From the NCBI GenBank assembly GCA_038040385.1, contig JBBPII010000008.1, positions 109,091 through 173,090 on the forward strand: a stretch of 64,000 bases of DNA, given 5' to 3'. This document shows positions 1-64,000 of the stretch, piece by piece. The notes below the pieces were generated by a model. It had not been told where the DNA came from, did not search any database, and worked only from the letters and a program-made list of their open reading frames with translations. The position numbers were made by a program, and so were the translations under genes. Numbering within the stretch: the stretch's first letter is position 1; each line of letters opens with the position of its first letter. The DNA comes from Candidatus Gilichinskyi gelida. Lineage in GTDB: Bacteria; Acidobacteriota; Thermoanaerobaculia; Gp7-AA8.

Positions 1-651
1 TTTCAGGTCGTCCTCAAGCCGTCGCCGCTCGAGGTGCAGGACCTCTACCTCGACTCCCTCCGCGCGCTGGGGCTCGATCTCACGCGCCACGACATCCGCT
101 TCGAGGAGGACAACTGGGAGTCCCCCACCCTAGGGGCGTGGGGTGTGGGGTGGCAGGTGCTTCTCGACGGGATGGAGATCACGCAGTTCACGTACTTCCA
201 GCAGGCCGGCGGGATCGATCTCGCGCCGATCTCCGCCGAGATCACCTACGGCTGCGAGCGGCTGACGATGTTCCTGTCGCGGCAATCGTCGGTGTTCGAC
301 ATCGAATGGGGCGGCGGCTTCGGCTACGGCCCGGTGCGAAAGCAGGACGAGTACGAATTCTCGAAGTACTACTTCGAAGTCGCCGACATCGCGCTGCATT
401 GGAAGCTCCTCGAGGCTTACGAGTCCGAGGCCAAGCGATGCCTGGCGGAGAAACTGGTGCTGCCGGCGTACGACTGGACGCTCAAGTGCTCGCACATGTT
501 CAACACCCTCGACGCGCGCGGCGCGGTCTCCGTCACCGAGCGAGTCGGGGTGATCAAGCGGGTACGCGAGCTGGCGGTGGGATGCGCGCGGCAATATCTC
601 GAGGCGCGCGAGGCGCTGGGATTCCCGCTGCTGAAAGTCGCGAATGGCTGA
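1..651 (+). CDS. glyQ: Glycyl-tRNA synthetase alpha subunit, 5' end outside the window
   Basis: Frame 1 from nt 1 reads FQVVLKPSP...[29 protein letters not shown], colinear with E. coli GlyQ. No in-frame start upstream within the window. Confidence 0.93.
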
Positions 652-2695
652 TTACGTCTTCGAGCTCCTTCTGGAGGAGATCCCCGCCTGGATGCACGAC
701 ACCGCGCAGGCGACGCTGCAGCAGCAGTTCGCGCGCGTGATGCAGGAGATCGGCGCAACCGTGGCGCCGATCGTCAACAGCACGCCGCGGCGTCTGATCG
801 TCTACCTGCCGGAGCTTCCTGCCGGCGAAGCGGATCGCGACGAAGAGGTCAAAGGCCCGCCGGTCAAGGCGGCGTACGACTCCGAAGGCAAGCCAACGCC
901 GGCGCTCAACGGATTTCTGAAAAAGAACAGCGCGTCGCTCGACGACGTGATCCCCGGCGGCGATTACATCCGCGTCCGCCGCAAGATCAAGGGCCGCGCC
1001 ACGGGCGAGATCCTCCAGCAGCGCGTGCCGCAGATCTTCGAGTCGCTGCGCTGGCCGAAGATGATGCGCTGGGGCGCCGGCGAGCATTCGTACATCCGCC
1101 CCATTCACTCGATCGTCTCGACGCTCGACGGCGTGCACCTGCCGCTCGCCATCTTCGGCGTCGCCTCCGGCACCACGACGGTCGGCCATCGCACGCTTTC
1201 TCCGAAGCCGATCGAGGTCACCTCGTACAACGACTACGTCACGCAGCTCGAGCTGGGGCGGGTGGTCATCGACGCCATGCGCCGCCGCCACGTGATGGCC
1301 GAGCGGGCGCGCATCCTGGCCGCGCAGGTGCGCGGCACGCCGTCGGTCGACGCCTCGATCTGGTCGCAGTGGCAGTACCTGACCGAATACCCCGGTGTGG
1401 TGCGCGCGGAGTTCCGGCCTGAGTACCTGGCCATCCCCGAGGAAGTGCTGGTCACGGTGATGCGCGTGCATCAGAAGCAGCTTCCGATCCGCGACGCGAA
1501 CGAGAAGCTGACCAACTCATTCCTCGCGGTGCTCGACAACGACAGCGATCCCGACGGCAACGCCTGCTACGGCAACGCCTTCGTCACCAACGCCCGCTTC
1601 GCCGACGCGAAGTTCTTCTACGAGACCGATCGCCGCCGTCCGCTGGCCGACCGCGTCGAGCAGCTCGAGCACCTGCAGTTCCACGAGAAGCTGGGCAACT
1701 ACCGCGAGAAGACCGAGCGCATTATCTCGATCGTAGAAAAAATGGGTGGTGATCGCCGAGCGGCGCAGCTCTGCAAGGCAGATCTCGTCACCGAAATGGT
1801 CAAGGAGTTCACCGACCTTCAGGGAAAGATCGGCGGCATCTACGCCCGCGAGGAAGGCCAGCCGGACGAGGTCTGGCAGGCGATCTACGACCACTACCTG
1901 CCGGTCAACGCCGACGACCCGCTGCCGCGCACCGTGTCGGGAGCGATGGTCTCGCTCGCCGACCGCTTCGACACGCTGGTGGGCTTTTTCCGCATCGGGG
2001 CGAAACCGACCGGGTCGAAGGATCCGTTCGCCCTGCGGCGGGCGGCGCAGGGGGCAGTGCAAATCCTGCTCGACCGCTACAAACTCGGCATTGATTCTGG
2101 GATCGAACCGTTGATCGACTACGCGCAGGACGCACACGACTGTTACACCGTAAAAGCGGACCTGCTTGAGTTCTTTGCCGAACGTGTCCGTACTCTGCTC
2201 GAAGGGTCACGATTCGGCTTTGCGTATGACGAAATATCCGCTGCGATGACAACAACAGAAACGAGATGGTCACGATCACTCCATGATCTCGTCAAACGAA
2301 TCGAGGCGTTGAAGGCGATCCGCAACGAGACAAACTTTCTCTCGATTCTCGACTCGGCGAAGCGCATTCAAAACATCACGGCCGGCCATGAGTCGACGTT
2401 CGTCGACCCCGCCAGACTGGAAAACGATTTCGAGCGGCACTTGAATGAGCGGGCGACCGTCGTGGGCGCGCAGATCGAAGAAATGTTCCATATGCGCGAG
2501 TACCGCCTCGCGCTCGAGTCGTTCGCTACGCTGGCGCCGGAGCTGGAGACCTTCTTCAAGGAAGTCATGGTCATGGTCGACAACGAGGGCGTGCGCCGCA
2601 ACCGGATGTCGCTGCTGCGCAAGATCGGCAACGCGGTGATGAAGATCGCCGACGTGACCAAGATCGTCGTCGACCGCTCCGAGTACCGGGCGTGA
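644..2695 (+). CDS. glyS: Glycyl-tRNA synthetase beta subunit
   Basis: 683-aa ORF overlapping the glyQ stop by 8 nt. Its length and position directly after glyQ match the heterotetrameric GlyRS operon layout. Confidence 0.88.
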
Positions 2696-3885
2696 GACGG
2701 GCTCTGTTTCTCGGCCTCGCCTTGGTAGTCGCCTGCCAGCGGGAGAAGGCGCCGGCGCCCGTAGCGGGCGCCGCTACACGGGTTGACGAGGATGAGCGCG
2801 GCAGCCTGACCGGCATCGTCCGCGGCGCCACGATCGCGTCCCGCACCGGCGAGGCGCTCTTCGAGACCTCCGCGGCCGAAGTCATCGACGGCGATCCCGG
2901 CACCTACTGGCTCAACCCGCCGCGCGACTTCCCGCAGTCGATCGTTATCGCCCTTCCGGCGCGCGCGCGGATCGACCGCGTCGGCCTGCGGACCGCGGCG
3001 AGCTCGTACACCGCGAATCGCGTGCAGTTCGACGCCTCGGGCGACGGCACGACGTGGCAGGCGCTGACCACCGCGACCGCCAGGGAGACGGCGGACGCGC
3101 AGTGGTTCGACGTCGCGCCCATAGAGGCCGAGTTCCTCCGCGTGACCGTCATCGATCCGAGGCCGTCGCAGACCGACGTGCGCCTGCAATCGGTGCTGGC
3201 CCGCGGTGCGGAGCTGGAACCGCCGCGGCCCGGACCGATCGAAGGCTGCTGGACCCTCAACGGCCGTGCGGCGCGGTTCGCGCAGCGCGGCGCGCACGTG
3301 GTCGGCGCGCTGGCCATCGGCAACCTGCCGCTGTTCCTCGACGGCGGCAGCGACGGCCGCGTCGTCCGTTTCGTCTGGATCCGCGGCAACGATTACGGGC
3401 TCGCGCTGGCGTCGGTGTCGCCGGACGGCAAGCATCTGACGGCGGTGGAGTGGCATGAGGAGGCCATTCCGCTGTTTCGCGCGGAGTCGTGGTTCGGCGA
3501 GCGATGCGAGAGACGGGCTGAAGCCCGTCCTACATTGCGCGAGGACGTCGCGCTCGCGCTGCTTCAGCGGGTCGGGCGCTATTCCGCTTTCGGTTTGCGC
3601 TTTCGCGACGACGACACCCTCGACATCGAGGCCAGCCGCGAGACGCTGAAGCTGCTCGCGCAGCTCCTCGAGTCCCATCGGGCGCGCATCGTCGTGCACG
3701 AGTTCCGGGAGGCGACACCGCAAGCGAACAAGGTCCGCGCGCAGCGTGTGCTCGAGTCCGTCCGAGCGGCGCTCGGCAGCGACGTGGAGCTCGTCGCCGT
3801 CGGCAGTGACGCGCCGCGCCAGCAGCCGGTCACCGAGGCGCAGCGCGCGATGTACAGCAGCGTGGACCTCGAGATTCGGAGATAA
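2692..3885 (+). CDS. Lipoprotein with an F5/8 type C (discoidin)-like domain
   Basis: The GTG start overlaps the glyS TGA (GTGA). The N-terminus [15 protein letters not shown] has a lipobox. DGDPGTYWLNPPRDFPQSIVIAL resembles galactose-binding-like / discoidin domains. Confidence 0.6.
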   Translation: MRRALFLGLALVVACQREKAPAPVAGAATRVDEDERGSLTGIVRGATIASRTGEALFETSAAEVIDGDPGTYWLNPPRDFPQSIVIALPARARIDRVGLRTAASSYTANRVQFDASGDGTTWQALTTATARETADAQWFDVAPIEAEFLRVTVIDPRPSQTDVRLQSVLARGAELEPPRPGPIEGCWTLNGRAARFAQRGAHVVGALAIGNLPLFLDGGSDGRVVRFVWIRGNDYGLALASVSPDGKHLTAVEWHEEAIPLFRAESWFGERCERRAEARPTLREDVALALLQRVGRYSAFGLRFRDDDTLDIEASRETLKLLAQLLESHRARIVVHEFREATPQANKVRAQRVLESVRAALGSDVELVAVGSDAPRQQPVTEAQRAMYSSVDLEIRR

Positions 3886-3895
3886 TCGCGCCGCC

Positions 3896-6628
<2,733 letters not shown>

Positions 6629-7201
6629 TCACTCCTCCACCACGCTTTCGCGCTTCTCCTTCCGGCGGTGGTATAGCCAGACGCCGATGCCGGCGGCGAC
6701 TAGGACGATCAGGCCGTAGCGCTCGATGTGCGCGGCGCGTCCGAGGATGCGCTCCACGGCGGTGCCGAAGACGAAGCCCAGGCCGGCGATGACCACCGCC
6801 CAGACGGCGCAGGTAATCGCCTCGTAGATGAGAAACTTGATGGTGGAGATCTTCGAGATTCCGATGATCACCGCGCAGGTGATGCGCAGCCCGTACAGCC
6901 ACTGGGTGATGAATATGGCGGGGGCGCCGTAGCGCTCGAACATCCTGATCCCCTTGCCGAAGTGCTTCTTCATCTTCGGAAAGCGGTCCAGCAGCTTGAC
7001 CCCCTGCGAGCGGCCGAGCCAGAACCAGAAGCAGTGGCCGACGTACGCGCCGCTGAACGCCCAGAGAATCACCAGTGGGAGACTCAGGTGTCCGCGCTCG
7101 GCGAAGAAGCCGGCCAGCACCAGAATCGTCTCTCCTTCGAGGAACGTTCCGACGAAGACCGCCAGATAGCCGAACTTCTGCAGGAGCAGCTCAGGCGACA
7201 T
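6629..7201 (-). CDS. DedA / SNARE-associated family membrane protein
   Basis: 190 aa, multi-TM, with the DedA-like motif FLEGETILVLAGFFAERGHLSL. Confidence 0.75.
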   Translation of the reverse strand: MSPELLLQKFGYLAVFVGTFLEGETILVLAGFFAERGHLSLPLVILWAFSGAYVGHCFWFWLGRSQGVKLLDRFPKMKKHFGKGIRMFERYGAPAIFITQWLYGLRITCAVIIGISKISTIKFLIYEAITCAVWAVVIAGLGFVFGTAVERILGRAAHIERYGLIVLVAAGIGVWLYHRRKEKRESVVEE

Positions 7202-7272
7202 TCAACCCCGCGAAATGCAAGATTCGGGAACGGCCCTGAAATATGGGGCGGAAGCGTAACATTGAACGAAGC

Positions 7273-7800
7273 ATGAAACGCACGGCCATCGCCGTACTTC
7301 TGGCATTTGGAGCGCTCTCTCTCGCCGCCGACGAGAAGACCACCACGCAGGCGCCCGCGCCCGCGACGACCGCCGATTCGCCGCTGGTCGCGGCGGCGAA
7401 GGCAGCCGGCCGCACGACGACGTCGAAGAAAAAGAAGAAGATGGTGATCACCAACGAGACGCTGGCCAAGTCCGGCGGCCACATCTCCACCACCACCAAG
7501 GCCGCGCAGCAGCCCCTCCCACCGCTCCCCCGGGTCGACGGCACCCTCGACAAGCTCGCCGCCGATCAGAAGAAGCAGTACGACGCCGAGAAGGCCGCCG
7601 AGGCGAAGGCGCAAAAGGAAGCCGCGGAAAAGAAGAAGCGCGACGCGCAGCGCGCCAACGCCATCTACGAGGGCGACGACCCCGACGGGATTTACGAGGA
7701 TCCGGCCACAAGCGAGGGGCGCGCGAACAAGCAATCACCGCCTCCGCCGAATCAGCCGCCGACGATGCAGGTGCAGAAGCCGCCTACCTCTTCTCTCTGA
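7273..7800 (+). CDS. Secreted low-complexity Lys/Ala/Pro-rich protein
   Basis: Signal peptide MKRTAIAVLLAFGALSLAADE, then KKKKK, AEKAAEAKAQKEAAEKKK and PPPPNQPP tracts. The start is taken at the internal Met of ORF 7243..7800. Confidence 0.5.
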   Translation: MKRTAIAVLLAFGALSLAADEKTTTQAPAPATTADSPLVAAAKAAGRTTTSKKKKKMVITNETLAKSGGHISTTTKAAQQPLPPLPRVDGTLDKLAADQKKQYDAEKAAEAKAQKEAAEKKKRDAQRANAIYEGDDPDGIYEDPATSEGRANKQSPPPPNQPPTMQVQKPPTSSL

Positions 7801-8419
7801 TCTCCAGAGTCCGCAGCAGCTTCTCCAGCAGCGTCCAGATCTGGTCGAGGCTTTTCTCCATCCGTCCGAGCCGGCCGTCGAGATCTGCGTCGTCGAGCTC
7901 CTCGATCAAATCGCGAAAAATCGGATCGGTGACCGAGTCGCCGGCCGCGCGCGGTTTCGCCGTGAGCGTGTTCTCTCCGCGCTCCTCATCGGGATAGAAG
8001 CGCTCGATCATCGTCTGGATCGAGCTCTCCGGCGCGATCAGCGGCGTGACCGGCATCCCGACGATTTTCTCCACTCTGGCGATGGTCTCCGCGTCGGTCG
8101 GGTCGACCATCGCCACCTCGAGCCGCTCCCCCTCTACGCGCACCGGAATGGACTGGCACTCCAGCGCCGAGTTGCGCGTCATCCGCCGCAGGATTTTCTT
8201 CGGGATGTCGATGTGCAAAAGGCTGATGCACGGCACATCGATTTGCTTCGACAGGAACGCAGCAAGAACGTTCTCATCGATGAACTTCAGGTCGACGAGC
8301 GTCGACCCGAAGCGCTTGCCGGTCCGCCGCTGCTCGGCGAGGGCGATCTGCATCTGCACCTCGTCGATCAGATTGGCAGCGACGAGTATCTGGCCGAGCG
8401 TCTGCTTGCCGTGCTGCAT
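7784..8419 (-). CDS. Standalone T2SS-E N-terminal (MshEN-like) domain protein
   Basis: N-terminal TLGQILVAANLIDEVQMQIALAEQ resembles the c-di-GMP-binding MshEN motif (LGxxLVxxGxIxxxxLxxALxxQ), and the fold continues to MVDP...IERFY. There is no ATPase domain. The C-terminal 60 aa are charged and coiled-coil-like. Confidence 0.6.
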   Translation of the reverse strand: MQHGKQTLGQILVAANLIDEVQMQIALAEQRRTGKRFGSTLVDLKFIDENVLAAFLSKQIDVPCISLLHIDIPKKILRRMTRNSALECQSIPVRVEGERLEVAMVDPTDAETIARVEKIVGMPVTPLIAPESSIQTMIERFYPDEERGENTLTAKPRAAGDSVTDPIFRDLIEELDDADLDGRLGRMEKSLDQIWTLLEKLLRTLEIREKR

Positions 8420-8455
8420 CCCGATAAGTTTATCCTTGCGCGAAGCGCAAGGATC

Positions 8456-9451
8456 TCAGGACTCGGCCTTGAGCGATCGCGTCATTAGCCTCTGTAGTGC
8501 GGCGCGCGGCGACTCGCCCTCGTACAGGACGCGATACATCTCCGAGGCGATCGGCATGTCGATGTCGTGGCGCAGCGCGATCTCCTGCACTGCCTTCGCC
8601 GTCTTGACGCCCTCAGCCACGGTGCGCGTCTCCGCCAGGATGGCCTCGAGCTTCTTGCCCTTCCCGAGCGCCACGCCGAGGCTGCGGTTGCGCGACAGCG
8701 AACCGGTGCAGGTCAGCACCAGATCGCCCATCCCAGCGAGGCCGGCGAACGTCTCCAGCCGCCCACCCAACGCGATGCCGAGTTTGGTCATTTCGTGCAG
8801 CCCGCGCGTGATCAGCGCCGCGGTGGTGTTGTATCCGAGGCCCAGCCCCTCGAGGACACCGGCGGAAATGGCGATGACGTTCTTCAGCGACCCTGACAGT
8901 TCGACGCCCACCACGTCGGTCGTGTGGTAGAGCCGGAAGCTGGTGCACGACAGCGCCTTCTGCGCCGTCTGGGCGAAGGCGGTGTCGCGCGAGGCCACCA
9001 CCGCCGCAGTCGGATCGCCGCGCGCGACTTCCAACGCGAAGGTCGGGCCCGACAGCACGGCGAACGCGCCGAGCGCATCGCCGAGCACCGCCTCGGTGAT
9101 CTCCGACATGCGCTGCTGCGTTTCGATCTCGATGCCCTTGGTCCCGGAGATCACGTTCGCCCGTCCGCGCAGGTGCGGCTTCAACTGCGACAGGACGGTG
9201 CGGTAGTGGTGGCTCGGGACGACCATGAAGATGGTGTCGCTGAACGCCGCGGCCTCGGCCAGCGAGCTGGTGGCGTGCACGTTGTCGCCGACCGTGATGT
9301 CGGGGAGGTAGAACGGATTGGAGCGCGTCGTTTCGATCGCCTCGGCGACGCGCGGGTCGTGCGCCCAGAGGACGATCTCGTTGTCGCAGCGCGACGCGAT
9401 CGCCGCCATCGCCGTGCCGAACGAGCCCGCGCCGATGACCGCGATCTTCAC
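8456..9451 (-). CDS. gpsA: NAD(P)H-dependent glycerol-3-phosphate dehydrogenase
   Basis: GTG start (VKIAVIGAGSFGTA, a Rossmann motif). 332 aa, full-length GpsA similarity. The listed 481-aa ORF carries a spurious N-terminal extension overlapping plsY. Confidence 0.9.
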   Translation of the reverse strand: MKIAVIGAGSFGTAMAAIASRCDNEIVLWAHDPRVAEAIETTRSNPFYLPDITVGDNVHATSSLAEAAAFSDTIFMVVPSHHYRTVLSQLKPHLRGRANVISGTKGIEIETQQRMSEITEAVLGDALGAFAVLSGPTFALEVARGDPTAAVVASRDTAFAQTAQKALSCTSFRLYHTTDVVGVELSGSLKNVIAISAGVLEGLGLGYNTTAALITRGLHEMTKLGIALGGRLETFAGLAGMGDLVLTCTGSLSRNRSLGVALGKGKKLEAILAETRTVAEGVKTAKAVQEIALRHDIDMPIASEMYRVLYEGESPRAALQRLMTRSLKAES

Positions 9452-10092
9452 TCCCGCCCGCCCATCTTCCGCTCCGTCCCCTGCGTCAGCCGGGCGATGT
9501 TCGAGTGGTGCTTCACGATGATGGCGATGGAGATGACGATGCTGAGGACGACGGTCCAGAACGGCGCATGCGTGAGGAAGCGGAGGAAGATCGGAATCGA
9601 CGCGGCGCTGAGAATGGAAGCGAGCGACACGACGCGCGTGGCGAGGATGACGATGATGAAGACGATGACCCCCGCGGCGAGCGCCTTCGGATCGATGGCC
9701 AGAAAGGCCCCAGTCGCCGTGGCCACGCCCTTGCCGCCATGGAACTTCAGCCACACCGGGAACATGTGCGCCAGCACGGCGACCACCGCCGCGAGGGCGA
9801 CCCAGAACGCCTGCGACCGCAGCGGTGAGGCGTCCGCCATCGCGGCGAGGGGCCACTCCGGCCGCGCCGTGATCCACTCCGCCGCCGCCACAGCCGCCCA
9901 CCCCTTCGCCACATCGAGCAGCAGCGCGATGATCCCCGGCAGCTTCCCGAACGACCGCGCCACGTTCGTCGCCCCCACGTTGCGGCTCCCGTGCTGGCGA
10001 ATGTCCGCCCCCGCGAACAGCTTCACCACCAGAAAGCTGAACGGAATCGATCCGAGGAGGTAGGCGAGAACGATCAGGGCGGCGGGGAGCAT
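9448..10092 (-). CDS. plsY: Glycerol-3-phosphate acyltransferase PlsY
   Basis: 214-aa membrane protein with GSIPFS, GSRNVGATNV and KGVAT motifs. Overlaps the gpsA start by 4 nt. Confidence 0.9.
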   Translation of the reverse strand: MLPAALIVLAYLLGSIPFSFLVVKLFAGADIRQHGSRNVGATNVARSFGKLPGIIALLLDVAKGWAAVAAAEWITARPEWPLAAMADASPLRSQAFWVALAAVVAVLAHMFPVWLKFHGGKGVATATGAFLAIDPKALAAGVIVFIIVILATRVVSLASILSAASIPIFLRFLTHAPFWTVVLSIVISIAIIVKHHSNIARLTQGTERKMGGRE

Positions 10093-10119
10093 GCGCGCCG
10101 CATTGTAGCGGCGCGTGCG

Positions 10120-10728
10120 CTACTCCTGATTACGCAGGGCCGAAATCAACATGCCCGCTCCGATTGCCACGACCGCGATTCCTGCCGCGACCTTGCCCGG
10201 GTTCTCTTTTGCGTAGCCCGCGGCCTTCGATGTCGAGCTCCGGAGATACTCCCGCGCGATCGCCAAGTGCTCCTCGACGTCCACGTCGGTGATACTGCTC
10301 TTGAGTGACGTGACCATCTCCTCGTTGATGCCGAGTCGCCCGAGAAGCTGAAAGGCACCGCTGTCCCCTATGCGCGCGCCGCAATCGGGACACCTCGCGT
10401 CGTGCGGAGAAGCGATGGTCGCGAACTCGACGGCTCGCATGGGCGGCGCGGTCTTCAACGCCTTCATCAGCGGAGTGCAGAATTCGCAGTTCCACACATG
10501 GTCCAAGCGCGCTTCGGACAGATCGTCGATGGCGTCGATCTCCTCGAGGTTGACGCAATTGGCGGAAAACCTGCGCGTTGCCCGCTGAATGGCGGCCATC
10601 GCCTCGGGCGAATCAAATGCCAATTCCCTAGCGATGCCTTCCACCGCAATCTGGACTTCTTGGGCCGGACCGGATGGTTCTGGCGATATGGCGCCTCGGG
10701 TCGTTTCCATGGGTTCTCCTTTGGACAT
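10120..10728 (-). CDS. Putative membrane-anchored zinc-finger (zf-HC2 / ZAS-like) anti-sigma factor
   Basis: Has an H-x3-C-x2-C motif (HVWNCEFC), a second CPDC motif, and a single C-terminal TM helix (VAAGIAVVAIGAGMLISAL). Lies 3 nt downstream of the ECF sigma gene. Confidence 0.5.
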   Translation of the reverse strand: MSKGEPMETTRGAISPEPSGPAQEVQIAVEGIARELAFDSPEAMAAIQRATRRFSANCVNLEEIDAIDDLSEARLDHVWNCEFCTPLMKALKTAPPMRAVEFATIASPHDARCPDCGARIGDSGAFQLLGRLGINEEMVTSLKSSITDVDVEEHLAIAREYLRSSTSKAAGYAKENPGKVAAGIAVVAIGAGMLISALRNQE

Positions 10729-10731
10729 CCA

Positions 10732-11301
10732 CTAATACTTCGGGGAGCGGACTTTCTTTACATCCCCGTCGACCGCGGCCTTCAGTTTCTGCCTGATCCG
10801 GTGCAGACGTGTGCCAGCGGCCGCATAGCTCGTGCCATATTGGCGTGCAAGCTCGCCCAGCGAATACCCGCTGTCGTAGTACCGGTGAAAGAACTCGTGG
10901 TCTCGCTCGGACAACTGCCGAAGGATGTCCTCGACGATCACGCGCTCGTCGGCCTCAACCTTCGATGCGACGTCGATGGAAAGCGCCACCTCCCGATCGC
11001 GCTTCCCGATTGCAGCGATGGCGAGATTGCGTGCCACCCGGCGGAGATAGGCACGGATCACTCCGTCGTCTGGAAGCGTGCTCGTGTCGTTGCGCCACGG
11101 GCTGTAGAGCAGGAAGCGAAAGAACACTTCGCTGACGATGTCCCCGAGATCGTCGCGTACACCGAGGAAGTACAACGCGGTGACAACGTGGCGCCGGTAA
11201 AAATGGTAGAAGTCCTCCCAGGCCTGCTGGTTGTGCCGGTCCTCGCGGAGCATGGCGAGAAAGCGCGGCTGCTCGCGGTCCTTCGCGGTCCCTTGAGTCA
11301 C
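10732..11301 (-). CDS. ECF (sigma-70 family) RNA polymerase sigma factor
   Basis: About 190 aa from the GTG start. Region 2 (FLAMLREDRHNQQAWEDFYHFYRRHV) and region 4 (YYDSGYSLGELARQYGTSYAAAGTRLHRIRQKL) are present. The GTG overlaps the upstream hydrolase stop (GTGA). Confidence 0.8.
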   Translation of the reverse strand: MTQGTAKDREQPRFLAMLREDRHNQQAWEDFYHFYRRHVVTALYFLGVRDDLGDIVSEVFFRFLLYSPWRNDTSTLPDDGVIRAYLRRVARNLAIAAIGKRDREVALSIDVASKVEADERVIVEDILRQLSERDHEFFHRYYDSGYSLGELARQYGTSYAAAGTRLHRIRQKLKAAVDGDVKKVRSPKY

Positions 11302-12161
11302 AGCCACTTCGCCTTCTCGAGGTAGTACGCGGACACGATGCTCATGGCAAGATCCCGGGCCGGTTGTATGCCCGCCGCGCCTTCGTCGGCCATTACCTTC
11401 AGAAGATGAGCGAGGAATGCGGGAGAGCGCTCGCCGGGGAGCAGGAGATCGAGCACCTCGATCAGAAGCGGCTCGCATAGGTGGCGAAGCGCACGGCGCG
11501 CGGCCGTGTCGCCTTGCCGCGCCGCATCGCACAACGCCGCGAACTCCACGTTGCCGAAGATGAACGGACGCCAAAAACGGTCGCAGTGGGAACGAAGCAC
11601 GAAGTGATCGGAATGTTTGAACAGCGGATTGTCTCGTTCCTGAAGTCGAGGGTGCTTCTGATGAAAGCCATCAAGGCCCGACGGACCGCTATGAGGGATC
11701 TGCGATCGAAGCAAACCTGTGCGAAAGAGTTTCACCACCCAATCATCGCCCGCTCGCTCATTGAGCACTTCGCGAACGCGACCGGCCTCGAGCATCGCAG
11801 ACCAATCGTAGTCCTGATCCACGATCGAGCCACAGAGAATCAGGCGATCGTAGCGGATGGCGGTGAAGCGAAGGAGGGCAACGGAGGCTACATAGCTGCC
11901 GAAGCTATGCCCGATGACGGACGGTACGACTTTCGTCTTCTGCCACCAGGAGTCGTACCACGTGGAAAACTCCTCGATGACTTCGTTTCGCGGCTTCTCG
12001 AAGCCGGCCTCCCAGAATTCAAAGTAACGGTACGAGTGTGGTTCGTGAGTGAAGTTCGCGATGTGCTCGAACGACGGGTCGATATGATCCTGCCAGAGCG
12101 GACCGCGATTCTTGTCGGTGCGGACGCCGTGAATCGAAAACAAGACCTTCTCTACAGGCAT
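11298..12161 (-). CDS. Alpha/beta-hydrolase-fold serine hydrolase (lipase/esterase-like) with a C-terminal helical domain
   Basis: HG oxyanion motif (FSIHGV) and nucleophile elbow GHSFG (VIGHSFGSYVAS). 287 aa. The first gene of the hydrolase–sigma–anti-sigma unit. Confidence 0.55.
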   Translation of the reverse strand: MPVEKVLFSIHGVRTDKNRGPLWQDHIDPSFEHIANFTHEPHSYRYFEFWEAGFEKPRNEVIEEFSTWYDSWWQKTKVVPSVIGHSFGSYVASVALLRFTAIRYDRLILCGSIVDQDYDWSAMLEAGRVREVLNERAGDDWVVKLFRTGLLRSQIPHSGPSGLDGFHQKHPRLQERDNPLFKHSDHFVLRSHCDRFWRPFIFGNVEFAALCDAARQGDTAARRALRHLCEPLLIEVLDLLLPGERSPAFLAHLLKVMADEGAAGIQPARDLAMSIVSAYYLEKAKWL

Positions 12162-12242
12162 CGAACCCCTCCTGCCAAAGAGTGTCGTTGGAGAGGAAAG
12201 TCCTACCTGTCGAGAGCTGCGGCGCTCGGTACGCGCCGTATG

Positions 12243-12764
12243 CTACTGGGAGGCGATCCGTGACACCGCGGCGCGCAGGGTGGGCGGATCGACGGCGGGG
12301 TACCGGTACAACGACGACTCGACTTCGGCGAAAAGGTCGCTGAGTCGCTTCGGCTCGACCAGTCCATCGCGGATCATCGAGTCGACGTCGTCCAGATCCT
12401 TTCGATGCCCTCTCTCGAGCTTCGCCAGAGCTTGGGTATAGAAATCAAAGTGATGAAAGGAGATCACGCTTTCGCGAGCAATGAACGGGCTGCGGTCTTC
12501 CCAACCCGGAAGCGGTGGAACGAAATCGGCTGGAGAGGCCAGCTCAATGTTGATGTGCAGCTTCTCTTTGAGCTCGGGGACGGCGCGAAGGATTCGATCG
12601 TTTTCAGGGACGATCTTGATGTCGACGTCTACGGTGCCTTCACGCCAGCCGCGCAAGACCGCGCTCGCTCCACCAGCGAGGTAAACACGGCCCGGCTCCC
12701 GCGCCTCGGCGGCGATCGCGCGCATGAACGCGCGAATCCGCGGTTCGGTTACGGGTTCACGCAT
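12243..12764 (-). CDS. Minimal Pol-beta-superfamily nucleotidyltransferase
   Basis: GS...DxD signature (LAGGASAVLRGWREGTVDVDIKI). 173 aa taken from the internal Met of the 667-aa listed ORF; the rest of that ORF is GC-driven frame noise. An alternative start lies 13 codons downstream. Confidence 0.55.
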   Translation of the reverse strand: MREPVTEPRIRAFMRAIAAEAREPGRVYLAGGASAVLRGWREGTVDVDIKIVPENDRILRAVPELKEKLHINIELASPADFVPPLPGWEDRSPFIARESVISFHHFDFYTQALAKLERGHRKDLDDVDSMIRDGLVEPKRLSDLFAEVESSLYRYPAVDPPTLRAAVSRIASQ

Positions 12765-13045
12765 TCCGCGGCGCGCTCGAAGCTCACCAACTTCCGGATC
12801 AGCGCGTTGTAGCGGCTGTGCGCTGAATCGGAGTTTTCCGCGGCGAGCTTTTCGTACAACCGATCTTCCGGGTAGTACGGCGTATCGGGGACGTCGAACC
12901 CGATGCGGCGGAGGCGCGGAGCGCCGACGAGCACCAAAAGCGCCTCGATCGACTCCACGCCGTCGCGGATGTCGCGCAGACCGGCGCGGATCAAGTCGGC
13001 GCCGGGAAGGGCGTCGGAAACCTCCATGCGGTGAGTGTAAGCCAC
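12749..13045 (-). CDS. Small (98 aa) partner protein upstream of the nucleotidyltransferase
   Basis: Independent 98-aa ORF ending 16 nt inside the NTase ORF. No recognised motif, and no canonical HEPN Rx4-6H motif. Confidence 0.35.
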   Translation of the reverse strand: MAYTHRMEVSDALPGADLIRAGLRDIRDGVESIEALLVLVGAPRLRRIGFDVPDTPYYPEDRLYEKLAAENSDSAHSRYNALIRKLVSFERAAECVNP

Positions 13046-13123
13046 GCGGAACGCCGCCGTCCTCGGCGGCTGGCTCGGCGGCGTCCTCGCCGCCGACGGC
13101 GGGCGGCGGGACGCCGGCGCTCC

Positions 13124-14263
13124 TTAGACCCCCTCGAACGCGTTCCCCACGTCGGCGATGAGGTCTTCGATGTCCTCGATGCCGACGGAGATCCGCACCA
13201 GGCCGGGCGTGATGCCGAGGCGCTGGCGGTCGGCGACAGGAACCGAGGCATGGGTCATGGTCTCCGGATGTGAGATGAGCGTCTCCACACCGCCGAGCGA
13301 CTCGCCGAGCGAGCAGAGTCGGACGCGGTCGAGGAACTTCTTGGCGTTCTCGTACGAGCCGAGCTCGAAGGAGATCATCGCCCCGAAGCCGTCCATCTGC
13401 CGCCTGGCCAGCGCGTGCTGCGGATGGTCGGGGAGGCCGGGGTAGTAGACCTTCTTCGCCTTCGGGTGATGCGCGAGGTAGTTCGCCATCGCCACGCCGT
13501 TCTCCTCGTGGCGCTTCATGCGCACGGCGAGCGTCTTCACGCCGCGCAGCACGAGCCAGGAATCGAACGGCGAGAGGATTGCGCCGACCGCGTTCTGCAG
13601 GAAGCCGATCTTCTCCGCCAGCTCGTCGGAGTTGCAGATCACCGCGCCTCCGACCGAGTCGGAGTGGCCGTTGAGGAACTTGGTGGTGGAGTGAACGACA
13701 ACGTCCGCGCCGAGCTCGAGGGGGCGCTGCAGGTACGGCGAGCAGAACGTGTTGTCGACCACGACCAGCGCGCCCGCCGCATGCGCCACTTCCACGCACG
13801 CCGCAATGTCGGTCAGCGTCATCATCGGATTGGTCGGCGTCTCCAGGAAGACAATCTTCGTCGCCGGGCGGATCGCGGCGCGCACGGCGTCGACCTTCGA
13901 GGTGTCGACGTACGAGAACTCCAGTCCGAACTTCTCCAGAACTTTGCTGAACAGGCGGTACGAACCGCCGTACATGTTCTCGCCGGCCACCACGTGATCG
14001 CCCTTGGCCAGCGTGCGGAAGACGACGTCGATCGCCGACATCCCGGAGGCGAAGCAGTGCCCGTGCTTGCCGCGCTCGAGCGCGGCGAGGTTTGCCTCCA
14101 GCACCGAGCGCGTCGGATTCTTCGTTCGCGCGTACTCGTAGCCTTTGTGCTCGCCGAGCCGCGGCTGCACGTAGGTCGATGTCTGGAAGATCGGGAAGGT
14201 CACCGCGCCGGTGACCGGCTCCGGCTCCTGGCCGGCGTGAATGCACTCTGTCGAGAAACCCAT
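13124..14263 (-). CDS. metB: Cystathionine gamma-synthase / gamma-lyase family PLP enzyme
   Basis: MGFSTECIHAGQ...TKNPTR...HSTTKFLNGHSD matches Cys/Met-metabolism PLP enzymes, including the lysine-PLP region. Start is at the internal ATG, 2 nt after the cysK stop. Confidence 0.85.
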   Translation of the reverse strand: MGFSTECIHAGQEPEPVTGAVTFPIFQTSTYVQPRLGEHKGYEYARTKNPTRSVLEANLAALERGKHGHCFASGMSAIDVVFRTLAKGDHVVAGENMYGGSYRLFSKVLEKFGLEFSYVDTSKVDAVRAAIRPATKIVFLETPTNPMMTLTDIAACVEVAHAAGALVVVDNTFCSPYLQRPLELGADVVVHSTTKFLNGHSDSVGGAVICNSDELAEKIGFLQNAVGAILSPFDSWLVLRGVKTLAVRMKRHEENGVAMANYLAHHPKAKKVYYPGLPDHPQHALARRQMDGFGAMISFELGSYENAKKFLDRVRLCSLGESLGGVETLISHPETMTHASVPVADRQRLGITPGLVRISVGIEDIEDLIADVGNAFEGV

Positions 14264-14265
14264 TT

Positions 14266-15234
14266 TTACCCCACAGCCCACTTCGTATAGATGCCCTTGG
14301 ACATGTAGCGCTCGGAACCGTCGGGGATGAGCGTCACGACGCGCTTGCCGCGCCCGAGCTTACGCGCCACCTGCACCGCCGCGTCGAGGTTCGCACCGGC
14401 GGACGATCCACCGAGGATGCCTTCCTCCTTGGCCATGCGGCGAACCATGGCGAAGGCCGGGTCGTCGTCGACCTTGATGATGTCGTCGGCCAGCGACAGA
14501 TCGAGCACCGGCGGGATGAACGAAGATGCGCCGATACCTTCCACTTCGTGCGGCCCCGCCTCGCCGCCCTTGAGAATGGAGCCCTGCGGCTCGACGATGA
14601 CGCAGTAGCAGTCGGGATTCCGCTCGCGGAGGTACTTCGCCACGCCGGTGAACGTCCCGCCCGTCCCCGCCCCAGCCACCCACCCGTCCACCCGCCCCTC
14701 CATCTGCTCCCACACCTCGGCACCGGTGGTCTCGTAATGCGCCTCGGTGTTGTAGGGGTTCGCGAACTGCTGCGGCACGTACGAGCCCTCGATCGACGCC
14801 GCGATCTCCTGCGCCTTGGCGATCGCGCCCTTCATACCGTCGTCTTTCGGCGTGAGCACCACGGTGCCGCCGAGGGCCCTCATCACCTCGCGCTTCTCGA
14901 CGGAGAAGTTCTCGGGGACGCAGAGGATGACCTTGTAGCCGAGTTGCGTGCCGGCGAGCGCGAGTGCGATGCCGGTATTGCCGGCGGTCGGCTCGATGAT
15001 CGTCCCGCCCGGTTTCAGCTCGCCGTTGCGCGCGGCGCGCTCGATCATGCCGACGCCGATGCGGTCCTTGACCGAGAAGCCGGGACTGAGCAGCTCGAGC
15101 TTGACGTAGATCTCCGCGCCGTCGGGATCGGGGATGCTGCGCAGCTTGAGCATCGGCGTGTTGCCGATGAGGTCGAGGATGTTGTCGACGGTGGGAGGGA
15201 GGGGGTGGGTCAAGCGGCGCGGATTGTAGCGCAC
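14266..15234 (-). CDS. cysK: Cysteine synthase / cystathionine beta-synthase family PLP enzyme
   Basis: LIGNTPMLKL, KLELLSPGFSVKDR and GTGGTFTGV motifs. The GTG start at 15234 gives 322 aa, typical of CysK. The listed ORF extends to 15285. Confidence 0.85.
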   Translation of the reverse strand: MRYNPRRLTHPLPPTVDNILDLIGNTPMLKLRSIPDPDGAEIYVKLELLSPGFSVKDRIGVGMIERAARNGELKPGGTIIEPTAGNTGIALALAGTQLGYKVILCVPENFSVEKREVMRALGGTVVLTPKDDGMKGAIAKAQEIAASIEGSYVPQQFANPYNTEAHYETTGAEVWEQMEGRVDGWVAGAGTGGTFTGVAKYLRERNPDCYCVIVEPQGSILKGGEAGPHEVEGIGASSFIPPVLDLSLADDIIKVDDDPAFAMVRRMAKEEGILGGSSAGANLDAAVQVARKLGRGKRVVTLIPDGSERYMSKGIYTKWAVG

Positions 15235-15354
15235 GGTGGTTGCGAGGTTGCGCGGTGAAGGCTTTGCCGCTGCGAAACCGCGCAACTTCGCAACCGCGTA
15301 ACCAAGTAAAACGGCGGCCTCTCGGCCGCCGTCGAATTGTCGTTGTCGGTGAAT

Positions 15355-15672
15355 CTACGCCCAGCTCGAGGGCCGAGTGGAGGAGCGGCGCTGGTTATAG
15401 CAATCGCGGCAGTAGACCGGCTTGCCGCTGACGGGCGTGAAGGGGACTTCCGTCGCCACGCCGCAGCTGTCGCACGTCACGCTGACCATCTGGCGCTCGC
15501 GCGATCCGCCGTTGCCGTCGCGCGCCATCTTGCGCTTGTCGCGGCAGTTCTTGCATCGCTTCGGCTCATTCGTGAAACCACGCTCTGCGTAAAAGGCCTG
15601 CTCATTCTTGCTGAAAACGAAATCCTGACCGCAGTCGACACAAGCGAGGGATTTGTCGTTGAACGTATCCAT
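15355..15672 (-). CDS. Zinc-ribbon protein with two CxxC...CxxC units
   Basis: CVDCGQDF...CKNCRDK and CDSCGVATE...CRDCY. 105 aa, basic. Widespread small zinc-ribbon family. Confidence 0.6.
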   Translation of the reverse strand: MDTFNDKSLACVDCGQDFVFSKNEQAFYAERGFTNEPKRCKNCRDKRKMARDGNGGSRERQMVSVTCDSCGVATEVPFTPVSGKPVYCRDCYNQRRSSTRPSSWA

Positions 15673-15954
15673 GAACCTTGATCTCCTAAGTTTCCTCTTG
15701 AAAGACTACTGATGATGCCGCAGCGCAGAACACGGGCGGGGTGCCGCGACGCTCTCCCCGCGAATTGGTTTCACAACGATATCGGTTACGTTGACCAACC
15801 CCCTTCCGCGATCGAACACAACACGTCCACCAAACACGTTTTTCCTGGAGTGCGCATGTTGGGCTCGATGGCTCGGGTTTTAGCATAGAAGCCAAGCAAC
15901 CGCAACGAATTACGCGGTTCTCAAAATAAGATGTCAACCTGTTGACGATCACAA

Positions 15955-16791
15955 ATGGAACATCCGATTCGCATCGGTCCGGCAGGGTGGAGTTACTCCG
16001 ATTGGGAGGGAACCGTCTACCCGCCGCACCGCTCCCGCTTCGACCATCTCGCCTACCTTTCGTCGTTTTTCGACACCATCGAGATCAACTCGCCCTTCTA
16101 CCGGATCCCGCCGCCAACGCACGCCAAAAGCTGGGTGCGGCGCGTGTCGAGCAACCCGGACTTCAAGTTCACCACGAAGATCTATCGCGGCTTCACCCAC
16201 GACGCCGAGCAGCCCGGCCCTGACGACGTAAAGGCCTTTCGAGACTATCTCGACCCGCTCGCCGGCGCCGGCAGGCTCGGCGCCGTGCTTTTGCAGTTCC
16301 CCTGGTCGTTCAAGGACGCCCCCGAATCGCGCGAGCGGCTCGAGCGCCTCTTCGCCGACTTCCGCGACTACCCGCTCGCCCTCGAGGTGCGCCACTCGTC
16401 GTTTCAGAACGAGGAGGTCACGCGCTTCCTCGACCAGCACGGCGTGGCTTGGGTGAACGTCGATCAGCCGCTGTTCCAGGACTCGGTCAAGCCGTCGGCC
16501 ACGGTTACCGGGCCGGTGGGCTACGTCCGCCTGCACGGTCGGAACTACGAGAAGTGGTTCGCGCACGCGGAGACTTGGGAGCGCTACAACTATCTCTACT
16601 CGAAGGAAGAGCTCTCGCCGTGGGTCGAGCGCATCCGGACCATTGCCCGCGAGAAGGAGACGTACGTCATCACCAACAACCACTTCCGCGGCCAGGCGGT
16701 GGTGAACGCCGCGGAGATCAGGGAGGAGCTGGGGATCGGCGGCAAGGTGCCGCCGCAACTGAAAGAGGTGTACGGAGGCCGCGTCAGTTAG
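15955..16791 (+). CDS. DUF72 (YecE-like) family protein
   Basis: Full-length (278 aa) similarity to the DUF72/UPF0759 family, from GPAGWSYSDWEGTVYPP through ITNNHFRGQAVVNA. Confidence 0.8.
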   Translation: MEHPIRIGPAGWSYSDWEGTVYPPHRSRFDHLAYLSSFFDTIEINSPFYRIPPPTHAKSWVRRVSSNPDFKFTTKIYRGFTHDAEQPGPDDVKAFRDYLDPLAGAGRLGAVLLQFPWSFKDAPESRERLERLFADFRDYPLALEVRHSSFQNEEVTRFLDQHGVAWVNVDQPLFQDSVKPSATVTGPVGYVRLHGRNYEKWFAHAETWERYNYLYSKEELSPWVERIRTIAREKETYVITNNHFRGQAVVNAAEIREELGIGGKVPPQLKEVYGGRVS

Positions 16792-17126
16792 AGGACGCTG
16801 GAATCGAACACCATCTGGCTCGGAGGGCCGAGCGGCGTTTCGTTCGGATCGACGCCGGAGACCTCGACCACCCGCGACTTGAACCATGCCGCGAACGGGT
16901 CGTCCGATTCCTTGTACGCCTCGGCGTTCTTGGCGACGTCGTTCAGCTCCGTCACGCCGATGATGATCGGCCCGTGCTCCGTCTGCTGGAAGAACCACAT
17001 CTCGCGCTTGACGTTGAAACTTCGATAGAAGTTCCTCGTTTCTTCGGCGCGGCTCTGTAACTCGCCGATGAACCGGCCGACGGCTTCACGGCTGCGAACG
17101 GGATACGCACGAACGACGAGTGCCAT
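16788..17126 (-). CDS. Hypothetical small cytoplasmic protein
   Basis: 112 aa from the internal ATG. The longer ORF 16788..17342 would overlap the selB start. No recognised motif. Confidence 0.4.
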   Translation of the reverse strand: MALVVRAYPVRSREAVGRFIGELQSRAEETRNFYRSFNVKREMWFFQQTEHGPIIIGVTELNDVAKNAEAYKESDDPFAAWFKSRVVEVSGVDPNETPLGPPSQMVFDSSVL

Positions 17127-17187
17127 GGTTTCCCTCCTCCGGTGAGCGGTCATCATCGCACCGTTACCGTACGCTAAGCTTCGCGCC

Positions 17188-19170
17188 ATGCCGAGAAAGC
17201 GCCGCGTCGTCGGCACCGCCGGCCACATCGACCACGGCAAGACCGCGCTGGTGAAGGCGCTCACCGGCGTGGACACCGACCGCCTCCCCGAGGAGAAGCG
17301 GCGCGGCATCACCATCGACCTGGGGTTCGCGAGCTGGTTCACCGACGACTACCAGATCGGCTTCATCGACGTCCCCGGCCACGAGCGCTTCGTCAAGAAC
17401 ATGCTCGCGGGGGTGGGGGGGATCGACAGCGCGCTGTTGGTCGTCGCCGCCGACGAGTCGATCAAGCCGCAGACGCGCGAACACTTCGACATCTGCAAGC
17501 TCCTCGGCATCCGCACCGGTGTCGTGGCCATCACCAAGAGCGATCTGGTCGACCCCGACATCATCGACCTGGTGCGCCTCGAGATCGACGAGCTCGTGGC
17601 CGGCAGTTTCCTGGCCGGAAAGCCGATCGTGCCGGTATCGAGCGTGACCGGCGCGGGCCTCGACGTCCTGCGCGCGGCGATCGTGAAGTCGGTGTCCGAG
17701 GTCGACGATCGCGACGGCACCACGCGCGTGTTCCGCCTGCCGATCGATCGCGTCTTCACCATGAAGGGCTTCGGCTCGGTGATCACCGGGACGACCTTCG
17801 CCGGGCGGCTGAATGTCGAGAGCGACGTGGAAACGCTGCCCGGCGGCGACCGCAGCCGTGCGCGCAACATTCAGGTGCACGGTGAAGCGCGCGAGCTCGC
17901 GTCGGCCGGCGAGCGGACGTCGGTCAATCTGCCGGACATCCCGCTCGAGCGACTGCACCGCGGGCAGCAGCTCGTCGCGCCGAACACGCTGCGTACGTCG
18001 CAGGTCATCACCGTGAAACTCGATCTCTTGAAGACGGCGAAGCCGCTGAAGGAACAGACGCGCATCCGCTTTCATCACCTCGCCGCGGAATTGCTCGGAA
18101 GCGTGCGCTTCGTCGACCAGACGGTGGAGCTGAAGCCGGGGGGGAGCGCATTCGCCCAGGTGCGGCTCGAGTCGCCGGTGGTCGCCGCCGCGGGCGACCG
18201 ATTCGTCGTCCGCCGCTACTCGCCGGCCATCACCGTCGGCGGCGGCGTGATCCTCGACGCGCACCTGCCGAAGCTGAGCCGCGCCACGCGGCCGGAGCTG
18301 CTCGACGTCCTCGCCGGCGGCACGCTGCCGCAGCGCGTCGAGCTGATGGCGAAACTGGAGGGGCTGCGCGGGCTCACCGTTCACGAGGTTCAGGCGCGGA
18401 CGGGAATCCGCGTCGAGACGCTGACGAAGGAGCTCAAGCCCTCACCCCGCGCTTCGCGCCACCCTCTCCCGCAAGCGGGAGAGGGGGAAAACCAGCGCCC
18501 CTCTCCCGCCGCAGCGGGAGAGGGTCCGCGAAGCGGGGGTGAGGGTCTCGTCGACACCGGCAACCTCCGGTGGATCCACGTTGACGTCCTCGCCGACTTC
18601 CGGCGCCGCGCCATGGAGTTCCTGCAGGCGTACTTCCGCGACAACCGCATGGCGATGAACGTCCCGAAGGGGGAGTTCGTGCAGAAGCTCCTGCCGCACG
18701 GCGCGGACGGGCAGCTCGTGAACTTCCTCCTGCAGGACCTGGCGCGCGAGAAGATCGTGGTCATGGAGGGCGACGCGCTCGACGTCCCCGGCCGCTCAAA
18801 GAAGCTGGGCGGCGCGGAGGGGGAGCTGGCGCGCTCGATCGAGCAGCGCTTCGCCGAGGCCGGCCTGCAGCCGCCGCCGGTCTCCGAACTGATCAACGAG
18901 CGGACGCAGAAAGCGAAGATCATCGAGGGCGTGGTCGGCTTCCTGGTGAAGCAAGGGACGCTGGTTCGCCTCGCCGAGGGGCTTTACGTGCACCGCGACG
19001 CGCTGGCGGGCGCGCGCGAGCGGATGACGTCGCGCAAGGGCGAGACGATCGACGTCGGCCAGTTCAAGGAGTTCTTCGGCCTGTCGCGGAAGGTGGCCAT
19101 CCCGCTGCTGGAGTGGTTCGATCGAGAGGGGGTCACGAAGCGGGTCGGGGACGCGCGGCGGGTTCTTTGA
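17188..19170 (+). CDS. selB: Selenocysteine-specific translation elongation factor SelB carrying an in-frame ~36-aa insertion
   Basis: G-domain motifs (GHIDHGKTAL, DVPGHERF, TKSD) plus an extended C-terminal winged-helix region. 660 aa against the usual ~615–640. Confidence 0.88.
   Translation: MPRKRRVVGTAGHIDHGKTALVKALTGVDTDRLPEEKRRGITIDLGFASWFTDDYQIGFIDVPGHERFVKNMLAGVGGIDSALLVVAADESIKPQTREHFDICKLLGIRTGVVAITKSDLVDPDIIDLVRLEIDELVAGSFLAGKPIVPVSSVTGAGLDVLRAAIVKSVSEVDDRDGTTRVFRLPIDRVFTMKGFGSVITGTTFAGRLNVESDVETLPGGDRSRARNIQVHGEARELASAGERTSVNLPDIPLERLHRGQQLVAPNTLRTSQVITVKLDLLKTAKPLKEQTRIRFHHLAAELLGSVRFVDQTVELKPGGSAFAQVRLESPVVAAAGDRFVVRRYSPAITVGGGVILDAHLPKLSRATRPELLDVLAGGTLPQRVELMAKLEGLRGLTVHEVQARTGIRVETLTKELKPSPRASRHPLPQAGEGENQRPSPAAAGEGPRSGGEGLVDTGNLRWIHVDVLADFRRRAMEFLQAYFRDNRMAMNVPKGEFVQKLLPHGADGQLVNFLLQDLAREKIVVMEGDALDVPGRSKKLGGAEGELARSIEQRFAEAGLQPPPVSELINERTQKAKIIEGVVGFLVKQGTLVRLAEGLYVHRDALAGARERMTSRKGETIDVGQFKEFFGLSRKVAIPLLEWFDREGVTKRVGDARRVL
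18439..18545. repeat. Nested palindromic element (outer inverted repeat enclosing two tandem CCCTCTCCCGC/GCGGGAGAGGG hairpins) inside the selB CDS
   Basis: Outer arms are CCCTCACCCCGCGCTTCGCG and CGCGAAGCGGGGGTGAGGG. Inner hairpins lie at 18462-18485 and 18499-18524. The total length is a multiple of 3 and encodes PSPRASRHPLPQAGEGENQRPSPAAAGEGPRSGGEG. Confidence 0.8.
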
Positions 19171-19891
19171 TCTCCGTGTAGTTCTTCCCGATGGCCAGCC
19201 ACGACTTCGGCACCTCGCGCTGCTCGATCTTGACCACGCTGCGGTCGACCACCAGCTTCTCGTTTCCGAACGGCAGCTCGGCGTGATCGACGAGCGGGAA
19301 TCCCCGCACGGCCATCAGCGCCTCGTCCGCGGCGCGCGCGACGCCCGCCAACGGCGATGATGCGGCGAGGCTGGCCTGGGTCATGGCGAACAGCTCGTCC
19401 GGGAGCGCCGGATGCTTGGCAATCCAGAGGCGGCGCTCGTATCCGCCGAGGCGGATGAGGTGCTCGGCGGCGGGGACGGTGTGCAGCACGCGCTTCGCGC
19501 CGGTAGCGGCGAACTCCGCGCGCGGCGTTCCGGAGGGCATCGGCCGCGCCAGCTCCTTGCGCCGCTCCGCGATGAGCGTCGCGAGCGGCACGTTCCGGTA
19601 CGTCTTCGCCAGATCGTCAACGAACGTCACCTGCTTGTTGCGGAGGTCGAAGAGACGCCAGGCGTCGACTTCGTCGCCGCTGCGCGCGCGCCCGTCAGCG
19701 ATCACCAGCGTGTGGGTGAACGTTCGGTTCTGCGGCTGGAGCGTGGTCCGGATGGTGACGACGGTGGCGCGGATCTTCGGAACCTGATCGGGGCGGGCGG
19801 GTGGGACAGGGCCGGGTTTGCATGCGGCGTAAACGGCTGCCGCCGCGGCGATTGCGATCAGTCCTTTGCGTCGTACCAACGTGGTCCCCAA
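19133..19891 (-). CDS. Hypothetical lipoprotein
   Basis: Signal peptide with lipobox (AAVYAACK). 252 aa, convergent with and overlapping the selB 3' end. Confidence 0.5.
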   Translation of the reverse strand: MGTTLVRRKGLIAIAAAAAVYAACKPGPVPPARPDQVPKIRATVVTIRTTLQPQNRTFTHTLVIADGRARSGDEVDAWRLFDLRNKQVTFVDDLAKTYRNVPLATLIAERRKELARPMPSGTPRAEFAATGAKRVLHTVPAAEHLIRLGGYERRLWIAKHPALPDELFAMTQASLAASSPLAGVARAADEALMAVRGFPLVDHAELPFGNEKLVVDRSVVKIEQREVPKSWLAIGKNYTEIKEPAARPRPAS

Positions 19892-22503
19892 TGCGTATCG
19901 ACGGCCAGCGGCACGGCGAGGGGGTAAATGTTCTCCATGGTCTCTTTCACGATTCCCGCCACGTCCTCCGCCCGCGCCGCGGCGACCTCGATGACGATCT
20001 CGTCGTGCACCGTCAGCAGCATCTTTGCGTCCGGCGGAAGGTTCTGCTCCAGGGCGATCATCGCCAGCTTGAGGATGTCCGCCGCCGTCCCCTGAATCGG
20101 CGCGTTGGTGGCCATCCGCTCCGCGTTGCCGCGCACCGTGAACGACTTGTTGTGGATCTCGGGGATGTAGCGCACGCGCCCGAACAGCGTCGTGACCTTG
20201 CCGCTCTTGCGCGCTTCGTCGAGCGTGCGGTCGAGGTACTCCTGAATCTTGGGGTAGCGCGAGAAGTACGCCTCGATCCAGTCCTTCGCCTGGCTTCCGG
20301 AGATGTTCAACTCGTTCGACAGCCGGAACGCCGACATGCCGTACAGCACGCCGAAGTTGATGGTCTTCGCCGCGCGCCGCTGATCGTGGGTCAGCTCATC
20401 CTCGGGGATATTGAACATCTTCGACGCCGTGGCGCGATGGATGTCGGCGCCGCGGCGGAAGGTCTCGATCAGCGACTCGTCCTGCGAGATGTGCGCGAGG
20501 ATGCGCAGCTCCACCTGCGAGTAGTCGGCGGCGAGCAGCACGTTGCCGTCGTCGGCCACGAACGCCTTGCGGATCTCGCGTCCCAGCTCGGTGCGGATGG
20601 GGATGTTCTGCAGGTTTGGGTCGGACGACGACAGCCGTCCCGTCGCCGCCACCGCCTGGTTGAACGAGGTGTGCACGCGGCCGTCGCCGGCCACGAGCTG
20701 CGGCAGGGCATCGATGTACGTCGACTTCAGCTTGTGCAGCTCGCGGTGCTGCAAGATGAGCTGCGGCACCACGTAGTACTTTGCAAGTTCTTCCAGAACA
20801 TCCACAGATGTGGAGTAGGCCTTAGTACCTTTTGTCTTCTTGGCTACTGGATACTGCAACTTCTCGAAGAGGATGTGCGCGAGCTGCTGCGGCGAGTTGA
20901 TGTTGAACTCCGTCCCCGCCTCGGCGTAGATCCGCTTCTCGAGATCCGCCAGTTGCACGCCCATACTGTTGCTCATGGTGCGCAGCAGCGGAACGTCGAT
21001 CCGAATGCCACGCCGCTCCATCCGCGTGAGAATGGGGATCAGCGGCAGTTCGATGGTTTCGTAGACCTTCAGCAAATCGGCGTCGACGCTCAGCTTCGGC
21101 TCGAGGAGTCTCTTCAGCGCGACGGTGACGTCGGACTTCTCGCCAAGGTATTGGTTGAGGGGGCCGAGGGCGGTGGCGCCGATCTCGTGGCTGAGCGCGA
21201 AGAGCGGAGCGGTCTTCGCCACGTCCTTGCGCGAGAGAATGTCGACCTTCAGCCGGTCGCGCGCGATGTTGCCCAGCGCGTGCGACGGCAGGCCGGGATT
21301 GATCACGTACGACGTGATCATCGTGTCGGCGAAGCGGCGCGGAAGCGGCCATCCGTTCGCGGCGAGGCGGCGGAACTGCTGTTTGACGTCATGCGCGACG
21401 AAGAGCTTGTGGGAGGCCAGGAGCCGCTTCAGCGCGTCGCTGATCTCCGCGTTGCCGCCGACGTTCGCGGCGATCGGCACGATGAGCGACTCGCCCGGCT
21501 TCACCGAGAGCGACGCCGCCATCAGCTCGTCGAAGCCGTCCGGCGTCGTCGACTCGAACCACACCGCCACCTCGGCCGCATCGCGCACGAAGTCGTCGAC
21601 GTCGCTCGCCTTCGTCGCCGTCTGGATGTCGCGCTCCACCGGCGGCGGCTCCGGCAGGAACTCCTGCATCAGCGAGGCGAACTCCAGCCGGGAGAAAACG
21701 TCGTGCAGCTTGGCGCGGTCGGGGTCCTGGCGCTTCAGGGTGTCGAAGTCGAGCTCGTACTCGAGATCGCACTTGATCCGCGCCAGCTCGCGCGACATGA
21801 AAGCCTTCTCCCGGCTCTCCTCGAGCTTCTTGCGCTGCGCCGGCTTCAGCTCTTCGAGGTGCTCGTAGACGCCTTCGAGCGATCCGTACGACTGGATGAG
21901 GGCCTTCGCCCCCTTCTCGCCGATGCCGGGCACGCCGGGGATGTTGTCGATGGCGTCGCCCCAGATGGCCATGACGTCGACGACCTTCTCGGGCGGCAGG
22001 CCGAACGCCTCCTCGATGCCCTTGGCGTCGTACAGCACCTCGCGGCCGGTGTGATAGAGCTTGATCCCGTCGCCGACGAGCTGGAAGAAGTCCTTGTCCG
22101 ATGTGGCGATGACGACCTCGTAGCCGCGGTCGCGCGCCGTGCAGGCGATCGAGCCGATGAGATCGTCCGCCTCCCAATCCTCGACGCCGATGACCGGGAT
22201 GCGAAAGCCGGCCAGGACCTCGTTGACCAGCGGCAGTTGCACGACGAGATCGTCCGGCATCGGCCGGCGGTCTTTCTTGTAGTCCGCGTACGCCTCGTGC
22301 CGCGTCTTGGCTGAGCCGATGTCGAAGGCTACGGCGATGCAGTCGGGCTCGTGGTCTTTGAGCAGCTTCTTCAGCGTGGTGGTGAAACCGTAGACCGCGT
22401 TGGTGGCGAGGCCGGAGGAGTTGGTCAGGCCGCGGATGGCGAAGTAGGAGCGGTAGACGTTGTTGGAACCATCGACGAGGAACAAACTTGGACGCTTGGG
22501 CAC
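19858..22503 (-). CDS. polA: DNA polymerase I
   Basis: 881 aa with a 5'-3' exonuclease N-terminus (FLVDGSNNVYRSYFA), a 3'-5' exo-like middle, and the polymerase motifs RRAAKTINFGVLYG and VHDEIVIE. Confidence 0.95.
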   Translation of the reverse strand: MPKRPSLFLVDGSNNVYRSYFAIRGLTNSSGLATNAVYGFTTTLKKLLKDHEPDCIAVAFDIGSAKTRHEAYADYKKDRRPMPDDLVVQLPLVNEVLAGFRIPVIGVEDWEADDLIGSIACTARDRGYEVVIATSDKDFFQLVGDGIKLYHTGREVLYDAKGIEEAFGLPPEKVVDVMAIWGDAIDNIPGVPGIGEKGAKALIQSYGSLEGVYEHLEELKPAQRKKLEESREKAFMSRELARIKCDLEYELDFDTLKRQDPDRAKLHDVFSRLEFASLMQEFLPEPPPVERDIQTATKASDVDDFVRDAAEVAVWFESTTPDGFDELMAASLSVKPGESLIVPIAANVGGNAEISDALKRLLASHKLFVAHDVKQQFRRLAANGWPLPRRFADTMITSYVINPGLPSHALGNIARDRLKVDILSRKDVAKTAPLFALSHEIGATALGPLNQYLGEKSDVTVALKRLLEPKLSVDADLLKVYETIELPLIPILTRMERRGIRIDVPLLRTMSNSMGVQLADLEKRIYAEAGTEFNINSPQQLAHILFEKLQYPVAKKTKGTKAYSTSVDVLEELAKYYVVPQLILQHRELHKLKSTYIDALPQLVAGDGRVHTSFNQAVAATGRLSSSDPNLQNIPIRTELGREIRKAFVADDGNVLLAADYSQVELRILAHISQDESLIETFRRGADIHRATASKMFNIPEDELTHDQRRAAKTINFGVLYGMSAFRLSNELNISGSQAKDWIEAYFSRYPKIQEYLDRTLDEARKSGKVTTLFGRVRYIPEIHNKSFTVRGNAERMATNAPIQGTAADILKLAMIALEQNLPPDAKMLLTVHDEIVIEVAAARAEDVAGIVKETMENIYPLAVPLAVDTHWGPRWYDAKD

Positions 22504-22548
22504 GGCGCCGGATTATAGAGTTCTGAGTGCTGAGTAAGGAGGTCGCAG

Positions 22549-22817
22549 ATGGGGCTGTTCTCGAAGCTTTTCGGTCCGCAACCAGCCGGTCCGGGCCACA
22601 CGTCGGGTAAACGCATCCTCGTGGTCGATGACAGCATCACCATTCAAAAGGTGATCGAGCTGAGGCTGCCAGGACATGAGCTTCACTCCGCGCAAAAGTG
22701 TCGCCGGGGACGTTCGAGCCATTCGACGAGGCGCAGGCGAAGAGCGCCGACGCCGTGCTCAAGAAACCGTTCGAGCCTCAGGCGCTCGTCAGCGAAGTCG
22801 AACGACTTCTCGCCTAA
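22549..22817 (+). pseudogene. Internally deleted and frameshifted CheY-like response-regulator receiver remnant
   Basis: Frame 0 gives KRILVVDDSITIQKVIELRLPGHE (receiver beta1-alpha1). A different frame gives the C-terminal ...ADAVLKKPFEPQALVSEVERLLA* (beta5-alpha5). The central ~60 aa, including the phospho-acceptor Asp, are missing. Confidence 0.55.
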
Positions 22818-22880
22818 AGACGTGATGAGCAACCTCCAGTCACACCTTGTGCTACACATGGGGATGTGTAGAATGAACGG

Positions 22881-23081
22881 ATGGCTACGAATCTCGCGAT
22901 CGACGATCGGCTACTGCAGGAAGCACAGAGGATCGGCGGTCAGCACACGAAGAAGGCGACCGTCACTGAAGCGCTGGAGGAGTACATCCAGCGTCGCAAG
23001 CAGGCGAAGATTTTGGAGTTGTTCGGAACAATCGACTTCGATCCGAGCTACGACTACAAGAAACAGCGACGTAAGGCATGA
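22881..23081 (+). CDS. vapB: Type II antitoxin, VapB family (PF09957-like)
   Basis: 66 aa: MATNLAIDDRLLQEAQRIGGQHTKKATVTEALEEYIQRRKQAKILELFGTIDFD. The stop overlaps the vapC start (ATGA). Confidence 0.85.
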   Translation: MATNLAIDDRLLQEAQRIGGQHTKKATVTEALEEYIQRRKQAKILELFGTIDFDPSYDYKKQRRKA

Positions 23082-23497
23082 AGGTGTTGGTGGATACGCC
23101 GGTCTGGTCCCTTGCGTTACGCCGTAAAGTCCGCTCGGAGAATGCCTCGACGAGAGAGTTGGCGTCGCTCATCGAGGATGGTCGCGTCGCCATGATTGGT
23201 CCAGTTCGCCAGGAAGTCCTCTCGGGCATCAAGGAACAGTCGCAGCTCGAGCGGTTACGCGAACACCTGCGCTCGTTCTCGGATGTCCTGATCACGTCTG
23301 AAGACCATGAAGAAGCCGCGTCGTTCTACGACCGCTGTCGAGGGAAGGGTATCCAAGGCTCGAATACCGATTTCCTAATCTGCGCGATCGCGGCGCGTCT
23401 CGAATATCCGGTCTTCACGACCGACAAGGATTTCGCGCACTTCGCAAAAGTCCTTCCGATCGCCCTGCACGACGCGAACGGTAAACGAGTCCCCTAA
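23078..23497 (+). CDS. vapC: PIN-domain ribonuclease toxin VapC
   Basis: 139 aa. LVDTPVW, the conserved acidic residues (D5, E..., D at TTDKDF) and the FLICAIAARLEYPVFTTDKDF segment fit a PIN domain. Confidence 0.85.
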   Translation: MKVLVDTPVWSLALRRKVRSENASTRELASLIEDGRVAMIGPVRQEVLSGIKEQSQLERLREHLRSFSDVLITSEDHEEAASFYDRCRGKGIQGSNTDFLICAIAARLEYPVFTTDKDFAHFAKVLPIALHDANGKRVP

Positions 23498-23504
23498 AAG
23501 CACT

Positions 23505-23526
23505 AACGGAGCCTTTCGGCTCCGTT
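23505..23526 (+). terminator. Stem-loop directly after vapC
   Basis: AACGGAGCC-TTTC-GGCTCCGTT is a perfect 9-bp stem beginning 8 nt after the vapC stop. No U-tract follows. Confidence 0.45.
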
Positions 23527-23908
23527 GGTGGTACAGGGGGCTGGACCGCTGCGGCCAGTTGGCAGGATTCAAGGAAGCTTTGTGAATAATCGTCCAAAAT
23601 CGGTCCAATAGTGTAGGAGGGAGCCCGCAGCGGCCACTAGGCGCAGGCGATAGAGACGGGACCCGCGCGGCGGTTTCGGTTCTGTCGAAACCTGTTTCAT
23701 CGTGACCCAGCCTTGTGCACGAGGTGCGCCAGGTCTAATAACTGTGAGCAAAAGAGCCGGAATCGGCTCGAGCGACCTCGTCGACGATGGCAGAAAACAC
23801 TGAATTTAGGTGGTTTCCCCGCCATCGCCAGAATCGAAATGTCCCTACAGATCAGTCCGGCAAAAATTGCAGGTGCTGCCTCCCGCATTGCAATTCTGAC
23901 CGACCGTG

Positions 23909-24443
23909 ATGCGCAAAAATCCTACTCACGCTTTTTTTCGTCTCCATCTCATCCGTCCCCCACGCTCTCGCCGACGGCTGGAGTGTCGGCGCCGGCACCG
24001 GACCCTTCGTCTTCGGCTACGTCGCCGAGCGCAGCACGCGCATCGTCACCGACGGCGGCCAGAGCACCAGCCGCACCCGCCTCTCCGCGGCCACCCGTCC
24101 GGGTGGCGCCGCCGACGTGGAGCGCAGACTCAAGACTGGCTCGCCGTCCGCCTCGACGCCTCCTGGACCCGCGCGCCGATGAAGGTCAAGCGACGACGAC
24201 AGCGGAATCAGCTTCGACGCCGGCCACGCCAACGTCACCACCTTCGCCCTGCCGTTGGTCGTGAGGCTGAACCGCCACGGCGCCTTCCGCTTCCACCTCG
24301 CTGCCGGCCCGGCGTACACCTTCTACACGATGAAGGGGCGGGCGGGTGGCGGTGCGACGCTGGCTCTCTTCGACGGCACGCGCGGGAGATGGGGCGGCGC
24401 GGCGCCACCACTGATCCCGTCGCTTCGCGACGGGATAAACTGA
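23909..24443 (+). pseudogene. Frameshifted outer-membrane beta-barrel (OmpW/OmpA-TM-like) gene
   Basis: ATG at 23909 precedes a CAAAAATCC homopolymer. Removing one A restores MRKILLTLFFVSISSVPHALA|DGWSVGAGTGPFVFGYVAE..., which is a signal peptide followed by beta-strand dyads. It stops at 24167. A further frame continues ...DDDSGISFDAGHANVTTFALPLVVRLNRHGAFRFHLAAGPAYTFY.... That makes at least two frame changes. GC is lower upstream. Confidence 0.45.
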
Positions 24444-24447
24444 AAAA

Positions 24448-25008
24448 GTGAAGACGCGCGACGACGCCCTCGCCATCCTCCGCCACTACACGAAGAGCGA
24501 CTCGCTCCGAAAGCACGCCCTCGCCGTCGAGCATGCGATGAAAGCGTGCGCGCGGAAGTTCGCGCCCGACGAGGACCCCGTCCGCTGGGGCATGGCCGGG
24601 CTGCTGCACGACTTCGACTACGAGCAGTTCCCGGCCGCCGATCAGCATCCCTACGTCGGCTCGAAGATCCTCGAGGAGGCCGGCTTCGACGAGGACCTGC
24701 GCACGGCGATCATGGGTCACGCGCCGTACACCAACGTTCCGCGCACCACGCCGATGGCCAAGGCGCTCTTCGCCTGCGACGAGCTGTGCGGATTCCTCGT
24801 GGCCTGCGCCCTGGTGCAGCCGAGCAAGTCGATGGCGGACGTGAAGCCGGCGTCGGTGAAGAAGAAGCTGAAGGACAAGGCGTTCGCGCGCAGCGTCAGC
24901 CGCGACGATATTTACAACGGCGCCGCGGAGCTGGGCGTCGACCTCGAGGAGCACATCGCCTTCGTGCGCGAAGCGCTGCTGGAGATCGCGGGGGAGATCG
25001 GGGTCTAG
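24448..25008 (+). CDS. HD-domain metal-dependent phosphohydrolase
   Basis: GLLHDFDYE and a downstream HD...D arrangement. 186 aa, GTG start. Confidence 0.7.
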   Translation: MKTRDDALAILRHYTKSDSLRKHALAVEHAMKACARKFAPDEDPVRWGMAGLLHDFDYEQFPAADQHPYVGSKILEEAGFDEDLRTAIMGHAPYTNVPRTTPMAKALFACDELCGFLVACALVQPSKSMADVKPASVKKKLKDKAFARSVSRDDIYNGAAELGVDLEEHIAFVREALLEIAGEIGV

Positions 25009-25205
25009 TCCAGGAGGCCGTTCAAATCGGCCAGGAACCTCTCCAGCGGAAACCCATACCCCGCCGCCACCTCGGCCAACGTCTCGTCAACCGAGCTCGC
25101 GCAGTTCCAACAGCCGCTGAGCCGGTACGAGGCGAAGACCCACTGCGTGGCCGCGTGCAGCTCCAGCGCCCGTCCGACCGTGGTCTCCGCTTCGAATCGC
25201 GTCAT
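25005..25205 (-). CDS. DUF1858-domain redox protein (CxxC)
   Basis: MTRFEAETTVGRALELH...SGCWNCASSVDETLAEVAAGYGFPLERFLADLNGLL matches the DUF1858 pattern. Starting at the second Met avoids overlapping the moaD start. Confidence 0.65.
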   Translation of the reverse strand: MTRFEAETTVGRALELHAATQWVFASYRLSGCWNCASSVDETLAEVAAGYGFPLERFLADLNGLLD

Positions 25206-25221
25206 GTCAGAATGCGGCGCC

Positions 25222-25467
25222 ATGAAGGTGCGGCTCCTCTATTTCGCCGTGCTGCGCGATGTTACCGGGAAACGCGACGACGTTCTGGAGCTGCCCGAGG
25301 GAACCCGCGCCGCGGATGTGTGGCTCCGGATGCGCGACGAGCACCGCGCGCTTCGCGAGTACGTCCGGCCGCCGATGACCGCCATCAACGAGAGCTACGC
25401 CGACGCCGAGCAGGTGCTGCGCGACGGCGACGAGCTGGCCTTCATTCCTCCGGTGGCGGGCGGGTAG
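25222..25467 (+). CDS. moaD: Molybdopterin synthase sulfur-carrier subunit
   Basis: 81 aa from MKVRLLYFAVLRDVTG to the C-terminal ...FIPPVAGG diglycine. Lies 5 nt upstream of moaE. Confidence 0.85.
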   Translation: MKVRLLYFAVLRDVTGKRDDVLELPEGTRAADVWLRMRDEHRALREYVRPPMTAINESYADAEQVLRDGDELAFIPPVAGG

Positions 25468-25471
25468 TACG

Positions 25472-25891
25472 TTGACCTTCTTCACCAATGACCCCATCGA
25501 CTCCGCCGCGCTCGTGCGCAGCGTGGTCCGACCCGGCGACGGCGCGTACGTGCTCTTCGAGGGAGTGGTGCGCAACCACAACGAAGGCAAGCAGGTGGAG
25601 TCCATCGACTACGAGGCCTACCTGCCGATGGCGGAGAAGGAGATGGCGCGCGTGGTCGACGAGGTGCGCGGCGCGTTCCCCGACGTCGCCGTCGCCGTGG
25701 TCCATCGCCTCGGACACCTCGTCGTCGGCGACGCCTCGATCGCCATCGTCTGCGCCTCGCCGCACCGCGCGGAGGCGTTCGACGCCTGCCGCACCGTGAT
25801 CGACCGCATCAAGCAGACGGTGCCCATCTGGAAGAAGGAGCGCGGTCCCGGCGGCGAGGAATGGGTCGGCTGGCAGTGCAAGCATGAGTGA
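25472..25891 (+). CDS. moaE: Molybdopterin synthase catalytic subunit
   Basis: 139 aa. VGDASIAIVCASPHRAEAFDACRTVIDRIKQTVPIWKKE is characteristic of MoaE. Confidence 0.85.
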   Translation: MTFFTNDPIDSAALVRSVVRPGDGAYVLFEGVVRNHNEGKQVESIDYEAYLPMAEKEMARVVDEVRGAFPDVAVAVVHRLGHLVVGDASIAIVCASPHRAEAFDACRTVIDRIKQTVPIWKKERGPGGEEWVGWQCKHE

Positions 25892-26522
25892 CGTCACGCC
25901 GGTCCCCGCCGCCAGCGTCATCCTCCTTCGCGGCGATCCGTTCGAAGTGCTGATGATCCATCGCCACGCGAAGTCGAGCTTCGCGGCGAACGCGTGGGTG
26001 TTCCCGGGCGGCGCGGTGGACCCGAGCGACGAGCGCGGATCGACGCTGGACACCATGCGCGTCGCCGCGGCGCGCGAGTTGTTCGAGGAGAGCGGGATCT
26101 GGATGGGAGCGCCGCTACCGGATTTGGAAGCGAAGCGCCGCGCGCTGCTCGCCGGCGAGACGACGTTTGAGGCGCTGGCGGCGGAGTCACCCGTCGACTT
26201 CGAGCGCCTGGTGTGGACCTCGCGCTGGATCACGCCGGAGGGCATTCACAAGCGGTTCGACACGTACTTCTTTCTCGCGCGCGCGAACGACGGCGCCACC
26301 GCCACCGTCGACGACAACGAGGCCGTCGACGTCGTCTGGATCACGCCCACGGACGCCATCGACAACCTGGAGATCGTGTTCCCCACGCAGAAGAATCTCG
26401 AGGCCATCGCCGGCTTCACATCGATCGACGCGCTGCTCGAATCGCGCCGCGGCGCGACGATCAACCCGACGCAGCCCCGCCTACTGATGGTGAGCGGGAA
26501 GAAAACGATCGTGCTGCCGTGA
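25884..26522 (+). CDS. NUDIX hydrolase
   Basis: Nudix box GGAVDPSDERGSTLDTMRVAAARELFEESGI (GX5EX7REUXEEXGU). Confidence 0.8.
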   Translation: MSDVTPVPAASVILLRGDPFEVLMIHRHAKSSFAANAWVFPGGAVDPSDERGSTLDTMRVAAARELFEESGIWMGAPLPDLEAKRRALLAGETTFEALAAESPVDFERLVWTSRWITPEGIHKRFDTYFFLARANDGATATVDDNEAVDVVWITPTDAIDNLEIVFPTQKNLEAIAGFTSIDALLESRRGATINPTQPRLLMVSGKKTIVLP

Positions 26523-27241
26523 ACATCCGCTCCATCACCGCGCCGAATCCCGGACCGTTCACGCTCGACGGCACCCGCACCTACCTCATCGACGACACGG
26601 CGGTGCTCGATCCGGGGCCGGCGATCGGCGCGCACATCGACGCCATCGCCGCGGCGATGCCCAACCTGCGCACCATCTTCATCACCCACCGCCACGGCGA
26701 CCACGCCCCGGCCGCCGTCCCGCTGAAGCAGCGGACCGGCGCGCGAATCGTCGCCCCGCGCGGCGTGCTCGATGAGACCGACCGAGTCGTCGAAGACGGC
26801 GAGGTCGTCGACGGGCTGGAAGTGATCGCCACGCCCGGCCACACCAACGAGCACGTCTGCTACCTCACCGCGGACGGCGATCTCTTCACCGGCGACACCA
26901 TCCTCGGCAGCGGCACGACCACCATCTTCCCGCCCGACGGCCACATGGGCGATTACATCCGCTCGCTGCGGCGCCTGCACGAACGCCGGCCGCGCCGCAT
27001 CTATCCCGCGCACGGCCCCACGCGCGACGACGCCGTGGCGCTGATCGACGAGTACATCGCCCACCGCCTTCAGCGCGAGCAGCAGGTCCTCGACGCCATC
27101 GCCGCCGGCGCGCGCAGCGTCGAAGAGATGCGCCGCCGCATCTATCCCGATCTCGACCCGCGCCTGCACGGCGCGGCGGAGATCCAGATACGCGCGCACC
27201 TCATCAAATTGGAAGAGGAGGGCCGGCTCCCGTCATCCTGA
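26519..27241 (+). CDS. MBL-fold metallo-hydrolase
   Basis: HxHxDH motif (THRHGDHAP), then TPGHTNEHV and the GDTILG Asp. The GTG start overlaps the NUDIX stop. The last codons plus stop (..PSS*) are supplied by REP copy A. Confidence 0.8.
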   Translation: MNIRSITAPNPGPFTLDGTRTYLIDDTAVLDPGPAIGAHIDAIAAAMPNLRTIFITHRHGDHAPAAVPLKQRTGARIVAPRGVLDETDRVVEDGEVVDGLEVIATPGHTNEHVCYLTADGDLFTGDTILGSGTTTIFPPDGHMGDYIRSLRRLHERRPRRIYPAHGPTRDDAVALIDEYIAHRLQREQQVLDAIAAGARSVEEMRRRIYPDLDPRLHGAAEIQIRAHLIKLEEEGRLPSS

Positions 27242-27307
27242 GCCGCGCAGACGGCGAAGGATCTCAAGATGCGGCATCCGGAGATCCTTCGCTACGCTCA
27301 GGATGAC
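27232..27307. repeat. REP/MITE-like palindromic element, copy A
   Basis: Left arm GTCATCCTGAGCCGCGCAGACGGCGAAGGATCTC, loop, right arm GAGATCCTTCGCTACGCTCAGGATGAC. The same left arm recurs at 38504, 44875 and 57293. Confidence 0.85.
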
Positions 27308-27312
27308 GGAAG

Positions 27313-27765
27313 TCACCTCGGTATCACCATCCGAATGAACGCCTTGTTCACGTAGTACGTGTACTCCTCGTCGTCGATGCGCAGGAACGCTTCGGTCGTA
27401 TCGTTCAGGACGTCGGAGATGCGCGACTGCTCGCGCGGGCGGTCGATCGGCACGGTGCCTTCGATGCGGGAGCCGTCGGCGAGCTCCAGGATGGTGAGCT
27501 TCTCGATCAGCGTGACCTCCAGCTCCACCACTTCGGGAAGTTTCTCGAACTTCACCCAGAGGATCTGATCGCGGTTGACCATCTTCGGCACGCCGCCGGC
27601 GAGCATGGGGAAGAACTTCCGCGTGCCGTTGAGGTAGTCGGCGAGCGTTTCCGGCCCCTCGCGGTGCTCGGAGAACGGGTAGAGGTAGACGAAGTACTCG
27701 TCGGGATCGATGCCGACGAGGGCCACGGTCACAGCGACCTCGTTCATCGGCACCTGGAAGGTCAT
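27313..27765 (-). CDS. Hypothetical protein
   Basis: 150-aa ORF with coding-like composition and no recognised motif. Confidence 0.4.
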   Translation of the reverse strand: MTFQVPMNEVAVTVALVGIDPDEYFVYLYPFSEHREGPETLADYLNGTRKFFPMLAGGVPKMVNRDQILWVKFEKLPEVVELEVTLIEKLTILELADGSRIEGTVPIDRPREQSRISDVLNDTTEAFLRIDDEEYTYYVNKAFIRMVIPR

Positions 27766-27800
27766 CGTGCGAATGATACGGCGGCTACAATACGCCCGCC

Positions 27801-28721
27801 ATGCGGCACAAGGACTTCATCGAGATTCACGACTACAGCGCCGACGAAGTGCGCGAGATCTTCGAGATCGCGCGCGACATGAAGAGCGACCCGAAAAAGT
27901 ATCGCGGCGCCCTCGAAGGGCAGACCCTGGCGATGATCTTCGAGAAATCGTCGACTCGCACGCGCGTCTCGTTCGAGGTGGGGATGTACCAACTCGGCGG
28001 CCACGCGCTCTTCCTCTCCGCGCGCGACATGCAGCTCGGCCGCGGCGAGCCGATCGTCGACACCGCCCGCGTCCTGTCGCGCTACGTCGACGGCATCATG
28101 GCCCGCACCTTCGCCCACAAGACGGTTACCGATCTCGCCGAGTACGCCACCGTGCCGGTGATCAACGGCCTCACCGACCTCTCCCACCCCTGCCAGGTGA
28201 TGGCCGACTACTTCACGGCGTGGGAGAAATTCGGCGATCTCAAAGGCCGCAAGCTCGCCTACGTCGGCGACGGCAACAACATGGCCCACTCGCTGCTCTT
28301 CGGCGCGCCGAAGGTGGGGATGAACGTCGCCGTGGCCACGCCCGCCGGCTACCCGCCCGATCCCACCATCGTCGGCCAGGCGCTCGCCGACGCCGACGCC
28401 GCCGGGACCAAGATCGTCGTCACCACCTCGATCGAAGAGGCGGTGCGCGACGCTGACGTCGTGGAGACCGACGTCTGGGCCTCGATGGGAGCGGAAGAAG
28501 AAGCGGAGAAGCGCCGCCGCGACTTCGACGGGTGGCAGGTCGACAGGCGGGTGATGTCGCTGGCCAGGACGGACGCCATCTTCATGCACTGCCTGCCGGC
28601 GCATCGCGGCGAAGAGGTGGCGGCCGAGGTCATCGACTCGCCGCAATCGGTCATCTACGACGAGGCGGAGAACCGCCTCCACGTGCAGAAAGCGATTCTC
28701 TACTCCCTGATGAAGAAGTAG
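27801..28721 (+). CDS. argF: Ornithine carbamoyltransferase
   Basis: The STRTR, HPCQ and HCLP motifs distinguish OTCase from ATCase. 306 aa. Confidence 0.92.
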   Translation: MRHKDFIEIHDYSADEVREIFEIARDMKSDPKKYRGALEGQTLAMIFEKSSTRTRVSFEVGMYQLGGHALFLSARDMQLGRGEPIVDTARVLSRYVDGIMARTFAHKTVTDLAEYATVPVINGLTDLSHPCQVMADYFTAWEKFGDLKGRKLAYVGDGNNMAHSLLFGAPKVGMNVAVATPAGYPPDPTIVGQALADADAAGTKIVVTTSIEEAVRDADVVETDVWASMGAEEEAEKRRRDFDGWQVDRRVMSLARTDAIFMHCLPAHRGEEVAAEVIDSPQSVIYDEAENRLHVQKAILYSLMKK

Positions 28722-29750
28722 ATGACCGATCCCCATACCCGCCACACCCGTGGTCTTCTGGTGGTCATCCTCCTCGGCGTGATCTTCCTCGCCCTCCTCG
28801 GGCTGATCATCGTCAACAGCGGCCGGCGCCCCGGCAAGCCGCCCGGCCAGTCGGAGACGCTCTCGGTGCTTCCGCTGCGGCTGCGCCTCCGCACGCAGCC
28901 CGCGGCGACCGCGCCGGTGGTGGCCACGGCAACGAGCGGCGAGAAGCTGATCGTGCTCGAGGATCGCGGCGCATGGGTGCGCGTACAGGACGAGGAAGGA
29001 CTCGCCGGCTGGGCGGAGCGGAACGCGCTGGAGCGGACCTCCGAGCGCGACCGGCGCCTGGGGCGCTACGAGGCGATCAAGAAGATGCCGGCGCTGAGCG
29101 CGATCGCCACCGCGCGCACGCCGCTCTACGCCGGGCCGGGGATCTTCTACCCCATCATCGGCGAGCTGCCGTCCGACACGCAGGTGCGCGTCTACACCCG
29201 CGACCACGACTTCTACGCCATCGATCACAACGGCCAGATCGCATACGCGGACGTCGACGCCATCGACGTCAGCGCCGCCGGCACGCGGCAGCTCGAAGTG
29301 CACACCGAGGGACCGGCGCCGACGGAGACCACGGCGTCGTCGGAGCCGCCCGCACTTGGCCTGAGCGGAGTGGAAGGCACCCCGGCCATGCCGGAGCCGC
29401 AGACCGCCACCGAGGCGCCGGCGCCGCAGCCGGAGCCGGCGCAGGTGGACCGCAGCGCCGTCTACGCCGCCGTGCCGGCGGGGGGAACGCAGCCGGAGGA
29501 GGTCGACCGCGTGATGCCGCGCTATCCCGCGATGGCGCGGCGGGCGGGGGTGGAGGGGTCGGTGGTGGTGCGCGGCATCGTCCGCCGCGACGGCACCATC
29601 GACGACGTGGAGATCATCAAGGACCTCCCCTTCGGCCTCGGCCAGTCCGCGCGCGACGCGGTGTCGCAGTGGAGGTTTCGACCGGCGACTGTTCGAGGAG
29701 AGCCCATCGACGTTTATTACACGGTGACGGTGAATTTCCGCCTGCAGTGA
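28722..29750 (+). CDS. TonB-family protein: N-terminal TM anchor, SH3-like region, Pro/Glu-rich spacer, TonB C-terminal domain
   Basis: TM helix LLVVILLGVIFLALLGLIIV, spacer PAPTETT...PEPQTATEAPAPQPEP, and a C-terminal VMPRYPAMARRAGVEGSVVVRGIVRRDGTIDDVEIIK...GEPIDVYYTVTVNFRL TonB_C fold. Confidence 0.7.
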   Translation: MTDPHTRHTRGLLVVILLGVIFLALLGLIIVNSGRRPGKPPGQSETLSVLPLRLRLRTQPAATAPVVATATSGEKLIVLEDRGAWVRVQDEEGLAGWAERNALERTSERDRRLGRYEAIKKMPALSAIATARTPLYAGPGIFYPIIGELPSDTQVRVYTRDHDFYAIDHNGQIAYADVDAIDVSAAGTRQLEVHTEGPAPTETTASSEPPALGLSGVEGTPAMPEPQTATEAPAPQPEPAQVDRSAVYAAVPAGGTQPEEVDRVMPRYPAMARRAGVEGSVVVRGIVRRDGTIDDVEIIKDLPFGLGQSARDAVSQWRFRPATVRGEPIDVYYTVTVNFRLQ

Positions 29751-29751
29751 G

Positions 29752-29818
29752 GGGTTGCGGGGTCTCGCAGCCACACCCACCGCGAGACCGCGCGACCCCG
29801 AGACCGCGCAACCGCAAC
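29752..29818. repeat. Tandem-octamer palindrome, GCGGTCTC family, copy 1
   Basis: GGTTGCGGGGTCTCGC...GCGAGACCGCGCGACCCCGAGACCGCGCAACCGCAACC, between the TonB-like gene and nfo. The core CGCGACCCCGAGACC(G/T)CGCAACC is shared with 41693-41766. Confidence 0.7.
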
Positions 29819-29819
29819 C

Positions 29820-30689
29820 ATGTCCCGCTTCGCTTTCGAAACCGCTCCCGGCGACCTCCTCGGCGCGCACACATCCACCAGAGGCGGCCTTCCCACCGCG
29901 TTCGAGCGCGCCTCGGCCATCGACGCCACGGCCATCGCCATCTTCGCCAAGAACTCGAACCAGTGGGTCGGCAAGCCGCTGACGGACGAATTGCGCGCGG
30001 AGTTCGCGGCGAAACGCACCGTCGCGCCGGTGATGACGCACGCGTCGTATCTGATCAACCTGGCCGCGACGAACGATCTCTTTCACCGCAAGGCCGTCGC
30101 GGCGATGATCGACGAGCTCGATCGCGCCGAGCGCCTGGGCATCCACGCCGTGGTGCTCCATCCCGGCGCGCACATGGGGGCGGGCGCGGGGGCGGGGCTC
30201 GACCAGATCGCCCGCTCTCTCGACGCCATCCACGCCGCGACGCCCTTCCGCGCGGTCACCCTGCTGGAGACCGCGGCAGGACAGGGCTCTTGCCTCGGCT
30301 GCTCGTTCGAAGAACTGGGGCGGATCATCGCCGCGGTCGACGACAAGTCGCGCGTCGGCATCTGCATCGACACCTGCCACGTCTTCGCCGCCGGCTACGA
30401 CATCCGCACACGCGACGGGTGGGAACGGATGATCGACGAGGTGGAGCGCTTCGTCGGCGTCGACAACGTCGGCGCCTTTCACCTCAACGATTCGAAGAAA
30501 CCGCTCGGCTCGCGCGTCGACCGCCACCAGCACATCGGCGAGGGGCAGATCGGCGTGGAGGCCTTCGCCTTCGTTCTGAACGACCCGCGCTTCCGCCGCA
30601 TCCCGAAGGTGATCGAGACGCCGAAGGACGTCGAGCACGAGTCGGATCGGAAGAATCTCGCTACACTTCGCGCGCTCCTGTGCGCGTAG
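29820..30689 (+). CDS. nfo: Endonuclease IV (AP endonuclease, TIM barrel)
   Basis: LGAHTSTRGGL, HASYLINLA, HPGAHMG and LLETAAGQG match endonuclease IV. 289 aa. Confidence 0.88.
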   Translation: MSRFAFETAPGDLLGAHTSTRGGLPTAFERASAIDATAIAIFAKNSNQWVGKPLTDELRAEFAAKRTVAPVMTHASYLINLAATNDLFHRKAVAAMIDELDRAERLGIHAVVLHPGAHMGAGAGAGLDQIARSLDAIHAATPFRAVTLLETAAGQGSCLGCSFEELGRIIAAVDDKSRVGICIDTCHVFAAGYDIRTRDGWERMIDEVERFVGVDNVGAFHLNDSKKPLGSRVDRHQHIGEGQIGVEAFAFVLNDPRFRRIPKVIETPKDVEHESDRKNLATLRALLCA

Positions 30690-31400
30690 CGATCACCCGC
30701 CCCGTCCCGCCCACCCTCGCAAATTGCGAGCTGACGCATCTGGCGCGCGAGCCGATCGACGTCGCGCGCGCCGAGGCGCAACACGCGAAGTACGAGTCGC
30801 TGCTCGAGGAGCTGGGGTGCGTGGTGCGGCGCCTGCCGCTGCGCGCGGACCTTCCGGACTCGGTGTTCGTGGAGGACGCAGCTATAGTGCTGGATACTAT
30901 AGTAGTGATTACTATACCTGGTGCGGCGTCGCGGCGCGCGGAGACCGAAGACGTCGCCGACGCGCTGGGCGAGTATCGCGAGCTCGCGTACATCGAGGCG
31001 CCCGGCACGGTCGACGGCGGCGATGTGCTGCGGGTGGGCGGACGGTGGTTCGTGGGGCGCTCCAGCCGCACCAACGACGAGGGCATCCGGCAGCTCCGGA
31101 AGTTCATCCCCGTCGAGGTCGTCGACTTTCGCGGCTGCTTGCATCTGAAGTCGGCGATCACCGCGATCGGCGACGACACCGTCATCATCAATCCGGCCTG
31201 GGTCGATCCGTTCGGCCCGCATATCGCGGTACATTCCGACGAGCCGTTCGCCGCGAACGTGCTGTTGCTGGGAGAAATCGTCGTCAGCGGACTCTACCCG
31301 CGCACTGTCGAGCGGCTGGAGCGCGCGAGGAGAAACGTCCGCACCGTCGACGCCTCCGAGCTGGCCAAGGCGGAAGGAGGCGTGACGTGTTGCAGCATCA

Positions 31401-31408
<8 letters not shown>
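30680..31408 (+). CDS. Amidinotransferase-superfamily enzyme (dimethylarginine dimethylaminohydrolase / arginine-deiminase-like)
   Basis: GTG start overlapping the nfo 3' end. GCLHLKS and a C-terminal catalytic Cys ([10 protein letters not shown]) resemble the DDAH/amidinotransferase fold. The assignment is approximate. Confidence 0.55.
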
Positions 31409-32633
<1,225 letters not shown>

Positions 32634-32735
32634 GGAGCGCCGGCGTCCTCGCCGGCTGGCCCGCAGGCGTCCCGCCTGCAGATATCGGGCGGCGGGACGC
32701 CGCCCGGCCAGCCGCCGGGACGGCGGCGTTCCGCG

Positions 32736-33731
32736 CTAGAACACGATCGTCCACCCCGGCTCGTTCGCCTGCTTCTGCGTGTACGACACGCCGTCGACCT
32801 TCAGCCCCTGCTCGTTGAGCACGGTGATGATGCCGCCTTTGTTCGAGAGCTGCATCGGCGGGGCGATGGTCACCAGCAGCGCCGCCCCGGCGGCGATGGT
32901 GCCGCTCAGCGCGAACTTGTTCTTGTTCTTGTCCGCCAGCGCCCAGCCGGCGAGGTTCACCGGCTGCGGCGACGCGTTGAGCAGCGTCACCGTCTCCACC
33001 TCCGGCGACTGAATCGAGTTCGCCAGCGCGGCCACCACCCGCACCAGGCCATTGGGCTCGCCCACGATCTTGACGTCCGTCTCCGCGGTCGTGTGGCCGC
33101 TCTTGTCGTCGGTGTGCCACGCCTGCGACTGGAACTTGAGGAACATCCCCACCCACTGGTTGTGCGTCGGGAAGTGGAAGAGAAGCCCGCCGTCCTGCCA
33201 CACGCCGTCGTCCTTTTTGAACTGCGAGGAGTTCCCCTGATTCATGTGGATGTCGTGGACGCCGTTGCCCGGCTTGAATCCGAAGATCTTGTCCTTCGCC
33301 GTCTCCGGACCCCAGCGTGCGCCGAACGCGTAGAGCATGGCGCTCTCGTCGCCCATGGCGCGCTGGACGTAGTGGTCGATCTTCTCGTTGAGATCGTTGT
33401 CCGCGCCGCCGGCATCGATCGGCAGCGGCACCATCTTGGTTCGATCGAAGATGTTGGCGCGGATGTAGTCGAGCGCCACGCCGCCCGGCTTCGGCGGCAG
33501 CTCCTTGAAGCCGCTGGGCATCGTCGCCAACTCGGTGAGGATGTGATGCTCGAAGTGCTCGTCGACGATGAACTCGACCTCGGACGGGCTCTGAGACGAG
33601 CGGACGTTCACCGCGATGCGGTAGTCCGTGTCGTCGTCGATCATGAGGATCTGGTAGTGCGGACTGTCGCCTGTGCCGAGGCGGCGCTGGATGGCGCGGC
33701 CGACGAGGACTCCGTATCGAGCGATGGGCAT
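32736..33731 (-). CDS. DUF2278 (YukJ-like) domain fused to a C-terminal lamin-tail-like domain
   Basis: HYQILMIDDDTDYRIAVNV and the following ~230 aa match the YukJ/DUF2278 family. The C-terminal TLLNASPQPVNLAGWALADKNKNKFALSGTIAAGAALLV resembles an LTD. Confidence 0.55.
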   Translation of the reverse strand: MPIARYGVLVGRAIQRRLGTGDSPHYQILMIDDDTDYRIAVNVRSSQSPSEVEFIVDEHFEHHILTELATMPSGFKELPPKPGGVALDYIRANIFDRTKMVPLPIDAGGADNDLNEKIDHYVQRAMGDESAMLYAFGARWGPETAKDKIFGFKPGNGVHDIHMNQGNSSQFKKDDGVWQDGGLLFHFPTHNQWVGMFLKFQSQAWHTDDKSGHTTAETDVKIVGEPNGLVRVVAALANSIQSPEVETVTLLNASPQPVNLAGWALADKNKNKFALSGTIAAGAALLVTIAPPMQLSNKGGIITVLNEQGLKVDGVSYTQKQANEPGWTIVF

Positions 33732-33826
33732 GAAACCTCCGTTGCCAGTTGCGTGACGGTAACTAGTGGCGGCGAACGCCGAACCGTTTCAGCCTTACGG
33801 TTTCGGCCTAGTCCTACAATGGCGGC

Positions 33827-35957
33827 TTGATCGGCCAGACCGTCTCGCATTACAGAATTGAGTCGAAGCTCGGCGCGGGCGGGATGGGGGTCGTCTACAA
33901 GGCGATCGACCTTCGCCTCGGCCGCACCGTGGCCCTGAAGTTTCTCCCGCCCGACGTCACACGTGCCGCCGAAGCGAAGCAGCGGTTCATCCGCGAGGCG
34001 CAGTCCGCGTCGTCACTCGATCATCCCAACATCTGTACGATCTACGAGTTCGACGAGACGGCCGACGGCCAACTCTTCTTCGCCATGGCCTACTACGAAG
34101 GAGACACGCTGCGGAGGAGACTCGAACGCGGCGAACTGACGATGGATGAGGCGGTCGAGGTGGCGATCCAGGTGTGCCGCGGATTGGGAAAGGCCCACCA
34201 GAAAGGCATCATCCATCGCGACATCAAGCCGGCAAACCTGATGTTCAGCAGCGACGGTGTGGTGAAGATCGTCGATTTCGGCCTGGCCAAGCTGGGAGGC
34301 GACCGGACGCTGACGCGCGAGGGAAGCACGGTCGGCTCGCCGCCGTACATGTCGCCGGAGCAAGTCGCCGGCCGGCCGCTCGATCACCGCACGGACATCT
34401 GGTCCCTCGGCGTGGTTCTCTACGAGAGTCTGACCGGACGGCTGCCGTTTTACGGCGAGAGTGATCGCGTAATCTTTCACGCCATCCTGGAACAGCAAGC
34501 ACCGCCGGCCCACCGCGCGCTCGACAGAATCATCGAGCGCTGCCTGGCCAAGGAGTCGACAGCCGTTACAGGGACGCGGCCGAACTGGCGGAGGATCTCC
34601 GGCTGGCCGCGACCGGCGTTTCGGACACCCTGCAATCGAGGACCGTGCCGAGACTGCAGGCGGAGCCGGCGGAGTGTTCCATCGCCGTCCTTCCGTTCGC
34701 GGACATGAGTCCCGTCCGCGACCAGGATTATTTTTGCGAGGGCGTGGCCGAGGAAATCCTCAACTCGCTGACCCACATCGACGGTCTGCGCGTCGCCTCG
34801 CGGACCTCGCATTCCAGTTCAAGGGATCGGCACAAGACATCCGGAGAATCGGCGAACAGCTTCGGGTGACGACCATTCTGGAAGGGAGCGTGCGAAAGGC
34901 GGGAGACCGGCTTCGCGTCACTGTGCAGTTGATCAGCGCGGCGGACGGGTATCACCTCTGGTCCAAGCGTTACGACGGCAGAATCGACGACATCTTCGAG
35001 ATTCAGGACGAGATTGCCGAGCAGACCGCGCATGCCCTCGAGCCGCTGTTCCGAGGGAGGTTGCAAGGGGCGCCGAAGGCGCAAAGGACGGAGATCGAGG
35101 CTTACGACTATTACCTGCGGGGCCGCCAGTATTTTGTGGGGCTGCGCCAGCGTTCGCTGGAGCTGGCGCGTGAAATGTTCGAGCGCTCGGCGGCCATCGA
35201 TCCCCGGTACTCTCTCGCCTATACCGGCATCGCCGACACCTCCTCCTGGCTCTTCATGTGGTTTGGAGGAAGGGAGAGCGACGGGAAGAAGGCCGAGGAG
35301 GCTAGCCGGCAGGCGATCGCGCTGACTCCCGACCTCGCCGAGGCGCACGTGTCGCGCGGCCTCGCGCTGTTGGCCGGCGGAAAGCATGACGATGCCGCGC
35401 ACGAATTCCAGGTTGCCGTCGATCGGAATCCAAATCTTTTCGACGCCTGGTATTCCTATGGCCGAACACGATTTGCGCAAGGCCGATTCGAGGAGGCAGC
35501 CGAGCTTTCCCTCAAAGCTGCCGAGGTTCGCGCCGATGATTATCAATCACTGAGCGTGGCGGCGATGGCTCTCCGAAGGCTCGATGCACAGGAGCGATTT
35601 CGCAAGGCCGCGGAGGAAGCGCTGCGGCGGATCGAGCGCCGGCTGGAGATCGATCCCAACGATTCGCGGGCCCTCTACCTCGGAGCCGACCACCTCCTGC
35701 TGCTGGGCCGAGAGCGCGATCGTGCCGAGGCGATGATCGCAAGGTCGCTCGAGATCGACCCCCAGGACGGCATCGTGCTGTACAACGCGGCCTGCTTCTA
35801 CTCGCTCGCTGGTGAGGTGGATAAATCGCTCGATTGGCTGGAGCGAGCGGCACAGCAGCATGGGTTTTCTCTGAGCGATTGGATCGCCAACGATCCCGAC
35901 ATGGACGCCGTGCGCGACCATCCCCGATTTCAGCAGATCGTCTCGCGGATGCGCTGA
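33827..35957 (+). pseudogene. Ser/Thr protein kinase – TolB-N-like – TPR-repeat protein interrupted by two 1-nt frameshifts
   Basis: Kinase subdomains GAGGMGVVYKA, HRDIKPANL, DFGLAK and SPPYMSPE end in frame 0 near 34560. The +1 frame continues YRDAAELAEDL...SIAVLPFADMSPVRDQDYFCEGVAEEILNSL...RVASRTS to ~34805. A third frame continues AFQFKGSAQDIRRIGEQLRVTTILEGSVR... through the TPRs to 35957. Confidence 0.6.
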
Positions 35958-35964
35958 CGATTCC

Positions 35965-36615
35965 TTACGATTCCGCGGGCCGCCACGCCAGGAACCACGG
36001 CTCGCGCCGCCCGAACTTCGTCGCCAGCGCTGTGCCGACGCCGAAGACCGACATCAGCGCCCAAACGATGGTGCCGACCACCGGGATCAGCCGGATCGCG
36101 CCGAGGATCAGAACGCCGACGACCACCATGGCCAGGTCGCCGCGCAGCCAGCGACGGCGCTCCAGCGCCTGGCGCGAGCGCGCGCCGGCGATGACCGTGC
36201 CGAGGGCGTGGAAGACGGCGATGGCGCCGTAGATCTTGGTCACGATGGCGAAGACCGCGAGCGCGATCAGCAGCGGCACGCCGATCACCGACGGGAAGTA
36301 GCTGAAGACGATCGCCGTCAAGACAAAGCTGGTGATGGCCACCAGGCCGAGGGCGAAGCAGTGCAGCGCGCTGGCGCGCAACTCGACCGACGAGTAACGC
36401 ACTTCGCGCGCGCTCATCAGCGTCACCACCACCGCGGCGATGAGCCAGACGAACAGCAGCGACAGGATGACCGCGGTGCGCTGCAACATGGCCAGGCCGC
36501 CGGCGAGGGTGAAGTCGGATGGGCGGACGTCCAGCGCGGCGGGCGTAGCGATGCTCGCCGTCACCAGCATCGCGGCGCCGATCGCCAGGACCAGAAGGCC
36601 GCGCCCCCTAGCCAT
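35965..36615 (-). CDS. Hypothetical polytopic membrane protein
   Basis: 216 aa with 5–6 predicted TM helices, immediately downstream of the anti-sigma gene with a 4-nt overlap. Confidence 0.5.
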   Translation of the reverse strand: MARGRGLLVLAIGAAMLVTASIATPAALDVRPSDFTLAGGLAMLQRTAVILSLLFVWLIAAVVVTLMSAREVRYSSVELRASALHCFALGLVAITSFVLTAIVFSYFPSVIGVPLLIALAVFAIVTKIYGAIAVFHALGTVIAGARSRQALERRRWLRGDLAMVVVGVLILGAIRLIPVVGTIVWALMSVFGVGTALATKFGRREPWFLAWRPAES

Positions 36616-37042
36616 TGATCCCCCGCGGCGCCCGGCGCAGCAGCACGACGAGCGCGGTATTCACGGCGATGAAAAGGAAGCCGAAGGCGATCTGCCACAC
36701 GGTGGACGCCTGGCGCAGCGCGAGCGCGGCGTCGCTGATACTCGTCCGCGCGGTGGTCATGGTGCTGAACGACGACTGCACCACGCGCAGCGGCGGCACG
36801 CCCGCCCAGAAGCAGACGGCGACGGCGACGACCAGCACGAACAGCGCGCCGCCCGCGACCAGCGGCCACGGCCGGTGCGACGCTCCCTCCCACGGCGCGA
36901 GCGGCAGCGCGCCGGCCGGCATCGGCTCGGCGTCGAGCGGCAGGCCGAGGGTCTCGAAGAGTGCGCGGCAGTCCGCGCATTCGGCGACGTGGCCCGGATG
37001 CGTCTCCGGCTCCTCGAGATATCGCTGACAGGCTTCCTTCAT
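36608..37042 (-). CDS. zf-HC2 (ZAS-type) membrane anti-sigma factor
   Basis: N-terminal HPGHVAECADC (HxxxCxxC) followed by one TM helix. Overlaps the sigma gene stop (ATGA). Confidence 0.7.
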   Translation of the reverse strand: MKEACQRYLEEPETHPGHVAECADCRALFETLGLPLDAEPMPAGALPLAPWEGASHRPWPLVAGGALFVLVVAVAVCFWAGVPPLRVVQSSFSTMTTARTSISDAALALRQASTVWQIAFGFLFIAVNTALVVLLRRAPRGING

Positions 37043-37623
37043 AGGGGTTCCACGAATCCTTCGAGCGTCTCCTTGAGCATGTTACGCGCCCGGAAGAGCT
37101 TGTTCTTGACCGTGCCGAGCGGCAGTTTCTTCATCGAAGCGATCTCTTCGTACGACAGCTCGGCGAAGTGGCGGAGCTGGATCAGCTCGCGGTAATCCGG
37201 CGGCAGCTCGACCACGGCCTTGTCGATGGCCGCGGCGAGCTGCTTGTTCTTCAACGCGCGATAGGGGGAGACGCCGGGGTCGGCGAATTCACGGTCCTTC
37301 GTCTCCTCGTCGTTACTCTGCTTGGCGATCGGCACCTCGGCGATGCTCTTCTTCCGCAGCGCGTCGATGGCGCTGTTCTGGGCGATCCGGAACAACCACG
37401 TCGAGAACTGGTACTTCGGATCGTATCGATCGAGGGCGACGAACACTTTGACGAAGATCTCCTGGGTGAGATCGTGAGCCTCTTCGTAGCGATGGGTGAT
37501 CCGGTACACGTAGTTGACGACGCGCTTCTCGTAGCGCTTCACCAGCTCCGTGAACCGGTCCCGATCGCCCTCGAGGACTCGCGCGACGAGCGCGCGATCA
37601 TCGAGCTGCTCACGTTCAGCCAT
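37039..37623 (-). CDS. ECF sigma factor
   Basis: Sigma-70 region 2 (DLTQEIFVKVFVALDRYDP) and region 4 (LSYEEIASMKKLPLGTVKNKLFRAR). Start taken at the internal Met (MAEREQLDD). Confidence 0.82.
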   Translation of the reverse strand: MAEREQLDDRALVARVLEGDRDRFTELVKRYEKRVVNYVYRITHRYEEAHDLTQEIFVKVFVALDRYDPKYQFSTWLFRIAQNSAIDALRKKSIAEVPIAKQSNDEETKDREFADPGVSPYRALKNKQLAAAIDKAVVELPPDYRELIQLRHFAELSYEEIASMKKLPLGTVKNKLFRARNMLKETLEGFVEPL

Positions 37624-37684
37624 CCGGTCTTTACGGCTCCATTTCGGAAAGGTTTTCCGCCGCGCGGATGATACCTTTGCCGGT

Positions 37685-37784
37685 GTCATCCCGAGCCGCG
37701 AAGACGGCGAGGGATCCCCCGCCTACGGAGCGATCCGTTTCACACTGCGGGGGATCCCTCGCGCTCTTCGGCGCTCGGGATGAC
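37685..37784. repeat. REP/MITE-like palindromic element, divergent copy E
   Basis: GTCATCCCGAGCCGCGAAGACGGCGAGGGATCCCCC, a 28-nt loop, then GGGGGATCCCTCGCGCTCTTCGGCGCTCGGGATGAC. Sits between the divergent sigma and ABC genes. Confidence 0.75.
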
Positions 37785-37796
37785 ACGGCCACGCTC

Positions 37797-38513
37797 ATGA
37801 TCGAAGTCCGAAATCTCACAAAGAAATACGGGGAGTTCACGGCGGTCGACGAGGTCTCGCTGGAGGTCCGCCGCGGCGAGATTTTCGGCTTCCTCGGCCC
37901 CAACGGCGCGGGCAAGACCACCACCATCCGCATTCTCGCCGGGCTCTCGCTGCCGACCTCGGGCGAGGTGCGCATCGACGGCCTCGACGTGGTCAAGGAG
38001 GGCCTCCGGATCAAGGCCATGACCGGCTACGTCCCCGACCGCCCCTTCCTCTACGAGAAGCTGACCGGCCGCGAGCTGCTGCAGTTCGTGGCCAATCTCT
38101 ACCGCCGGGAGTGGCCGGACTGCGAAGCGCGGGCGATGGAGTTGCTGCGCTATTTCGACATCGAGCAGTGGGCCGACGCGCGGATCGAGAACCTCTCGCA
38201 CGGAATGAAGCAGAAGCTCGTGCTCGTCTCCGCTTTGGTGCACGACCCCGCGCTGCTGATCATCGACGAGCCGATGGTCGGCCTCGACGCGCTGGCGCAG
38301 AAGCAGGTGAAGCTGCTCATGCGCCGCCTGGCCGAGGAGAAGAAGACGGTGTTCCTGACCACGCACACGCTCTCGGTGGCCGAGGCGGTCTGCGACCGGA
38401 TCGCCATCATCAACCACGGACGGATCGTCGCCAGCGGCACGACCGCGGAGTTGAAGAGCGATCGGGCGCTGGAAGAGGTGTTCCTGGAGCTGACGTACCC
38501 AACGTCATCCTGA
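37797..38513 (+). CDS. ABC transporter ATP-binding protein with no adjacent permease
   Basis: Walker A GPNGAGKTT, signature LSHGMKQKL, Walker B LLIIDEP. Its last codons plus stop (..YPTSS*) lie inside REP copy B. Confidence 0.85.
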   Translation: MIEVRNLTKKYGEFTAVDEVSLEVRRGEIFGFLGPNGAGKTTTIRILAGLSLPTSGEVRIDGLDVVKEGLRIKAMTGYVPDRPFLYEKLTGRELLQFVANLYRREWPDCEARAMELLRYFDIEQWADARIENLSHGMKQKLVLVSALVHDPALLIIDEPMVGLDALAQKQVKLLMRRLAEEKKTVFLTTHTLSVAEAVCDRIAIINHGRIVASGTTAELKSDRALEEVFLELTYPTSS

Positions 38514-38580
38514 GCCGCGCAGACGGCGAAGGATCTCCGCGGCTGAGATCCTTCGCCGCGCTTCGCCGGCTCAGGATGAC
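38504..38580. repeat. REP/MITE-like palindromic element, copy B
   Basis: Left arm identical to copy A; right arm GAGATCCTTCGCCGCGCTTCGCCGGCTCAGGATGAC. Contains the ABC stop (TGA at 38511-38513) and the prmC ATG (38576-38578). Confidence 0.85.
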
Positions 38581-39379
38581 GCTCGAGACGATCGCTGATT
38601 TGCGCGCGAAGCTACGCGGCCTGATCGACCCTCGCGACGCCGACCTCCTCATCGCCGACGCCGCCGGCCGCACCCGCGCCTGGGTGCTCGCGCACGGCGA
38701 CGAGTTGATCGACGCCGCGCCCATCGAGGCGCTCGCCGCGCGGCGCGCCGCGGGCGAGCCGCTGCAGTACATCCGCGGGCGCTGCGACTTTTTCGGCCGC
38801 GAGTTCCTGGTCGACGACCGGGTGCTGATTCCGCGGCCGGAGACGGAACTGCTGGTGGAGACGGCGATCATGCGCGCGCCGCGCGGGGCGCGGGTGGTGG
38901 ACGTCGGCGCCGGCAGCGGCTGCGTGGCCATCTCGCTGGAGCGGGCGCGGACGGACTTGAAGGTCGTCGCCGTGGATGTCTCCATCGGCGCGCTGGCGGT
39001 GGCGGCGCGCAACGCCCGCGCGCACAAGTCGCGCGCGCGCTTCGCCGCGTCCGACCTCCTCGGCTCGCTTCGCGGCGCGTTCGACGTCATCGTCTCCAAC
39101 CCCCCCTACATCGCCGGCAGCGACGTCGCCGGCCTGCAGGTGGAGGTCCGCGATCACGAGCCGCGCGCCGCCCTCACGCCCGGCCCGCGCGGAACGGAGA
39201 TCATCGAGCGCATCTACGACGCCGCGGGAGCGGCTATGGTCATCCTGGAGATCGGTTTCGGGCAGGAGCGGGCCGTGCGCGAGGCCGCGGCGGCGCGCGG
39301 ATTCACGGTCGAGGAGGTGCGCAACGACCTCGCCGGCATTCCGCGCGTCGTCGTATCATCGCCCCATGGTCGGCAATGA
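38576..39379 (+). CDS. prmC: Release-factor glutamine methyltransferase (HemK)
   Basis: NPPY motif (VSNPPYIAG), a SAM-binding VVDVGAGSGCVAIS motif, and N-terminal similarity to PrmC. 267 aa. Confidence 0.85.
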   Translation: MTLETIADLRAKLRGLIDPRDADLLIADAAGRTRAWVLAHGDELIDAAPIEALAARRAAGEPLQYIRGRCDFFGREFLVDDRVLIPRPETELLVETAIMRAPRGARVVDVGAGSGCVAISLERARTDLKVVAVDVSIGALAVAARNARAHKSRARFAASDLLGSLRGAFDVIVSNPPYIAGSDVAGLQVEVRDHEPRAALTPGPRGTEIIERIYDAAGAAMVILEIGFGQERAVREAAAARGFTVEEVRNDLAGIPRVVVSSPHGRQ

Positions 39380-39719
39380 AAAATGCCTCTTCTGCCGCAT
39401 CGCGAACGGCGAGATCACGGCGCGCAAGGTCTACGAGGACGACGACGTCGTCGCCTTCCACGACATCAACCCGCAGGCGCCCACACACGTGCTGGTCATC
39501 CCGCGCAAGCACATCCCCACGCTCGACGATCTGACCGAAGCCGACGCCGCGACCGTCGGCACCGCGCTGGTTCGCACGGCGCGCATCGCCCACGAGCTGC
39601 ACTTGAGCTCCGACGGCTATCGCGTGGTCGCCAACAACGGCGAGGCGGCCGGGCAGACGGTGTTTCACATCCACTTCCATCTGCTGGGGGGGAGAAATTT
39701 CGGGTGGCCGCCCGGGTAG
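39366..39719 (+). CDS. HIT-family (histidine triad) nucleotide hydrolase
   Basis: HIHFHLLGG triad motif plus PQAPTHVLVIPRKHI. 117 aa, overlapping the prmC 3' end. Confidence 0.85.
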   Translation: MVGNEKCLFCRIANGEITARKVYEDDDVVAFHDINPQAPTHVLVIPRKHIPTLDDLTEADAATVGTALVRTARIAHELHLSSDGYRVVANNGEAAGQTVFHIHFHLLGGRNFGWPPG

Positions 39720-39720
39720 G

Positions 39721-39785
39721 TTCGCTGTTGACCGTTGGCCGTTGGCCGAAACCCCTCGGTCAACAGTCAACAGTCAACGGCGAAC
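39721..39785. repeat. Tandem-heptamer palindrome, GTTGNC family, copy H1 (terminator-like)
   Basis: TTCGCTGTTGACCGTTGGCCGTTGGCCG, loop AAACCCCTC, then GGTCAACAGTCAACAGTCAACGGCGAA. Located between the convergent HIT and AI-2E genes. Confidence 0.75.
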
Positions 39786-39788
39786 GCG

Positions 39789-41657
39789 TCACGCCGGCGG
39801 CGGGACCCTCATCCTTGTCCCGCTGAACGTCACGCTGCGCCCCGACTTCCGGCGCGCCGCCTTGCGCTGCGAGAGGAAGTCCTCCTTCGCCTCGGCCAGC
39901 GTCGACGGCACGTAGGTCGCGCCGGCGGCGAGCGTCTTCTGCCGGTCTCGAGCGAAGGCCGAGCCGCCGGCCACGATCATCAGGTCGGGGAACGACGCGG
40001 AGATCAACTGGATGAGCCCGTAGCCGGCCTCGAGGTGATCGGGGTTCGTGCAGGAGATGAACACCGCCTCGGGGTGCACCTCATTGATGAACGCGAGGAG
40101 CTCGTCGTCGGGAAGGTCGGTGAAGTAATCGATCGCATAGCCGTCGGCGCGCAGCAGTTGAGTGAGCATCAGCGTGCCGAGGGAGAGCCGCTCGCCGGCG
40201 ACGGAGAAGGCGACGATGTGGCGGTCGGGGTCGGGCGTGCCGGCGTTGCGGTCGCCGAAACGGATGATCAGCTCGCGAATCACGTCCTTGATGAAGTGAT
40301 CGTTCGCCGGCGTTATCCGCCGCCGCTCCAGCTCCTCCTGCGCGAAAGTCAGCGTGGGGATGAAGAGGTCGGTGAACATCTCTTCGAGCGTGTCGGTCTC
40401 CGCGTGGCGGTCGGCGATGGCGATGGCGCCGGTGCGGTCGCGCGACAGAAGGCGGTTGTAGAAACTGAGGTATCCCTCGAGCGGATCCTCAGCGCCGAAG
40501 ATGATGGAGAAGATCCGCAGCGCCGGGATGAACTCGCCGCTGACGGTGAGGCAGACCGAGATCGGAGTGGCCAGCAGCAGGCCGACCGGGCCCCACAGGA
40601 AACCCCAGAAGATCGCCGACACTAGCAGCGCCACCGGCGAGACGCCGACGCGGTGCCCGACCACGATCGGCTCGATGAACCCGCCGATGAGCTGGTCGAT
40701 GAGCACGAAGAGTCCCAGGACAGCCAGCGCCGAGTACCAGTTCGGAAAGACGGCGAGGGAGAGGAAGGTCGGCAGCGCCGCGCTCAGCACCGCGCCGACG
40801 TACGGCACGAAACGGAGCAGGCCGGCGATGACGCCCCACAACGGCGCGTGCGGCACGCGCAGCAGAAAGAGTCCGAGCCAGATCAGGATGCCGAAGCAGA
40901 CATTGAGCAGGGCGATGGTCAGCAGATAGCGGCTGATGCGCTGCGACGTCTCGCCGATGGCCTGCGTGGTGACGGTGAGATGCGCGCGCCCGGCGAGCCG
41001 CAGCATCTTGTCGCGGATCTGCTCGCGCTCCTTCAACAGGAAGAAGACCAGCACCACCACGAGGAAGAGAGCGGCGATGAACTCGGCGGTCGGCGCGAGC
41101 GTCTTGTACCGCTGAGCGAAGGTGCGCTGATCGTTGACCACGCGCACTTTGAGGTCCGCACGCTCCGAGCGGTCGGCGGTCTGCTCGGTGACGCGTTGCA
41201 GCGTCCGTTCGACCACGGCGAAGGTGCCACTGGTCGAGGTCCGCTTCAGGAACCGCAGCTTCTGCTCGATCTTCCCGCTGGCGACGGCCTCCGCCACCTC
41301 GCGGGCCACGAGATTGAGCTGCTGGTAGATCCACCACCCGCCGAGCGAAAGCGCGGCGACGGCCAGCCCGAGCGACAGGCTGATCGCGCCGACGCGGCGC
41401 AGGAACGTCCGCTCCAGCACCGAGACGATCGGCGTCAGCAGGAAGGCGAAGAGGACGGCCAGCGCGATCGGCACCACCACCGGCTTCGCCAGATAGAGCA
41501 CGGCGATGACCCCGATGCTGATGAAGAGGATCCGGGCGTTCGACTGCCGCCGGTCCTGCCCCCGCTTGTCCATGAAGGCCGCCGGAAGCTCGGGCATACG
41601 CCTCATGGAGAGGGTGCGGTCGAGATCGTCGGTATCGTCTTCGTCGAAGGGACGCAC
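39789..41657 (-). CDS. AI-2E (PerM/UPF0118) family transporter with a C-terminal B12-binding-like domain
   Basis: About 8 TM helices with AI-2E family motifs, then a ~120-aa Rossmann-like HIVAFSVAGERLSLGTLMLTQLLRADGYAIDY...VAGGSAF tail. Confidence 0.6.
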   Translation of the reverse strand: MRPFDEDDTDDLDRTLSMRRMPELPAAFMDKRGQDRRQSNARILFISIGVIAVLYLAKPVVVPIALAVLFAFLLTPIVSVLERTFLRRVGAISLSLGLAVAALSLGGWWIYQQLNLVAREVAEAVASGKIEQKLRFLKRTSTSGTFAVVERTLQRVTEQTADRSERADLKVRVVNDQRTFAQRYKTLAPTAEFIAALFLVVVLVFFLLKEREQIRDKMLRLAGRAHLTVTTQAIGETSQRISRYLLTIALLNVCFGILIWLGLFLLRVPHAPLWGVIAGLLRFVPYVGAVLSAALPTFLSLAVFPNWYSALAVLGLFVLIDQLIGGFIEPIVVGHRVGVSPVALLVSAIFWGFLWGPVGLLLATPISVCLTVSGEFIPALRIFSIIFGAEDPLEGYLSFYNRLLSRDRTGAIAIADRHAETDTLEEMFTDLFIPTLTFAQEELERRRITPANDHFIKDVIRELIIRFGDRNAGTPDPDRHIVAFSVAGERLSLGTLMLTQLLRADGYAIDYFTDLPDDELLAFINEVHPEAVFISCTNPDHLEAGYGLIQLISASFPDLMIVAGGSAFARDRQKTLAAGATYVPSTLAEAKEDFLSQRKAARRKSGRSVTFSGTRMRVPPPA

Positions 41658-41692
41658 TGAAATCAGTCTACTGCAAGGCTAACGCCCCTAGC

Positions 41693-41766
41693 GGGTTGCG
41701 CGGTCTCGCGGTCTCGCGGTCCCATCCACCGCCGAGACCTCGCGACCCCGAGACCTCGCAACCTCG
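41693..41766. repeat. Tandem-octamer palindrome, GCGGTCTC family, copy 2
   Basis: GGTTGCGCGGTCTCGCGGTCTCGCGGTCCC...GCCGAGACCTCGCGACCCCGAGACCTCGCAACC, in the 5' leader of the CRTAC1-like gene. Confidence 0.75.
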
Positions 41767-41803
41767 GTGCTAAACTTCCGCTACCGGTTCAAAGGAACTC
41801 CCT

Positions 41804-44800
41804 ATGTCCATCAAGCGCGTCGTCCTCGCCCTGTCCCTTCTCTCTTCGTCCGTTTTTGCCCAGCAGACCATCATCGACGAGATCGGCAAGCTGGAGTCCG
41901 TCCGCGACCCGAAGTGCTACGCCACCGCGTCGCGGCTGGAGGACTTCATCTACGGCACGCCGCTGGAGACGCAAGCGCGGTTCGAGAAGATCGCGCTGCA
42001 GAAACGCTTGATCCGCGCGTTGTGGGAGAAGGCCTCGGCCGCGGGCACGGCGCAGGTCACTGTCGACGCGCTGCGGCCGGCGATCCAGCAGCTCATTCCG
42101 TACAAACAACTTGCGAACGGCGACTGGGACGTCGCCGGCACCACGATCACCGCGCGCGACAAGCGGCAGTACGGCAGCGTGGCTTACGCCCTGCGCGCCC
42201 TGCTCGCCGTCCAGCAGGACCTGCTGCTCGATCCCGGCGCGAGGCTCCTCCCGCTCGACACCGCGTCGGTCGAGCTGATGAAAGAGGCGATCGACCTCAC
42301 CACCCTCGCCGCCCTGCAACAGGCGGACGGCGCCGCGCGAAGGCTGAATCAGGAAAAGATCACGCCGGAGCTGCTGACTCGGGCATGGACGAGCTTCGTG
42401 CCCGAAAGTGTAGCGGCGCCCGCTTCGGGCGCCGACGACCGGCGGCCGAGAGCGGCCGCCGCTACACTCGAAAAGTTCGCCACCATCAAGGCCGTGGTCG
42501 CCGAGAAGCTCGAGGCATTCAGCAAGTACAACGACATCGCCGCGCCCGTTTTCCTCCGCAACGTGCAGGTGTACTTTGCGCGCCACCTCTGGCCGACCGA
42601 TCCGGCCGAGGGGAAGGCGTTCAAGGACGAGTTCACCGAGACCATGGTGGCCTGGACGCGCGACGTCACCCTCCTGGCCGAGAAGAACGCGAAGAAGAAC
42701 GGCCACCCGCTCATCCGCGTCACCGACGTCGAGCCGGCGCTGCAGGCCTTCCAGCCGCACGAGATGAACCGCTACGAGGACATCATCTACTTCCCGCGCC
42801 TCCCGCGCGCCGAGCGGGTCACCATCGAGGCCTACGACATCGACGCCTTCCGCGATCCCGGCGTTCACTGGATGTACCTGAGCGAAGTGCTCAACGATCC
42901 GATGTACCCCGGTACGCTGGAGCCAGATCCGTTCGCCGCTGAGCTGCTCACCGAGGGCGCCGCGCAGGAGGGAGTGCTCATCCTCCGCCTCGCCGGGCGC
43001 TTCGCGGAAGCGGAGGACTCCGACCGGCTGAATCGCGGACATCTGGCGAAATCGCTGAAGAACATTCAGACCCTGCTCGACAGGCACGCCTCCATGCCCG
43101 CGGCGAAAAAGGCGCCGGAGACGGTTGTCTCCGCGAAGCCGTCCGCGGTGCCGTCGACGGGAACCTACTTCACCGACGTCACCGGCGCCGCGGGCATCCG
43201 CTTCGAGCACCGCATCTCCGACTGGCTGGCGCGCTTCATCCGCGGCTACACGGTGGTCGAGGGCGGCAACGTGCGCCTTGCCGTTCCTCCCACGTTCGGC
43301 GGCTCGGGCGTGGCGGCCGAGGACATCGACAATGACGGCGACGACGACGTGCTGATCCTCGGCGGCGCGGGCAACGCGCTCTATCTGAATGACGGGAAGG
43401 GCAACTTCAAGGACGTCACCGAATCGGCCGGACTGGGATGGCGGCGCGCCGACGGCAACGCCGGCGAGCCGCGGCAGCCGATCGTCGCCGACTTCGACAA
43501 CGACGGCCTCGAGGACATCCTCATCACCTACGTCGACGACGACCACCGCCTCTACAAGAACCTCGGCAGCGCGCGGTTCGAGGACGTCACCGCGAAGGCG
43601 GGACTCGGCGGGAAGGGCTCGGTCGCCGGGCCGGCCACCACGATCGACTTCGATGGCGACGGCTTGCTCGATCTCTACATCGGCTACTTCGGCGACTACC
43701 TGCACGGCGTGCTGCCGACGCTCTCGCGCTACAACGCGAACGCCCTGCCGGACAAGCTGTTCCGCAACAGGGGCAACCTCCAGTTCCAGGACGTCAGCGC
43801 CGGCAGCGGTGTGGAGAACACCGGCTGGGCGCAGGCCGTCGGCCACGCGGACATTGACGGCGACGGGCGCGAGGACCTCATCTGCGGCAACGACTTCGGC
43901 GTCAACGCCTATTACCGCAACCTCGGCAACGGCAAGTTCGAGAACGTCGCGCAGAAGCTGGGGCTCGACAAGCCGAGCTACACCATGAGCGTCGGCATCA
44001 CCGACTTGAATCGAGACACGTATCCCGACATCTACATCGCCAACATCGTGACCATGGACAAGGACGAGAAGTACGTCCTCCCAGACACCAAGACCCGCAT
44101 GAAGTTCAATCCCGCCAAGATGGCCAACATGCGCGTGGTGGAGGCCAACGATCTCTTCACCTCGGTGGCCCAGAAGGCGAAGCTGCAGTCGTACGAGCAG
44201 TCCAACGCCGTGGGACGCGGCTACAAGTCGACCGGCTGGTCGTGGGACGCCGACTTCTTCGACTACGACAACGACGGCGACGACGATCTCTACTGCGTCA
44301 ACGGCATGAACGAGTACGCGGTTTACTCCAGCGTCAACCCGTACCTGACCGATCCGAGCGGCAAACCGAGCAGCGCGATCCTGCCGGTGGCGGAGAAGGA
44401 GCAGAACGTCTTCTTCGTCAATCAGCGCGGGAAACTGAACGAGGAGTCGAAGGCCAGCGGCGCCGACCTCCTCGGCAACTCCCGCAGCGTGGCGTACTTT
44501 GATGCCGACGCCGACGGCGATCTCGACATGATCGTCAACGCCTTCAACGGCCCGGCGACGCTCTATCGCAACAACAGCCAGTCGAACGGCAACCACTGGA
44601 TCAAGATCCGCCTGACCGGCGATCCAAAGAAGGGCGTCTCGCGCGATGCCATCGGCGCGAAGATCCTCGTCGACAGCGCGCACAACAAAGGCCTCTGGCG
44701 CGAAGTCTTCAGCACCATCGGCTACCTCTCCGTCCATCCGAAGGAGCAGCACCTCGGGCTCGGCAGCGACAAGACGGTGAACGTGACCGTGGTGTGGCCG

Positions 44801-44884
44801 AACGGCGAGCGGGAGAGGTTCAACGGGCTGTCGACGGACCGCGTCCATCGCATCGTGCAGGGCGGCGGCCGCCCGTCATCCTGA
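41804..44884 (+). CDS. Secreted FG-GAP/VCBS-repeat protein with an ASPIC/UnbV C-terminal domain and an uncharacterised ~430-aa N-terminal domain
   Basis: Signal peptide MSIKRVVLALSLLSSSVFAQQ. Repeated DxDxDGxxD FG-GAP-like motifs (DIDNDGDDD, DFDNDGLED, DFDGDGLLD, DIDGDGRED...). C-terminal NGNHWIKIRLTG...GAKILV UnbV-like region. The final GRPSS* comes from REP copy C. Confidence 0.7.
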   Translation: MSIKRVVLALSLLSSSVFAQQTIIDEIGKLESVRDPKCYATASRLEDFIYGTPLETQARFEKIALQKRLIRALWEKASAAGTAQVTVDALRPAIQQLIPYKQLANGDWDVAGTTITARDKRQYGSVAYALRALLAVQQDLLLDPGARLLPLDTASVELMKEAIDLTTLAALQQADGAARRLNQEKITPELLTRAWTSFVPESVAAPASGADDRRPRAAAATLEKFATIKAVVAEKLEAFSKYNDIAAPVFLRNVQVYFARHLWPTDPAEGKAFKDEFTETMVAWTRDVTLLAEKNAKKNGHPLIRVTDVEPALQAFQPHEMNRYEDIIYFPRLPRAERVTIEAYDIDAFRDPGVHWMYLSEVLNDPMYPGTLEPDPFAAELLTEGAAQEGVLILRLAGRFAEAEDSDRLNRGHLAKSLKNIQTLLDRHASMPAAKKAPETVVSAKPSAVPSTGTYFTDVTGAAGIRFEHRISDWLARFIRGYTVVEGGNVRLAVPPTFGGSGVAAEDIDNDGDDDVLILGGAGNALYLNDGKGNFKDVTESAGLGWRRADGNAGEPRQPIVADFDNDGLEDILITYVDDDHRLYKNLGSARFEDVTAKAGLGGKGSVAGPATTIDFDGDGLLDLYIGYFGDYLHGVLPTLSRYNANALPDKLFRNRGNLQFQDVSAGSGVENTGWAQAVGHADIDGDGREDLICGNDFGVNAYYRNLGNGKFENVAQKLGLDKPSYTMSVGITDLNRDTYPDIYIANIVTMDKDEKYVLPDTKTRMKFNPAKMANMRVVEANDLFTSVAQKAKLQSYEQSNAVGRGYKSTGWSWDADFFDYDNDGDDDLYCVNGMNEYAVYSSVNPYLTDPSGKPSSAILPVAEKEQNVFFVNQRGKLNEESKASGADLLGNSRSVAYFDADADGDLDMIVNAFNGPATLYRNNSQSNGNHWIKIRLTGDPKKGVSRDAIGAKILVDSAHNKGLWREVFSTIGYLSVHPKEQHLGLGSDKTVNVTVVWPNGERERFNGLSTDRVHRIVQGGGRPSS

Positions 44885-44949
44885 GCCGCGCAGACGGCGA
44901 AGGATCTCGAAATGCGCATCCTGAGATTCCTCGCTGCGCTCGGAATGAC
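44875..44949. repeat. REP/MITE-like palindromic element, copy C
   Basis: Left arm identical to copy A; right arm diverged to GAGATTCCTCGCTGCGCTCGGAATGAC. Contains the stop of the upstream gene and the ATG plus first ~13 codons of the downstream gene. Confidence 0.8.
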
Positions 44950-46642
44950 GGCGGCACTCGCCGTTCCCGCGCACGCCAACCGGTTGGCCAAAGCCACCAG
45001 CCCCTACCTCCGCCAACACGCGAACAACCCCGTCGACTGGTACCCGTGGGGCGACGCGGCGCTGGCGAAGGCGAAAAAAGAGAACAAGCCGATCTTCCTC
45101 TCCATCGGCTATTCGAGCTGCCACTGGTGCCACGTGATGGAGGCCGAGTCGTTCTCGCAGCCGGACGTCGCCGCGGTGCTCAATCGCGCGTACGTCTCCA
45201 TCAAGGTCGACCGCGAAGAGCGGCCGGACATCGACGCCGCCTACACCGCCGCGGCGCTGAAGCTGCTCGACGAGGCCGGCTGGCCGCTGAATCTCATGCT
45301 CACGCCGGACGGCAAGCCGTTCTTCGCCGCGACGTACCTCTCGAAGGAGCGGCTGATCGACGTCGCCGGCAAGCTGGCGACGGCGTGGCGCGAGCAGCCG
45401 GACCACGTCGCCGCGTCGGCGCGCATGATCGTCACGCAGCTTCGGCCGGCCGCATCCGAGGACGCCGAGGCGCTCGGGCGGCAGGATTTGGACGCCGCCT
45501 ATCGCGAGCTGGCGGCGGAGTTCGACCCGAAGAACGGCGGCTTCGGCGGCGCGCCGAAGTTTCCGTCGCCGCAGAACCTCTTCTTCCTCCTCCGCTACTG
45601 GAAGCGCACCGGCGAACCGCGGGCGCTGGCGATGGTGGAGGCCACGCTACACGCCATGCGCAACAGCGCGCTGTTCGACGCCAAGGCGTTCGGCTTCCAC
45701 CGCTACGCCACCGACGCCGCGTGGCAGAAGCCGCATTTCGAGAAGATGCTGTACGACCAGGCGCTGCTCGCGCTGGCGTACGCCGAGGCGTACCAGGCGA
45801 CGCGGAAGGAGGAGTACGCGGACACCGCGCGCAAGGTGTTCGAGTACGTGCTGCGCGACCTCCGCGCGCCGAACGGCGCGTTCTGGTCGGCAAAGGACGC
45901 CGACAGCGCGAATCGCGACGACAAGATCCTCACTGACTGGAACGGCCTGATGATCGCCGCGCTGGCCGCGGGGGCGACGGCGCTCGACGAGCCGGCGTAC
46001 GCCGCGGCGGCAGCGCGCGCGGCGAAGGCGATCTCGAGCGTCCGCCCCTACCTCGATGACTACGCGTTCTTTATCTGGGGCCTTCTCAACCTGTACGAGG
46101 CGTCGGCCGAGGCGCGGTGGCTGGAGCAGGCCATCCGCCTGCAGGACGAATCGCTCAAGTCGTTCGCCGGCGGCTACATGACGGCATCGGACGATCTCTT
46201 CGTCCGCCTGCGCATCGTCCGCGACTCGGCGACGCCCGCCGGCAACGCCGTGCAGCTCGCGAACCTCCTCCGCCTCTCCCGCATGACCGCCCGCGACAAC
46301 TACGCCGCCGCCGCGAAATCGCTCATGCGCTCCGCCGCCGCCGAGGTGCGCGCCATCCCCTCCGCCGCGCCGCATTTTCTGAGCGCCGTCGACTTCGCCG
46401 TCGGCCCGTCGTTCGAGATCGTGCTCGCGGGGAAGGACGTCGCGCCGCTCAAGCGCGCGGTGTTCAGCTCTTTCGTCCCGAACAAGGTGGTGCTCTACCG
46501 TTCGGACCAAATAGTACGAATCGCACCATTCACCAAAATGCAGACCGCCCGCGGTGGGAAGGCGACGGCGTACGTCTGCCGCGATTACGTGTGCAATCTG
46601 CCGACGGGGGATGCGGGGGTGGTTGCCGAGCTGCTGAAGTAG
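44912..46642 (+). CDS. Secreted thioredoxin-domain protein of the YyaL/DUF255 family
   Basis: [13 protein letters not shown]...[16 protein letters not shown] thioredoxin-like N-terminal domain, then an (alpha/alpha)6-like domain. The N-terminal [22 protein letters not shown] signal peptide is encoded within REP copy C. Confidence 0.8.
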
Positions 46643-46703
46643 GTCACGCGGAGACGCGGAGGGCGCGGAGAGGCTTCCTCCGCATCTCCGCGCCTCCGCG
46701 TGA

Positions 46704-46704
<1 letters not shown>
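46643..46704. terminator. Bidirectional stem-loop between convergent genes
   Basis: GTCACGCGGAGACGCGGAGGGCGCGGAGAGG...CCTCCGCATCTCCGCGCCTCCGCGTGAC is an imperfect ~28-bp stem between the YyaL-like gene and gcvPB. Confidence 0.55.
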
Positions 46705-48157
<1,453 letters not shown>

Positions 48158-48161
<4 letters not shown>

Positions 48162-49552
48162 CGCCGCTCCCTGGCGATCGAAGCATTGAGGGCGTCGACG
48201 AACTGGTCGAGGTGCTCGCGGGTGTGCAGCTCGGTGACGGCGACCAGAAAGTCGTTCGGATGCGCGGGGAAGAACTGCCCCAGCGGAATCCCGCCGAGGA
48301 TTTTCTCGTGCTCGAGGTCGAGGAGGATCTCCGTCGCCGCCACCGGCGTACGGACCACGAACTCGTTGTACACCGGCCCGCTGAACGGCAGCGCCACCGA
48401 CGCGCTCGCGCCGAGGCGCTTGCGCAAATACGCCGCCTTCTGCAGGCACTGCATGCCGACCTCGCGCAGCCCTTCCTTCCCCATCAGCGACAGGTAGATG
48501 TTCGCGGCGAGGGCGATGAGCGCCTCGTTGGTGCAGATGTTCGAGGTGGCCTTGCCGCGGCGGATGTGCTGCTCGCGCGTGGCGAGGGTGAGCACGTAGG
48601 CCCGACGGCCGTCGACGTCGACGGTCTCGCCGACCAGCCGTCCCGGCATGTGCCGCTTGAGCGCGTCGCGCACGACCATGAAGCCGACGTACGGCCCGCC
48701 GAACTGCGGCGGCACGCCCCACGCCTGTCCTTCGCCGACGCAGACGTCGAATCCGTGCGCGCCCGGCGGAGTGAGGATCCCCAGCGACGTCGCCTCGGCC
48801 ACCACCGCGATCTTCACCGCGCCGGCGGCGTCGGCGATCGCGGCGACGTCGTCGTAGTCCTCGATCACGCCGAGGAAGTTCGGCGACTGCACGGCGACGG
48901 CGAAGACGTCGGCGGTGCACGCCTCGCGCAGCGCGGCGGTGTCCACGCGGCCGTCCGCGGTCCAGCCCACTTCCACCACGTCGTAGCCGAGGTTCTGGAT
49001 GTACGTGCGGACCGTGTCGATGTAGTGCGGGTGCACCGATTTGGCGATGACCACCTTGTGGCGGTTCTTGGCCACGCGCTCCGCGAGCAGCACCGCCTCA
49101 CAAAGAGCAGTGGAGCCGTCGTAGAGCGAGGCGTTGGCCACGTCGAGCCCCGTGAGCATGCACTGGTGTGTCTGGTACTCGAAGATCGACTGCAGCGTCC
49201 CCTGCGACACTTCCGGCTGGTACGGCGTGTACGAGGTCAGGAACTCCGCGCGCAGCAGCAGTTGATCGACGCAGGCCGGCTGGGAGTGCGCGTAGGCGCC
49301 GCCGCCGAGGAACGAGACGTGATCGACCGCGGTCTTGTTGCGCGCCGCGAGCGCGCGGAACCAGCGCCGCGACTCGATCTCCGACCAGGGGCCGGGGAGG
49401 TCGAGCAACCGATCGAGCTTCACATCCGCAGGGATGGTGTCGAACAGACGGTCTACCGACTCTACGCCCACCGCGGCGAGCATCTCTTTGACGTCGTCGG
49501 TGGCATTGGGGATGTAGCGGTGTTGGTCAGTGAGGGGATCAGGGAGTGTCAT
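48158..49552 (-). CDS. gcvPA: Glycine dehydrogenase (decarboxylating) subunit 1
   Basis: 464 aa with N-terminal P-protein half motifs. Overlaps gcvPB by 4 nt. Confidence 0.92.
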
Positions 49553-49938
49553 TAATGTGACTCGGTCTCGCAGTACTCCTCGTACTCCTCGGCGTTCATC
49601 AGGTCATCGAGCTCCGATGGATCGGAAAGGCGCACGCGGATCATCCAGCCGTCGCCGTACGGATCGGTGTTGATCAACTCCGGCTTCTCGGCGAGCGTTT
49701 CGTTGATCTCCACCACCTCGCCGGAGACCGGGGCGAAGAGCTCAGAGACGGCTTTCACCGACTCGATGCTTCCCAGCTCGTCGGCCGCTTCGAGCTGCGT
49801 GCCGACCTGCGGCAGCTCGACGAACACCACGTCGCCGAGCTCCTTCTGGGCGTAATCGGTGATCCCGATGGTCCCGATCCCGGCCTCCACGTGCACATAC
49901 TCGTGGCTCTTCGCGTATTTGTTGTCCTCGGGAGTCAT
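49552..49938 (-). CDS. gcvH: Glycine cleavage system H protein (lipoyl carrier)
   Basis: 128 aa with the lipoyl-lysine motif ESVKAVSELFAPVSGEV. Confidence 0.93.
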   Translation of the reverse strand: MTPEDNKYAKSHEYVHVEAGIGTIGITDYAQKELGDVVFVELPQVGTQLEAADELGSIESVKAVSELFAPVSGEVVEINETLAEKPELINTDPYGDGWMIRVRLSDPSELDDLMNAEEYEEYCETESH

Positions 49939-49947
49939 GGTCGCTCC

Positions 49948-51042
<1,095 letters not shown>

Positions 51043-51071
51043 GGCATCCTCTCGGGGAGGCGTACGTTAGC

Positions 51072-51965
51072 ATGACGGGCGAGATCGGCGATTTCCTCAA
51101 CTACCTGACGTACGAGCGCAACGTTTCGACCAATACCGTCGTGGCGTACCGCGACGATCTGGAGTCCTTCGTCGCCTTCCTCTGCGACGATTACCTGACC
51201 ATGGCGCGCGACCAGCTCGACCTGCGCCGCGTCGATCACCTGGCGGTTCGCGCGTATCTCGCACACCTTGCGCGGCGGTCGTTGCGCCGCTCGTCGATCG
51301 CGCGGCACCTGTCGGCGCTGCGCTCGTTCTTCAAGTACCTGATGCGCGAGGGCGCCGCCGATGCGAACCCCGCGCGCGGCGTGGCCACGCCAAAAGGGGA
51401 AAAGCACCTGCCGTCGGTGCTGCAGCCCTCCGACGTCGCGCTCCTGCTCGAGCAGCCCGACACCACTACCCCGCTCGGCGTCCGCGATCGCGCCTGGCTC
51501 GAGCTGCTGTACGCGTCGGGTCTGCGCATCGGGGAGCTGGTGGGCATCGACGTCGACGAGGTCGAGCTGCGCGCGCGCCTGGTGAAAGTGCGCGGCAAGG
51601 GATCGAAGGAGCGCATCGTGCCGTTCGGGTCGAAGGCCGAGGAGGCGGTGCGGGCGTGGATGTCGGTGCGCCAGGTGCAGCCGGACCAGCACGCGCTCTT
51701 CACCAACTATCGCGGCGAACGGATCACCGCGCGCAGCGTGCGCCGGCTCTTCGAGCGCTACGTGCGCGCCGCAGCGCTGCGCGCAGGCGTGTCGCCGCAT
51801 ACCCTGCGGCATTCGTTCGCCACGCACCTGCTCAACGCCGGCGCCGACCTCCGCGGCATCCAGGAGCTCCTCGGCCACGCGTCGCTCTCCACGACGCAAA
51901 AGTACACGCACCTCAACGACTGGCAGTTGATCGCCGTGTACCGGAAGGCGCACCCCAGGGCATAA
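51072..51965 (+). CDS. xerD: Tyrosine recombinase XerC/XerD family
   Basis: Catalytic R..H-R-H..Y residues (ASGLRIGEL, HTLRHSFATHLL, LGHASLSTTQKYTHL). 297 aa. Divergent from gcvT with 29 nt between start codons. Confidence 0.88.
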   Translation: MTGEIGDFLNYLTYERNVSTNTVVAYRDDLESFVAFLCDDYLTMARDQLDLRRVDHLAVRAYLAHLARRSLRRSSIARHLSALRSFFKYLMREGAADANPARGVATPKGEKHLPSVLQPSDVALLLEQPDTTTPLGVRDRAWLELLYASGLRIGELVGIDVDEVELRARLVKVRGKGSKERIVPFGSKAEEAVRAWMSVRQVQPDQHALFTNYRGERITARSVRRLFERYVRAAALRAGVSPHTLRHSFATHLLNAGADLRGIQELLGHASLSTTQKYTHLNDWQLIAVYRKAHPRA

Positions 51966-51970
51966 ATTTA

Positions 51971-52059
51971 TCCTGACCCTGAGCGAAGCGAAGGGGAAGG
52001 ATCTGGCGCCCATGTGCGCTGCGCAAGTGGGCGCCAGATCCCTCGCTGCGCTCGGGATA
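51971..52059. repeat. REP/MITE-like palindromic element, divergent copy F
   Basis: CCTGACCCTGAGCGAAGCGAAGGGGAAGGATCTGGCGCCCA...TGGGCGCCAGATCCCTCGCTGCGCTCGGGATAA. The right arm matches the family's GAGATCCTTCGCTGCGCTCGGAATGAC. Confidence 0.7.
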
Positions 52060-52073
52060 AACTAAAAAAACCC

Positions 52074-53918
52074 GTGATAAGAGCCATCGTCCATCAAGGC
52101 TCCATCGGCACTTCGATCGAGTACTTCGCGGCCGTCGCCGGGCCGGACGTCGATCGCCGCTTCTTCTTCGAGCGGATCGACACCGGGCGCGGCGACGTCA
52201 TCCGCTATTTCGGCGGCAGCTCGGAGATCGTCCTCAATCCCGAGGGGGTGCGGTTTCGCGGGAACGGCGGCATCTTCGGCGAGTACATGTTTGGCGGACA
52301 TCTCCCCGTCGGCGACCTGCTCAACGAAGAGGTGGTCAACCGGCTGGTGTTGTTCGGCGCGAAGACCGACGCCGCTCACGAGCTGCGCTTCACCACCAAC
52401 ACCGAGGGCTTCGAGACCTACGACAACCTCTTCCTGCAGGGCAACGCGGTGGCGAACTATTTCTTCTTCGTCGACGACCGGAAGCGCATCGCGGACGTCG
52501 CCGACCGGCAGGAGAAGACGCTCAAGAGCATCGGCAAGCTGCTGAAGCGCTCGCGCCGCGTCGGCGCCGGCAATTTCCTCGCGCTCTCACACGAGATCCT
52601 CGAGGCGCTGGACGAGCCGCAGAGCACGATCGTCGTGGTGCGCATCGTCCATCGCGCCAATCAGCGGCTCTCCGAGATCTGTCATGAGGCGTACAAGTCC
52701 GGCGCGTCGCTCGACCAGGCGGCGGAGAGCGTCCCCGACGTCACCGACCTCGGGCGCATCGAGCCGTATCAGCGCGAGCGCGTGCAGATCGATACCATCT
52801 ACCACCACCCCGACAACCGGGAGATCATCGACGAGTACAAGCGCGTGCTCGCGTCGTGTGCCGGCGCGCTGATCGACTCCTCGGCGCGCGCGCGGCTCAT
52901 GCGCCTGCGCACCCTGGCGCTGCGCAACGAGATTCCGCCCGCCATCTTCGACACCCTCGAGGAGATCGTCCTTCAGGACCGCCCGACCGTGGCTAAGGCC
53001 GACGAGCCGCATTACATCAGCACCACCCGCGAGATCCTGGTCGGCCTTCTCCTCGGCCGCAACCTGCAGCGCAAGCTCTCGCCGCTCGATCTGGTGGTGC
53101 TGATGGAGAACAAGCAGAAAGCCACGGCCAATCGCGACCAAACCTTCGAGGAGCTGTTGCTCGACACCGGCCGCCTCATCGACGAGATCGGCCGCGAAGA
53201 GGAGGACTTCGAGCGGCTCGAGTCCTTCGGCGAGCTGGTCACGCTGTTCGACCGCATCGACCACACCACCACCCTCATCAACCGGCTGGCGTTCATGGAC
53301 GACGTCGAGCTGTCGCCGGAGCAGGTTCGATCGCTGATGGGCAACATGCAGGTGTTCGAAGGCCTGCAGCGCGGGTTGTTCCAGTTGCTCTTCGTCGATC
53401 CGATCGTCTCCAACGAGTACGCGCTGTCGTTCGGAAAGAAGAAGCTGTACACGCTCACCCTCGGACTCCTGTCGATGCAGAACGCCGAGGCGTCGGTGGC
53501 GGACGTCGCGCAATCCATTCGCGACATCAACCGCAACGAGCGCGCGTACTTTGCGGTCTATCGCCTGGCGCGGCGGCGCATGGCGAACTTCTACCTCGAG
53601 CTCAACACCATCGAGGGACGCGAGACGTTCCGCCGCGAGATCAAGGGCGAAGTCGCCCACGACCCCGAGATCGTCGATCTGCAGGACGTGATCACCGAGT
53701 CGCTGTTCGAAGACGTGATCACCAAGATCCGGCTGGAGGCCTTCTACATCAACCAGCTCCTGCCTCGGATCATCGAGGAGCAGGACGCCAAGGTGCGGAA
53801 CGACTTCCTGTCCAACTCGGGCCTGGACCGGTTCCAGATCGAGGAGCTGGAGAGCGAGTATTTCGACATGCGCGCGTTCCCGCCGCAGTTGCTCGAGGCG
53901 ATCCAGCGTCCGGCGTGA
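52074..53918 (+). CDS. Large (~610 aa) hypothetical cytoplasmic protein
   Basis: Long ORF with coding-like composition. The start is uncertain: GTG at 52074, or ATG at 52014 inside REP copy F. No recognised domain. Confidence 0.5.
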   Translation: MIRAIVHQGSIGTSIEYFAAVAGPDVDRRFFFERIDTGRGDVIRYFGGSSEIVLNPEGVRFRGNGGIFGEYMFGGHLPVGDLLNEEVVNRLVLFGAKTDAAHELRFTTNTEGFETYDNLFLQGNAVANYFFFVDDRKRIADVADRQEKTLKSIGKLLKRSRRVGAGNFLALSHEILEALDEPQSTIVVVRIVHRANQRLSEICHEAYKSGASLDQAAESVPDVTDLGRIEPYQRERVQIDTIYHHPDNREIIDEYKRVLASCAGALIDSSARARLMRLRTLALRNEIPPAIFDTLEEIVLQDRPTVAKADEPHYISTTREILVGLLLGRNLQRKLSPLDLVVLMENKQKATANRDQTFEELLLDTGRLIDEIGREEEDFERLESFGELVTLFDRIDHTTTLINRLAFMDDVELSPEQVRSLMGNMQVFEGLQRGLFQLLFVDPIVSNEYALSFGKKKLYTLTLGLLSMQNAEASVADVAQSIRDINRNERAYFAVYRLARRRMANFYLELNTIEGRETFRREIKGEVAHDPEIVDLQDVITESLFEDVITKIRLEAFYINQLLPRIIEEQDAKVRNDFLSNSGLDRFQIEELESEYFDMRAFPPQLLEAIQRPA

Positions 53919-53926
53919 TCGAGCCT

Positions 53927-53983
53927 GTCAAGTAGACTTGACAAACACGGAACTCGATCCTAGATTGTCAAGGAAACTTGACT
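53927..53983. promoter_or_regulatory. Two copies of a 7-4-7 inverted repeat (TGTCAAG-N4-CTTGACA), putative operator for the downstream XRE regulator
   Basis: TGTCAAGTAGACTTGACA at 53927-53944 and TTGTCAAGGAAACTTGAC at 53965-53982. The centres are ~39 bp apart and lie 15–70 bp upstream of the membrane-protein/XRE operon start. Confidence 0.5.
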
Positions 53984-53996
53984 GAAGGGATCGATC

Positions 53997-54419
53997 ATGA
54001 ACGACTGCTCCGACGCCTACACCCCGCGCGACACTCGTAACTTGCGTATTTTCAATGTTTGGGCCATTTCCGCCGCAGTGATGTTTGTGGCGGCCACGAT
54101 CCTGATCTCAAGGGGTATTGTCGCCCGCGGCCCGCTCGCCTGGATCCTGGCGATCGCCAATCTGCTCCTCACGCTCCTCGCCGTGCGCGCTTACATGGTG
54201 TTTCTGCGCGCCGCCGACGAGTTGCTCCGCCGGATCCAGCTCGAAGGTCTGGCCCTCGGCTTCGGGGCGGGTGCGGTCTTCATGCTCAGCTATCGCCTCT
54301 TCGAGCGGCTCGGGGCGCTGAAGCTCGACAGCGCCGACCCGTTCGTCGTCATGGCAATCTTCTGGGCCATCGGGCAGTACATTGGCCTGAGGCGCTACGC
54401 GCCGGGGATGGAGCGATGA
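53997..54419 (+). CDS. Small membrane protein (3–4 TM) co-transcribed with the XRE regulator
   Basis: 140 aa, hydrophobic. Stop overlaps the XRE start (ATGA). Confidence 0.55.
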   Translation: MNDCSDAYTPRDTRNLRIFNVWAISAAVMFVAATILISRGIVARGPLAWILAIANLLLTLLAVRAYMVFLRAADELLRRIQLEGLALGFGAGAVFMLSYRLFERLGALKLDSADPFVVMAIFWAIGQYIGLRRYAPGMER

Positions 54420-54661
54420 TCAACCGGCTGCGGGAGCTGCGCACCGCCCGCGGCTGGTCGCAGGGCGAGCTCGCGGAGCGGCTGGGCGTGTCGCGGCAGA
54501 CGGTCAACGCCATCGAGACGGAAAAGTACGATCCCAGCCTGCCGCTGGCCTTCACTATCGCCGGACTCTTCACGCTGGCCATCGAGGACATCTTCCGCCC
54601 CAACGGCTCGGGAGCCGCTCCGGTCGCGGCGCGGCCGCCGGATCGTGGTTTCATTGACTGA
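54416..54661 (+). CDS. XRE/Cro-C1-family helix-turn-helix transcriptional regulator (YozG-like)
   Basis: 81 aa with a canonical HTH (WSQGELAERLGVSRQTVNAIETEKYDPSLPLAFTIAGLF). Confidence 0.85.
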   Translation: MINRLRELRTARGWSQGELAERLGVSRQTVNAIETEKYDPSLPLAFTIAGLFTLAIEDIFRPNGSGAAPVAARPPDRGFID

Positions 54662-55238
54662 TTCTAGTAAATGACCACGCGCTCCAGTGATGCAATTTAC
54701 GGCGCGGCACGTCGCTACTCCATCCCGTTCTGACGAGCTCTCGGCCAAGAAGGGACCGGAAGGAGGCATGTGTCATAGCCACGACGCTCCCGTGGTTCTC
54801 GGCAAGTTGCCATAACCATTCCGCCGCCGCTCGCGCACGTTGTTCCTCGTCCGTCGTGACGTGCGGACGACGAAGCGCAGCACGGGCGAGCCAACGAACG
54901 CCGTACGTAAGGGCCCACCCGAACATCGGCAGCCGGATTCGTCCAAGCGCCGGCGGAAGCAGCTCGAGCTCGCTCAAGAGTGGTGATGTGAGCACTTCTC
55001 GCCCCGGAGCAAGCACTTTCGCCGACTCAACTGCTCGGCGCGCCACACTCGCCACAAGGATGCCACTGGCTGCGGCGGCTGCCCTCAGCTCCACTGGCGG
55101 GACGTCTTCCGAATCAACGCCAGCCGCTTCGTACGCCTCACGCCAACGGAGGAACTCCGCGCCGTTGATCCAACCGGAATGCACATGGCTAGAACGCCCG
55201 TGCCTTACAAGAACGATCTTCAGGGACACTCTGCACAA
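54651..55238 (-). CDS. Histidine phosphatase (phosphoglycerate-mutase-like) family protein
   Basis: N-terminal RHG motif (IVLVRHGRSSH). 195 aa. Confidence 0.6.
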   Translation of the reverse strand: MCRVSLKIVLVRHGRSSHVHSGWINGAEFLRWREAYEAAGVDSEDVPPVELRAAAAASGILVASVARRAVESAKVLAPGREVLTSPLLSELELLPPALGRIRLPMFGWALTYGVRWLARAALRRPHVTTDEEQRARAAAEWLWQLAENHGSVVAMTHASFRSLLGRELVRTGWSSDVPRRKLHHWSAWSFTRISQ

Positions 55239-55313
55239 AACGTATCATTCCATGTCGCACCCCGCTCCACCGTTTGTCATGCGTGAGCTGTTGTTACGGC
55301 TAGACTCACCCGC

Positions 55314-57292
<1,979 letters not shown>

Positions 57293-57302
<10 letters not shown>

Positions 57303-57378
57303 GCCGCGCAGACGGCGAAGGATCTCGTCCGCGCTACTTGAGATCCTTCCGCTTCGCTTCGCTCAGCGTCAGGATGAC
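57293..57378. repeat. REP/MITE-like palindromic element, copy D
   Basis: Left arm identical to copy A; right arm GAGATCCTTCCGCTTCGCTTCGCTCAGCGTCAGGATGAC. Holds the stop of the plus-strand YyaL gene, and (reverse strand) the last 14 codons plus stop of the minus-strand GT39 gene. Confidence 0.85.
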
Positions 57379-59601
57379 GAGGCGGCGGAACTCGTCCGAC
57401 TTGATCATCCGCCCCGGCACGCGCGCGCGCGGCAGTTTCGCCAGCTCGCGCTCCTCGGCCGGCTCCGGCAGGCGCTGCAGCAGGACGGCGTACGCGCGGC
57501 GCAGGAACGCGCGGTCGTCCTCGCAGTCGCTGCCGTAGGCGATCGTCTCCACGACGTCGTCGAGGTGGAGCTCGCCGCGCGCCAGGCGGGGCCAGACTTC
57601 GAGCGGATCGAATCCGAGGCGGCCGATGAGCGCTTCGACCGGCTCGCGGCAGAGGGTGGCGGGCGGGAAGCGGGTGCGCGTGTTGCGCCATGCGGTTTTC
57701 TCGTCGATGAAGGGGCCGCTCGCCAAGCGAACGGAATACAAGCTTCCAGGCGCGGCAGCTAGTGGATCCTCGACGGCGATCCAGGCGAAGGCGACGGCGA
57801 GCTCGCGACGATCGGTCGCTTTCGGATCGAGGTCGGCCGGCGCCGCCGCCCGCCCGAAGTCGAAGGCCAGCGTGTTCAACCCGTCGCGCCACACCGCGGC
57901 CGGCGCGGCGATCGACCGCTCCGTCCACCCGGGAGCCAGCGTCAGCTCGCCGAGGGGCCGCCCGTTGAGCGAGGCGCGGAGCGTCTGCGCCGGCAGCGCG
58001 CCGTGGTGGAACGGCAGCACGCGCATGCGGATGGTGCGATCGCGCCGGCCCCAGCGCGGAAAGGTCACCGACGCCCGCGTGCCCATCGCCCAGCGGAAGC
58101 CTTCCGGATCCGCCCAGCCGGCGTCGAGATAGCGATTCTCCGCGGCGGCGAGATCGATCAGCAGGCGCGGTCCGATCGCCGCGGACGCCGCCCGCCACTC
58201 CGCGGGGCCGGCCCGCTCCCGAAGAAAATCTCCGGTGTAGTGCAGCCGGAATCGCTCCAAGGGACTGCCCAGAACCATCGGATAGCGGCACATCCAGGCG
58301 CGGACCTCATTGTCGCTGCCGGCGGTGACGAGCCACGCCGCGGGGTGCGCGCCGATCACCAGTTGCGCCACCGAAACGTACGGGACGCCTTCGAGCGTGG
58401 CGCCCTTCGGCAGCCGGCGGAGGTAGTAGCGCAGCGAGACCTCCGTCCAAGGCTGGTCGGCGATGACGACGTCGTCGGGGCGCGCGTACCGTTCGATCTT
58501 CGCCGCGATCGCGCGCCAGTCGAGCTTCCGGAAGGCTTCGGTGCGCGCCGCGCGCCACTCCTGCGACGCCAGCGCAGCGACGATGGCCAACGCCAGCACC
58601 AGCGGCGCGCGTTGGAGCACGAGCCGCGCGACGCTCGCGATGCCGATGCCAGCCAGCAGAACGTAACCGACCAACGCCGGCGTGACGTAGCGCGCCGCGT
58701 AGAAATGGTCCAGGTGCTTCAACGCGCCGAGCGCGATGGCCAGCGGCAGCAGCGCCATTCCTCCGATGACGACGCCCTCGACGCGGTCGCGCCGCATCGC
58801 GGCGACGACGCCGATCAGCGCGAGAGCCAGCATCGCCACCGCCGCCCGCCCGCCGGCGTGCGTGCCCAGCGCCGAAACGGAGAAGGTCCGCAGCAGCGTG
58901 GCGAAGAACGCGTAATCGAGCGGCGGAAACGCCGGCCAGCTCTCGTTGGCCATCGGTTTCGCGGCGTAGACGACGGGGAAAAGCGCCAGCGCGCCGGCAG
59001 CGATGGCGGCGACGATCCAATACCAACGCTTGCCCATGAGCAGCGCTGCCGCGACGGCGACGATCAGCGCCGCGGCGACGACCGGCGCCGCCGTCGCCGA
59101 CGAATAGAGCAGCGCAACGATCAAGGCGGCCGCCGCGGCGATCGAGCGCGCGCGGAGCAGGACGACGATGAGCGCCGCGGTGAGGAACATCATCAGCGCG
59201 TACGGGCGCGCTTCGCGGCTGTAGTAAACGTGCAGCGGCGACACCGCCAGCAGGATCGCAGCGGCTGCCGCCGCCACCGCGTCACGCTGTTTCGCCGCCA
59301 GCCAGACCAGGGCGATGGCCGCCAATCCAAGCAGCGCGGCCGGCAGGCGGCCCGCGGCTTCCGACGAGCCGAACGCGCGCGCCGCCAGTTGCGTCGCGTA
59401 GTAGAGCGGGCCGTGCTCCTCGGCGAAACCGGCCAGCCAGCGCCACCACGGCCCCGAAGCCGCCGCCGTCGTGAGGCGCTGGCCCAGGATCTCGTCGAGC
59501 CAGTAGCTGGGCGTGCCGAGGCCGTCGAAGCGGAGGAAGGCGCCGGCGGCGATGGCCAGAAGCGCTACGGCGTCTTTGGAATGACGACCCAGCCGCTCCA
59601 C
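57334..59601 (-). CDS. GT-C-fold glycosyltransferase (family 39 / ArnT-PMT-like) membrane protein with a large C-terminal soluble domain
   Basis: An N-terminal ~330 aa with ~11 TM helices and ArnT/PMT-like loop motifs, then a ~400-aa soluble region. The start is uncertain because it overlaps the upstream FN3 gene by 37 nt. Confidence 0.6.
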   Translation of the reverse strand: MERLGRHSKDAVALLAIAAGAFLRFDGLGTPSYWLDEILGQRLTTAAASGPWWRWLAGFAEEHGPLYYATQLAARAFGSSEAAGRLPAALLGLAAIALVWLAAKQRDAVAAAAAAILLAVSPLHVYYSREARPYALMMFLTAALIVVLLRARSIAAAAALIVALLYSSATAAPVVAAALIVAVAAALLMGKRWYWIVAAIAAGALALFPVVYAAKPMANESWPAFPPLDYAFFATLLRTFSVSALGTHAGGRAAVAMLALALIGVVAAMRRDRVEGVVIGGMALLPLAIALGALKHLDHFYAARYVTPALVGYVLLAGIGIASVARLVLQRAPLVLALAIVAALASQEWRAARTEAFRKLDWRAIAAKIERYARPDDVVIADQPWTEVSLRYYLRRLPKGATLEGVPYVSVAQLVIGAHPAAWLVTAGSDNEVRAWMCRYPMVLGSPLERFRLHYTGDFLRERAGPAEWRAASAAIGPRLLIDLAAAENRYLDAGWADPEGFRWAMGTRASVTFPRWGRRDRTIRMRVLPFHHGALPAQTLRASLNGRPLGELTLAPGWTERSIAAPAAVWRDGLNTLAFDFGRAAAPADLDPKATDRRELAVAFAWIAVEDPLAAAPGSLYSVRLASGPFIDEKTAWRNTRTRFPPATLCREPVEALIGRLGFDPLEVWPRLARGELHLDDVVETIAYGSDCEDDRAFLRRAYAVLLQRLPEPAEERELAKLPRARVPGRMIKSDEFRRLVILTLSEAKRKDLK

Positions 59602-60647
59602 TTGCGCTCGCTCTCGTTACCGCTCGTGTCGACCGCCGTCACCGCGTAGCGGTAGGAGAGACCGATCCCCGCGGCGCTGTCGACGTAGTACGAGGTCGTG
59701 ATCAGGTTGGCCATCAGCGGCACGTCCACCGCGATTTCCTTGATCGCTTCGTCGTGTCCGACTCCCTCGCGGCGCCAGACGCGGTAGCCGGCCAGATCGG
59801 GGACTTGCACCGGATCCCACACCAGGCGGACGGCCTTCGTTTCGATGAGCAACGAGACGTTCTGCGGCGCAGGCGGCGGCGTGAGGTCCTTGAACGTGAC
59901 GGTTGCCGGCGCCGATGGGTCGGACTCGATGTGCGGCGCGGCGACGGCCGTGACCACGTACGTGAATTTCGCGTACGGCGGGACATCGGTGTATGTCGTC
60001 GCGGAGACCGGCGCGGTGTTGACCGGCTTCGTCTGATCCGTCAGCGTCTGGCCCTCTCCGAGGCGATAGACGTTGTAGCCGGTGAGGGCCGGCTTCGCCT
60101 TCGAGGTGATCGACGTGGCCGGCGCGGTCCAGGTGAGGACCACCCCCTCGGCCTTGGGCGTCGCAGTGAGCGCCGGCGGTGGCACGGGCACGTCGAGCGG
60201 CACGATCGGCGCGAGATTCGACAGGTCGCCGGTGGCGTTCGGCCCTTCGGTGACCACCGCGTACGTCAGCCGGACGGGGCGCCCGTCGCTGCTGTGGAAC
60301 TGCGGGGTGTCCTCGAAGGTCAGGAGCGACCCCTCGGAAGCGGCCGGCAGGTTGGCGCCTTCTATGCTGTCTACCTTGGTCCGGAGCTTCACGAATTGAA
60401 CGGGCGTCAGTGGAGATGCGGCGTTGGGCTCGGTGACGCGGTAGACGACGATGCGGCGGATATTGCTCAGATTCTTCCCCGCCGTCGTCAGCGCCGGATA
60501 TCCCCAGGAGAGAAGAACTTTGGCTCCACGCTGTGCTACAACGAGATCGGTCGTCGCCTTGGGAATGATGGGAACCGGCGGGTGCGGATCGCCGCGCTTG
60601 CCGCAGGCGACGAGAACAAGCAAGAGACACGCACCGAGCCTTTTCAA
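59565..60647 (-). CDS. Lipoprotein with fibronectin-type-III-like repeats
   Basis: Signal peptide plus lipobox (LLLVLVACGK), then repeated beta-rich units (LLSWGYP, VLTWTAP, VRLVWDP). Confidence 0.6.
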   Translation of the reverse strand: MKRLGACLLLVLVACGKRGDPHPPVPIIPKATTDLVVAQRGAKVLLSWGYPALTTAGKNLSNIRRIVVYRVTEPNAASPLTPVQFVKLRTKVDSIEGANLPAASEGSLLTFEDTPQFHSSDGRPVRLTYAVVTEGPNATGDLSNLAPIVPLDVPVPPPALTATPKAEGVVLTWTAPATSITSKAKPALTGYNVYRLGEGQTLTDQTKPVNTAPVSATTYTDVPPYAKFTYVVTAVAAPHIESDPSAPATVTFKDLTPPPAPQNVSLLIETKAVRLVWDPVQVPDLAGYRVWRREGVGHDEAIKEIAVDVPLMANLITTSYYVDSAAGIGLSYRYAVTAVDTSGNESERKWSGWVVIPKTP

Positions 60648-60682
60648 CGGTGCGGATTCTAACGGACATCTCTGGAGAACCC

Positions 60683-62569
60683 ATGTGCGGAATCATCGGT
60701 TACGTCGGCACGCGTGACGTGGTGCCGGTCCTCATCGGCGGACTGAGAAAGCTCGAATACCGCGGCTACGACAGCGCGGGCATCGCCGTGGTGGACGGCA
60801 ACGGCGTGGAAGTGGTGCGCGCCGAGGGGAAGCTGTCGAACCTCGAGGCGAAGCTGGGCGACAAGCCGCTCAAGGGCTCCTTCGGCATGGGCCACACCCG
60901 GTGGGCCACGCACGGCAAGCCGAACGAGAACAACGCTCACCCCCATCGCGACTGCACGGGCAAGGTGGTCGTCATCCACAACGGCATCATCGAGAACTTC
61001 CTCCCGCTCAAGCAGCGGCTGCAGGCGGCGGGACACACGTTCACGACGGAGACCGATACGGAAGTCGTCGCCCATTTGATCGAACAGCACCTGAAGGAGT
61101 TACCAGTTGCCAGTTCCCAGTTGCCGGCCTCTGGCAACGGGCAACAGGCAACAGGCAACTTCGTCGAGGCGGTCAAGCGAACGCTCAAGGAGCTCGAGGG
61201 ACACTATGCCCTCGTGATGATCGACGGAACCGCGCCCGGCACGATCATCGCCGCCAAGCACGGTCCGCCGCTGGTCATCGGCCTCGGCGAGAACGAGAAC
61301 ATCATCGCCTCCGACGTCGCGCCGCTGCTGGCGTACACCCGCAACATCATCTATCTCGAGGATGGCGAGTACGCCATTGCCGACCAGCAGGCGGTGCGCA
61401 TCTTCGACAAGAACGACCACCCGGTCGACCGCCCGCCCAAAAAGATCATGTGGGACGCCGTGATGGCCGAGAAGGAAGGCTACCGGCACTACATGCTCAA
61501 GGAGATCCACGAGCAGCCGCGCGCCGTGCGCGACACCTTCAACGGCCGGATGTTCGAGGAGTCGGGCGAGATCTACTTCAACGACCTCGAATTCACGCCC
61601 GAGCAGTGGGCGAAGTTCAAGAAGGTGCACGTCATCGCCTGCGGCACGTCGTGGCACGCCGGGCTGGTCGGGAAGTTTCTCCTCGAAGACGCGGCGCGGA
61701 TTCCGATCGAAGTCGACTACGGCTCCGAGTACCGCTACCGCAACCCGATCGTCGACGAAACCACGCTGGTCATCGGCGTGACGCAGTCCGGTGAGACTGC
61801 CGACACCATCGCCGGCATGCAGGAGGCGAAGGCAAAGGGGGCGAAGCTGATCACCATCTGCAACGTGATCGGCGCCGCCGCCACGCGCATGGCCGACGGC
61901 GTGATCTACACCAACGCCGGCCCGGAGATCGGCGTGGCGTCGACCAAGGCTTTCACCACGCAGCTCACCGCGTTCTACCTGCTGGCGCTGTACATCCGCC
62001 AGCTTCGCGGCGACGACATCGACGACCGCCGTTACGCCATGCACGAGATGCGGGTCATCCCGCACAAGATCGAGACCATCCTCAAGACGCAGGAGAAACA
62101 CATCGAGGAGCTGGCGCACAAGTACTACAAATCGCAGGACTTCCTCTACCTGGGCCGCGGGGTCAATTACCCCATCGCGCTCGAGGGGGCGCTCAAGTTG
62201 AAGGAGATCTCGTACATCCACGCGGAAGGGTATCCGGCGGGGGAGATGAAGCACGGCCCGATCGCCCTCATCGACGAGAACCTGCCGGTGGTCGCCGTGG
62301 CCACCCACACGCCGGTCTACGACAAGGTGCTGTCGAACCTGCAGGAAGTGAAGGCCCGCGACGGCAAACTGATCGTGATCTGCGACGAGCACGACGAGGC
62401 CATGAAGACGTTCGCCGATGACGTGATCGAGGTGCCGTGGACCATCGAGCCGCTGCAGCCGATCCTCACCGTGGTGCCGACGCAGCTCCTGGCGTACTAC
62501 ATCGCCTTGCGCCGCGGCGCCGACATCGACCAGCCGCGGAACCTGGCGAAGAGCGTGACGGTGGAGTGA
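60683..62569 (+). CDS. glmS: Glutamine--fructose-6-phosphate aminotransferase carrying an in-frame ~17–20-aa insertion
   Basis: MCGIIGYVG Ntn-glutaminase start, SIS domains, and the C-terminal ..PRNLAKSVTVE. 628 aa from the internal Met. Confidence 0.93.
   Translation: MCGIIGYVGTRDVVPVLIGGLRKLEYRGYDSAGIAVVDGNGVEVVRAEGKLSNLEAKLGDKPLKGSFGMGHTRWATHGKPNENNAHPHRDCTGKVVVIHNGIIENFLPLKQRLQAAGHTFTTETDTEVVAHLIEQHLKELPVASSQLPASGNGQQATGNFVEAVKRTLKELEGHYALVMIDGTAPGTIIAAKHGPPLVIGLGENENIIASDVAPLLAYTRNIIYLEDGEYAIADQQAVRIFDKNDHPVDRPPKKIMWDAVMAEKEGYRHYMLKEIHEQPRAVRDTFNGRMFEESGEIYFNDLEFTPEQWAKFKKVHVIACGTSWHAGLVGKFLLEDAARIPIEVDYGSEYRYRNPIVDETTLVIGVTQSGETADTIAGMQEAKAKGAKLITICNVIGAAATRMADGVIYTNAGPEIGVASTKAFTTQLTAFYLLALYIRQLRGDDIDDRRYAMHEMRVIPHKIETILKTQEKHIEELAHKYYKSQDFLYLGRGVNYPIALEGALKLKEISYIHAEGYPAGEMKHGPIALIDENLPVVAVATHTPVYDKVLSNLQEVKARDGKLIVICDEHDEAMKTFADDVIEVPWTIEPLQPILTVVPTQLLAYYIALRRGADIDQPRNLAKSVTVE
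61098..61160. repeat. Tandem-heptamer palindrome, GTTGNC family, copy H2, inside the glmS CDS
   Basis: GTTACCAGTTGCCAGTTCCCAGTTGCCGG-CCTC-TGGCAACGGGCAACAGGCAACAGGCAAC. Encodes ..LPVASSQLPASGNGQQATGN.., which is absent from E. coli GlmS at this loop. Confidence 0.75.
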
Positions 62570-62575
62570 GAAGAG

Positions 62576-62626
62576 AGTTGTCAGTTGTCGGTTGTCAGTT
62601 GTCGACAACCGATAACCGACAACTGA
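62576..62626. repeat. Tandem-heptamer palindrome, GTTGNC family, copy H3 (terminator-like, after glmS)
   Basis: AGTTGTCAGTTGTCGGTTGTCAGTTGTCG / CGACAACCGATAACCGACAACTGA, 6 nt after the glmS stop. Confidence 0.8.
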
Positions 62627-62634
62627 GAACCTTC

Positions 62635-63114
62635 ATGATCAACTACACCTTCGTCGACACGCCCATCGGCGCCCTGCTCGTGGCCGGCACGGCGGCCGCC
62701 GTCCACGAGATCCACTTCGCCGGCGCCACGCCGAAGAATGACTGGACGCGCGACGACGCGGCGCTCGCCGGCGCCGCCGCGCAGCTCCGCGCGTACTTTG
62801 CCGGCGCGCTGCTTCAATTCGATTTGACGCTGGCGTTCGCCGGCACGGAGTTCCAAAAGAGCGTCTGGAATCACCTCCGCGCGATTCCGTACGGCGAGAC
62901 GACGACCTACGCCGCGATCGCGCGCGCCATCGGACGCCCCGACGCCGTGCGGGCGGTCGGCGCGGCGAACGGCGCGAATCCGATCCCGGTCGTCGTGCCG
63001 TGCCACCGCGTCATCGGCAGCAACGGCGCGCTCACCGGCTTCGGCGGCGGGATCGAGGTCAAGCGCTGGCTCCTCGATCACGAGGAGCGCGTGGCCGGGC
63101 GGCGCCTCTTCTAG
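62635..63114 (+). CDS. ogt: Methylated-DNA--protein-cysteine methyltransferase
   Basis: Active-site PCHRV plus ETTTYAAIARAIG...AVGAANGANPIPVVVPCHRVIGSNGAL. 159 aa from the internal ATG. Confidence 0.88.
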   Translation: MINYTFVDTPIGALLVAGTAAAVHEIHFAGATPKNDWTRDDAALAGAAAQLRAYFAGALLQFDLTLAFAGTEFQKSVWNHLRAIPYGETTTYAAIARAIGRPDAVRAVGAANGANPIPVVVPCHRVIGSNGALTGFGGGIEVKRWLLDHEERVAGRRLF

Positions 63115-63134
63115 CGAGGCGGCATAATGGCCGC

Positions 63135-63680
63135 GTGGCAACCACGGCCATCGTCGCGGAGATCCTGGTCATCGGGCTGCAGGCCGTGATCTGGATCGTG
63201 CTGCTCGCGATGTCCATCGGCGGCGTTCCCGCCGCACGGGCCGGTCTCAAAGAATGGGTTCCGCTGATCACCGCGTTCACCCTCGGCTTCGCTTACGCCT
63301 TCGGCATCATCATCGACCGCATCAGCGACTCGCTGTTCACCGCCGGCGGCGCCAGCGAGTCATGGGCCGAACAGCGGCTGGCGGTGCTCGCGCGCGGCGA
63401 CAAAGTCACCGACTTTCTCGAGTACATCCGGAGCCGCCTGCGCATCGCGCGCGCGTCGACACTCAACTTCGCGCTGATCACCCTGTTCGGTGCGCTTTTC
63501 CTTTGCGTGCGCAGCGACGCGACGGCCGGTCAGATCGTGGCGGCCACGGCCTCGGGCATCGGCATCACCATCGCGGCCGGCAAGGTCGCGGCGCGCATCC
63601 GCAAAACGTACGACAAGCGGCTGAAACAGGCGATCGAGCTAGCGCCACGCTCCCAGGATCGCGCCCATGAGCACAAATGA
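63135..63680 (+). CDS. Hypothetical membrane protein
   Basis: About 181 aa from the GTG, with 3–4 TM helices. Start uncertain. Confidence 0.4.
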   Translation: MATTAIVAEILVIGLQAVIWIVLLAMSIGGVPAARAGLKEWVPLITAFTLGFAYAFGIIIDRISDSLFTAGGASESWAEQRLAVLARGDKVTDFLEYIRSRLRIARASTLNFALITLFGALFLCVRSDATAGQIVAATASGIGITIAAGKVAARIRKTYDKRLKQAIELAPRSQDRAHEHK

Positions 63681-64000
63681 CACGAGGTCGTAGCCGGCGT
63701 TGATCAGCCATAGCCCCTTCGGCGTGCTGGAGAAGATCGCGGTCGCGTACGTCGTCGCCGCGGTGAAGCCGAGCCAGCAGAGAGCGCCGACCAACGCTCC
63801 GCGCAGCGGCGTCACCGGCGCGAAGTGATTGAGGACCGTCGCCAGCACCCAGGCGACCACCAGCCCACAGATGAACGCCTGGATGAAGAGGACGGGCATG
63901 GGAGCCGCCTTCGCCTTCAGTTCCTCTTCGCTCTTGCCCATCAACGCGATCCACTTGGTCGCGAAGAGCGCCTTCGAGTACCAGAGCCCGCCGAGGATGA
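63639..64000 (-). CDS. DUF1761-family membrane protein, N-terminus beyond the window end
   Basis: The reverse-strand frame continues in-frame past 63944 as ILGGLWYSKALFATKWIALMGKSEEELK..., matching the DUF1761 WYSxxxFGKxW region. Confidence 0.5.
   Translation of the reverse strand, partial: ILGGLWYSKALFATKWIALMGKSEEELKAKAAPMPVLFIQAFICGLVVAWVLATVLNHFAPVTPLRGALVGALCWLGFTAATTYATAIFSSTPKGLWLINAGYDLVSFVLMGAILGAWR

Follow-up and report, generated by a model that had tools for sequence, protein, structure and literature searches.

An in-frame BoxC/PIT/TM-ECO repeat doublet within selB and its possible relation to DUF559 endonuclease cassettes

The selB gene in the window (the whole 64-kb stretch of DNA that was analysed) raises the question of why a conserved translation factor contains a large palindrome in its coding sequence, where this palindrome came from and whether it serves its host. 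The palindrome is nested, 107 bp long and located at 18439-18545 within selB (17188-19170), with sequence and coordinates exactly as given by an earlier note on this DNA. That note had described outer arms enclosing two tandem hairpins. Both arms and hairpins are present, but unit parsing revealed a different underlying layout, namely an inverted doublet (R-F) of two 47-nt copies of the BoxC/PIT/TM-ECO repeat unit with a 13-nt spacer between them. The features of the locus are:

17188-19170, plus strand: selB, selenocysteine-specific elongation factor, 660 aa, the host gene (ORF list, Pfam)
18412-18435, plus strand: predicted last helix of winged-helix 1, residues 409-416, directly upstream of the insertion point (model secondary structure, profile alignment to E. 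coli SelB 5lzb)
18439-18546, plus strand: extra coding stretch, 36 codons, SelB residues 418-453 (protein and filled/empty DNA alignments)
18439-18545, no strand assigned: whole element, R-F inverted doublet of BoxC/PIT/TM repeat units (sequence, shuffles, folds, block identity with the published TM-ECO motif)
18439-18458 and 18527-18545: outer arms, CCCTCACCCCGCGCTTCGCG and CGCGAAGCGGGGGTGAGGG
18439-18485, minus strand: left unit, reverse orientation, 47 nt (block positions, unit parsing)
18439-18447: left unit read on the plus strand, block CCCTCACCC
18448-18461: left unit read on the plus strand, mini-hairpin CGCGCTTCGCGCCA
18462-18470: left unit read on the plus strand, block CCCTCTCCC
18471-18476: left unit, loop GCAAGC
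18477-18485: left unit read on the plus strand, block GGGAGAGGG
18462-18485: inner hairpin 1, perfect 11-bp stem, CCCTCTCCCGC-AA-GCGGGAGAGGG
18486-18498, no strand assigned: spacer between the units, 13 nt, GGAAAACCAGCGC (filled/empty DNA alignments, unit parsing)
18499-18545, plus strand: right unit, forward orientation, 47 nt (block positions, unit parsing, DNA fold)
18499-18507, plus strand: right unit, block CCCTCTCCC
18508-18515, plus strand: right unit, loop GCCGCAGC
18516-18524, plus strand: right unit, block GGGAGAGGG
18525-18536, plus strand: right unit, loop 2 with mini-hairpin TCCGCGAAGCGG
18537-18545, plus strand: right unit, block GGGTGAGGG
18499-18524: inner hairpin 2, perfect 11-bp stem, CCCTCTCCCGC-CGCA-GCGGGAGAGGG
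18547-18579, plus strand: predicted β-hairpin ("wing") of winged-helix 1, residues 454-464, directly downstream (model strands 454-458 and 461-464)

The two outer arms agree at 19 of 20 positions, and DNA folding of the right unit produced an 11-bp hairpin together with a 4-bp GAA mini-hairpin. The element as a whole folds at -99.3 kcal/mol as RNA (shuffle mean -57; z = -10.2) and at -56 kcal/mol as DNA on either strand (z = -9.7 to -11.9), and none of 100 dinucleotide-preserving shuffles of the window contained even one such hairpin. The element has no ORF of its own and encodes no transposase. Copies of the repeat were found at this one locus within the window and were absent from the flanks of four related loci.

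The names BoxC, PIT and G/C-rich intrastrand triplex motif reportedly go back to Bachellier et al. in the 1990s and to Hoyne & Maher in 2000. In E. coli, the TM-ECO motif consists of three consecutive blocks on one strand, CCCTC(T/G)CCC, GGG(G)AGAGGG and GGGTGAGGG (Holder et al. 2015, PMC4666352), and the repeat has also been termed a "G-quadruplex-hairpin-duplex switch" (Kaplan et al. 2016, PMC5100583). The three defining 9-mers (CCCTCTCCC, GGGAGAGGG and GGGTGAGGG) are present in both window units as exact matches to the TM-ECO table (PMC4666352), and blocks one and two pair into a hairpin, as in the published repeat. The earlier note had allowed that the repeat might turn out to be unique to this locus; instead, the family is widespread in very diverse bacteria, its composite signature occurring in more than 118 stretches of genomes that represent species of many phyla. 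Inverted pairs are frequent, with 17 F-R and 12 R-F pairs among the matches listed (R-F gaps from 14 nt), and E. coli has five, with 23 units in K-12 (PMC4666352). The window units depart from the E. coli form in their second loop, which is TTA or CCG (3 nt) in E. coli and was limited to 1-6 nt in the ITxF search (PMC4666352), but measures 12 nt (TCCGCGAAGCGG) and 14 nt (TGGCGCGAAGCGCG) here, each forming a mini-hairpin of its own. As the second loop is likewise long in 22 of 141 units among the matches listed, and there folds into a hairpin whose sequence varies, this form represents a subtype rather than a non-member, although a loop of this length probably disfavours a compact triplex or quadruplex. 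Location is the other departure: the E. coli repeats were reported as always intergenic (PMC4666352), whereas the selB element lies in frame within a gene.

Alleles with the element (filled) and without it (empty) were aligned to define what had been inserted. In the filled allele, 108 coding nt (18439-18546) stand where empty alleles have 12 nt (NVPN, AACGTCCCGAAC), a net change of +96 nt or +32 residues. The figure of about 36 added residues given previously thus holds for the extra codons, but the net gain is 32 since 12 nt of target were lost; similarly, the reading frame is kept as had been claimed, but through a coding stretch of 108 nt, as 107 is no multiple of three. SelB is indeed longer than usual (660 aa against 628 aa in orthologs). 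The inserted codons carry no stop in the frame used and encode PSPRASRHPLPQAGEGENQRPSPAAAGEGPRSGGEG (residues 418-453), a Pro/Gly/Glu/Arg-rich peptide. The filled site is flanked by AAG on the left and TCTC on the right, and no target-site duplication was observed in the alignment of filled and empty DNA. The closest relative, P0002 (94-95% amino acid and 91.5% nucleotide identity), has no insert and reads KEL-KNVPN-LSDSG. The same holds for the remaining orthologs in the list apart from P0001 and P0003, the only ones that bear an insert. Overall, the element is absent from more than 100 SelB orthologs, and the ortholog alignment that had been proposed as a check thereby fixed the insertion boundaries. 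A protein search with the insert peptide plus four residues on either side gave neither further filled selB alleles nor other host proteins, no candidate having enough words in common with it. Diverged forms of the element were found in assemblies of relatives (GCA_016853205.1 and a Logan assembly for P0001; ENA and JGI contigs for P0003), and its presence in at least four independent assemblies rules out an assembly artefact. The pair thus sits in selB of a Thermoanaerobaculia sub-lineage.

Pfam identified only SelB domains in the protein (GTP_EFTU 5-169, Beta-barrel_SelB 281-362, SelB-wing_2 477-531 and SelB-wing_3 617-658), leaving the 36-residue insert without any domain, and single-sequence PDB searches left winged-helix 1 uncovered. 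The AlphaFold model of the whole SelB, built from a shallow alignment, was poor (pLDDT 49.7 overall); hence, the local secondary structure of its better C-terminal part alone was used and cross-checked by profile alignment to E. coli SelB (5lzb), in which the insertion site corresponds to RELL/QQPG/YIQAG. Together, these place the insert in a loop inside winged-helix 1, between its predicted last helix and its β-hairpin. The earlier note had called the insert a linker and expected it between domain III and the winged-helix region; an in-frame Pro/Gly/Glu/Arg-rich stretch lacking a counterpart in orthologs is what was found, yet the model and the 5lzb alignment move it to between residues 409-416 and 454-464 of winged-helix 1. 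The extra residues are predicted to be disordered, with residues 418-450 having pLDDTs below 50 and no secondary structure.

The rest of selB is under purifying selection, with core dN/dS values of 0.10-0.18 in every pair, including filled against filled. The insert evolves faster, both by dN/dS (0.44 over 32 codons, against 0.12 for the rest of the protein) and by peptide identity (~66%, against 90% for the rest). Indels inside the element are multiples of three throughout, such as the 6-nt in-frame indel that distinguishes the 13-nt spacer of the window from the 19-nt spacer of locus L001, and one filled allele has lost half of the insert. The mini-hairpins of the three filled alleles differ by compensated changes, while the right junction, part of the spacer and a Ser-to-Thr substitution just past the insert (DTG vs DSG) are common to all three. 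Codons at 18547-18579 form the most diverged patch when compared to the empty P0002 allele (67-78% identity vs 90-97% elsewhere), in keeping with the faster change described for sequence adjoining BoxC/PIT/TM-ECO repeats, although this patch is too small to tell recombination from locally faster change. On the SelB tree the filled alleles are non-monophyletic, the sister allele of the window's selB being empty, and neighbor-joining trees of the N- and C-terminal halves of SelB were noisy and conflicted in detail. It is possible that one insertion was spread by recombination or that insertions occurred repeatedly at a hot spot.

Beyond selB, at least six genes of other phyla, each verified by Pfam, were found to contain the BoxC/TM repeat in frame, which extends to coding sequence a repeat published as exclusively intergenic in E. 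coli. Of these, GLF, CheA, Mfd and Lpd contain single or double units, and PriA and MetRS (two cases) contain whole repeat-DUF559-repeat cassettes, with the nuclease read in the frame of the host protein and bracketed by BoxC/TM units. Such cassettes also lie in frame in genes for an HrpA-like protein, an NTP-transferase and an MmeI-type methylase. In selB as in these unrelated hosts, CCCTCTCCC encodes PSP and GGGAGAGGG encodes GEG; accordingly, the peptide sequence of the insert is set by the nucleotide blocks of the repeat.

The association with DUF559, a small Vsr-like endonuclease gene, was quantified at 80 loci chosen by protein alone. A full unit lies within 200 bp at 36 of these loci and on both sides at 13, with no unit nearby at 44, and unit density near DUF559 (2.09 units/kb) compared to farther off (0.04/kb) corresponds to a roughly 50-fold enrichment within 200 bp. 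Spacing is regular, forward units ending 6-50 nt before the DUF559 match and reverse units starting 3-50 nt after it. At three loci (L070, L206 and L209) the order is R-DUF559-F, so that the outer units point as they do in the window element, and at L070 G+C-rich units bracket a DUF559 gene that, like its genome, is A+T-rich. In E. coli, the C-terminal SPSP of ycjD (DUF559) is encoded by CCCTCTCCC, and TM-ECO #9 follows ~170 bp downstream. The fabI-ycjD-sapF region varies between genomes, 3,346 of 5,426 having it complete, although a pan-genome test found no clean cassette boundaries there; in O157:H7 a different island begins ~45 nt before the repeat, and a clean empty site is therefore lacking. 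The 64-kb window itself contains no DUF559 gene. A literature search found no reported link of the repeat to any gene. DUF559 has been classified alongside Vsr and a homing endonuclease of a group I intron (PMC3424549), and homing endonucleases that resemble Vsr have been described (Dassa et al. 2009, PMC2677866). Phage carriage was considered as the main vehicle and is unsupported, given that DUF559 is rare in viral contigs (11 relatives).

Several explanations of the selB element other than a passenger repeat were weighed. A local origin by duplication plus inversion or by chance in G+C-rich sequence, or an assembly chimera, with no more than a resemblance to repeats elsewhere, would agree with the single copy in 64 kb, but is hardly credible and was rejected: the shuffles did not reproduce the pattern, the element recurs in independent assemblies, and the three 9-mers are identical in both units, in the alleles of relatives and in hundreds of units in other phyla. 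SelB is an RNA-hairpin-binding protein, and the hairpin in its message is extremely stable (z = -10), so that a regulatory RNA could be imagined that slows or gates translation or is bound by SelB as a SECIS mimic for autoregulation, an effect on translation that the earlier note had raised. Bacterial SECIS elements are hairpins immediately 3' of an in-frame UGA, with bulged-U/GU-loop features, their conserved apical features being bound by SelB. Here, no in-frame UGA precedes the hairpin because the ORF is open throughout, and its AA and CGCA loops on perfect G+C stems lack these features. Rfam searches with the element and six repeat-bearing loci found no family at threshold, sub-threshold matches to eukaryotic miRNA models being taken as generic hairpin similarity. 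Its absence from the closest relative and from more than 100 orthologs places the element outside conserved selB regulation; moreover, the same repeat occurs in unrelated genes and intergenic DNA of many phyla, and earlier work on PIT elements detected neither promoter nor terminator activity, nor any effect on RNA polymerase (PMC4666352). We therefore reject SECIS-like autoregulation and consider any regulatory role of the hairpin highly improbable. The insert might instead be an adaptive flexible linker or interaction loop of winged-helix 1, selected for example for ribosome or mRNA contacts, as three diverged alleles have kept the frame and a stop-free reading, with every indel a multiple of three, and share the Ser-to-Thr change. 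Retention of frame is, however, explained by selection on the downstream winged-helix domains needed for SECIS binding and does not imply selection on the peptide, which evolves faster than its surroundings, is half lost in one allele, is predicted to be disordered and is dictated by the same repeat blocks as in unrelated hosts, making adaptation an unlikely explanation. Overall, the element is an inverted pair of phylum-spanning BoxC/PIT/TM-ECO units, probably carried as a tolerated passenger and probably an ORF-less relative of the DUF559 cassettes.

As to DUF559, the repeat could be independent of the nuclease, arising or spreading for instance through templated break repair, slippage of replication on non-B DNA or the action of some other enzyme, with DUF559 inserting preferentially into units or being retained beside them. 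E. coli K-12 has 23 units and one near-TM DUF559 gene, more than half of the DUF559 loci (44/80) have no unit nearby, the 12-nt target loss without duplication at the selB site fits break repair, and local instability and partial deletions have been described at these motifs (Holder et al., PMC4666352). Set against this are the enrichment and regular spacing of units around DUF559, the G+C-rich units around an A+T-rich gene at L070, and the occurrence of units and gene together in the same frame of host genes. These observations fit a single element better, which leaves an independent repeat somewhat doubtful; DUF559 could still be a secondary invader of pre-existing doublets, and targeting of units by DUF559 is possible. 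That the BoxC/PIT/TM units are terminal repeats of a widespread selfish DUF559 (Vsr-like) endonuclease cassette, with solo units and doublets left behind after gene loss, is a reading we put forward tentatively from these sequence associations, at a little short of an even chance.

Comparison with known mobile elements helps to position this repeat. Rickettsia palindromic elements (RPEs) are ~100-150 bp long and A+T-rich, and we know of no endonuclease gene associated with them. The selB element shares with RPEs (Ogata et al. 2000, summarised in PMC10969869) the absence of a transposase inside and the habit of short palindromic repeats that stand in frame in unrelated housekeeping genes and are translated and tolerated, as seen for selB here and for GLF, CheA, Mfd, Lpd, PriA and MetRS elsewhere. 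RPEs are, however, an unrelated sequence family confined to one genus with many copies per genome, and the likeness is best regarded as a functional analogy only. With REPINs, which are REP doublets that RAYT tyrosine transposases mobilise, and with MITEs in general, the element shares its build from two short palindromic units in inverted arrangement, together folding as a single long hairpin, and in both cases the repeats far outnumber the associated protein-coding gene and flank it. REPs carry a GTAG-type head, which is absent from the BoxC/TM unit. The partner of BoxC/TM also differs, being a DUF559/Vsr-like PD-(D/E)xK nuclease rather than a Y1 (RAYT) or DDE transposase. Like a MITE, the selB element has terminal inverted repeats, is short and lacks a transposase, but the selB site shows target loss instead of a target-site duplication. 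The cassettes of matching outer orientation (the three R-DUF559-F loci) might represent a longer autonomous form, although DUF559 is not known to be a transposase. The selB insert has neither the splicing blocks of an intein nor an endonuclease. The cassettes elsewhere resemble the ShiLan element, a non-splicing in-frame homing insertion that hides an HNH endonuclease, in a phage methylase (PMC11855218), as well as Vsr-like homing endonucleases (PMC2677866; I-Bth0305I clade, PMC3424549) in being in-frame endonuclease inserts with no intein or intron signature, and their nuclease belongs to the Vsr-like clade with proven homing enzymes. They differ from these in that the nuclease is in the host frame, is bracketed by BoxC/TM units and resides in cellular housekeeping genes across phyla rather than in phage genes; the window element, in turn, is without any nuclease.

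A possible history would begin with cassettes whose units bracket a DUF559 (Vsr-like PD-(D/E)xK) endonuclease gene, of which the selB doublet would be an ORF-less relative. Where such a cassette enters a housekeeping gene, its units would be translated as flexible PSP...GEG linkers, allowing the host protein to tolerate the insert. Loss of the endonuclease gene would leave solo units or doublets, of which the selB doublet and the 23 E. coli copies would be examples. The solo R-F doublet may have arisen from a cassette by such gene loss, e.g., through recombination between flanking doublets, or alternatively by putative mobilisation in trans. The insert would then be a tolerated passenger, neither a functional module of SelB nor a SECIS-related control element.

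The selB case alone is modest: a conserved translation factor carries a 36-residue, repeat-encoded loop in a winged-helix domain while purifying selection on the protein is kept. Its wider interest lies in the BoxC/PIT/triplex motif, for which the published accounts found give neither an origin nor a mobility mechanism after 25 years of biophysics. Given the strong association with DUF559, which includes E. coli ycjD, this species offers a direct test of where the repeat came from and how it spread, and the data suggest that essential genes harbour a class of in-frame, non-splicing endonuclease cassettes. Annotation is affected too, as segments of the PSP...GEG type in proteins of G+C-rich bacteria may often be repeat insertions. 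If the units are indeed terminal repeats of a DUF559 cassette, this would explain where the repeat comes from and how it spreads, both unaccounted for since the 1990s, and would reveal a non-splicing, intein-like route of domain insertion into proteins.

The nested palindrome that the earlier note had described within selB was borne out by sequence, shuffles, folds and Pfam, and reads CCCTCACCCCGCGCTTCGCG-CCA-CCCTCTCCCGC-AA-GCGGGAGAGGG-GGAAAACCAGCGC-CCCTCTCCCGC-CGCA-GCGGGAGAGGG-TC-CGCGAAGCGGGGGTGAGGG. Both inner hairpins have perfect 11-bp stems, and no such hairpin was found in dinucleotide-preserving shuffles of the window. The element folded with -99.3 kcal/mol as RNA (z = -10.2) and about -56 kcal/mol as DNA of either strand (z about -10 to -12). 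Its estimated size was partly correct: the element does measure 107 bp, whereas 108 nt of additional coding sequence (SelB residues 418-453) replace 12 nt of ancestral selB, resulting in a net gain of 32 residues. Parsed from its arms, the palindrome consists of two inverted copies of one 47-nt unit, laid out as CCCTCTCCC / loop / GGGAGAGGG / 12-14-nt loop with a GAA mini-hairpin / GGGTGAGGG.

Features of the window
17188-19170 (+), selB, 660 aa, SelB by Pfam
18439-18545, nested palindromic element
18448-18461 and 18525-18536, second loops holding GCGAAGC or near variants
24414-24436, hairpin with 10-bp stem, ATCCCG(N)4-loop-(N)4CGGGAT
36093-36177, tRNA-Ser(GCT), the sole tRNA gene detected
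37678-37791 and 38494-38590, different palindromic repeat family, 45-nt arms (87% complementary) with GTCATCC(C/T)GAGC
38524-38558, perfect 14-bp hairpin CGGCGAAGGATCTC...GAGATCCTTCGCCG, between copies of the GTCATCC(C/T)GAGC repeat
62577-62630, palindrome of tandem GTTGTC(A/G)GTTGTC units, 30-nt arms, 90% complementary

GCGAAGC, a GNA-triloop DNA mini-hairpin of exceptional stability, or near variants of it often occur in the long second loops, also in loci L015, L043, L108 and others, and the mini-hairpin stems carry compensated changes between copies. The ATCCCG-type hairpins, which could represent terminators or a further small repeat family, also occur as two copies just 3' of the selB stop codon in relatives (L001, 11987-12009 and 12059-12081; L004, 11949-11971 and 12023-12045). 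No tRNA-Sec gene lies beside selB in the 64-kb window.

A scan for GCGGGAGAGGG-N(0-20)-GGGTGAGGG in one genome per species returned at least 118 stretches from Alpha-, Beta-, Gamma- and Deltaproteobacteria, Planctomycetes, Chloroflexi, Verrucomicrobia, Deinococcus, Elusimicrobia, Melainabacteria-like bacteria, Bacteroidota and Acidobacteriota. Among the matches listed, 141 units had the consensus of the window unit in common; the second loop was 3 nt in 76 of these and 12-20 nt in 22, where it folds into a small hairpin with variable sequence but conserved pairing. Full-text search for the two G-rich 9-mers identified Holder et al. 2015, in which the unit is the BoxC repeat of the 1990s, renamed “potential intrastrand triplex” (PIT) in 2000 and G/C-rich triplex motif TM-ECO in 2015 (PMC4666352). 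E. coli K-12 carries 23 TM-ECO copies, five in inverted pairs, “always located intergenically”, without association to transposons, phages or plasmids and with neither promoter nor terminator activity; a triplex formed by the isolated strand in vitro was not detectable in vivo, and the surroundings are unusually variable between strains (PMC4666352). Kaplan et al. 2016 described the same groups, in intergenic DNA only, as a G-quadruplex/hairpin/duplex switch (PMC5100583). Like TM-ECO, both window units have all three blocks exact; unlike TM-ECO, they lie inside a gene and their second loop is long, beyond the 1-6-nt loop limits of the published search (PMC4666352). Separately, a 143-bp repeat with one BoxC/TM unit per copy occurs five times in tandem at about 1550-2300 of locus L093 (minus strand), about 2 kb from a tmRNA gene (3979-4333).

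An ortholog search over about 5.8 billion proteins retrieved SelB from metagenome-assembled genomes of Thermoanaerobaculia (Acidobacteriota), with a length of 628 aa in nearly all cases. When 27 orthologs were aligned, the full block was confined to the window and P0001, whose 38-residue block resembles the window peptide, while P0003 carries a shorter form, TGSLSREAGEGGRRPGEG, at the same site, corresponding to a single unit. The closest relative, P0002 (94-95% identical), has no insert and reads KEL-KNVPN-LSDSG, as do the remaining aligned orthologs, and all other length differences come from extensions at the N- or C-terminus. At the DNA level, compared using independent assemblies, the empty allele has the 12 nt AACGTCCCGAAC where filled alleles carry the element, the right-hand junction is identical in all three filled alleles, and no target-site duplication was found between filled and empty sites. 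The selB segment comprises two BoxC/TM units of the long-loop subtype, inserted in frame as an inverted doublet, and the core reading of the earlier note was right in outline. Two other small in-frame indels of SelB orthologs, SDKG in winged-helix 2 of P0003 (residues about 510-513) and ASFG in P0119 (domain III), are not repeat-like at the protein level. Upstream of selB, the P0001 genome alone has an IS110-family (DEDD_Tnp_IS110) transposase gene (L001, 7879-9243), which is missing from the window and from syntenic loci L003 and L004.

The filled alleles do not group together in neighbour-joining trees: the window joins empty P0002 first and then filled P0001, and P0003 joins empty P0004 and P0006. 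Empty alleles retain the ancestral KN(V/L)xN(L/V)(S/A)DSG and are therefore not excision products. Besides the right junction, filled alleles have in common the replacement of Ser by Thr (DTG) and the spacer's right end (CAGCGC against CAGGGT), which argues that the single unit of P0003 probably arose from a doublet through deletion of the left unit. The mini-hairpins differ in type between filled alleles, each internally compensated (CCGC..GCGG, GCGC..GCGC and GGCC..GGCC), and identity between the window and P0002, 90-97% along selB, is 67-78% in the 60-90 nt adjoining the insert. Two histories would fit these alleles: a single insertion passed between lineages by homologous recombination, with the arms corrected against each other, or repeated events at a hot spot.

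An AlphaFold model of SelB from a shallow alignment (pLDDT 49.7 overall, 60-88 in the winged-helix part) predicted helices at residues 365-377, 380-394, 398-405 and 409-416, an unstructured, low-confidence stretch at 418-450, and then a β-hairpin (454-464) leading into the next domain. A family-profile alignment to ribosome-bound E. coli SelB (5lzb) was continuous and placed the insertion point at RELL|QQPG|YIQAG, about residues 397-401, and the second winged-helix Pfam model begins at residue 477 of the window protein. Together, these place the insert in the helix-to-wing loop of winged-helix 1, a surface loop, rather than between domain III and the winged-helix region as had been proposed. 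Outside the insert, dN/dS was 0.10-0.18 in every allele pair, including both doublet-bearing alleles; inside it was about 0.44, from just 32 codons, and indels within the element are multiples of three. selB is therefore maintained under purifying selection and the inserted peptide is weakly constrained. There is good support for the insert being a tolerated passenger, with a peptide dictated by the nucleotide blocks of the repeat (PSP from CCCTCTCCC, GEG from GGGAGAGGG), and the suggestion that the hairpin, through the affinity of SelB for SECIS, acts on SelB's own translation found no support.

Several scan stretches also lie in frame in long ORFs, and Pfam domains were confirmed on both sides of those in L077, L075, L008, L022, L070 and L007. 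The in-frame stretches include single or double units without DUF559 (L077, L075, L008, L022 and L096; hosts Bacteroidota and Betaproteobacteria) and whole cassettes, i.e., units bracketing a gene for DUF559, a Vsr-like endonuclease. The host gene in L096 is putatively STAND/TPR-like.

In-frame repeats and cassettes in other host genes
L077, UDP-galactopyranose mutase, repeat within the GLF domain (Pfam)
L075, CheA, repeat between Hpt and dimerisation domain (Pfam)
L008, Mfd, repeat between UvrB-interaction domain and D3 (Pfam)
L022, lipoamide dehydrogenase (Lpd), repeat in linker after lipoyl domain (Pfam)
L070 2407-2839, PriA, whole cassette (Pfam)
L007 1307-1794, MetRS, whole cassette (Pfam)
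L155, HrpA-like helicase, further in-frame cassette
L170, MetRS, further in-frame cassette
L174, NTP-transferase, further in-frame cassette
L201, MmeI-type methyltransferase, further in-frame cassette

In-frame BoxC/TM insertions are therefore recurrent, and they are comparable in kind to Rickettsia palindromic elements (PMC10969869). By analogy, the selB locus, an intragenic, long-loop form of the BoxC/TM repeat, would behave like such an element.

A DUF559 domain of roughly 110 residues lies between two inverted units in both L007 and L070 (E-values 3e-30 and 4e-37, respectively), in frame with the host protein. L070 comes from an A+T-rich genome and its DUF559 gene is A+T-rich, while the flanking units are canonical G+C-rich blocks whose outer orientation matches that of the window element. 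A CCCTCTCCC block encodes the C-terminal ...RRSPSP* of YcjD, the DUF559 protein of E. coli K-12, with TM-ECO #9 located about 170 bp downstream (NC_000913.3 1351204-1351760; L124). As an unbiased test, 80 metagenomic DUF559 loci (L125-L204) were picked by protein similarity alone. A complete unit lay within 200 bp of the DUF559 match in 36 of the 80, on both sides in 13, and unit density was 2.09/kb near DUF559 compared with 0.04/kb elsewhere in these loci, an enrichment of about 50-fold. The usual layout was forward unit, DUF559, reverse unit; L172 and L147 have a reverse-forward doublet on each side. All in-frame cassettes, which lie in genes for housekeeping proteins or DNA enzymes, are flanked by Pfam host domains on both sides, those in L174 and L201 split a host domain, and no intein or intron signatures were seen in L007, L170, L070, L155, L174 or L201. 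The two MetRS cassettes (L007 and L170) occupy the same linker in hosts about 52% identical.

Among PD-(D/E)xK nucleases, DUF559 is placed in the Vsr clade, which also contains a group I intron homing endonuclease (PMC3424549), Vsr-like homing endonucleases are known (PMC2677866), and an in-frame, non-splicing homing insertion has been described in a phage methylase (PMC11855218); a limited literature search found no report linking DUF559 or ycjD to BoxC/PIT/TM repeats. Of 5,426 complete E. coli genomes, 3,346 have the full fabI-TM-ycjD-sapF stretch. In O157:H7 (L205, ECP19-198) homology stops about 45 nt short of the repeat, giving way to a TetR/RND-efflux island; this comparison revealed no clean cassette boundary at fabI-ycjD-sapF, and the break fits the reported instability around these motifs. 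There is moderate support for the selB doublet being a gene-less relative of the repeat-DUF559-repeat cassettes; recombination between flanking doublets, or action in trans, could have produced it.

The main value of the selB locus is as an entry point to two general observations, namely the in-frame presence of BoxC/TM repeats in genes across phyla and their tight association with DUF559 endonuclease genes. If both hold, the origin of this long-puzzling repeat would become testable.

Follow-up and report, generated by a model that had tools for sequence, protein, structure and literature searches.

GTAG REPs and BIMEs of the E. coli type are extragenic palindromes found just downstream of genes, whose termini can supply a stop codon; the REPs are linked to RAYT transposases, and to our knowledge neither they nor BIMEs provide the next gene with its start codon. 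Where a REP lies no more than 15 nt from a stop codon, it influences how the gene ahead of it is translated. A second superfamily, the CGTC-tagged REPs, was described by Di Nocera, De Gregorio and Rocco in 2013 (PMC3733652) and includes dRS3 of Neisseria and RPE-4 and RPE-6 of Rickettsia. Its units have an unpaired tag (CGTC, with TGTC or CCTC also accepted), a stem of 8-9 bp that starts with A-T/T-A pairs, a loop of 4-5 nt, and a 3-nt tail with the consensus CCA; they occur in many interspersed copies near the 3' ends of genes, with some inside coding regions and no dedicated transposase beside them, and most are paired with their tags on the outside, as what that paper terms head-to-head dimers. 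CGTC repeats were reported there from five phyla, Acidobacteriota not among them, and the supply of a stop codon was reported for GTAG REPs (as TAG), with neither a TGA in the stem nor a start codon contributed by the partner unit.

Three further kinds of system come close in other respects. Mycobacterial interspersed repetitive units (MIRUs; PMC12548453) are mobile repeats situated at the cistron junctions of operons, where the flanking genes stay translationally linked; they contain an internal short ORF that overlaps codons of both neighbours (-4 spacing) and are direct or tandem repeats. In structure-dependent translational coupling, as seen for rpmI-rplT (spacing of +52 nt), genes VII/IX of phage f1 (+62 nt, with a hairpin partly within the upstream ORF; both in PMC12548453) and the coat and lysis genes of MS2, the downstream start codon is sequestered by pairing with RNA at or near the 3' end of the upstream ORF and is opened by the translating ribosome, the structures being gene-specific rather than copies of a mobile repeat. 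Finally, the Correia repeat-enclosed elements of Neisseria and the palindromic elements of Rickettsia are co-transcribed palindromic mobile repeats which alter the expression of neighbouring genes (via RNase III or promoters) or insert in frame into genes. Both are unrelated in sequence to the element described below: Correia elements differ also in having TA target duplications and IHF sites, and Rickettsia RPE-1 in being inserted inside proteins, not at stop/start junctions.

In the window, i.e. the whole stretch of 64,000 nucleotides analysed here, a nested palindromic repeat copy of 79 bases lies exactly between an ABC-ATPase gene and prmC, which encodes the release-factor glutamine methyltransferase (Table 1). 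Its outer arms, CGTCATCCTGAGC (38503-38515) and GCTCAGGATGACG (38569-38581), are perfect reverse complements over 13 nt, and further inside there is another perfect 13-bp stem (GGCGAAGGATCTC / GAGATCCTTCGCC) with a 7-nt loop; when internal mismatches are allowed the inverted repeats extend to about 35 nt, so that the terminal inverted repeats characteristic of MITEs are present as well. The structure is far beyond chance: the RNA of 38490-38600 folds at -64.1 kcal/mol (z = -7.1, with none of 200 shuffles as good), and the DNA of the element has a z of about -8.3 on either strand. A first-pass annotation of this DNA had already proposed that a structured palindrome joins the two genes, and the fold bears this out, although the extent given there, 38504-38580, falls short of the true one by one base on each side. 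After the stem comes CTCGAGACGATCGC, rather than the T run that would follow the GC-rich stem of a Rho-independent terminator, and a scan of the junction revealed neither a terminator-like nor a promoter-like site.

Table 1. Positions of the junction element, of the genes around it and of its sister copies in the window.
Feature	Position	Strand	Remarks
ABC-transporter ATPase gene	37797..38513	+	238 aa; ABC_tran Pfam match; ORF 37668..38513, likely start ATG 37797
TGA stop of ABC-ATPase gene	38511..38513	+	inside left arm, 8 nt into the long near-perfect stem
REP element made of two CGTC-tagged REP units placed head to head	38503..38581	+	one long hairpin in the ABC-prmC mRNA
Left REP unit	38503..38537	+	CGTC tag, stem ATCCT/AGGAT, 2x2 G.A internal loop, inner stem GCCG/CGGC, tail CTC
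Dimer spacer CGCGGCT	38538..38544	+	apical loop of the long hairpin
Right REP unit, inverted	38545..38581	+	its end ..GGATGACG holds the prmC start
ATG start of prmC	38576..38578	+	inside right arm
prmC, release-factor glutamine methyltransferase	38576..39379	+	267 aa; Pfam PrmC_N and MTS
HIT-family gene	39366..39719	+	14-nt overlap with the end of prmC
Sister copy between convergent genes	27231..27308		left-arm TGA ends a metallo-beta-lactamase-fold gene (..LPSS-stop)
Diverged sister copy with TGTC tags	37684..37785		between divergent sigma-factor and ABC genes
Sister copy bridging FG-GAP/UnbV and DUF255/YyaL genes	44874..44950	+	left-arm TGA is the FG-GAP/UnbV stop (..RPSS-stop)
Sister copy between convergent genes	57292..57379		left-arm TGA ends a DUF255 gene (..NTSS-stop)

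Each half of the palindrome also folds on its own, into a unit in which the tag, CGTC or TGTC, stays unpaired, with a stem starting with A-T/T-A (ATCCT/AGGAT), a 2x2 G.A block, a short GC stem-loop and an unpaired 3-nt tail at the untagged end. The first two stem positions are complementary A/T, as the definition of CGTC REPs requires, and all five copies of the element in the window are dimers with the tags outside (CGTC on eight of the ten arms, TGTC on two), with conserved arms, variable centres and gene ends lying 0-30 nt from the arms. The arm motif matches the window 13 times at up to two mismatches, against 3.1 matches expected, a count that none of 100 shuffles reached. In its tag, the first pairs of its stem, its dimer layout and the nearness of its copies to gene ends the element resembles the CGTC-tagged REPs; it differs in the G.A block within the stem, in the loop, and in the tail, which reads CTC. 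The unit found in the window has 5 bp, the 2x2 block, 4 bp and a 6-nt loop, whereas the common variant has 5 bp, the block, 2 bp and a 3-nt loop, and both fall outside the published sizes. Since neither the lengths of stem and loop nor the bases of the tail agree with the ranges in PMC3733652, we class the element as a relative of the CGTC-tagged superfamily, outside the four published families, rather than as a member of one of them. The supplements of that paper contain no consensus matching the element, and a search of papers for its literal sequence matched only unrelated primer sequences. Rfam gave no match at gathering score over the whole window, and at E-values up to 10 the element itself met only sub-threshold miRNA-like hairpin look-alikes.

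A scan with the unit motif, using one genome per GTDB species, returned at least 118 loci. Among the matches listed these fall in Acidobacteriota, Chloroflexota, Gemmatimonadota, Bacteroidota, Bacillota, Patescibacteria, Omnitrophota, Planctomycetota, Verrucomicrobiota, Pseudomonadota, Cyanobacteria, Nitrospirota and Fibrobacterota, and the GC content of the loci ranges from 35 to 70%. Across 154 units among the matches listed, stem position 5 (Y/R) covaries with the base opposite it in 151 (T-A in 125, C-G in 26, three exceptions), which supports the hairpin at the level of the single unit. The element is a REP of the CGTC type in a phylum, Acidobacteriota, from which no CGTC repeats had previously been reported, and the range of such units grows from the five phyla of 2013 to more than 12 among the matches listed, which sharpens the question of how they are mobilised and maintained. 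That the family has been mobile can be seen in a close relative, L201 (PrmC 90% identical), where the orthologous spacer between the sigma-factor and ABC genes lacks the 102-bp copy 37684-37785 and the left flank is identical; this absence indicates an insertion polymorphism. Comparison of the filled site with the empty one allows at most a 3-nt duplication (CGG), the flanks having diverged and MAFFT having misaligned L201 past the insertion point. The left arm of the same copy contains an ATG in frame with the sigma-factor ORF, but relatives start that gene 22 codons downstream.

The central claim of the first-pass annotation was that one repeat copy supplies both the stop codon of the ABC gene and the start codon of prmC, and this is what we observe. 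The TGA in the left arm closes the ORF of an ABC_tran protein, and the ATG in the right arm opens a frame that continues through the PrmC_N and MTS domains; counted from this ATG, residue 17 of PrmC falls on position 17 of the PrmC_N profile. The C-terminus of the ABC protein consists of a conserved ..FLELTY followed by a tail that varies from 2 to 12 residues across relatives, the tail in the window being PTSS. The left unit codes the final codons (..T S S stop), so that SS and the stop come from the REP, and the variability of the tail explains how a REP-encoded end of this kind is tolerated.

For the start codon one may consider a different explanation, namely that PrmC initiates at the in-frame TTG 38600 just beyond the repeat and that the ATG in the arm is coincidental. 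Removing 38503-38581 on paper leaves a TGA (38596-98) one base ahead of this TTG, and a few PrmC homologues (P0029, P0042) are annotated with shorter N-termini. However, codons 4-9 of prmC (E, T, I, .., L) keep their residues in relatives through synonymous changes (GAG/GAA, ACG/ACC, ATC/ATT, TTG/CTC/CTA/CTT), which argues that they are translated, and the N-terminus MTxETIA is conserved. The TTG itself is the codon of L9, which is CTC, CTA, CTT or TTA in L003, L199, L200, L002 and L005, and none of L003, L199, L200 and L002 has a start codon at this position; the possibility of a downstream start outside the repeat, on which the first-pass reading would have foundered, thus finds no conservation behind it. 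In the window the prmC frame has no ATG, GTG or TTG between 38168 and ATG 38576. L199 and L200 have a stop in the same frame 69-105 nt ahead of the arm ATG, with no start codon between the two, which makes the arm ATG the sole canonical start (ATG, GTG or TTG) there. We therefore regard initiation at TTG 38600 as very improbable, and ATG 38576 is, as far as sequence can show, the genuine start of prmC.

The order of genes around the junction, sigma factor (minus strand), ABC ATPase, prmC, HIT and AI-2E transporter (minus strand), is kept in relatives down to 65% PrmC identity, and wherever a PrmC homologue has a named source, the label reads Thermoanaerobaculia or Acidobacteriota. The overlap of prmC with the HIT gene is 14 nt in L199 and L200 as in the window, so the operon is tightly packed elsewhere. 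Where the ABC-prmC junction has no REP, the two genes overlap: in L001 (PrmC 90% identical) the ABC gene ends ..ELTYPLSSP-stop and shares an ATGA with prmC, in L002 (82%) it ends ..LTYGTD-stop with a 14-nt overlap with the prmC start, and in L006 and L007 (58% and 64%) ABC and prmC overlap as well. CGTC-type REPs occupy the junction in the window and, counting one decayed copy, in four relatives. In the window the stop after PTSS and the start of MTLETIA, in the left and right arm respectively, are spaced by +62 nt. In L199 (67%) a version of roughly 190 nt likewise provides the stop (EMSS-stop) from its left arm and the start (MTAETIA) from its right, and in L003 (80%) the stop (PLSS-stop) lies in an extra solo left arm and the start (MTRETID) in the right arm. 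L003 and L199 thus show, at the orthologous junction, the arrangement noted in the first pass, while in L200 (65%) the start (MTGETIA) is supplied by the right arm and the ABC gene has its own stop before the element. L004 (75%) has a decayed copy that retains the right arm, and L005 (67%) and L201 have other, unrelated palindromes in the gap. The stop-and-start arrangement at this junction is real and old. L001 was considered as a clean empty site and set aside, since it keeps GTCATC..ATGACG and is without two codons (x-E) that relatives with a REP have; its sequence suggests a deletion derivative, though no single deletion accounts for it. Among relatives the arms at the junction are invariant and the interiors cannot be aligned, so covariation cannot reveal selection on the pairing of stop and start, and the conservation of the arms could be due to coding constraint or to copy-to-copy homogenisation.

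Set against the systems described above, overlap of REP termini with stop codons is already known, and so are repeats that preserve coupling at cistron junctions (MIRUs). What is new is that the partner units of one dimer give a stop and a start that are base-paired together, and that this arrangement is retained across about 35% protein divergence. The link at the junction is a hairpin that pairs stop with start, unlike that of MIRUs: in the prmC frame, the one open across the element, there is no internal short ORF of the MIRU type, as this frame lacks an upstream start codon over the interval given above, and the TGA overlaps only a CTG codon. The arrangement is a variation within known repeat biology, not a new type of system.

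Supply of the stop codon is the rule for copies in the window. In each of the four canonical copies the arm TGA is the stop of a Pfam-supported gene (the tails are in Table 1 and, for the junction, PTSS), which would have a probability of about 0.012 if frames were random. Arm-TGA stops were also found in L003, L090 and L199, with a borderline score in L136. We scored stops with a codon model trained on the window and applied to loci with GC of at least 0.60, a model that is weak for distant genomes and left most arms unclear; it gave five clear arm-TGA stops, two borderline ones (27232 and L136) and 11 genes ending 15-30 nt before the arm. Among the clearly scored genes, none continued across an arm in a different frame. 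Copy 57292 has a degenerate right arm, not matched in the scan, and here a PMT_2 gene on the minus strand does read through in another frame; this gene ends at TAG 57336-57334, and its C-terminal VILTLSEAKRKDLK is REP-encoded. A crude open-frame test over all phyla, which the codon model superseded, showed a mild excess of the TGA frame among the matches listed (25 vs 11 and 17). For starts there is no bias of the arm ATG toward the frames of departing genes (seven in frame vs seven out, with four of the seven at the ABC-prmC junction), and one independent case is rlmN in L113, whose N-terminus MTK/TNLYDL enters the RlmN_N profile from residue 4. These observations fit a history in which copies insert close to the ends of genes and are then filtered by selection, rather than a dedicated design. 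Given membership of an ordinary large REP family and the supply of stops by four of four copies, tolerated selfish insertion seems at least as important as regulation.

How, then, is prmC translated? In folds of the free RNA the AUG at 38576 has a probability of being unpaired of only 0.002-0.016, i.e. it is more than 98% paired in silico. Its partner is the CAU at 38506-08, 3 nt upstream of the ABC stop, so the start is predicted to be sequestered by the 3' end of the upstream ORF, as in the known cases of coupling through RNA unfolding. A Shine-Dalgarno-like sequence is lacking at any spacing that could be used; an AGGA abuts the AUG directly. When 38496-38520/26 are masked, as they would be by a ribosome with the TGA in its A site, the probability of an unpaired AUG rises to 0.15-0.8 and the inner hairpin stays intact, with the freed right arm re-pairing in part with other sequence. 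We propose that the dimer inserted into an ABC/prmC overlap junction of the kind seen in REP-free relatives, and that the insertion survived because its arms replaced both signals, TCA TCC TGA in the left unit giving Ser-Ser-stop to ABC and ATG ACG in the right unit giving Met-Thr to PrmC. With the arms paired in the mRNA the start would be inaccessible in free RNA; a ribosome finishing ABC would melt the left arm and thereby free the right one. Since the inner hairpin loops out 45 intervening bases, the terminating ribosome would sit beside the AUG, the stop and start being a few nucleotides apart in space as long as that hairpin is folded. Translation of PrmC thus most likely stays coupled to that of ABC, by RNA unfolding, reinitiation or both. 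The ancestral overlap presumably made the two a coupled pair already, and most simply the palindrome would preserve a coupling older than itself, a direction of events that we infer from the comparison of relatives. For this explanation as a whole, a REP dimer in the junction of an ABC-prmC-HIT operon whose arms replace both signals and most likely preserve coupling, we would put the probability at roughly 0.6; the folding results make plausible the suggestion of the first-pass annotation that the hairpin could couple or attenuate prmC expression.

That stop and start sit flush at the base of the hairpin is a trivial outcome of putting any palindrome into an overlap, and one may ask whether the insertion has any regulatory effect at all. 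The arms may simply have happened to restore an in-frame stop and start, after which the helicase activity of ribosomes and breathing of the RNA would keep both genes expressed much as before. A family that was mobile, as the empty site in L201 attests, could well leave tolerated copies of this sort; L005 and L201 have unrelated palindromes between ABC and prmC, as does L203 at the FG-GAP/DUF255 junction, arm ATGs are without overall frame bias, and genes of other genomes mostly stop 15-30 nt before the arm, as described for REPs generally. Yet a start that is more than 98% paired, in a stem of -60 kcal/mol and with no upstream Shine-Dalgarno sequence, would be hard to use unaided, and the arrangement persists where PrmC is only 65-67% identical, so we hold a purely selfish, neutral insertion to be possible but rather unlikely. 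A stem of that strength enclosing the stop could also stall ribosomes instead of coupling the genes, and in one screen cited in PMC12548453, structure just past a stop codon correlated negatively with coupling. The hairpin might accordingly serve mainly to lower or uncouple expression, setting prmC at a different, lower level through stalling just before the ABC stop, protection of the 3' end of the ABC mRNA or cutting by RNase III. The ABC stop does lie 8 nt inside a long near-perfect stem; in E. coli, according to Liang, Rudd and Deutscher (2015, as summarised in PMC12306157), a REP closer than 16 nt to a stop codon lowers translation, and according to PMC2649163 Correia elements bind RNase III and are cut by it. 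Nevertheless, prmC has neither an alternative start nor a promoter-like site, cleavage of the stem would strip away the context of its start, and the ancestral overlap within the operon argues for matched rather than divergent expression, which leaves a mainly lowering or uncoupling role doubtful. Should PrmC indeed need a ribosome that finishes ABC and melts the repeat, then a selfish palindrome can sit in a coupled overlap without breaking the coupling, and the junction would offer a compact natural test case of RNA unfolding against reinitiation, with stop and start 62 nt apart in sequence and side by side in space. Annotators could then take REP arms as marks of true gene ends (..SS-stop) and true starts (MT..) in these high-GC genomes.

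The copy between the FG-GAP/UnbV and DUF255/YyaL genes goes further into coding sequence. The DUF255/YyaL gene starts at ATG 44912, in the apical loop (spacer) of the copy, residues 2-13 come from its right unit, and the 13 element-encoded residues are followed by AALAVPAHA/NRL. Orthologues have a signal-peptide-like segment at the matching position, and the copy thus appears to encode the N-terminal part of a putative signal peptide; if so, repeat-derived DNA can turn into coding sequence, including an apparent signal peptide. The arm ATG at 44945 was also considered as the start and was dropped in favour of 44912, the orthologues having signal-peptide-like N-termini. Across lineages this junction has a REP-derived version in L202, in common with the window, a different AT-rich palindrome that supplies the start in L203, and in L204 no element and a GTGA overlap. 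Hence two independent overlap junctions, ABC/prmC (ATGA in L001) and FG-GAP/DUF255 (GTGA in L204), have been colonised repeatedly by palindromic repeats, different repeats in different lineages donating stops, starts and the N-terminal part of a probable signal peptide. This raises the speculative idea, to which we give little credence at present, that such repeats are adapted to, or strongly filtered for, NTGA overlap junctions of coupled genes: a paired arm stop (..TCC TGA) and start (ATG ACG) would let a copy enter an overlap and rebuild both signals, and by looping itself out of the path of the ribosome the copy would act as a portable coupling-preserving intercistronic cassette. At the convergent pair around copy 27231..27308, the minus-strand gene, which encodes a DUF6812 protein, has its stop 5 nt beyond the right arm. 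Further palindrome families also occur in the window.

The REP unit GTCATCCYGAGC-N(0-14)-GCGARGGATC occurs in near-identical form in more than a dozen bacterial phyla among the matches listed from a contig scan (L081-L198), in genomes whose GC content ranges from 35 to 70%, and in these same matches its usual form is a head-to-head dimer with a variable centre. Sister variants of the unit carry compensatory changes in the stem (ATTCT/AGAAT, ATCCC/GGGAT and ATGCT/AGCAT). For CGTC REPs, a survey published in 2013 named five phyla only (Di Nocera, De Gregorio and Rocco 2013, PMC3733652).

A second copy in the window that bridges two genes lies between an FG-GAP/UnbV gene and a DUF255/YyaL gene: a TGA in its arm is the stop of the former, while ATG 44912, in the apical loop of the hairpin, is the start of the latter. 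Its right REP unit codes for 12 residues of the DUF255/YyaL protein; judged from their sequence, they resemble the n- and h-regions of a putative signal peptide. Of the related FG-GAP|DUF255 loci, L202 carries the REP-derived version as well, L204 has no element at the junction, where stop and start overlap as GTGA, and in L203 the DUF255 start comes from a different, AT-rich palindrome.

Coordinates of the repeats, palindromes and gene junctions discussed here
Feature	Sequence	Position	Context
Bridging REP copy	window	44874-44950	FG-GAP/UnbV to DUF255/YyaL
Diverged REP copy, 102 bp	window	37684-37785	between sigma-factor and ABC genes
PMT_2 glycosyltransferase-like gene crossing degenerate right arm of copy 57292	window	57334-57379, minus strand	non-TGA frame
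prmC/HIT overlap, 14 nt	window	39366-39379	prmC stop, HIT-family gene start
GTTGTCA/GTTGACC palindrome	window	39722-39786	between convergent HIT and AI-2E genes
GTTGTCA/GTTGACC palindrome	window	62577-62630	
Further palindromes (three)	window	18461-18525, 32650-32717, 51996-52044	one CCCTCTCCCGC...GCGGGAGAGGG, two GC-rich inverted repeats
Heterodimer REP, GTCATGCTGAGC.. / ..GCTCAGGATGAC	L113	2510-2590	rlmN-like gene
Palindromic repeat, CACCACAGAGACACAGAG...CTCTGTGTCTCTGTGGTG	L005	~2515-2589	ABC-prmC gap

The PMT_2 gene has its stop, a TAG, in the spacer of copy 57292, and the repeat therefore encodes the final 14 residues of the protein (VILTLSEAKRKDLK). In L113, from another Thermoanaerobaculia MAG, an rlmN-like gene takes its ATG from a heterodimer REP. 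Its product begins MTKTNLYDL, with the match to the RlmN_N profile setting in at residue 4.

The diverged copy is absent from the orthologous spacer of the relative L201 (~700-723), where the left flank is identical; on this sequence comparison, the copy is an insertion polymorphism. Its left-arm ATG (37689, minus strand) lies in the reading frame of the sigma-factor ORF; initiation there would lengthen the gene by 22 codons, but the protein starts with MAEREQ in relatives.

At the ABC-prmC junction, the relative L005 holds a different palindrome, in whose predicted fold the prmC AUG is again paired with the ABC stop region. Sequence related to this palindrome was found in L188 in REP dimer centres, within the loops of several copies. 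The overlap between prmC and the HIT-family gene is likewise 14 nt in two relatives (L199 and L200), which points to an operon that is tightly packed and probably coupled.

The window contains further palindromes of other types, two of them formed by heptad-like repeats, and several REP-like families seem to be abundant in the genome of Candidatus Gilichinskyi gelida.

Follow-up and report, generated by a model that had tools for sequence, protein, structure and literature searches.

The three heptamer hairpins H1, H2 and H3, found in a 64,000-nucleotide stretch of the Candidatus Gilichinskyi gelida genome (the window), are probably small palindromic repeats akin to REP elements and Rickettsia palindromic elements (RPE), a reading to which we give a probability of about 0.6. 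Their arms would be head-to-head heptanucleotide simple-sequence arrays reshaped by slippage, with the copy in glmS carried as a passenger. The class that they belong to is present in many bacterial phyla, where it fills gaps between genes and occasionally forms an in-frame part of an essential enzyme such as GlmS. Elements of this kind may arrive by insertion or recombinational exchange, as REP, MITE or RPE do, and one arm could be copied from the other by quasi-palindrome template switching.

Hairpin architecture in the window and across phyla

All three elements are confirmed as genuine strong DNA hairpins, and they share one architecture, as the first-pass annotation had recognized. The 5' arm consists of three to four tandem GTTGNCN heptamers and the 3' arm of the complementary NGNCAAC array.

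39720-39785, strandless: H1, hairpin palindrome; 5' arm 39720-39749, loop AACCCC 39750-39755, 3' arm 39756-39785; GTTCGCT GTTGACC GTTGGCC GTTGGCC GA / AACCCC / TC GGTCAAC AGTCAAC AGTCAAC GGCGAAC
61098-61160, + strand: H2, hairpin palindrome inside glmS; 5' arm 61098-61125, loop GGCCTCT 61126-61132, 3' arm 61133-61160; AGTTACC AGTTGCC AGTTCCC AGTTGCC / GGCCTCT / GGCAACG GGCAACA GGCAACA GGCAACT
62577-62630, strandless: H3, perfect-centre palindrome, (GTTGTCR)x4 / (YGAYAAC)x4 with a zero-length loop; GTTGTCA GTTGTCG GTTGTCA GTTGTC / GACAAC CGATAAC CGACAAC TGAGAAC

The 5' arm of H1 is (GTTGRCC)x3 plus GTTCGCT, the arms of H2 are (AGTTGCC)x4 / (GGCAACN)x4, and the N of GTTGNC differs among all three copies. 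TRF reports a period of 7 for every arm; the unit of H3, originally given as an 8-mer, is a heptamer. With at most one mismatch, GTTGNCNGTTGNC occurs 20 times in the window (3.1 expected; maximum 7 in 100 shuffles), and 18 of these 20 matches fall within H1, H2 and H3. Five hairpins score at least 14 in a custom hairpin scan of the window and none do in five Markov shuffles, and tandem-periodic arms are present in the window's three strongest hairpins and in 7 of the 12 that score at least 13. The predicted RNA folds reach -46.8 kcal/mol (z -7.3) for the + strand of H1, -41.7 kcal/mol for its - strand, -40.2 kcal/mol (z -5.9) for H2 and -37.9 kcal/mol (z -7.9) for H3.

Four further palindromes in the window are built in the same way from octamers.

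15238-15303, strandless: arms (GGTTGCGN); between two - strand genes, with a canonical terminator adjoining at 15310-15335
29751-29813, strandless: GGTTGCGG GGTCTCGC ...; fills the stop-to-start gap from a TonB_C gene to an AP_endonuc_2 gene
41694-41763, strandless: GGTTGCGC GGTCTCGC x2 ...; in a divergent junction
46647-46700, strandless: ACGCGGAG; fills a convergent junction from stop 46642 to stop 46704

The hairpins at 41694 and 29751 have a 16-nt higher-order pattern in common, and the unit of the one at 46647 (ACGCGGAG) recurs in L123. The heptamer hairpins had been set apart as a second family; they are not distinct in kind, and the octamer palindromes share their architecture.

The expectation of further GTTGNC palindromes is borne out by a strict genome pattern scan for (GTTGNCN)3-N0-30-(NGNCAAC)3, which at least 117 genome stretches match. 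Going by record titles, the matches listed include 31 from Acidobacteriota, 30 from Cyanobacteria, 20 from Bacteroidota, 13 from Proteobacteria, 11 from Chloroflexia, 7 from Planctomycetota and 5 others. The architecture is also present on 11 viral contigs, and carriers of the core span a GC content of 35-69%. Two scrambled cores in place of GTTGNC give 0 matches in the pattern scan, and a tail-to-tail arrangement gives 0 versus 11. GTTGNC hairpins are strictly polar, the G-rich arm always being 5', and of 44 hairpins built from other units, 34 have more G than C in the 5' arm and 5 have less (p = 2e-6). The scan was seeded on GTTGNC, which makes this core's dominance among periodic hairpins partly a matter of construction, although other units did turn up in flanks. 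Across 122 hairpins, 82% and 66% of cells at the two variable unit positions are paired between the arms, versus 34% when shuffled (maximum 40%), figures that are somewhat inflated because the hairpin detector demands complementarity.

An in-frame copy in an essential enzyme was at first thought unusual, but it is not unique: among the 117 matches listed, hairpins also lie in frame in GidA, an Lhr DEAD helicase and an ABC ATPase. GTTGCC/GGCAAC units contain no stop codon in any frame, and therefore only a length divisible by 3 is required. This stop-free GTTGCC subtype is found in frame in proteins.

Relation to known repeats

REP, BIME and REPIN elements of enterobacteria and pseudomonads are likewise short, imperfect junction palindromes whose presence varies between relatives, and they too are transcribed as stable stem-loops that lack a U tract and are thought to protect mRNA 3' ends. 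REP elements differ in that each genome has a single conserved sequence, the head is of the GTAG type and a RAYT gene accompanies them, whereas the present hairpins have locus-specific sequences, simple-sequence-repeat arms and no known RAYT. The Rickettsia elements (Ogata et al. 2000) are reportedly palindromic repeat DNA in frame in housekeeping protein genes. In Rickettsia, and probably here as well, the added residues are exposed on the protein and gene function is kept. However, RPE are 100-150 nt long, are not built from tandem repeats and are known only from Rickettsia, whereas the glmS copy measures 51-63 nt and its architecture extends across phyla. The STRR heptamers of Cyanobacteria, and the long simple-sequence repeats described by Mrazek et al. 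2007, are said to be related to the TAACTGA-type repeats, which provide the closest match for the unit itself.

The unit of H1-H3 is of the YAACNGN type, already described as the heptanucleotide direct repeats TAACTGA and CAACTGA (MacGregor 2015, PMC4679880). Both have a 7-nt period, the units differ by one base, and the 3' arm of H3 reads (CAACYGA)n, one base away from TAACTGA and among the variants given for it, with QLTTDN / SVVSCQL as the encoded peptides (PMC4679880). The TAACTGA repeats are also mostly intergenic, often a few nucleotides from a start codon without a Shine-Dalgarno sequence; scrambled units are absent, and indels between strains come in 7-nt steps. They are scattered in Cyanobacteria, Bacteroidetes and Thiocystis, all three of which appear in the present scan. 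They are, however, direct arrays, with a single inverted repeat noted in the BOGUAY genome (PMC4679880), whereas the present hairpins form palindromes of head-to-head arrays, with short arms of 3-5 units, strict polarity and a GC-rich unit in an Acidobacteriota host at 66% GC, and have copies inside conserved catalytic domains of housekeeping enzymes. The GGGAATC / GGGGAYT repeats of Xanthomonas and Nostoc (Rehm 2015, PMC4692102) are intergenic heptamer arrays as well, conserved in position between related species and variable in length, and some inverted pairs can form stem-loops. Their unit, in contrast, forms G-quadruplexes, the inverted form is exceptional and no coding copies are reported (PMC4692102).

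Turnover at gene junctions and within glmS

H1 and H3 lie at gene 3' ends, as first annotated, among the following features.

39366-39719, + strand: HIT-family gene with HIHFHLL motif; its stop TAG (39717-39719) abuts H1
39789-41657, - strand: AI-2E transporter / B12-binding gene, convergent on H1; stop 39789-39791
60664-60682, + strand: empty site upstream of glmS, with only TC in the window where relatives carry a heptamer hairpin
60683-62569, + strand: glmS (glutamine--fructose-6-phosphate transaminase), 628 aa; stop TGA 62567-62569; hosts H2
62635-63114, + strand: ogt (6-O-methylguanine DNA methyltransferase), PF01035 and PF02870; ATG at 62635

The entire gap between the two convergent stop codons is taken up by H1, and the 5' end of the AI-2E transporter gene faces the octamer hairpin at 41694. 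H3 fills the glmS-ogt junction because its pairing extends to GAAG (62570-62573) with CTTC (62631-62634). In the relative L006 these two genes overlap without a spacer.

Elements of this class span gene junctions exactly, beginning at a stop codon and reaching to the next stop or start codon. Across syntenic relatives, a junction may contain the hairpin, lack it, or hold another palindromic element in its place. Just upstream of the glmS start, L001, L142, L143, L144, L151, L152 and L220 carry a (GATGAAN)n heptamer hairpin, which is partial in L003; its unit is GATGAAC, GATGAAG or GATGAAA, and its distance to the ATG ranges from 0 to about 11 nt. The L001 copy sits between GGACATC and TGGAGAACCC, and a GGAG box lies in the gap that separates it from the ATG. 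The glmS 3' site has GTTGTCR in the window, GTTGGCA in L003, a GGTTGCC array in L219, and nothing or other elements elsewhere. Between L003 and the syntenic L145 (83-93% identity), one junction has a hairpin versus 12 nt, another a 125-nt element versus an octamer hairpin, and a third a hairpin versus a 125-nt element. The elements are also dispersed: L001 and L057 carry the very same arm, variant unit included (AACGATGAACGATGAAGGATGAACGATGA), but at different loci, and one MAG has three copies (L051, L063, L067) with common arms and different loops. Units are homogenized within a single locus. At orthologous sites the variable base switches jointly in all units of both arms, and heptamer copy number varies between relatives, slippage-type behavior that agrees with the slipped-strand origin suggested earlier. 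Replication slippage in 7-nt steps may both maintain and reshape the arrays.

H2 encodes LPVASSQLPASGNGQQA plus TGN and is, as first proposed, an in-frame insertion in the glutaminase domain of GlmS. The net gain is 17 residues (51 nt, 61100-61150) relative both to E. coli GlmS (1XFF/4AMV alignment) and to 611-residue orthologues. P0001, a protein from an Acidobacteriota MAG, is 100% identical to the GlmS of the window, which matches PDB GlmS chains with E about 1e-65. In a structure model the inserted loop is coil (pLDDT <50) joining helices 125-139 and 155-170, and it would be a tolerated passenger on the surface between two helices of the domain. DNA symmetry is kept in all 11 insert-bearing orthologues that were read, with hairpins of -36 to -49 kcal/mol. 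Indels among orthologues are -6, +3 or -3 nt, never 7 and always multiples of 3. Pairing within the hairpin (84%) is at the level expected from the observed nucleotide conservation alone, and 0 of 28 pairs have compensatory changes. The insert is patchy (polyphyletic) on the GlmS tree, where 4-6 events are needed. Nucleotide identity is 83% for the insert and 85% for the host gene, so the copies have diverged to the same extent as the genes around them and no recent movement is seen. This patchy spread combined with gene-level divergence does not follow simply from a passive-passenger model.

The same pattern bears on a possible, though doubtful, alternative in which the hairpins are mobile non-autonomous elements and substrates of an HUH/Y1-type single-stranded DNA transposase (IS200/IS605 or RAYT-like). 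HUH/Y1 enzymes recognize hairpins, insert without target duplication and excise precisely; with such an enzyme at work, empty sites would be left clean and a single site in glmS would gain or lose the insert repeatedly. Filled and empty sites are indeed clean, no target-site duplication being found when they are compared, and every empty glmS allele has the outgroup length. Identical arms at unrelated loci, as in L001 and L057, fit this alternative too, as do the Microcoleus copies, which sit within a larger repeat with conserved flanks. Strict polarity would also suit a strand-specific process. However, unit sequences are locus-specific, and neither recent identical copies nor near-identical ones within a single genome were found. 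All four copies that share a 5-Mb Acidobacteriota contig (L106, L109, L123, L127) differ from one another, and the glmS copies have diverged like their host genes.

Start codons, termination and the GlmS loop

As REP-like repeats, the hairpins would be transcribed within mRNAs as very stable stem-loops, and their role, if any, may be punctuation, either protecting 3' ends or modulating a neighboring start codon. Four nucleotides separate the repeat arm of H3 from the ogt ATG, which has no visible Shine-Dalgarno sequence. This placement is compatible with a rather unlikely alternative, that a conserved protein binds RNA or DNA at each repeated heptamer and that the palindrome is a structured regulator of translation or stability of flanking genes. 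A core common to phyla of widely different GC content, the absence of scrambled cores, and the heptamer hairpin kept just upstream of glmS in relatives while its unit changes could all be read in this way. We know of no binding protein for heptamer arrays. S1, Csp and CsrA have been proposed as binders of TAACTGA repeats (PMC4679880), and heptamer repeats affect Nostoc recF and recO expression (10.1101/2022.06.06.494920). Nevertheless, the hairpins are dispensable at every orthologous site examined, some relatives having them and others not; the architecture is common to many unrelated unit sequences; and the repeats are base-paired in the hairpin rather than open as single-stranded sites.

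It is improbable that the hairpins are bidirectional factor-independent terminators of an unusual type without a U tract. H1 and the 46647 hairpin do fill convergent junctions, H3 and the 29751 hairpin directly follow stop codons, and the stems are very stable in both orientations. However, a T run is absent from H1, H2 and H3, so they are not canonical terminators, and a terminator scan flags none of the three. This organism has canonical terminators, one directly adjoining the 15238 hairpin. Sister copies lie between divergent genes, as at 41694 in the window, and in 5' leaders, as does the glmS 5' hairpin of relatives; a terminator inside glmS, at H2, would do harm, and one at H3 would cut off ogt. 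The earlier likeness to terminators is therefore one of position only, and intrinsic termination would not be a function of these repeats.

Where a perfect unit would give a Cys codon, every lineage of the glmS insert has Ser, Gly or Ala instead, and therefore the insert peptide is seen by selection. That the segment is a selected protein loop with incidental DNA symmetry is nonetheless very improbable: it is retained in 13 of 13 insert-bearing GlmS proteins and synonymous recodings still fold at -26 to -33 kcal/mol, but the real DNA folds more stably than these recodings in 11 of 11 orthologues, the segment is missing from close relatives and E. coli, its sequence and architecture match the intergenic family, and the peptide, with 73% amino-acid identity versus 88% outside the insert, ranks in the least conserved 5% of 22-residue GlmS windows while its four-fold sites are conserved above average (73% versus 63%), a contrast in the top 2.6%.

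Heptamer and octamer hairpins in the window

Three hairpins with heptamer-built arms are present at or within the following genes.

39720-39785: H1, which occupies the entire 69-nt gap from the stop codon of a HIT-family gene to that of the convergent AI-2E transporter gene
61098-61160: H2, inside glmS (60683-62569, plus strand)
62577-62630: H3, which begins 7 nt past the glmS stop codon and finishes 4 nt ahead of the ogt ATG (62635)

These hairpins are real and non-random. At each site the sequence is exactly as described in the first-pass annotation and forms a hairpin, with a 5' arm of 3-4 tandem GTTGNCN heptamers and a 3' arm made of the complementary NGNCAAC array. The unit of H3, originally given as an 8-mer, is instead the heptamer GTTGTCR. 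Tandem Repeats Finder recovers period 7 (2.9-4.1 copies) in all six arms, and the two-unit pattern GTTGNCNGTTGNC, allowing one mismatch, occurs 20 times in the window (3.1 expected from shuffling), with 18 of these matches inside H1-H3. When the window is scanned for ungapped inverted repeats, without reference to periodicity in the first step, tandem-periodic arms characterise the three top-scoring hairpins of the 64 kb and 7 of the 12 that score at least 13. Five hairpins score 14 or more in the real window and none do in Markov shuffles. The predicted RNA folds of H1, H2 and H3 have energies of -46.8, -40.2 and -37.9 kcal/mol (z = -7.3, -5.9 and -7.9) in a window of ~66% GC, and their stems consist of 6-pair blocks that are frequently parted by a 1x1 mismatch at the seventh base. 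The three copies are unlike one another at the N of GTTGNC and at the spacer base. No Rfam family matches any of the hairpins, either at the gathering threshold or at E <= 1. An assembly artefact is excluded by the presence of the same architecture in isolate or closed genomes, such as Microcoleus vaginatus CP031705 and a Pyrinomonadaceae chromosome, and by its in-frame recurrence at glmS in 11 independent assemblies. The window derives from an Acidobacteriota MAG: its GlmS has a match of 100% identity among NCBI MAG proteins, and relatives are named Thermoanaerobaculia.

Four further palindromes have the same build with 8-nt units (GGTTGCGN/GGTCTCGC; ACGCGGAG).

15238-15303: octamer palindrome
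29751-29813: octamer palindrome, with a 16-nt higher-order unit in common with the next
41694-41763: octamer palindrome
46647-46700: octamer palindrome

They occupy tandem, convergent and divergent junctions, fitting codon to codon, and the unit ACGCGGAG is found again in locus L123. H1 and H3 had been likened to terminators. Their position agrees with this comparison, but their anatomy does not: an intrinsic (Rho-independent) terminator has a stretch of T/U behind its GC-rich stem-loop, whereas H1, H2 and H3 lack a T run on both strands, and a terminator scan lists none of them. At 15310-15335 on the minus strand, directly adjoining the octamer hairpin at 15238, there is a canonical terminator of the intrinsic kind (GGCGGCCGAGAGGCCGCC, then GTTTT), and the organism therefore uses ordinary terminators. 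No Shine-Dalgarno sequence is visible before the ogt ATG.

Distribution and polarity in other genomes

A strict search pattern (three GTTGNC units, 0-30 nt, three complementary units) matches 11 contigs in IMG/VR and at least 117 stretches in a collection of species-representative genomes. Among the 117 matches listed, 31 are from Acidobacteriota, 30 from Cyanobacteria, 20 from Bacteroidota, 13 from Proteobacteria, 11 from Chloroflexia, 7 from Planctomycetota and 2 from Desulfobacterota, with one each from Myxococcota, Bdellovibrionota and Schekmanbacteria. The genera on this list include Microcoleus, Nostoc, Tolypothrix and Tychonema among the Cyanobacteria and Steroidobacter and Thiocystis among the Proteobacteria, and the GC content of the listed stretches ranges from 35 to 69%. 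Closed carrier genomes include the 5.08-Mb Acidobacteriota contig CAVWUH010000002.1, Pyrinomonadaceae OZ244585, Chloroflexia OY969916 and Microcoleus vaginatus CP031705, and among the carriers that can be cultivated are Hymenobacter persicinus, Flavobacterium lacus, Terrimonas ginsenosidimutans and Microcoleus. Two scrambled cores have no matches in the viral collection. The tail-to-tail arrangement, in which the CAAC arm comes first, also has none versus 11 for the head-to-head arrangement, which indicates that the units always face the centre.

This polarity is general and reaches periodic hairpins with other units. An orientation-blind detector found 44 such hairpins: in 34 of them G outnumbers C in the 5' arm, and in 5 the reverse holds (p = 2e-6); the corresponding counts for ordinary hairpins are only 95 and 54. 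Further unit types, from the flanks of the seeded loci and from an unseeded set of glmS loci, include GATGAAN, GAATGCG, AAAGCGG, TGCTGAG, AGTCTCAA and ACGCGGAG. Long direct arrays of a GTTGNC-type unit also exist (34 in 27 viral contigs, a single one of them having an inverted partner), so the unit is a general heptamer simple-sequence repeat of which the palindrome is one form among others.

Across 122 GTTG-type hairpins, all four bases appear at the two free positions of the unit. These positions are nevertheless Watson-Crick complementary between arms in 82% and 66% of cells (34% when shuffled, maximum 40%), figures that are somewhat inflated because the detector itself selects for complementarity. 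Arm complementarity is thus kept even where the base is free to vary from copy to copy. Four copies on one 5-Mb contig each differ.

In Microcoleus (loci L028, L039, L046, L090, L093, L094 and L114), a GTTGACN hairpin is embedded in a longer dispersed repeat, which is conserved in its flanks (GCATCGGAATAGTAAATTCGA ... ATCAT..GGTGTAACCGG) and looks like a composite MITE-like element. An Acidobacteriota subfamily, mostly from Thermoanaerobaculia (L024, L050, L051, L063, L067, L087, L106, L109 and L112), has conserved arms ending GTTGTCTGTG ... CACAGACAAC around a 16-30-nt centre that is unlike in every copy.

The glmS copy and other in-frame copies

H2 had been described as replacing a short loop of the glutaminase domain. 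An inserted segment is indeed present, but it is not an equal-length replacement, since it adds a net 17 residues. It is found at the same place in 13 GlmS proteins among the 120 relatives listed, between two helices of the domain, where it is modeled as coil with pLDDT <50 in a low-confidence structure (mean pLDDT 61.5). A generic peptide-pattern scan of metagenomes for glmS returned, among the matches listed, insert-less orthologues only, and these loci provided both an unbiased census and a set of empty sites.

Among 11 insert-bearing orthologues whose DNA was read (the window and 10 of the relatives), no case occurs of the same peptide encoded without DNA symmetry: the heptamer symmetry is kept in all 11, with folds of -36 to -49 kcal/mol. 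The insert changes length by -6, +3 or -3 nt and never by 7, as expected for multiples of three under the frame constraint. A perfect third unit would contain a Cys codon, and each lineage has Ser, Gly or Ala here through different single-base changes, which shows that the insert peptide is visible to selection. Compensatory, double-sided changes are absent from all 28 pairs of the glmS hairpin, so the covariation test yields no claim of selection on structure. Amino-acid conservation is 73% in the insert peptide and 88% elsewhere, whereas four-fold sites are 73% conserved in the insert and 63% in the rest of the gene. This contrast places the insert in the top 2.6% of windows and is suggestive, short of proof, of DNA-level constraint or homogenisation. 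The real insert DNA is always more stable than its synonymous recodings (z = -1.0 to -4.6), a result that plain inheritance also predicts at ~20% synonymous change per lineage and that shows only that the symmetry exceeds the requirement of the peptide.

The insert has a patchy history. It is polyphyletic on GlmS trees, requiring six parsimony steps (4-6 in 30 bootstrap trees). Recombination within glmS was considered as the cause and rejected, as trees of the N-terminal domain alone still need four steps. Relatives L003, with the insert, and L145, without it, have 92.9% DNA identity, and the window is 90.7% identical to the insert-less L006 and 87% to the insert-bearing L003. The copies share their site, frame and a near-identical loop (GGCCTCT or GGCCTCC), which points to a single origin. 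Their divergence matches that of their host genes, and every empty allele is as long as the outgroup's. This pattern would fit either repeated precise loss or repeated site-specific gain. The sequence ACCGGC in the native loop of L145 was rejected as the scar of a deleted hairpin because it is too short to tell from chance.

Three more hairpins among the 117 matches listed are in frame inside conserved proteins.

L029: Acidobacteriaceae MAG, in the GIDA domain of MnmG/GidA
L082: Puia, in the DEAD domain of an Lhr helicase
L085: Thiocystis violascens, in the linker that joins the two ATPase halves of an ABC protein

The GTTGCC/GGCAAC units have a stop codon in no frame, and a copy in a protein loop is therefore tolerated given only a length divisible by three. 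These carriers belong to three other phyla or classes. Further downstream in the GidA reading frame of L029, a second and shorter stretch, VVGCQLSVAG, is likewise encoded by repeats.

Turnover, related repeats and origin

The junctions on both sides of glmS differ among relatives, of which L001-L005 and L215-L220 come from soil metagenomes. Directly 5' of the start codon, a (GATGAAN)n hairpin occurs in L001, L142, L143, L144, L151, L152 and L220 and partly in L003, with N being C, G or A but uniform within a locus and across both arms; the site is cleanly empty in the window (60664-60682), L002, L005 and L006. The hairpin belongs to a 35-nt divergent junction, and at L001 (5303-5375) it abuts a GGAG box. 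The more distant L163 has another heptamer unit at the same position. The 3' side of glmS holds GTTGTCR in the window, GTTGGCA in L003, a GGTTGCC array in L219, and nothing or a different element in other relatives, with glmS and ogt overlapping in L006. Unit number varies between orthologous intergenic hairpins of relatives above the strain level.

Synteny between L003 and L145 extends over 20 kb, with identities of 83-93%, and conservation of their coding sequence extends fully to the stop and start codons, yet nearly all of their intergenic junctions are unlike in palindromic occupant.

Occupants of orthologous junctions in L003 and L145 (one relative versus the other)
GTTGCC hairpin versus 12 nt between two stop codons
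125-nt element versus octamer hairpin
GTTGGCA hairpin versus 125-nt element
92-nt palindrome versus 2 nt

An arm whose third unit is the idiosyncratic AACGATGAACGATGAAGGATGAACGATGA recurs without change at two unrelated loci of two genomes, and three copies in one MAG have arms and inner bases in common with unlike loops. Taken together, these observations indicate that the elements behave as discrete replaceable units that are later homogenised locally. The entire element is itself an inverted repeat. Judged against the overlapping glmS/ogt junction of L006, H3 has TGA on either side, which is the sole hint of target duplication; none is present at H1, 29751, the glmS 5' site or L003 8770-8842, and nowhere is one consistent.

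Several known repeats share features with this family. Among the long simple repeats of bacteria, heptamers show the strongest over-representation, for which polymerase slippage has been proposed (Mrazek 2007, as cited in PMC4679880 and PMC4692102). MacGregor (PMC4679880) described TAACTGA direct repeats in Beggiatoaceae, Thiocystis, Cyanobacteria and Bacteroidetes, frequently just 5' of start codons that lack ribosome-binding sites; scrambled units were absent, only one inverted repeat was seen, and function was left open. CAACTGA is listed there as a one-base variant (Table 3). H1-H3 resemble this type in their tandem 7-nt unit and YAACNGN sequence: the 3' arm of H3 reads CAACCGA, TAACCGA and CAACTGA in turn, and the units CAACAGT of H1 and CAACNGG of H2 both match. 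The TAACTGA type is a direct array in one orientation, however, whereas H1-H3 are head-to-head array pairs. Rehm et al. (PMC4692102) reported G-rich heptamers, some in inverted pairs, and heptamer repeats are reported to affect expression in Nostoc (preprint 10.1101/2022.06.06.494920). H1 and H3 are like REP/REPIN sequences in being extragenic palindromes with arms of 27-30 nt (20-40 nt per REP unit), but REPs repeat one consensus genome-wide, while H1-H3 and the four copies on the 5-Mb contig differ among themselves. The copies in glmS, GidA, the Lhr DEAD helicase and the ABC ATPase resemble Rickettsia palindromic elements (RPEs) as in-frame palindromic insertions in conserved genes that are absent from orthologues. 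Those elements are 100-150 nt long, though, whereas the H2 insert is 51 nt, its hairpin 63 nt, and it is heptamer-built and matches no Rfam family. In the literature searched, the coverage of which was limited, we found no description of a head-to-head palindromic heptamer class, of its polarity or presence in Acidobacteriota, or of heptamer copies that lie within the catalytic domain of a housekeeping enzyme.

These hairpins are best read as a REP/RPE-like class of small palindromic repeats, with arms made up of YAACNGN-type simple repeats of heptamers (or octamers). Such elements would be inserted or exchanged at gene junctions, and slippage together with arm-to-arm copying could homogenise their arms. 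They may be transcribed as stable stem-loops rather than canonical terminators, and the copy in glmS would be an in-frame passenger that the protein tolerates.

A single polar, hairpin-specific process common to bacterial phyla might make or move the elements, either by single-strand hairpin transposition with precise excision or by fold-back completion of a templated heptamer array. We consider this unlikely. It would explain why the G-rich GTTGNC arm is always 5', why the core recurs from Acidobacteriota to Cyanobacteria and why one glmS loop saw at least four gains or losses; if true, the latter would amount to homing-like site specificity inside an essential gene. Should polarity and the repeated glmS events reflect a dedicated mechanism, the elements would represent small mobile or self-renewing DNA of a new type. 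Even with no such mechanism, they make up much of the intergenic turnover in these Acidobacteriota and give rise to spurious low-complexity ORFs and loop insertions in annotated proteins. The finding owes its interest to the cross-phylum core, the strictness of the polarity and the patchy course of the insert's history in glmS. Heptanucleotide repeats have, in the literature consulted, lacked an accepted explanation since they were first noticed, and the handles added here are a palindromic form under a strict polarity rule, a core common to at least nine phylum-level groups, and in-frame copies in GlmS, GidA and Lhr that are datable and traceable on gene trees.

Other repeats and one RNA gene were also observed in the window.

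133-152: GGGGTGT x2.9 adjoining CCCCCACCC, apparently coding; a small G-rich heptamer repeat with a different unit
36093-36177, minus strand: tRNA-Ser(GCT), found by ARAGORN and absent from both Rfam scans of the window
27254-27292, 38524-38558, 51996-52044 and 57317-57349: palindromes of a further family with GAAGGATCT...AGATCCTTC in common

This last family looks akin to a 115-125-nt repeat element of the relatives, which is present at L145 4569-4683 and 11474-11598, at L003 6695-6825, and 3' of glmS in L005 and L220.

Follow-up and report, generated by a model that had tools for sequence, protein, structure and literature searches.

In a 64,000-nt stretch of DNA (hereafter the window), a copy of a dispersed hairpin repeat, copy C, occupies the tight junction between two genes. 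We consider it probable that copy C inserted at this junction and replaced the stop codon of the upstream gene together with the start codon and part of the signal peptide of the downstream gene, and that the downstream product, a YyaL-like protein, stays periplasmic. On sequence grounds, the event would be the replacement of a signal peptide without a change of compartment. The features of the junction are the following:

41804..44884, + strand: upstream FG-GAP/ASPIC-UnbV gene, 1026 aa (Pfam: FG-GAP_3 1.5e-38, UnbV_ASPIC 5.8e-13)
44873..44951, + strand: repeat copy C, a 79-nt imperfect hairpin recognised by its inverted-repeat arms, an exact 32-mer and its RNA fold
44873-44908, ~44909-44922 and 44923-44951, + strand: left arm, loop and right arm of copy C
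44882..44884, + strand: TGA within the left terminus GTCATCCTGA, stop codon of the upstream gene
44900..44904, + strand: AAGGA in the inner left arm, a putative Shine-Dalgarno-like motif 7 nt 5' of the ATG
44912..44950, + strand: repeat-coded part of the signal, residues 1-13 (loop ATG plus right arm; n-region and first half of the h-region)
44945..44947, + strand: Met12, a further in-frame ATG, within the right terminus GGAATGAC; an N-terminus beginning here would be too short to act as a signal peptide
44951..44977, + strand: native signal tail AALAVPAHA, residues 14-22 (rest of the h-region plus c-region; non-repeat)
44978..46642, + strand: mature YyaL/SSP411-like protein (Thioredox_DsbH domain with CHWC, then a C-terminal domain)

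The ORF at 44912..46642 (+) encodes 576 aa, and a 22-residue signal-like stretch precedes NRLA. Thirteen of these 22 codons originate from the repeat and nine are native. The 22-mer displays all the n-, h- and c-region features of rule-based Sec / signal peptidase I recognition, with the same n-h-c architecture and AxA cleavage motif as Sec-type signal peptides: the n-region MRILR carries 2 Arg within residues 2-5, the h-region comprises 13 uncharged residues (best 9-aa Kyte-Doolittle mean 2.0), within the usual ~7-15 and shorter than a membrane anchor, and the predicted cleavage between AHA and N, after position 44977, has Ala at -3 and -1 and Pro at -4. The small residues of the c-region directly adjoin the mature domain (P-A-H-A, then N), and the Pfam domain begins at residue 23 (PF03190, 4.3e-65, residues 23-177, profile positions 2-162 of 163). 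The mature protein also matches PDB 7TKV (1.4e-77). Judging from these simple rules and from orthology, the YyaL-like protein would be exported and cleaved. The upstream protein has a signal peptide of its own (MSIKRVVLALSLLSSSVFA, followed by QQ).

Copy C probably contributes coding sequence to both genes. Six syntenic loci were compared, namely the window and five loci from relatives (L001-L005). The final codons of the upstream gene, ..P-S-S-stop, come from the left terminus of copy C; in relatives this gene ends in ..QGGAK (L002), ..QGGGNK (L003) or ..EQK (L004) before the stop, and the PSS tail is absent. The ATG at 44912 is the earliest start codon following the in-frame stop at 44882. 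From it an open frame spans the right arm and reaches the conserved domain, and this frame is kept in L001, as is the AAGGA region (GGAAGGATCTCAAAATG). This ATG is therefore our candidate start codon.

The hairpin (-35.9 kcal/mol) partly sequesters the AAGGA motif and the surroundings of the ATG and could impede initiation. Such hindrance would be relieved if translation were coupled to the termination event at the TGA, which lies 27 nt upstream.

Copy C belongs to a hairpin family of the form GTCATCCTGAGC...GCTCAGGATGAC with five copies in the window. Four of them (A, B2, C and D) contain the exact 32-nt left arm CATCCTGAGCCGCGCAGACGGCGAAGGATCTC, and the fifth, copy B, is a variant. The same 32-mer occurs exactly on more than 120 contigs from soil metagenomes. 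The conserved left arm of the family is matched at 32/32 positions in copy C; the family right arm complements the left arm, is placed after a variable loop and ends in ..GGATGAC. Elements are 67-165 nt long (median 90) with a bulged stem of ~30 bp. Many copies start with CGTC and many with TGTC, and this tetranucleotide pairs with GACG at the opposite end. The predicted RNA fold of copy C (z -3.3) is the weakest in the window, the other copies ranging from -45.8 to -80.9 kcal/mol:

27230..27309, + strand: repeat copy A; its TGA ends an MBL-fold hydrolase ORF (..LPSS, stop)
37685..37784, + strand: repeat copy B, CCCGAG/GAGGGA subtype with compensated arms (-80.9 kcal/mol)
38503..38582, + strand: repeat copy B2; its TGA ends an ABC ATPase gene (..PTSS, stop)
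57292..57379, + strand: repeat copy D; its TGA ends a long YyaL paralog (..NTSS, stop)

Copy B2 also has a terminal ATG, at 38576, which is the probable start of a PrmC-like gene (MTLETIADL..). Searching Rfam gave no match to the window at gathering score and only chance-level matches within 44800-45050 (E of 0.7 or more), and a literature search with the repeat sequence returned unrelated primers only. The SelB gene in the window carries a mid-gene in-frame palindromic repeat, a second example of a palindrome within a reading frame.

The initial annotation had recognised a dispersed repeat here, and the hairpin and its many copies bear this out. It had also described the signal as encoded by the repeat and the extra 21 codons as the right arm. 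This holds for the ATG and residues 1-13, which the loop and right arm encode, but the repeat ends at 44951 and the remaining AALAVPAHA is non-repeat sequence. We find it extremely improbable that the signal sequence came first and that its resemblance to the repeat arose by chance or convergence. All that speaks for such an origin is that signal peptides are generally of low complexity, whereas a complete element is present, with the 32/32 left arm placed 5' of the ATG, and its loop opens with the ATGCG typical of the family. In addition, the right arm GAGATTCCTCGCTGCGCTCGGAATGACGG gives 86% complementarity of the terminal arms, and the 48-mer quoted by the initial annotation occurs once in the window with 0 occurrences expected by chance.

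The window contains a second YyaL gene, which frames the question of where the export signal came from:

55314..57302, + strand: long YyaL paralog, 662 aa, without N-terminal extension, presumed cytoplasmic

Thioredox_DsbH starts at residue 2 in this paralog compared to residue 23 in the 44912..46642 product. The two proteins share 47% identity in the N-terminal half and 32% in the C-terminal half and differ in length by 86 aa; their divergence is ancient. When long forms from most other phyla are aligned, the alignment begins at query residue ~21-23. Matches in a scan of genome contigs were dominated by the cytoplasmic long form with its CHWCHVME motif, found in many phyla, and the only true ortholog in that scan was L006 (a Thermoanaerobaculia MAG, 57% identity). 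In 107 of 120 short-form orthologs, a hydrophobic N-terminal extension precedes the conserved NRLA..S(P/R)YL. The synteny of the YyaL-like gene with the upstream FG-GAP/ASPIC gene is maintained down to 57% identity among Thermoanaerobaculia/Acidobacteriota relatives. Judged from these sequences, export is most probably the ancestral state of the short YyaL-like subfamily.

These comparisons bear on the central proposal of the initial annotation, according to which the repeat recently gave a cytoplasmic YyaL paralog an export signal de novo and so moved it to another compartment. The two N-termini are as it described them, one extended and one starting directly, and the absence of an extension in the window paralog together with the repeat origin of the first 13 codons would suit such a history. 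We nevertheless regard it as very unlikely, because the paralogs are merely 47%/32% identical, signal peptides are found across relatives with conserved synteny, the repeat-free locus L004 has a normal signal peptide and native sequence accounts for 9 of the 22 signal residues. The prevalence of the extension (107/120), the plain signal of L004 and the sharing of the insertion with L001 at dS 0.335 all argue against a recent creation. Nor is the paralog "without the repeat", since copy D at its 3' end supplies its stop codon. A homologous signal peptide in orthologs from repeat-free genomes had been named as a finding that would count against the proposal, and half of this is seen: export does appear to predate the repeat, but the N-terminal portions present before it share no homology with the repeat-coded portion. 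The more exciting claim of a compartment change is thus corrected to one of replacement.

The six junctions differ from each other in what precedes the mature protein. L004 is repeat-free (fold z -0.6); its upstream stop and downstream start overlap in GTGA, and the ordinary signal peptide MRLAVALLLIAAPLAAAP precedes NRLA. L005 has the tail LLLLIAASLAAAP as in L004, but a GAATTC-type hairpin gives MKNSEFAIRTSKFFIL. A GAATTC-type hairpin, unrelated to the repeat of copy C, is also found in L002, followed by IVLALGVAIPAHA; the signal tail there reads ..LALGVAIPAHA before NRLA, and AIPAHA is homologous to the native tail in the window. In L003, a GCAGAAG-heptamer hairpin gives MSRLLIVLISAFCFLPSAFSA. 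L001 has the same 13 repeat-coded residues as the window and the tail AALTLPAYA before NHLA. Three unrelated hairpins are found at this junction among relatives ~10% diverged in DNA, each of them in frame. More distant orthologs have at least two further hairpin families in frame in the signal-coding region, and strong in-frame N-terminal hairpins are found in L206 (z -13.3), L207 (z -7.3), L006 (z -9.8) and L208 (z -7.3). L002 and L005 have zero canonical start codons from the hairpin to the mature N-terminus; accordingly, translation must begin inside the repeat at these two loci.

The same loci help to weigh the possibility of an annotation artefact, in which the repeat is intergenic, the real start is Met12 (44945) or the TTG of Leu25 (44984), and there is neither a repeat-coded signal nor export. 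Both alternative starts are in frame, the terminal ATG of the repeat seems to be the true start in L091, L143, L150 and the PrmC-like gene of the window, and the hairpin partly occludes the Shine-Dalgarno-like motif and the ATG. Overlaps of REPs with the N- and C-termini of ORFs have been noted before, and the N-terminal ones were mostly treated as mis-annotated starts (Di Nocera et al. 2013, PMC3733652); here, orthology argues that the N-terminal overlap is translated. An artefact is unlikely for further reasons. An extension starting at Met12 would have no charged n-region and only ~7 apolar residues, and the retained signal-peptidase-type c-region (AHA; AYA in L001) would have no role in a cytoplasmic protein. 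Moreover, nearly all orthologs are of the exported type, the gene is under purifying selection, L001 preserves the ATG and the frame despite frame-breaking indels in the 5' flank, and L002 and L005 offer no canonical start after the hairpin.

The comparison with L001 also constrains the age and the fate of the insertion. From the ATG, 45/45 nt are identical between the window and L001, compared to 89.1% for the mature coding sequence; the ATG is conserved and there are zero indels from the ATG onward. The stretch from TGA to ATG measures 27 nt in the window and 32 nt in L001, with indels whose lengths are not divisible by 3. In the window, the TGA of the ASPIC gene and the ATG of the YyaL-like gene share a frame, which could point to a read-through fusion; given the 35-nt spacing in L001, we take the shared frame to be a coincidence. 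For the mature part, dN/dS is 0.17 at a dS of 0.335, a value that reflects purifying selection and indicates that the gene remained functional after the insertion. Being shared with L001 at this dS, the insertion does not appear to be very recent. Informative sites among the window, L001, L002 and L003 support the three quartets at 20/25/25 and favour no single order of insertions; the 45/45 identity with L001 could therefore also result from junction recombination between lineages.

Purifying selection also speaks to the suggestion that export has been damaged, in which the repeat-coded N-terminus is translated but makes a poor signal and the gene is being lost or has become newly cytoplasmic. 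Translated, the consensus right arm would indeed give LRSFAALRMT and place an Arg mid-core. The arm actually present reads RFLAALGMT and leaves the core without charge, the c-region is conserved, and the low dN/dS has been maintained over the whole divergence from L001, which has the same N-terminus. We consider such damage quite unlikely. The four differences from the consensus arm were also evaluated as adaptive changes made after insertion. We did not accept them as evidence of this because the variant GAGATTCCTC..GCTCGGAATGAC, a minority type, is found with the same left arm in the unrelated L088, L096 and L098. This variant accounts for 2/105 copies overall and may already have been present at insertion.

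The position of other copies relative to genes is consistent with insertion beside stop codons. A clear forward gene lies upstream of 39 copies, and in every case the stop of that gene falls within the element or no more than 12 nt ahead of it. The TGA of the element itself is the upstream stop in 16 of these 39, including four cases in the window, where 4/5 copies are used in this way. Contributions to signal peptides are much less common: among 28 sampled copies whose downstream gene runs forward, the repeat-coded N-terminus is clearly signal-peptide-like only for the focal copy, with L153 as a possible second case. Recruitment of this repeat family into signal peptides is thus rare.

We propose that copy C landed between the co-directional genes for two exported-type proteins (ASPIC/FG-GAP and YyaL-like), probably at an overlapping junction such as that of L004. 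Insertion would have removed the earlier stop and start codons as well as the beginning of the signal peptide. The left terminus GTCATCCTGA would then supply the new stop and add -PSS to the upstream protein, while the inner left arm would supply the AAGGA ribosome-binding motif and the loop an ATG 7 nt on. The right arm would encode MRILR as the basic n-region, followed by half of the hydrophobic core, fused in frame with the surviving native tail AALAVPAHA. The outcome would be a chimeric 22-residue signal peptide of the Sec/signal-peptidase-I type, with predicted cleavage between AHA and N, which would keep the protein in the periplasm like its orthologs.

The likely cause is a combination of three properties: hairpins insert beside stop codons, the stop at this junction overlaps the start of the following gene, and varied sequences can serve as signal peptides. 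Because stop and start overlap in GTGA in repeat-free relatives, an insertion on the stop or directly behind it would hit the first signal-peptide codons of the downstream gene. Signal peptides tolerate almost any charged-then-hydrophobic sequence, and Kaiser et al. in 1987 reportedly found that random sequences can act as export signals. Given this tolerance, unrelated repeat-coded peptides can stand in for the part that was lost. Unlike in such work on tolerance, the donor here is a natural mobile hairpin, and several substitutions by different families are seen at one orthologous junction.

Exported DsbH-fold thioredoxin-like proteins are known, and the DsbH of Chlamydia is periplasmic. The mature window protein is a clear member of the YyaL/SSP411 (SPATA20-like) Thioredox_DsbH proteins (PF03190; PDB 7TKV, 3IRA). 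The common bacterial YyaL, however, is long (~660-690 aa) and has no signal peptide, whereas the window protein belongs to a shorter subfamily that has ~555 aa in its mature form, carries signal peptides and is linked to an ASPIC/FG-GAP gene.

In Rickettsia palindromic elements (RPE) and in-frame MITE fusions (PMC10969869; PMC3733652), a palindromic repeat is likewise read in frame. The case described here is such an in-frame insertion of a palindromic element; what is new is the replacement of a signal at the 5' end. Rather than adding a passenger surface loop as RPEs do, copy C lies at the extreme 5' end and stands in for the stop, the Shine-Dalgarno motif, the start and the n- and h-regions. 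Its hosts are soil bacteria related to Acidobacteriota, and both host lineage and consensus set the family apart from RPEs. Signal peptides are absent from the MITE review (PMC10969869), in which the word 'signal' occurs 0 times, and a literature search on repeat-derived signal peptides found nothing directly relevant. REP/CGTC-tagged repeats are also hairpins located a few nt from upstream stops, between co-directional or convergent genes (PMC3733652); in our family many copies begin with CGTC, there paired with GACG, and many with TGTC. Classical REPs are units of 20-40 bp with a stem of 8-9 bp, a loop of 4-5 nt and an unpaired GTAG/CGTC tag (PMC3733652), whereas the elements here, at 67-165 nt with a long bulged stem, are outside this size range. 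CGTC REPs are reported to have no RAYT transposase.

More generally, hairpin repeats in these soil bacteria could serve as portable patches that bring a stop, a ribosome site, a start and the beginning of a signal peptide, and we tentatively raise this as a possible, so far undescribed route by which the N-termini of exported proteins evolve. At least five hairpin families may have acted in the signal-coding region of this gene, and further in-frame palindromes may lie behind it. With stop-adjacent insertion, overlapping junctions would have their downstream 5' ends repeatedly overwritten. The two arms of a hairpin code for peptides of opposite hydropathy (KAEGRRQKAE / SAFCLLPSAF), which would make such elements pre-adapted to rebuild a charged-then-hydrophobic layout.

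If the repeat-coded N-termini are functional, this gene would provide a natural series in which a targeting signal is destroyed and rebuilt by selfish DNA while function is kept, with three different solutions within ~10% DNA divergence. There is also a practical consequence for genome annotation. Several orthologs have starts called from inside a hairpin arm, and in Acidobacteriota-like genomes rich in repeats, the starts that gene callers and signal-peptide predictors assign to exported proteins would be unstable.

The 576-residue YyaL-like protein and its paralog, for which 7TKV is the nearest solved structure, differ at their N-termini. The Pfam domain Thioredox_DsbH, aligned from profile position 2 onward, starts at residue 23 in the focal protein compared to residue 2 in the paralog, so the 22-residue extension of the focal protein is real. 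The genes and the hairpin copies found in the window are as follows.

44912 to 46642, plus strand: focal YyaL/SSP411-type open reading frame, 576 aa
55314 to 57302: YyaL/SSP411-type paralog, 662 aa
27230 to 27309: hairpin copy A, exact 32-mer CATCCTGAGCCGCGCAGACGGCGAAGGATCTC
37685 to 37784: hairpin copy B, compensated subtype
38503 to 38582: hairpin copy B2, exact 32-mer CATCCTGAGCCGCGCAGACGGCGAAGGATCTC
44873 to 44951: hairpin copy C, imperfect hairpin, exact 32-mer CATCCTGAGCCGCGCAGACGGCGAAGGATCTC in its left arm
57292 to 57379: hairpin copy D, exact 32-mer CATCCTGAGCCGCGCAGACGGCGAAGGATCTC

Copy C supplies several elements of the junction between the upstream ASPIC/FG-GAP gene and the focal gene. 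Its TGA (44882-44884, within GTCATCCTGA) is the upstream stop codon, it contains an AAGGA motif at 44900-44904, and its loop holds ATG 44912, 7 nt downstream of that motif and the first in-frame start past the stop. The initial annotation assigned 21 extra codons to the right arm of the repeat. The start of the signal is indeed repeat-coded, but this count is too high: copy C encodes codons 1-13 only, and codons 14-22 (AALAVPAHA) lie outside it. The upstream TGA and the focal ATG are also in one reading frame, 27 nt apart (44882-44914), and stop-codon read-through would fuse both proteins; we regard the shared frame as probably coincidental, the spacing in the syntenic relative L001 being about 32-35 nt.

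We consider it likely that the focal protein carries a chimeric signal peptide, with residues 1-13 from the repeat, native residues 14-22 and predicted cleavage between AHA and N. The N-terminus conforms to the n-h-c rules, and the AxA motif is kept (AHA, AYA, AHA). The ATG and reading frame are preserved in L001, and the mature protein has been under purifying selection since the split from L001 (dN/dS 0.17, dS 0.335). Gene calling in a Logan assembly independently arrived at the same start. Apart from the window, the exact focal protein is recorded only in a 1792-nt Logan contig (L209, SRR28961292). This contig begins within the repeat, 31 nt upstream of the ATG, where the short-read assembly is broken, and ends just past the gene.

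Alternatively, translation could begin downstream, at ATG 44945 (Met12) or TTG 44984 (Leu25). The Shine-Dalgarno motif and ATG 44912 lie in the hairpin, Met12 is a possible start, and REP overlaps with gene N-termini are often annotation artefacts (PMC3733652). From the ATG onward, the first 45 nt of L001 match the window exactly (45/45), and the left arm and 5′ spacer carry indels of lengths not divisible by three (27 nt in the window compared to about 32-35 nt). Frame-breaking indels confined to the 5′ side of the ATG are what a translation start at 44912 predicts, and we regard a downstream start as improbable.

Five syntenic relatives were compared at the same junction, together with more distant orthologs.

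Junctions in relatives (percentages are nucleotide identities of the mature coding region to the window; a slash precedes the mature N-terminus)
L001: 89%; loop and right arm as in the window; mature N-terminus NHLA
L002: 89%; hairpin type as in L005; MKNSEFEIRSSKFFIL-IVLALGVAIPAHA/NRLA
L003: 91%; GCAGAAG-heptamer hairpin; MSRLLIVLISAFCFLPSAFSA/NRLA
L004: 80%; repeat-free, GTG start overlapping the upstream stop (GTGA); MRLAVALLLIAAPLAAAP/NRLA
L005: 77%; GAATTC-rich hairpin directly past the stop, native tail as in L004; MKNSEFAIRTSKFFIL-LLLIAASLAAAP/NRLA
L006, distant ortholog: CACAGAGA-type hairpin; z -9.8
L206, distant ortholog: (AGAAGGC)n ... (GCCTTCT)n hairpin, read as MKAEGRRQKAEVRR...SAFCLLPSAF; z -13.3
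L207, distant ortholog: (GGATGAA)n-type hairpin; z -7.3
L208, distant ortholog: 145-nt palindrome (1527-1673) in frame between native signal peptide and mature domain; z -7.3

The L004 junction folds no better than shuffled sequences (z -0.6). The native tail of L002 is homologous to AVPAHA of the window. No canonical start codon is found between hairpin and mature N-terminus in L002 and L005, and translation in both must therefore start inside the repeat. More than one sequence of hairpin gain and replacement in the window, L001, L002 and L003 would fit these data, and recombination between lineages could be the source of the 45/45 identity.

A protein search recovered many short-form orthologs, the named matches at 55-60% identity coming from Thermoanaerobaculia and other Acidobacteriota MAGs. 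Of the 120 best matches, 112 are extended N-terminally by 12 aa or more ahead of the conserved N(R/H)L..S(P/R)YL, and in 107 of these the extension includes a 9-residue window that is strongly hydrophobic. The long form of other phyla aligns with the query only from about residue 21-23. The ASPIC/FG-GAP gene, which has its own signal peptide, is a conserved neighbour even at 57% identity. These hydrophobic extensions and the exported-type neighbour argue that predicted export of the short YyaL subfamily is long older than copy C. The focal gene and its paralog share 47% identity in the N-terminal half and 32% in the C-terminal half, and their duplication is thus old. The initial annotation had read the junction as a new export signal that changed the compartment of the protein. 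Its observation holds with the corrections made here, and the signal is repeat-coded; the compartment switch is contradicted by the orthologs' extensions, the old duplication and the repeat-free signal of L004, which point to ancestral export and an unchanged compartment.

Several orthologs (P0007, P0011, P0012, P0018, P0019, P0044; L006, 2975-3034) are called from a GTG that ends a hairpin arm (VVAF.SAIT..), and gene-caller starts are for this reason unreliable in the YyaL-like family. The full open frame in these P0007-type orthologs begins ahead of the hairpin (MKESITTETQRAQRILRVLCVSVV..).

The exact 32-nt left arm of copy C is present in at least 120 metagenome contigs, mostly from soil. 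G+C spans 0.51 to 0.70 among the matches listed, so many different genomes carry it; for the arm to be so conserved, it must either have spread horizontally in the recent past or be under strong constraint. Among the matches listed, complete copies measure 67-165 nt (median 90); their loops vary, and most right arms terminate in GCTCAGGATGAC. Copy C is the least stable window member (-35.9 kcal/mol, z -3.3, compared to -45.8 to -80.9 in the others). In 20 of 105 family copies (~19%), the loop has an ATG among its first 8 nt, following the GAAGGA of the left arm. The hydrophobicity of the copy C right arm is no evidence for selection after insertion, the same arm variant being present in unrelated copies. 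Rfam holds no model for the repeat, and its sequence as a literature query returned nothing. It differs from classical REPs in size and stem architecture, and we claim no homology to the RPEs of Rickettsia. Palindromic repeats translated in frame are already known from Rickettsia RPEs and from intragenic REPs and MITEs (PMC10969869; PMC3733652); our literature search turned up no described case of a signal peptide supplied by a repeat.

Next, we considered why the insertion falls here. In all 39 sampled copies with a clearly coding forward upstream gene, the upstream stop falls within the element or precedes it by no more than 12 nt. The element's own TGA (GTCATCCTGA) is that stop in 16 of the 39, giving C-termini that end in SS; these include four of the five window copies (27239-27241, 38511-38513, 44882-44884, 57300-57302), and other cases are L091, L101, L105, L120 and L122, among others. 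Adjacency to stop codons is shared with REPs (PMC3733652). Stop and start overlap in repeat-free L004 and also in L208; with such an overlap, a stop-adjacent insertion would necessarily fall within the opening codons of the next gene, which would harm most proteins. The demands of a signal peptide are limited to a start codon, a few basic residues and an apolar segment. For heptamer-type hairpins, we infer that the purine-rich arm would encode Lys/Glu/Arg/Gly and the complementary arm Leu/Phe/Ser/Cys/Pro, an n-region followed by an h-region.

Of 28 sampled copies, 14 have a terminal repeat ATG that shares the reading frame of the gene downstream. The PrmC-like methyltransferase gene (38576-39379) appears to begin (MTLETIADL..) at the ATG in the copy B2 right terminus CAGGATGAC. 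In the random copy sample, a signal-peptide-like repeat-coded N-terminus occurs in the focal copy only, and possibly in L153. This metagenome locus (minus strand, ~90 nt past the left arm at reverse-complement position 810) has the same repeat and frame, its right arm reading LLRSFAPLRIT, then GAALLLLTVAA-RGDLKIYLAGNPSD.., in a 307-codon open frame; its terminal ATG has become ATA, and TTG codons occur where the arm begins.

Other palindromes occur in the window. The SelB-like elongation factor (17188..19170) contains an in-frame compound palindrome at about 18440-18545 (CCTCACCCC..CCCTCTCCCGC..GCGGGAGAGGG..GGGGTGAGG, read as PSPRASRHPLPQAGEGENQRPSPAAAGEGPRSGGEG), an RPE-like mid-gene insertion of a family other than that of copy C. 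A strictly intergenic heptamer-based hairpin, (GTTGTCA)n / (GACAACC)n at 62572-62630, lies 3 nt past the glmS stop and 5 nt ahead of an MGMT-like gene start, with the architecture of the signal-peptide-coding heptamer hairpins of L003, L206 and L207. Strong inverted repeats span the GTG start of ORF 52014..53918 (51996-52044) and lie just past its stop (53927-53982).

By peptide motif, recognisable repeat-type sequence is present in 37 of 122 N-termini (120 orthologs and the two window proteins). In L208, the palindrome (-103 kcal/mol) follows the native signal peptide VILGALLLWSA and precedes mature NRL..; this type of linker, of ~45 residues (GVSPAG...PARRQRS), marks one ortholog group (P0014, P0015, P0023, P0040, P0045, P0047-49, P0060). 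The interest of the locus lies chiefly in that several different hairpins appear, from these sequence comparisons, to have rebuilt one signal peptide.
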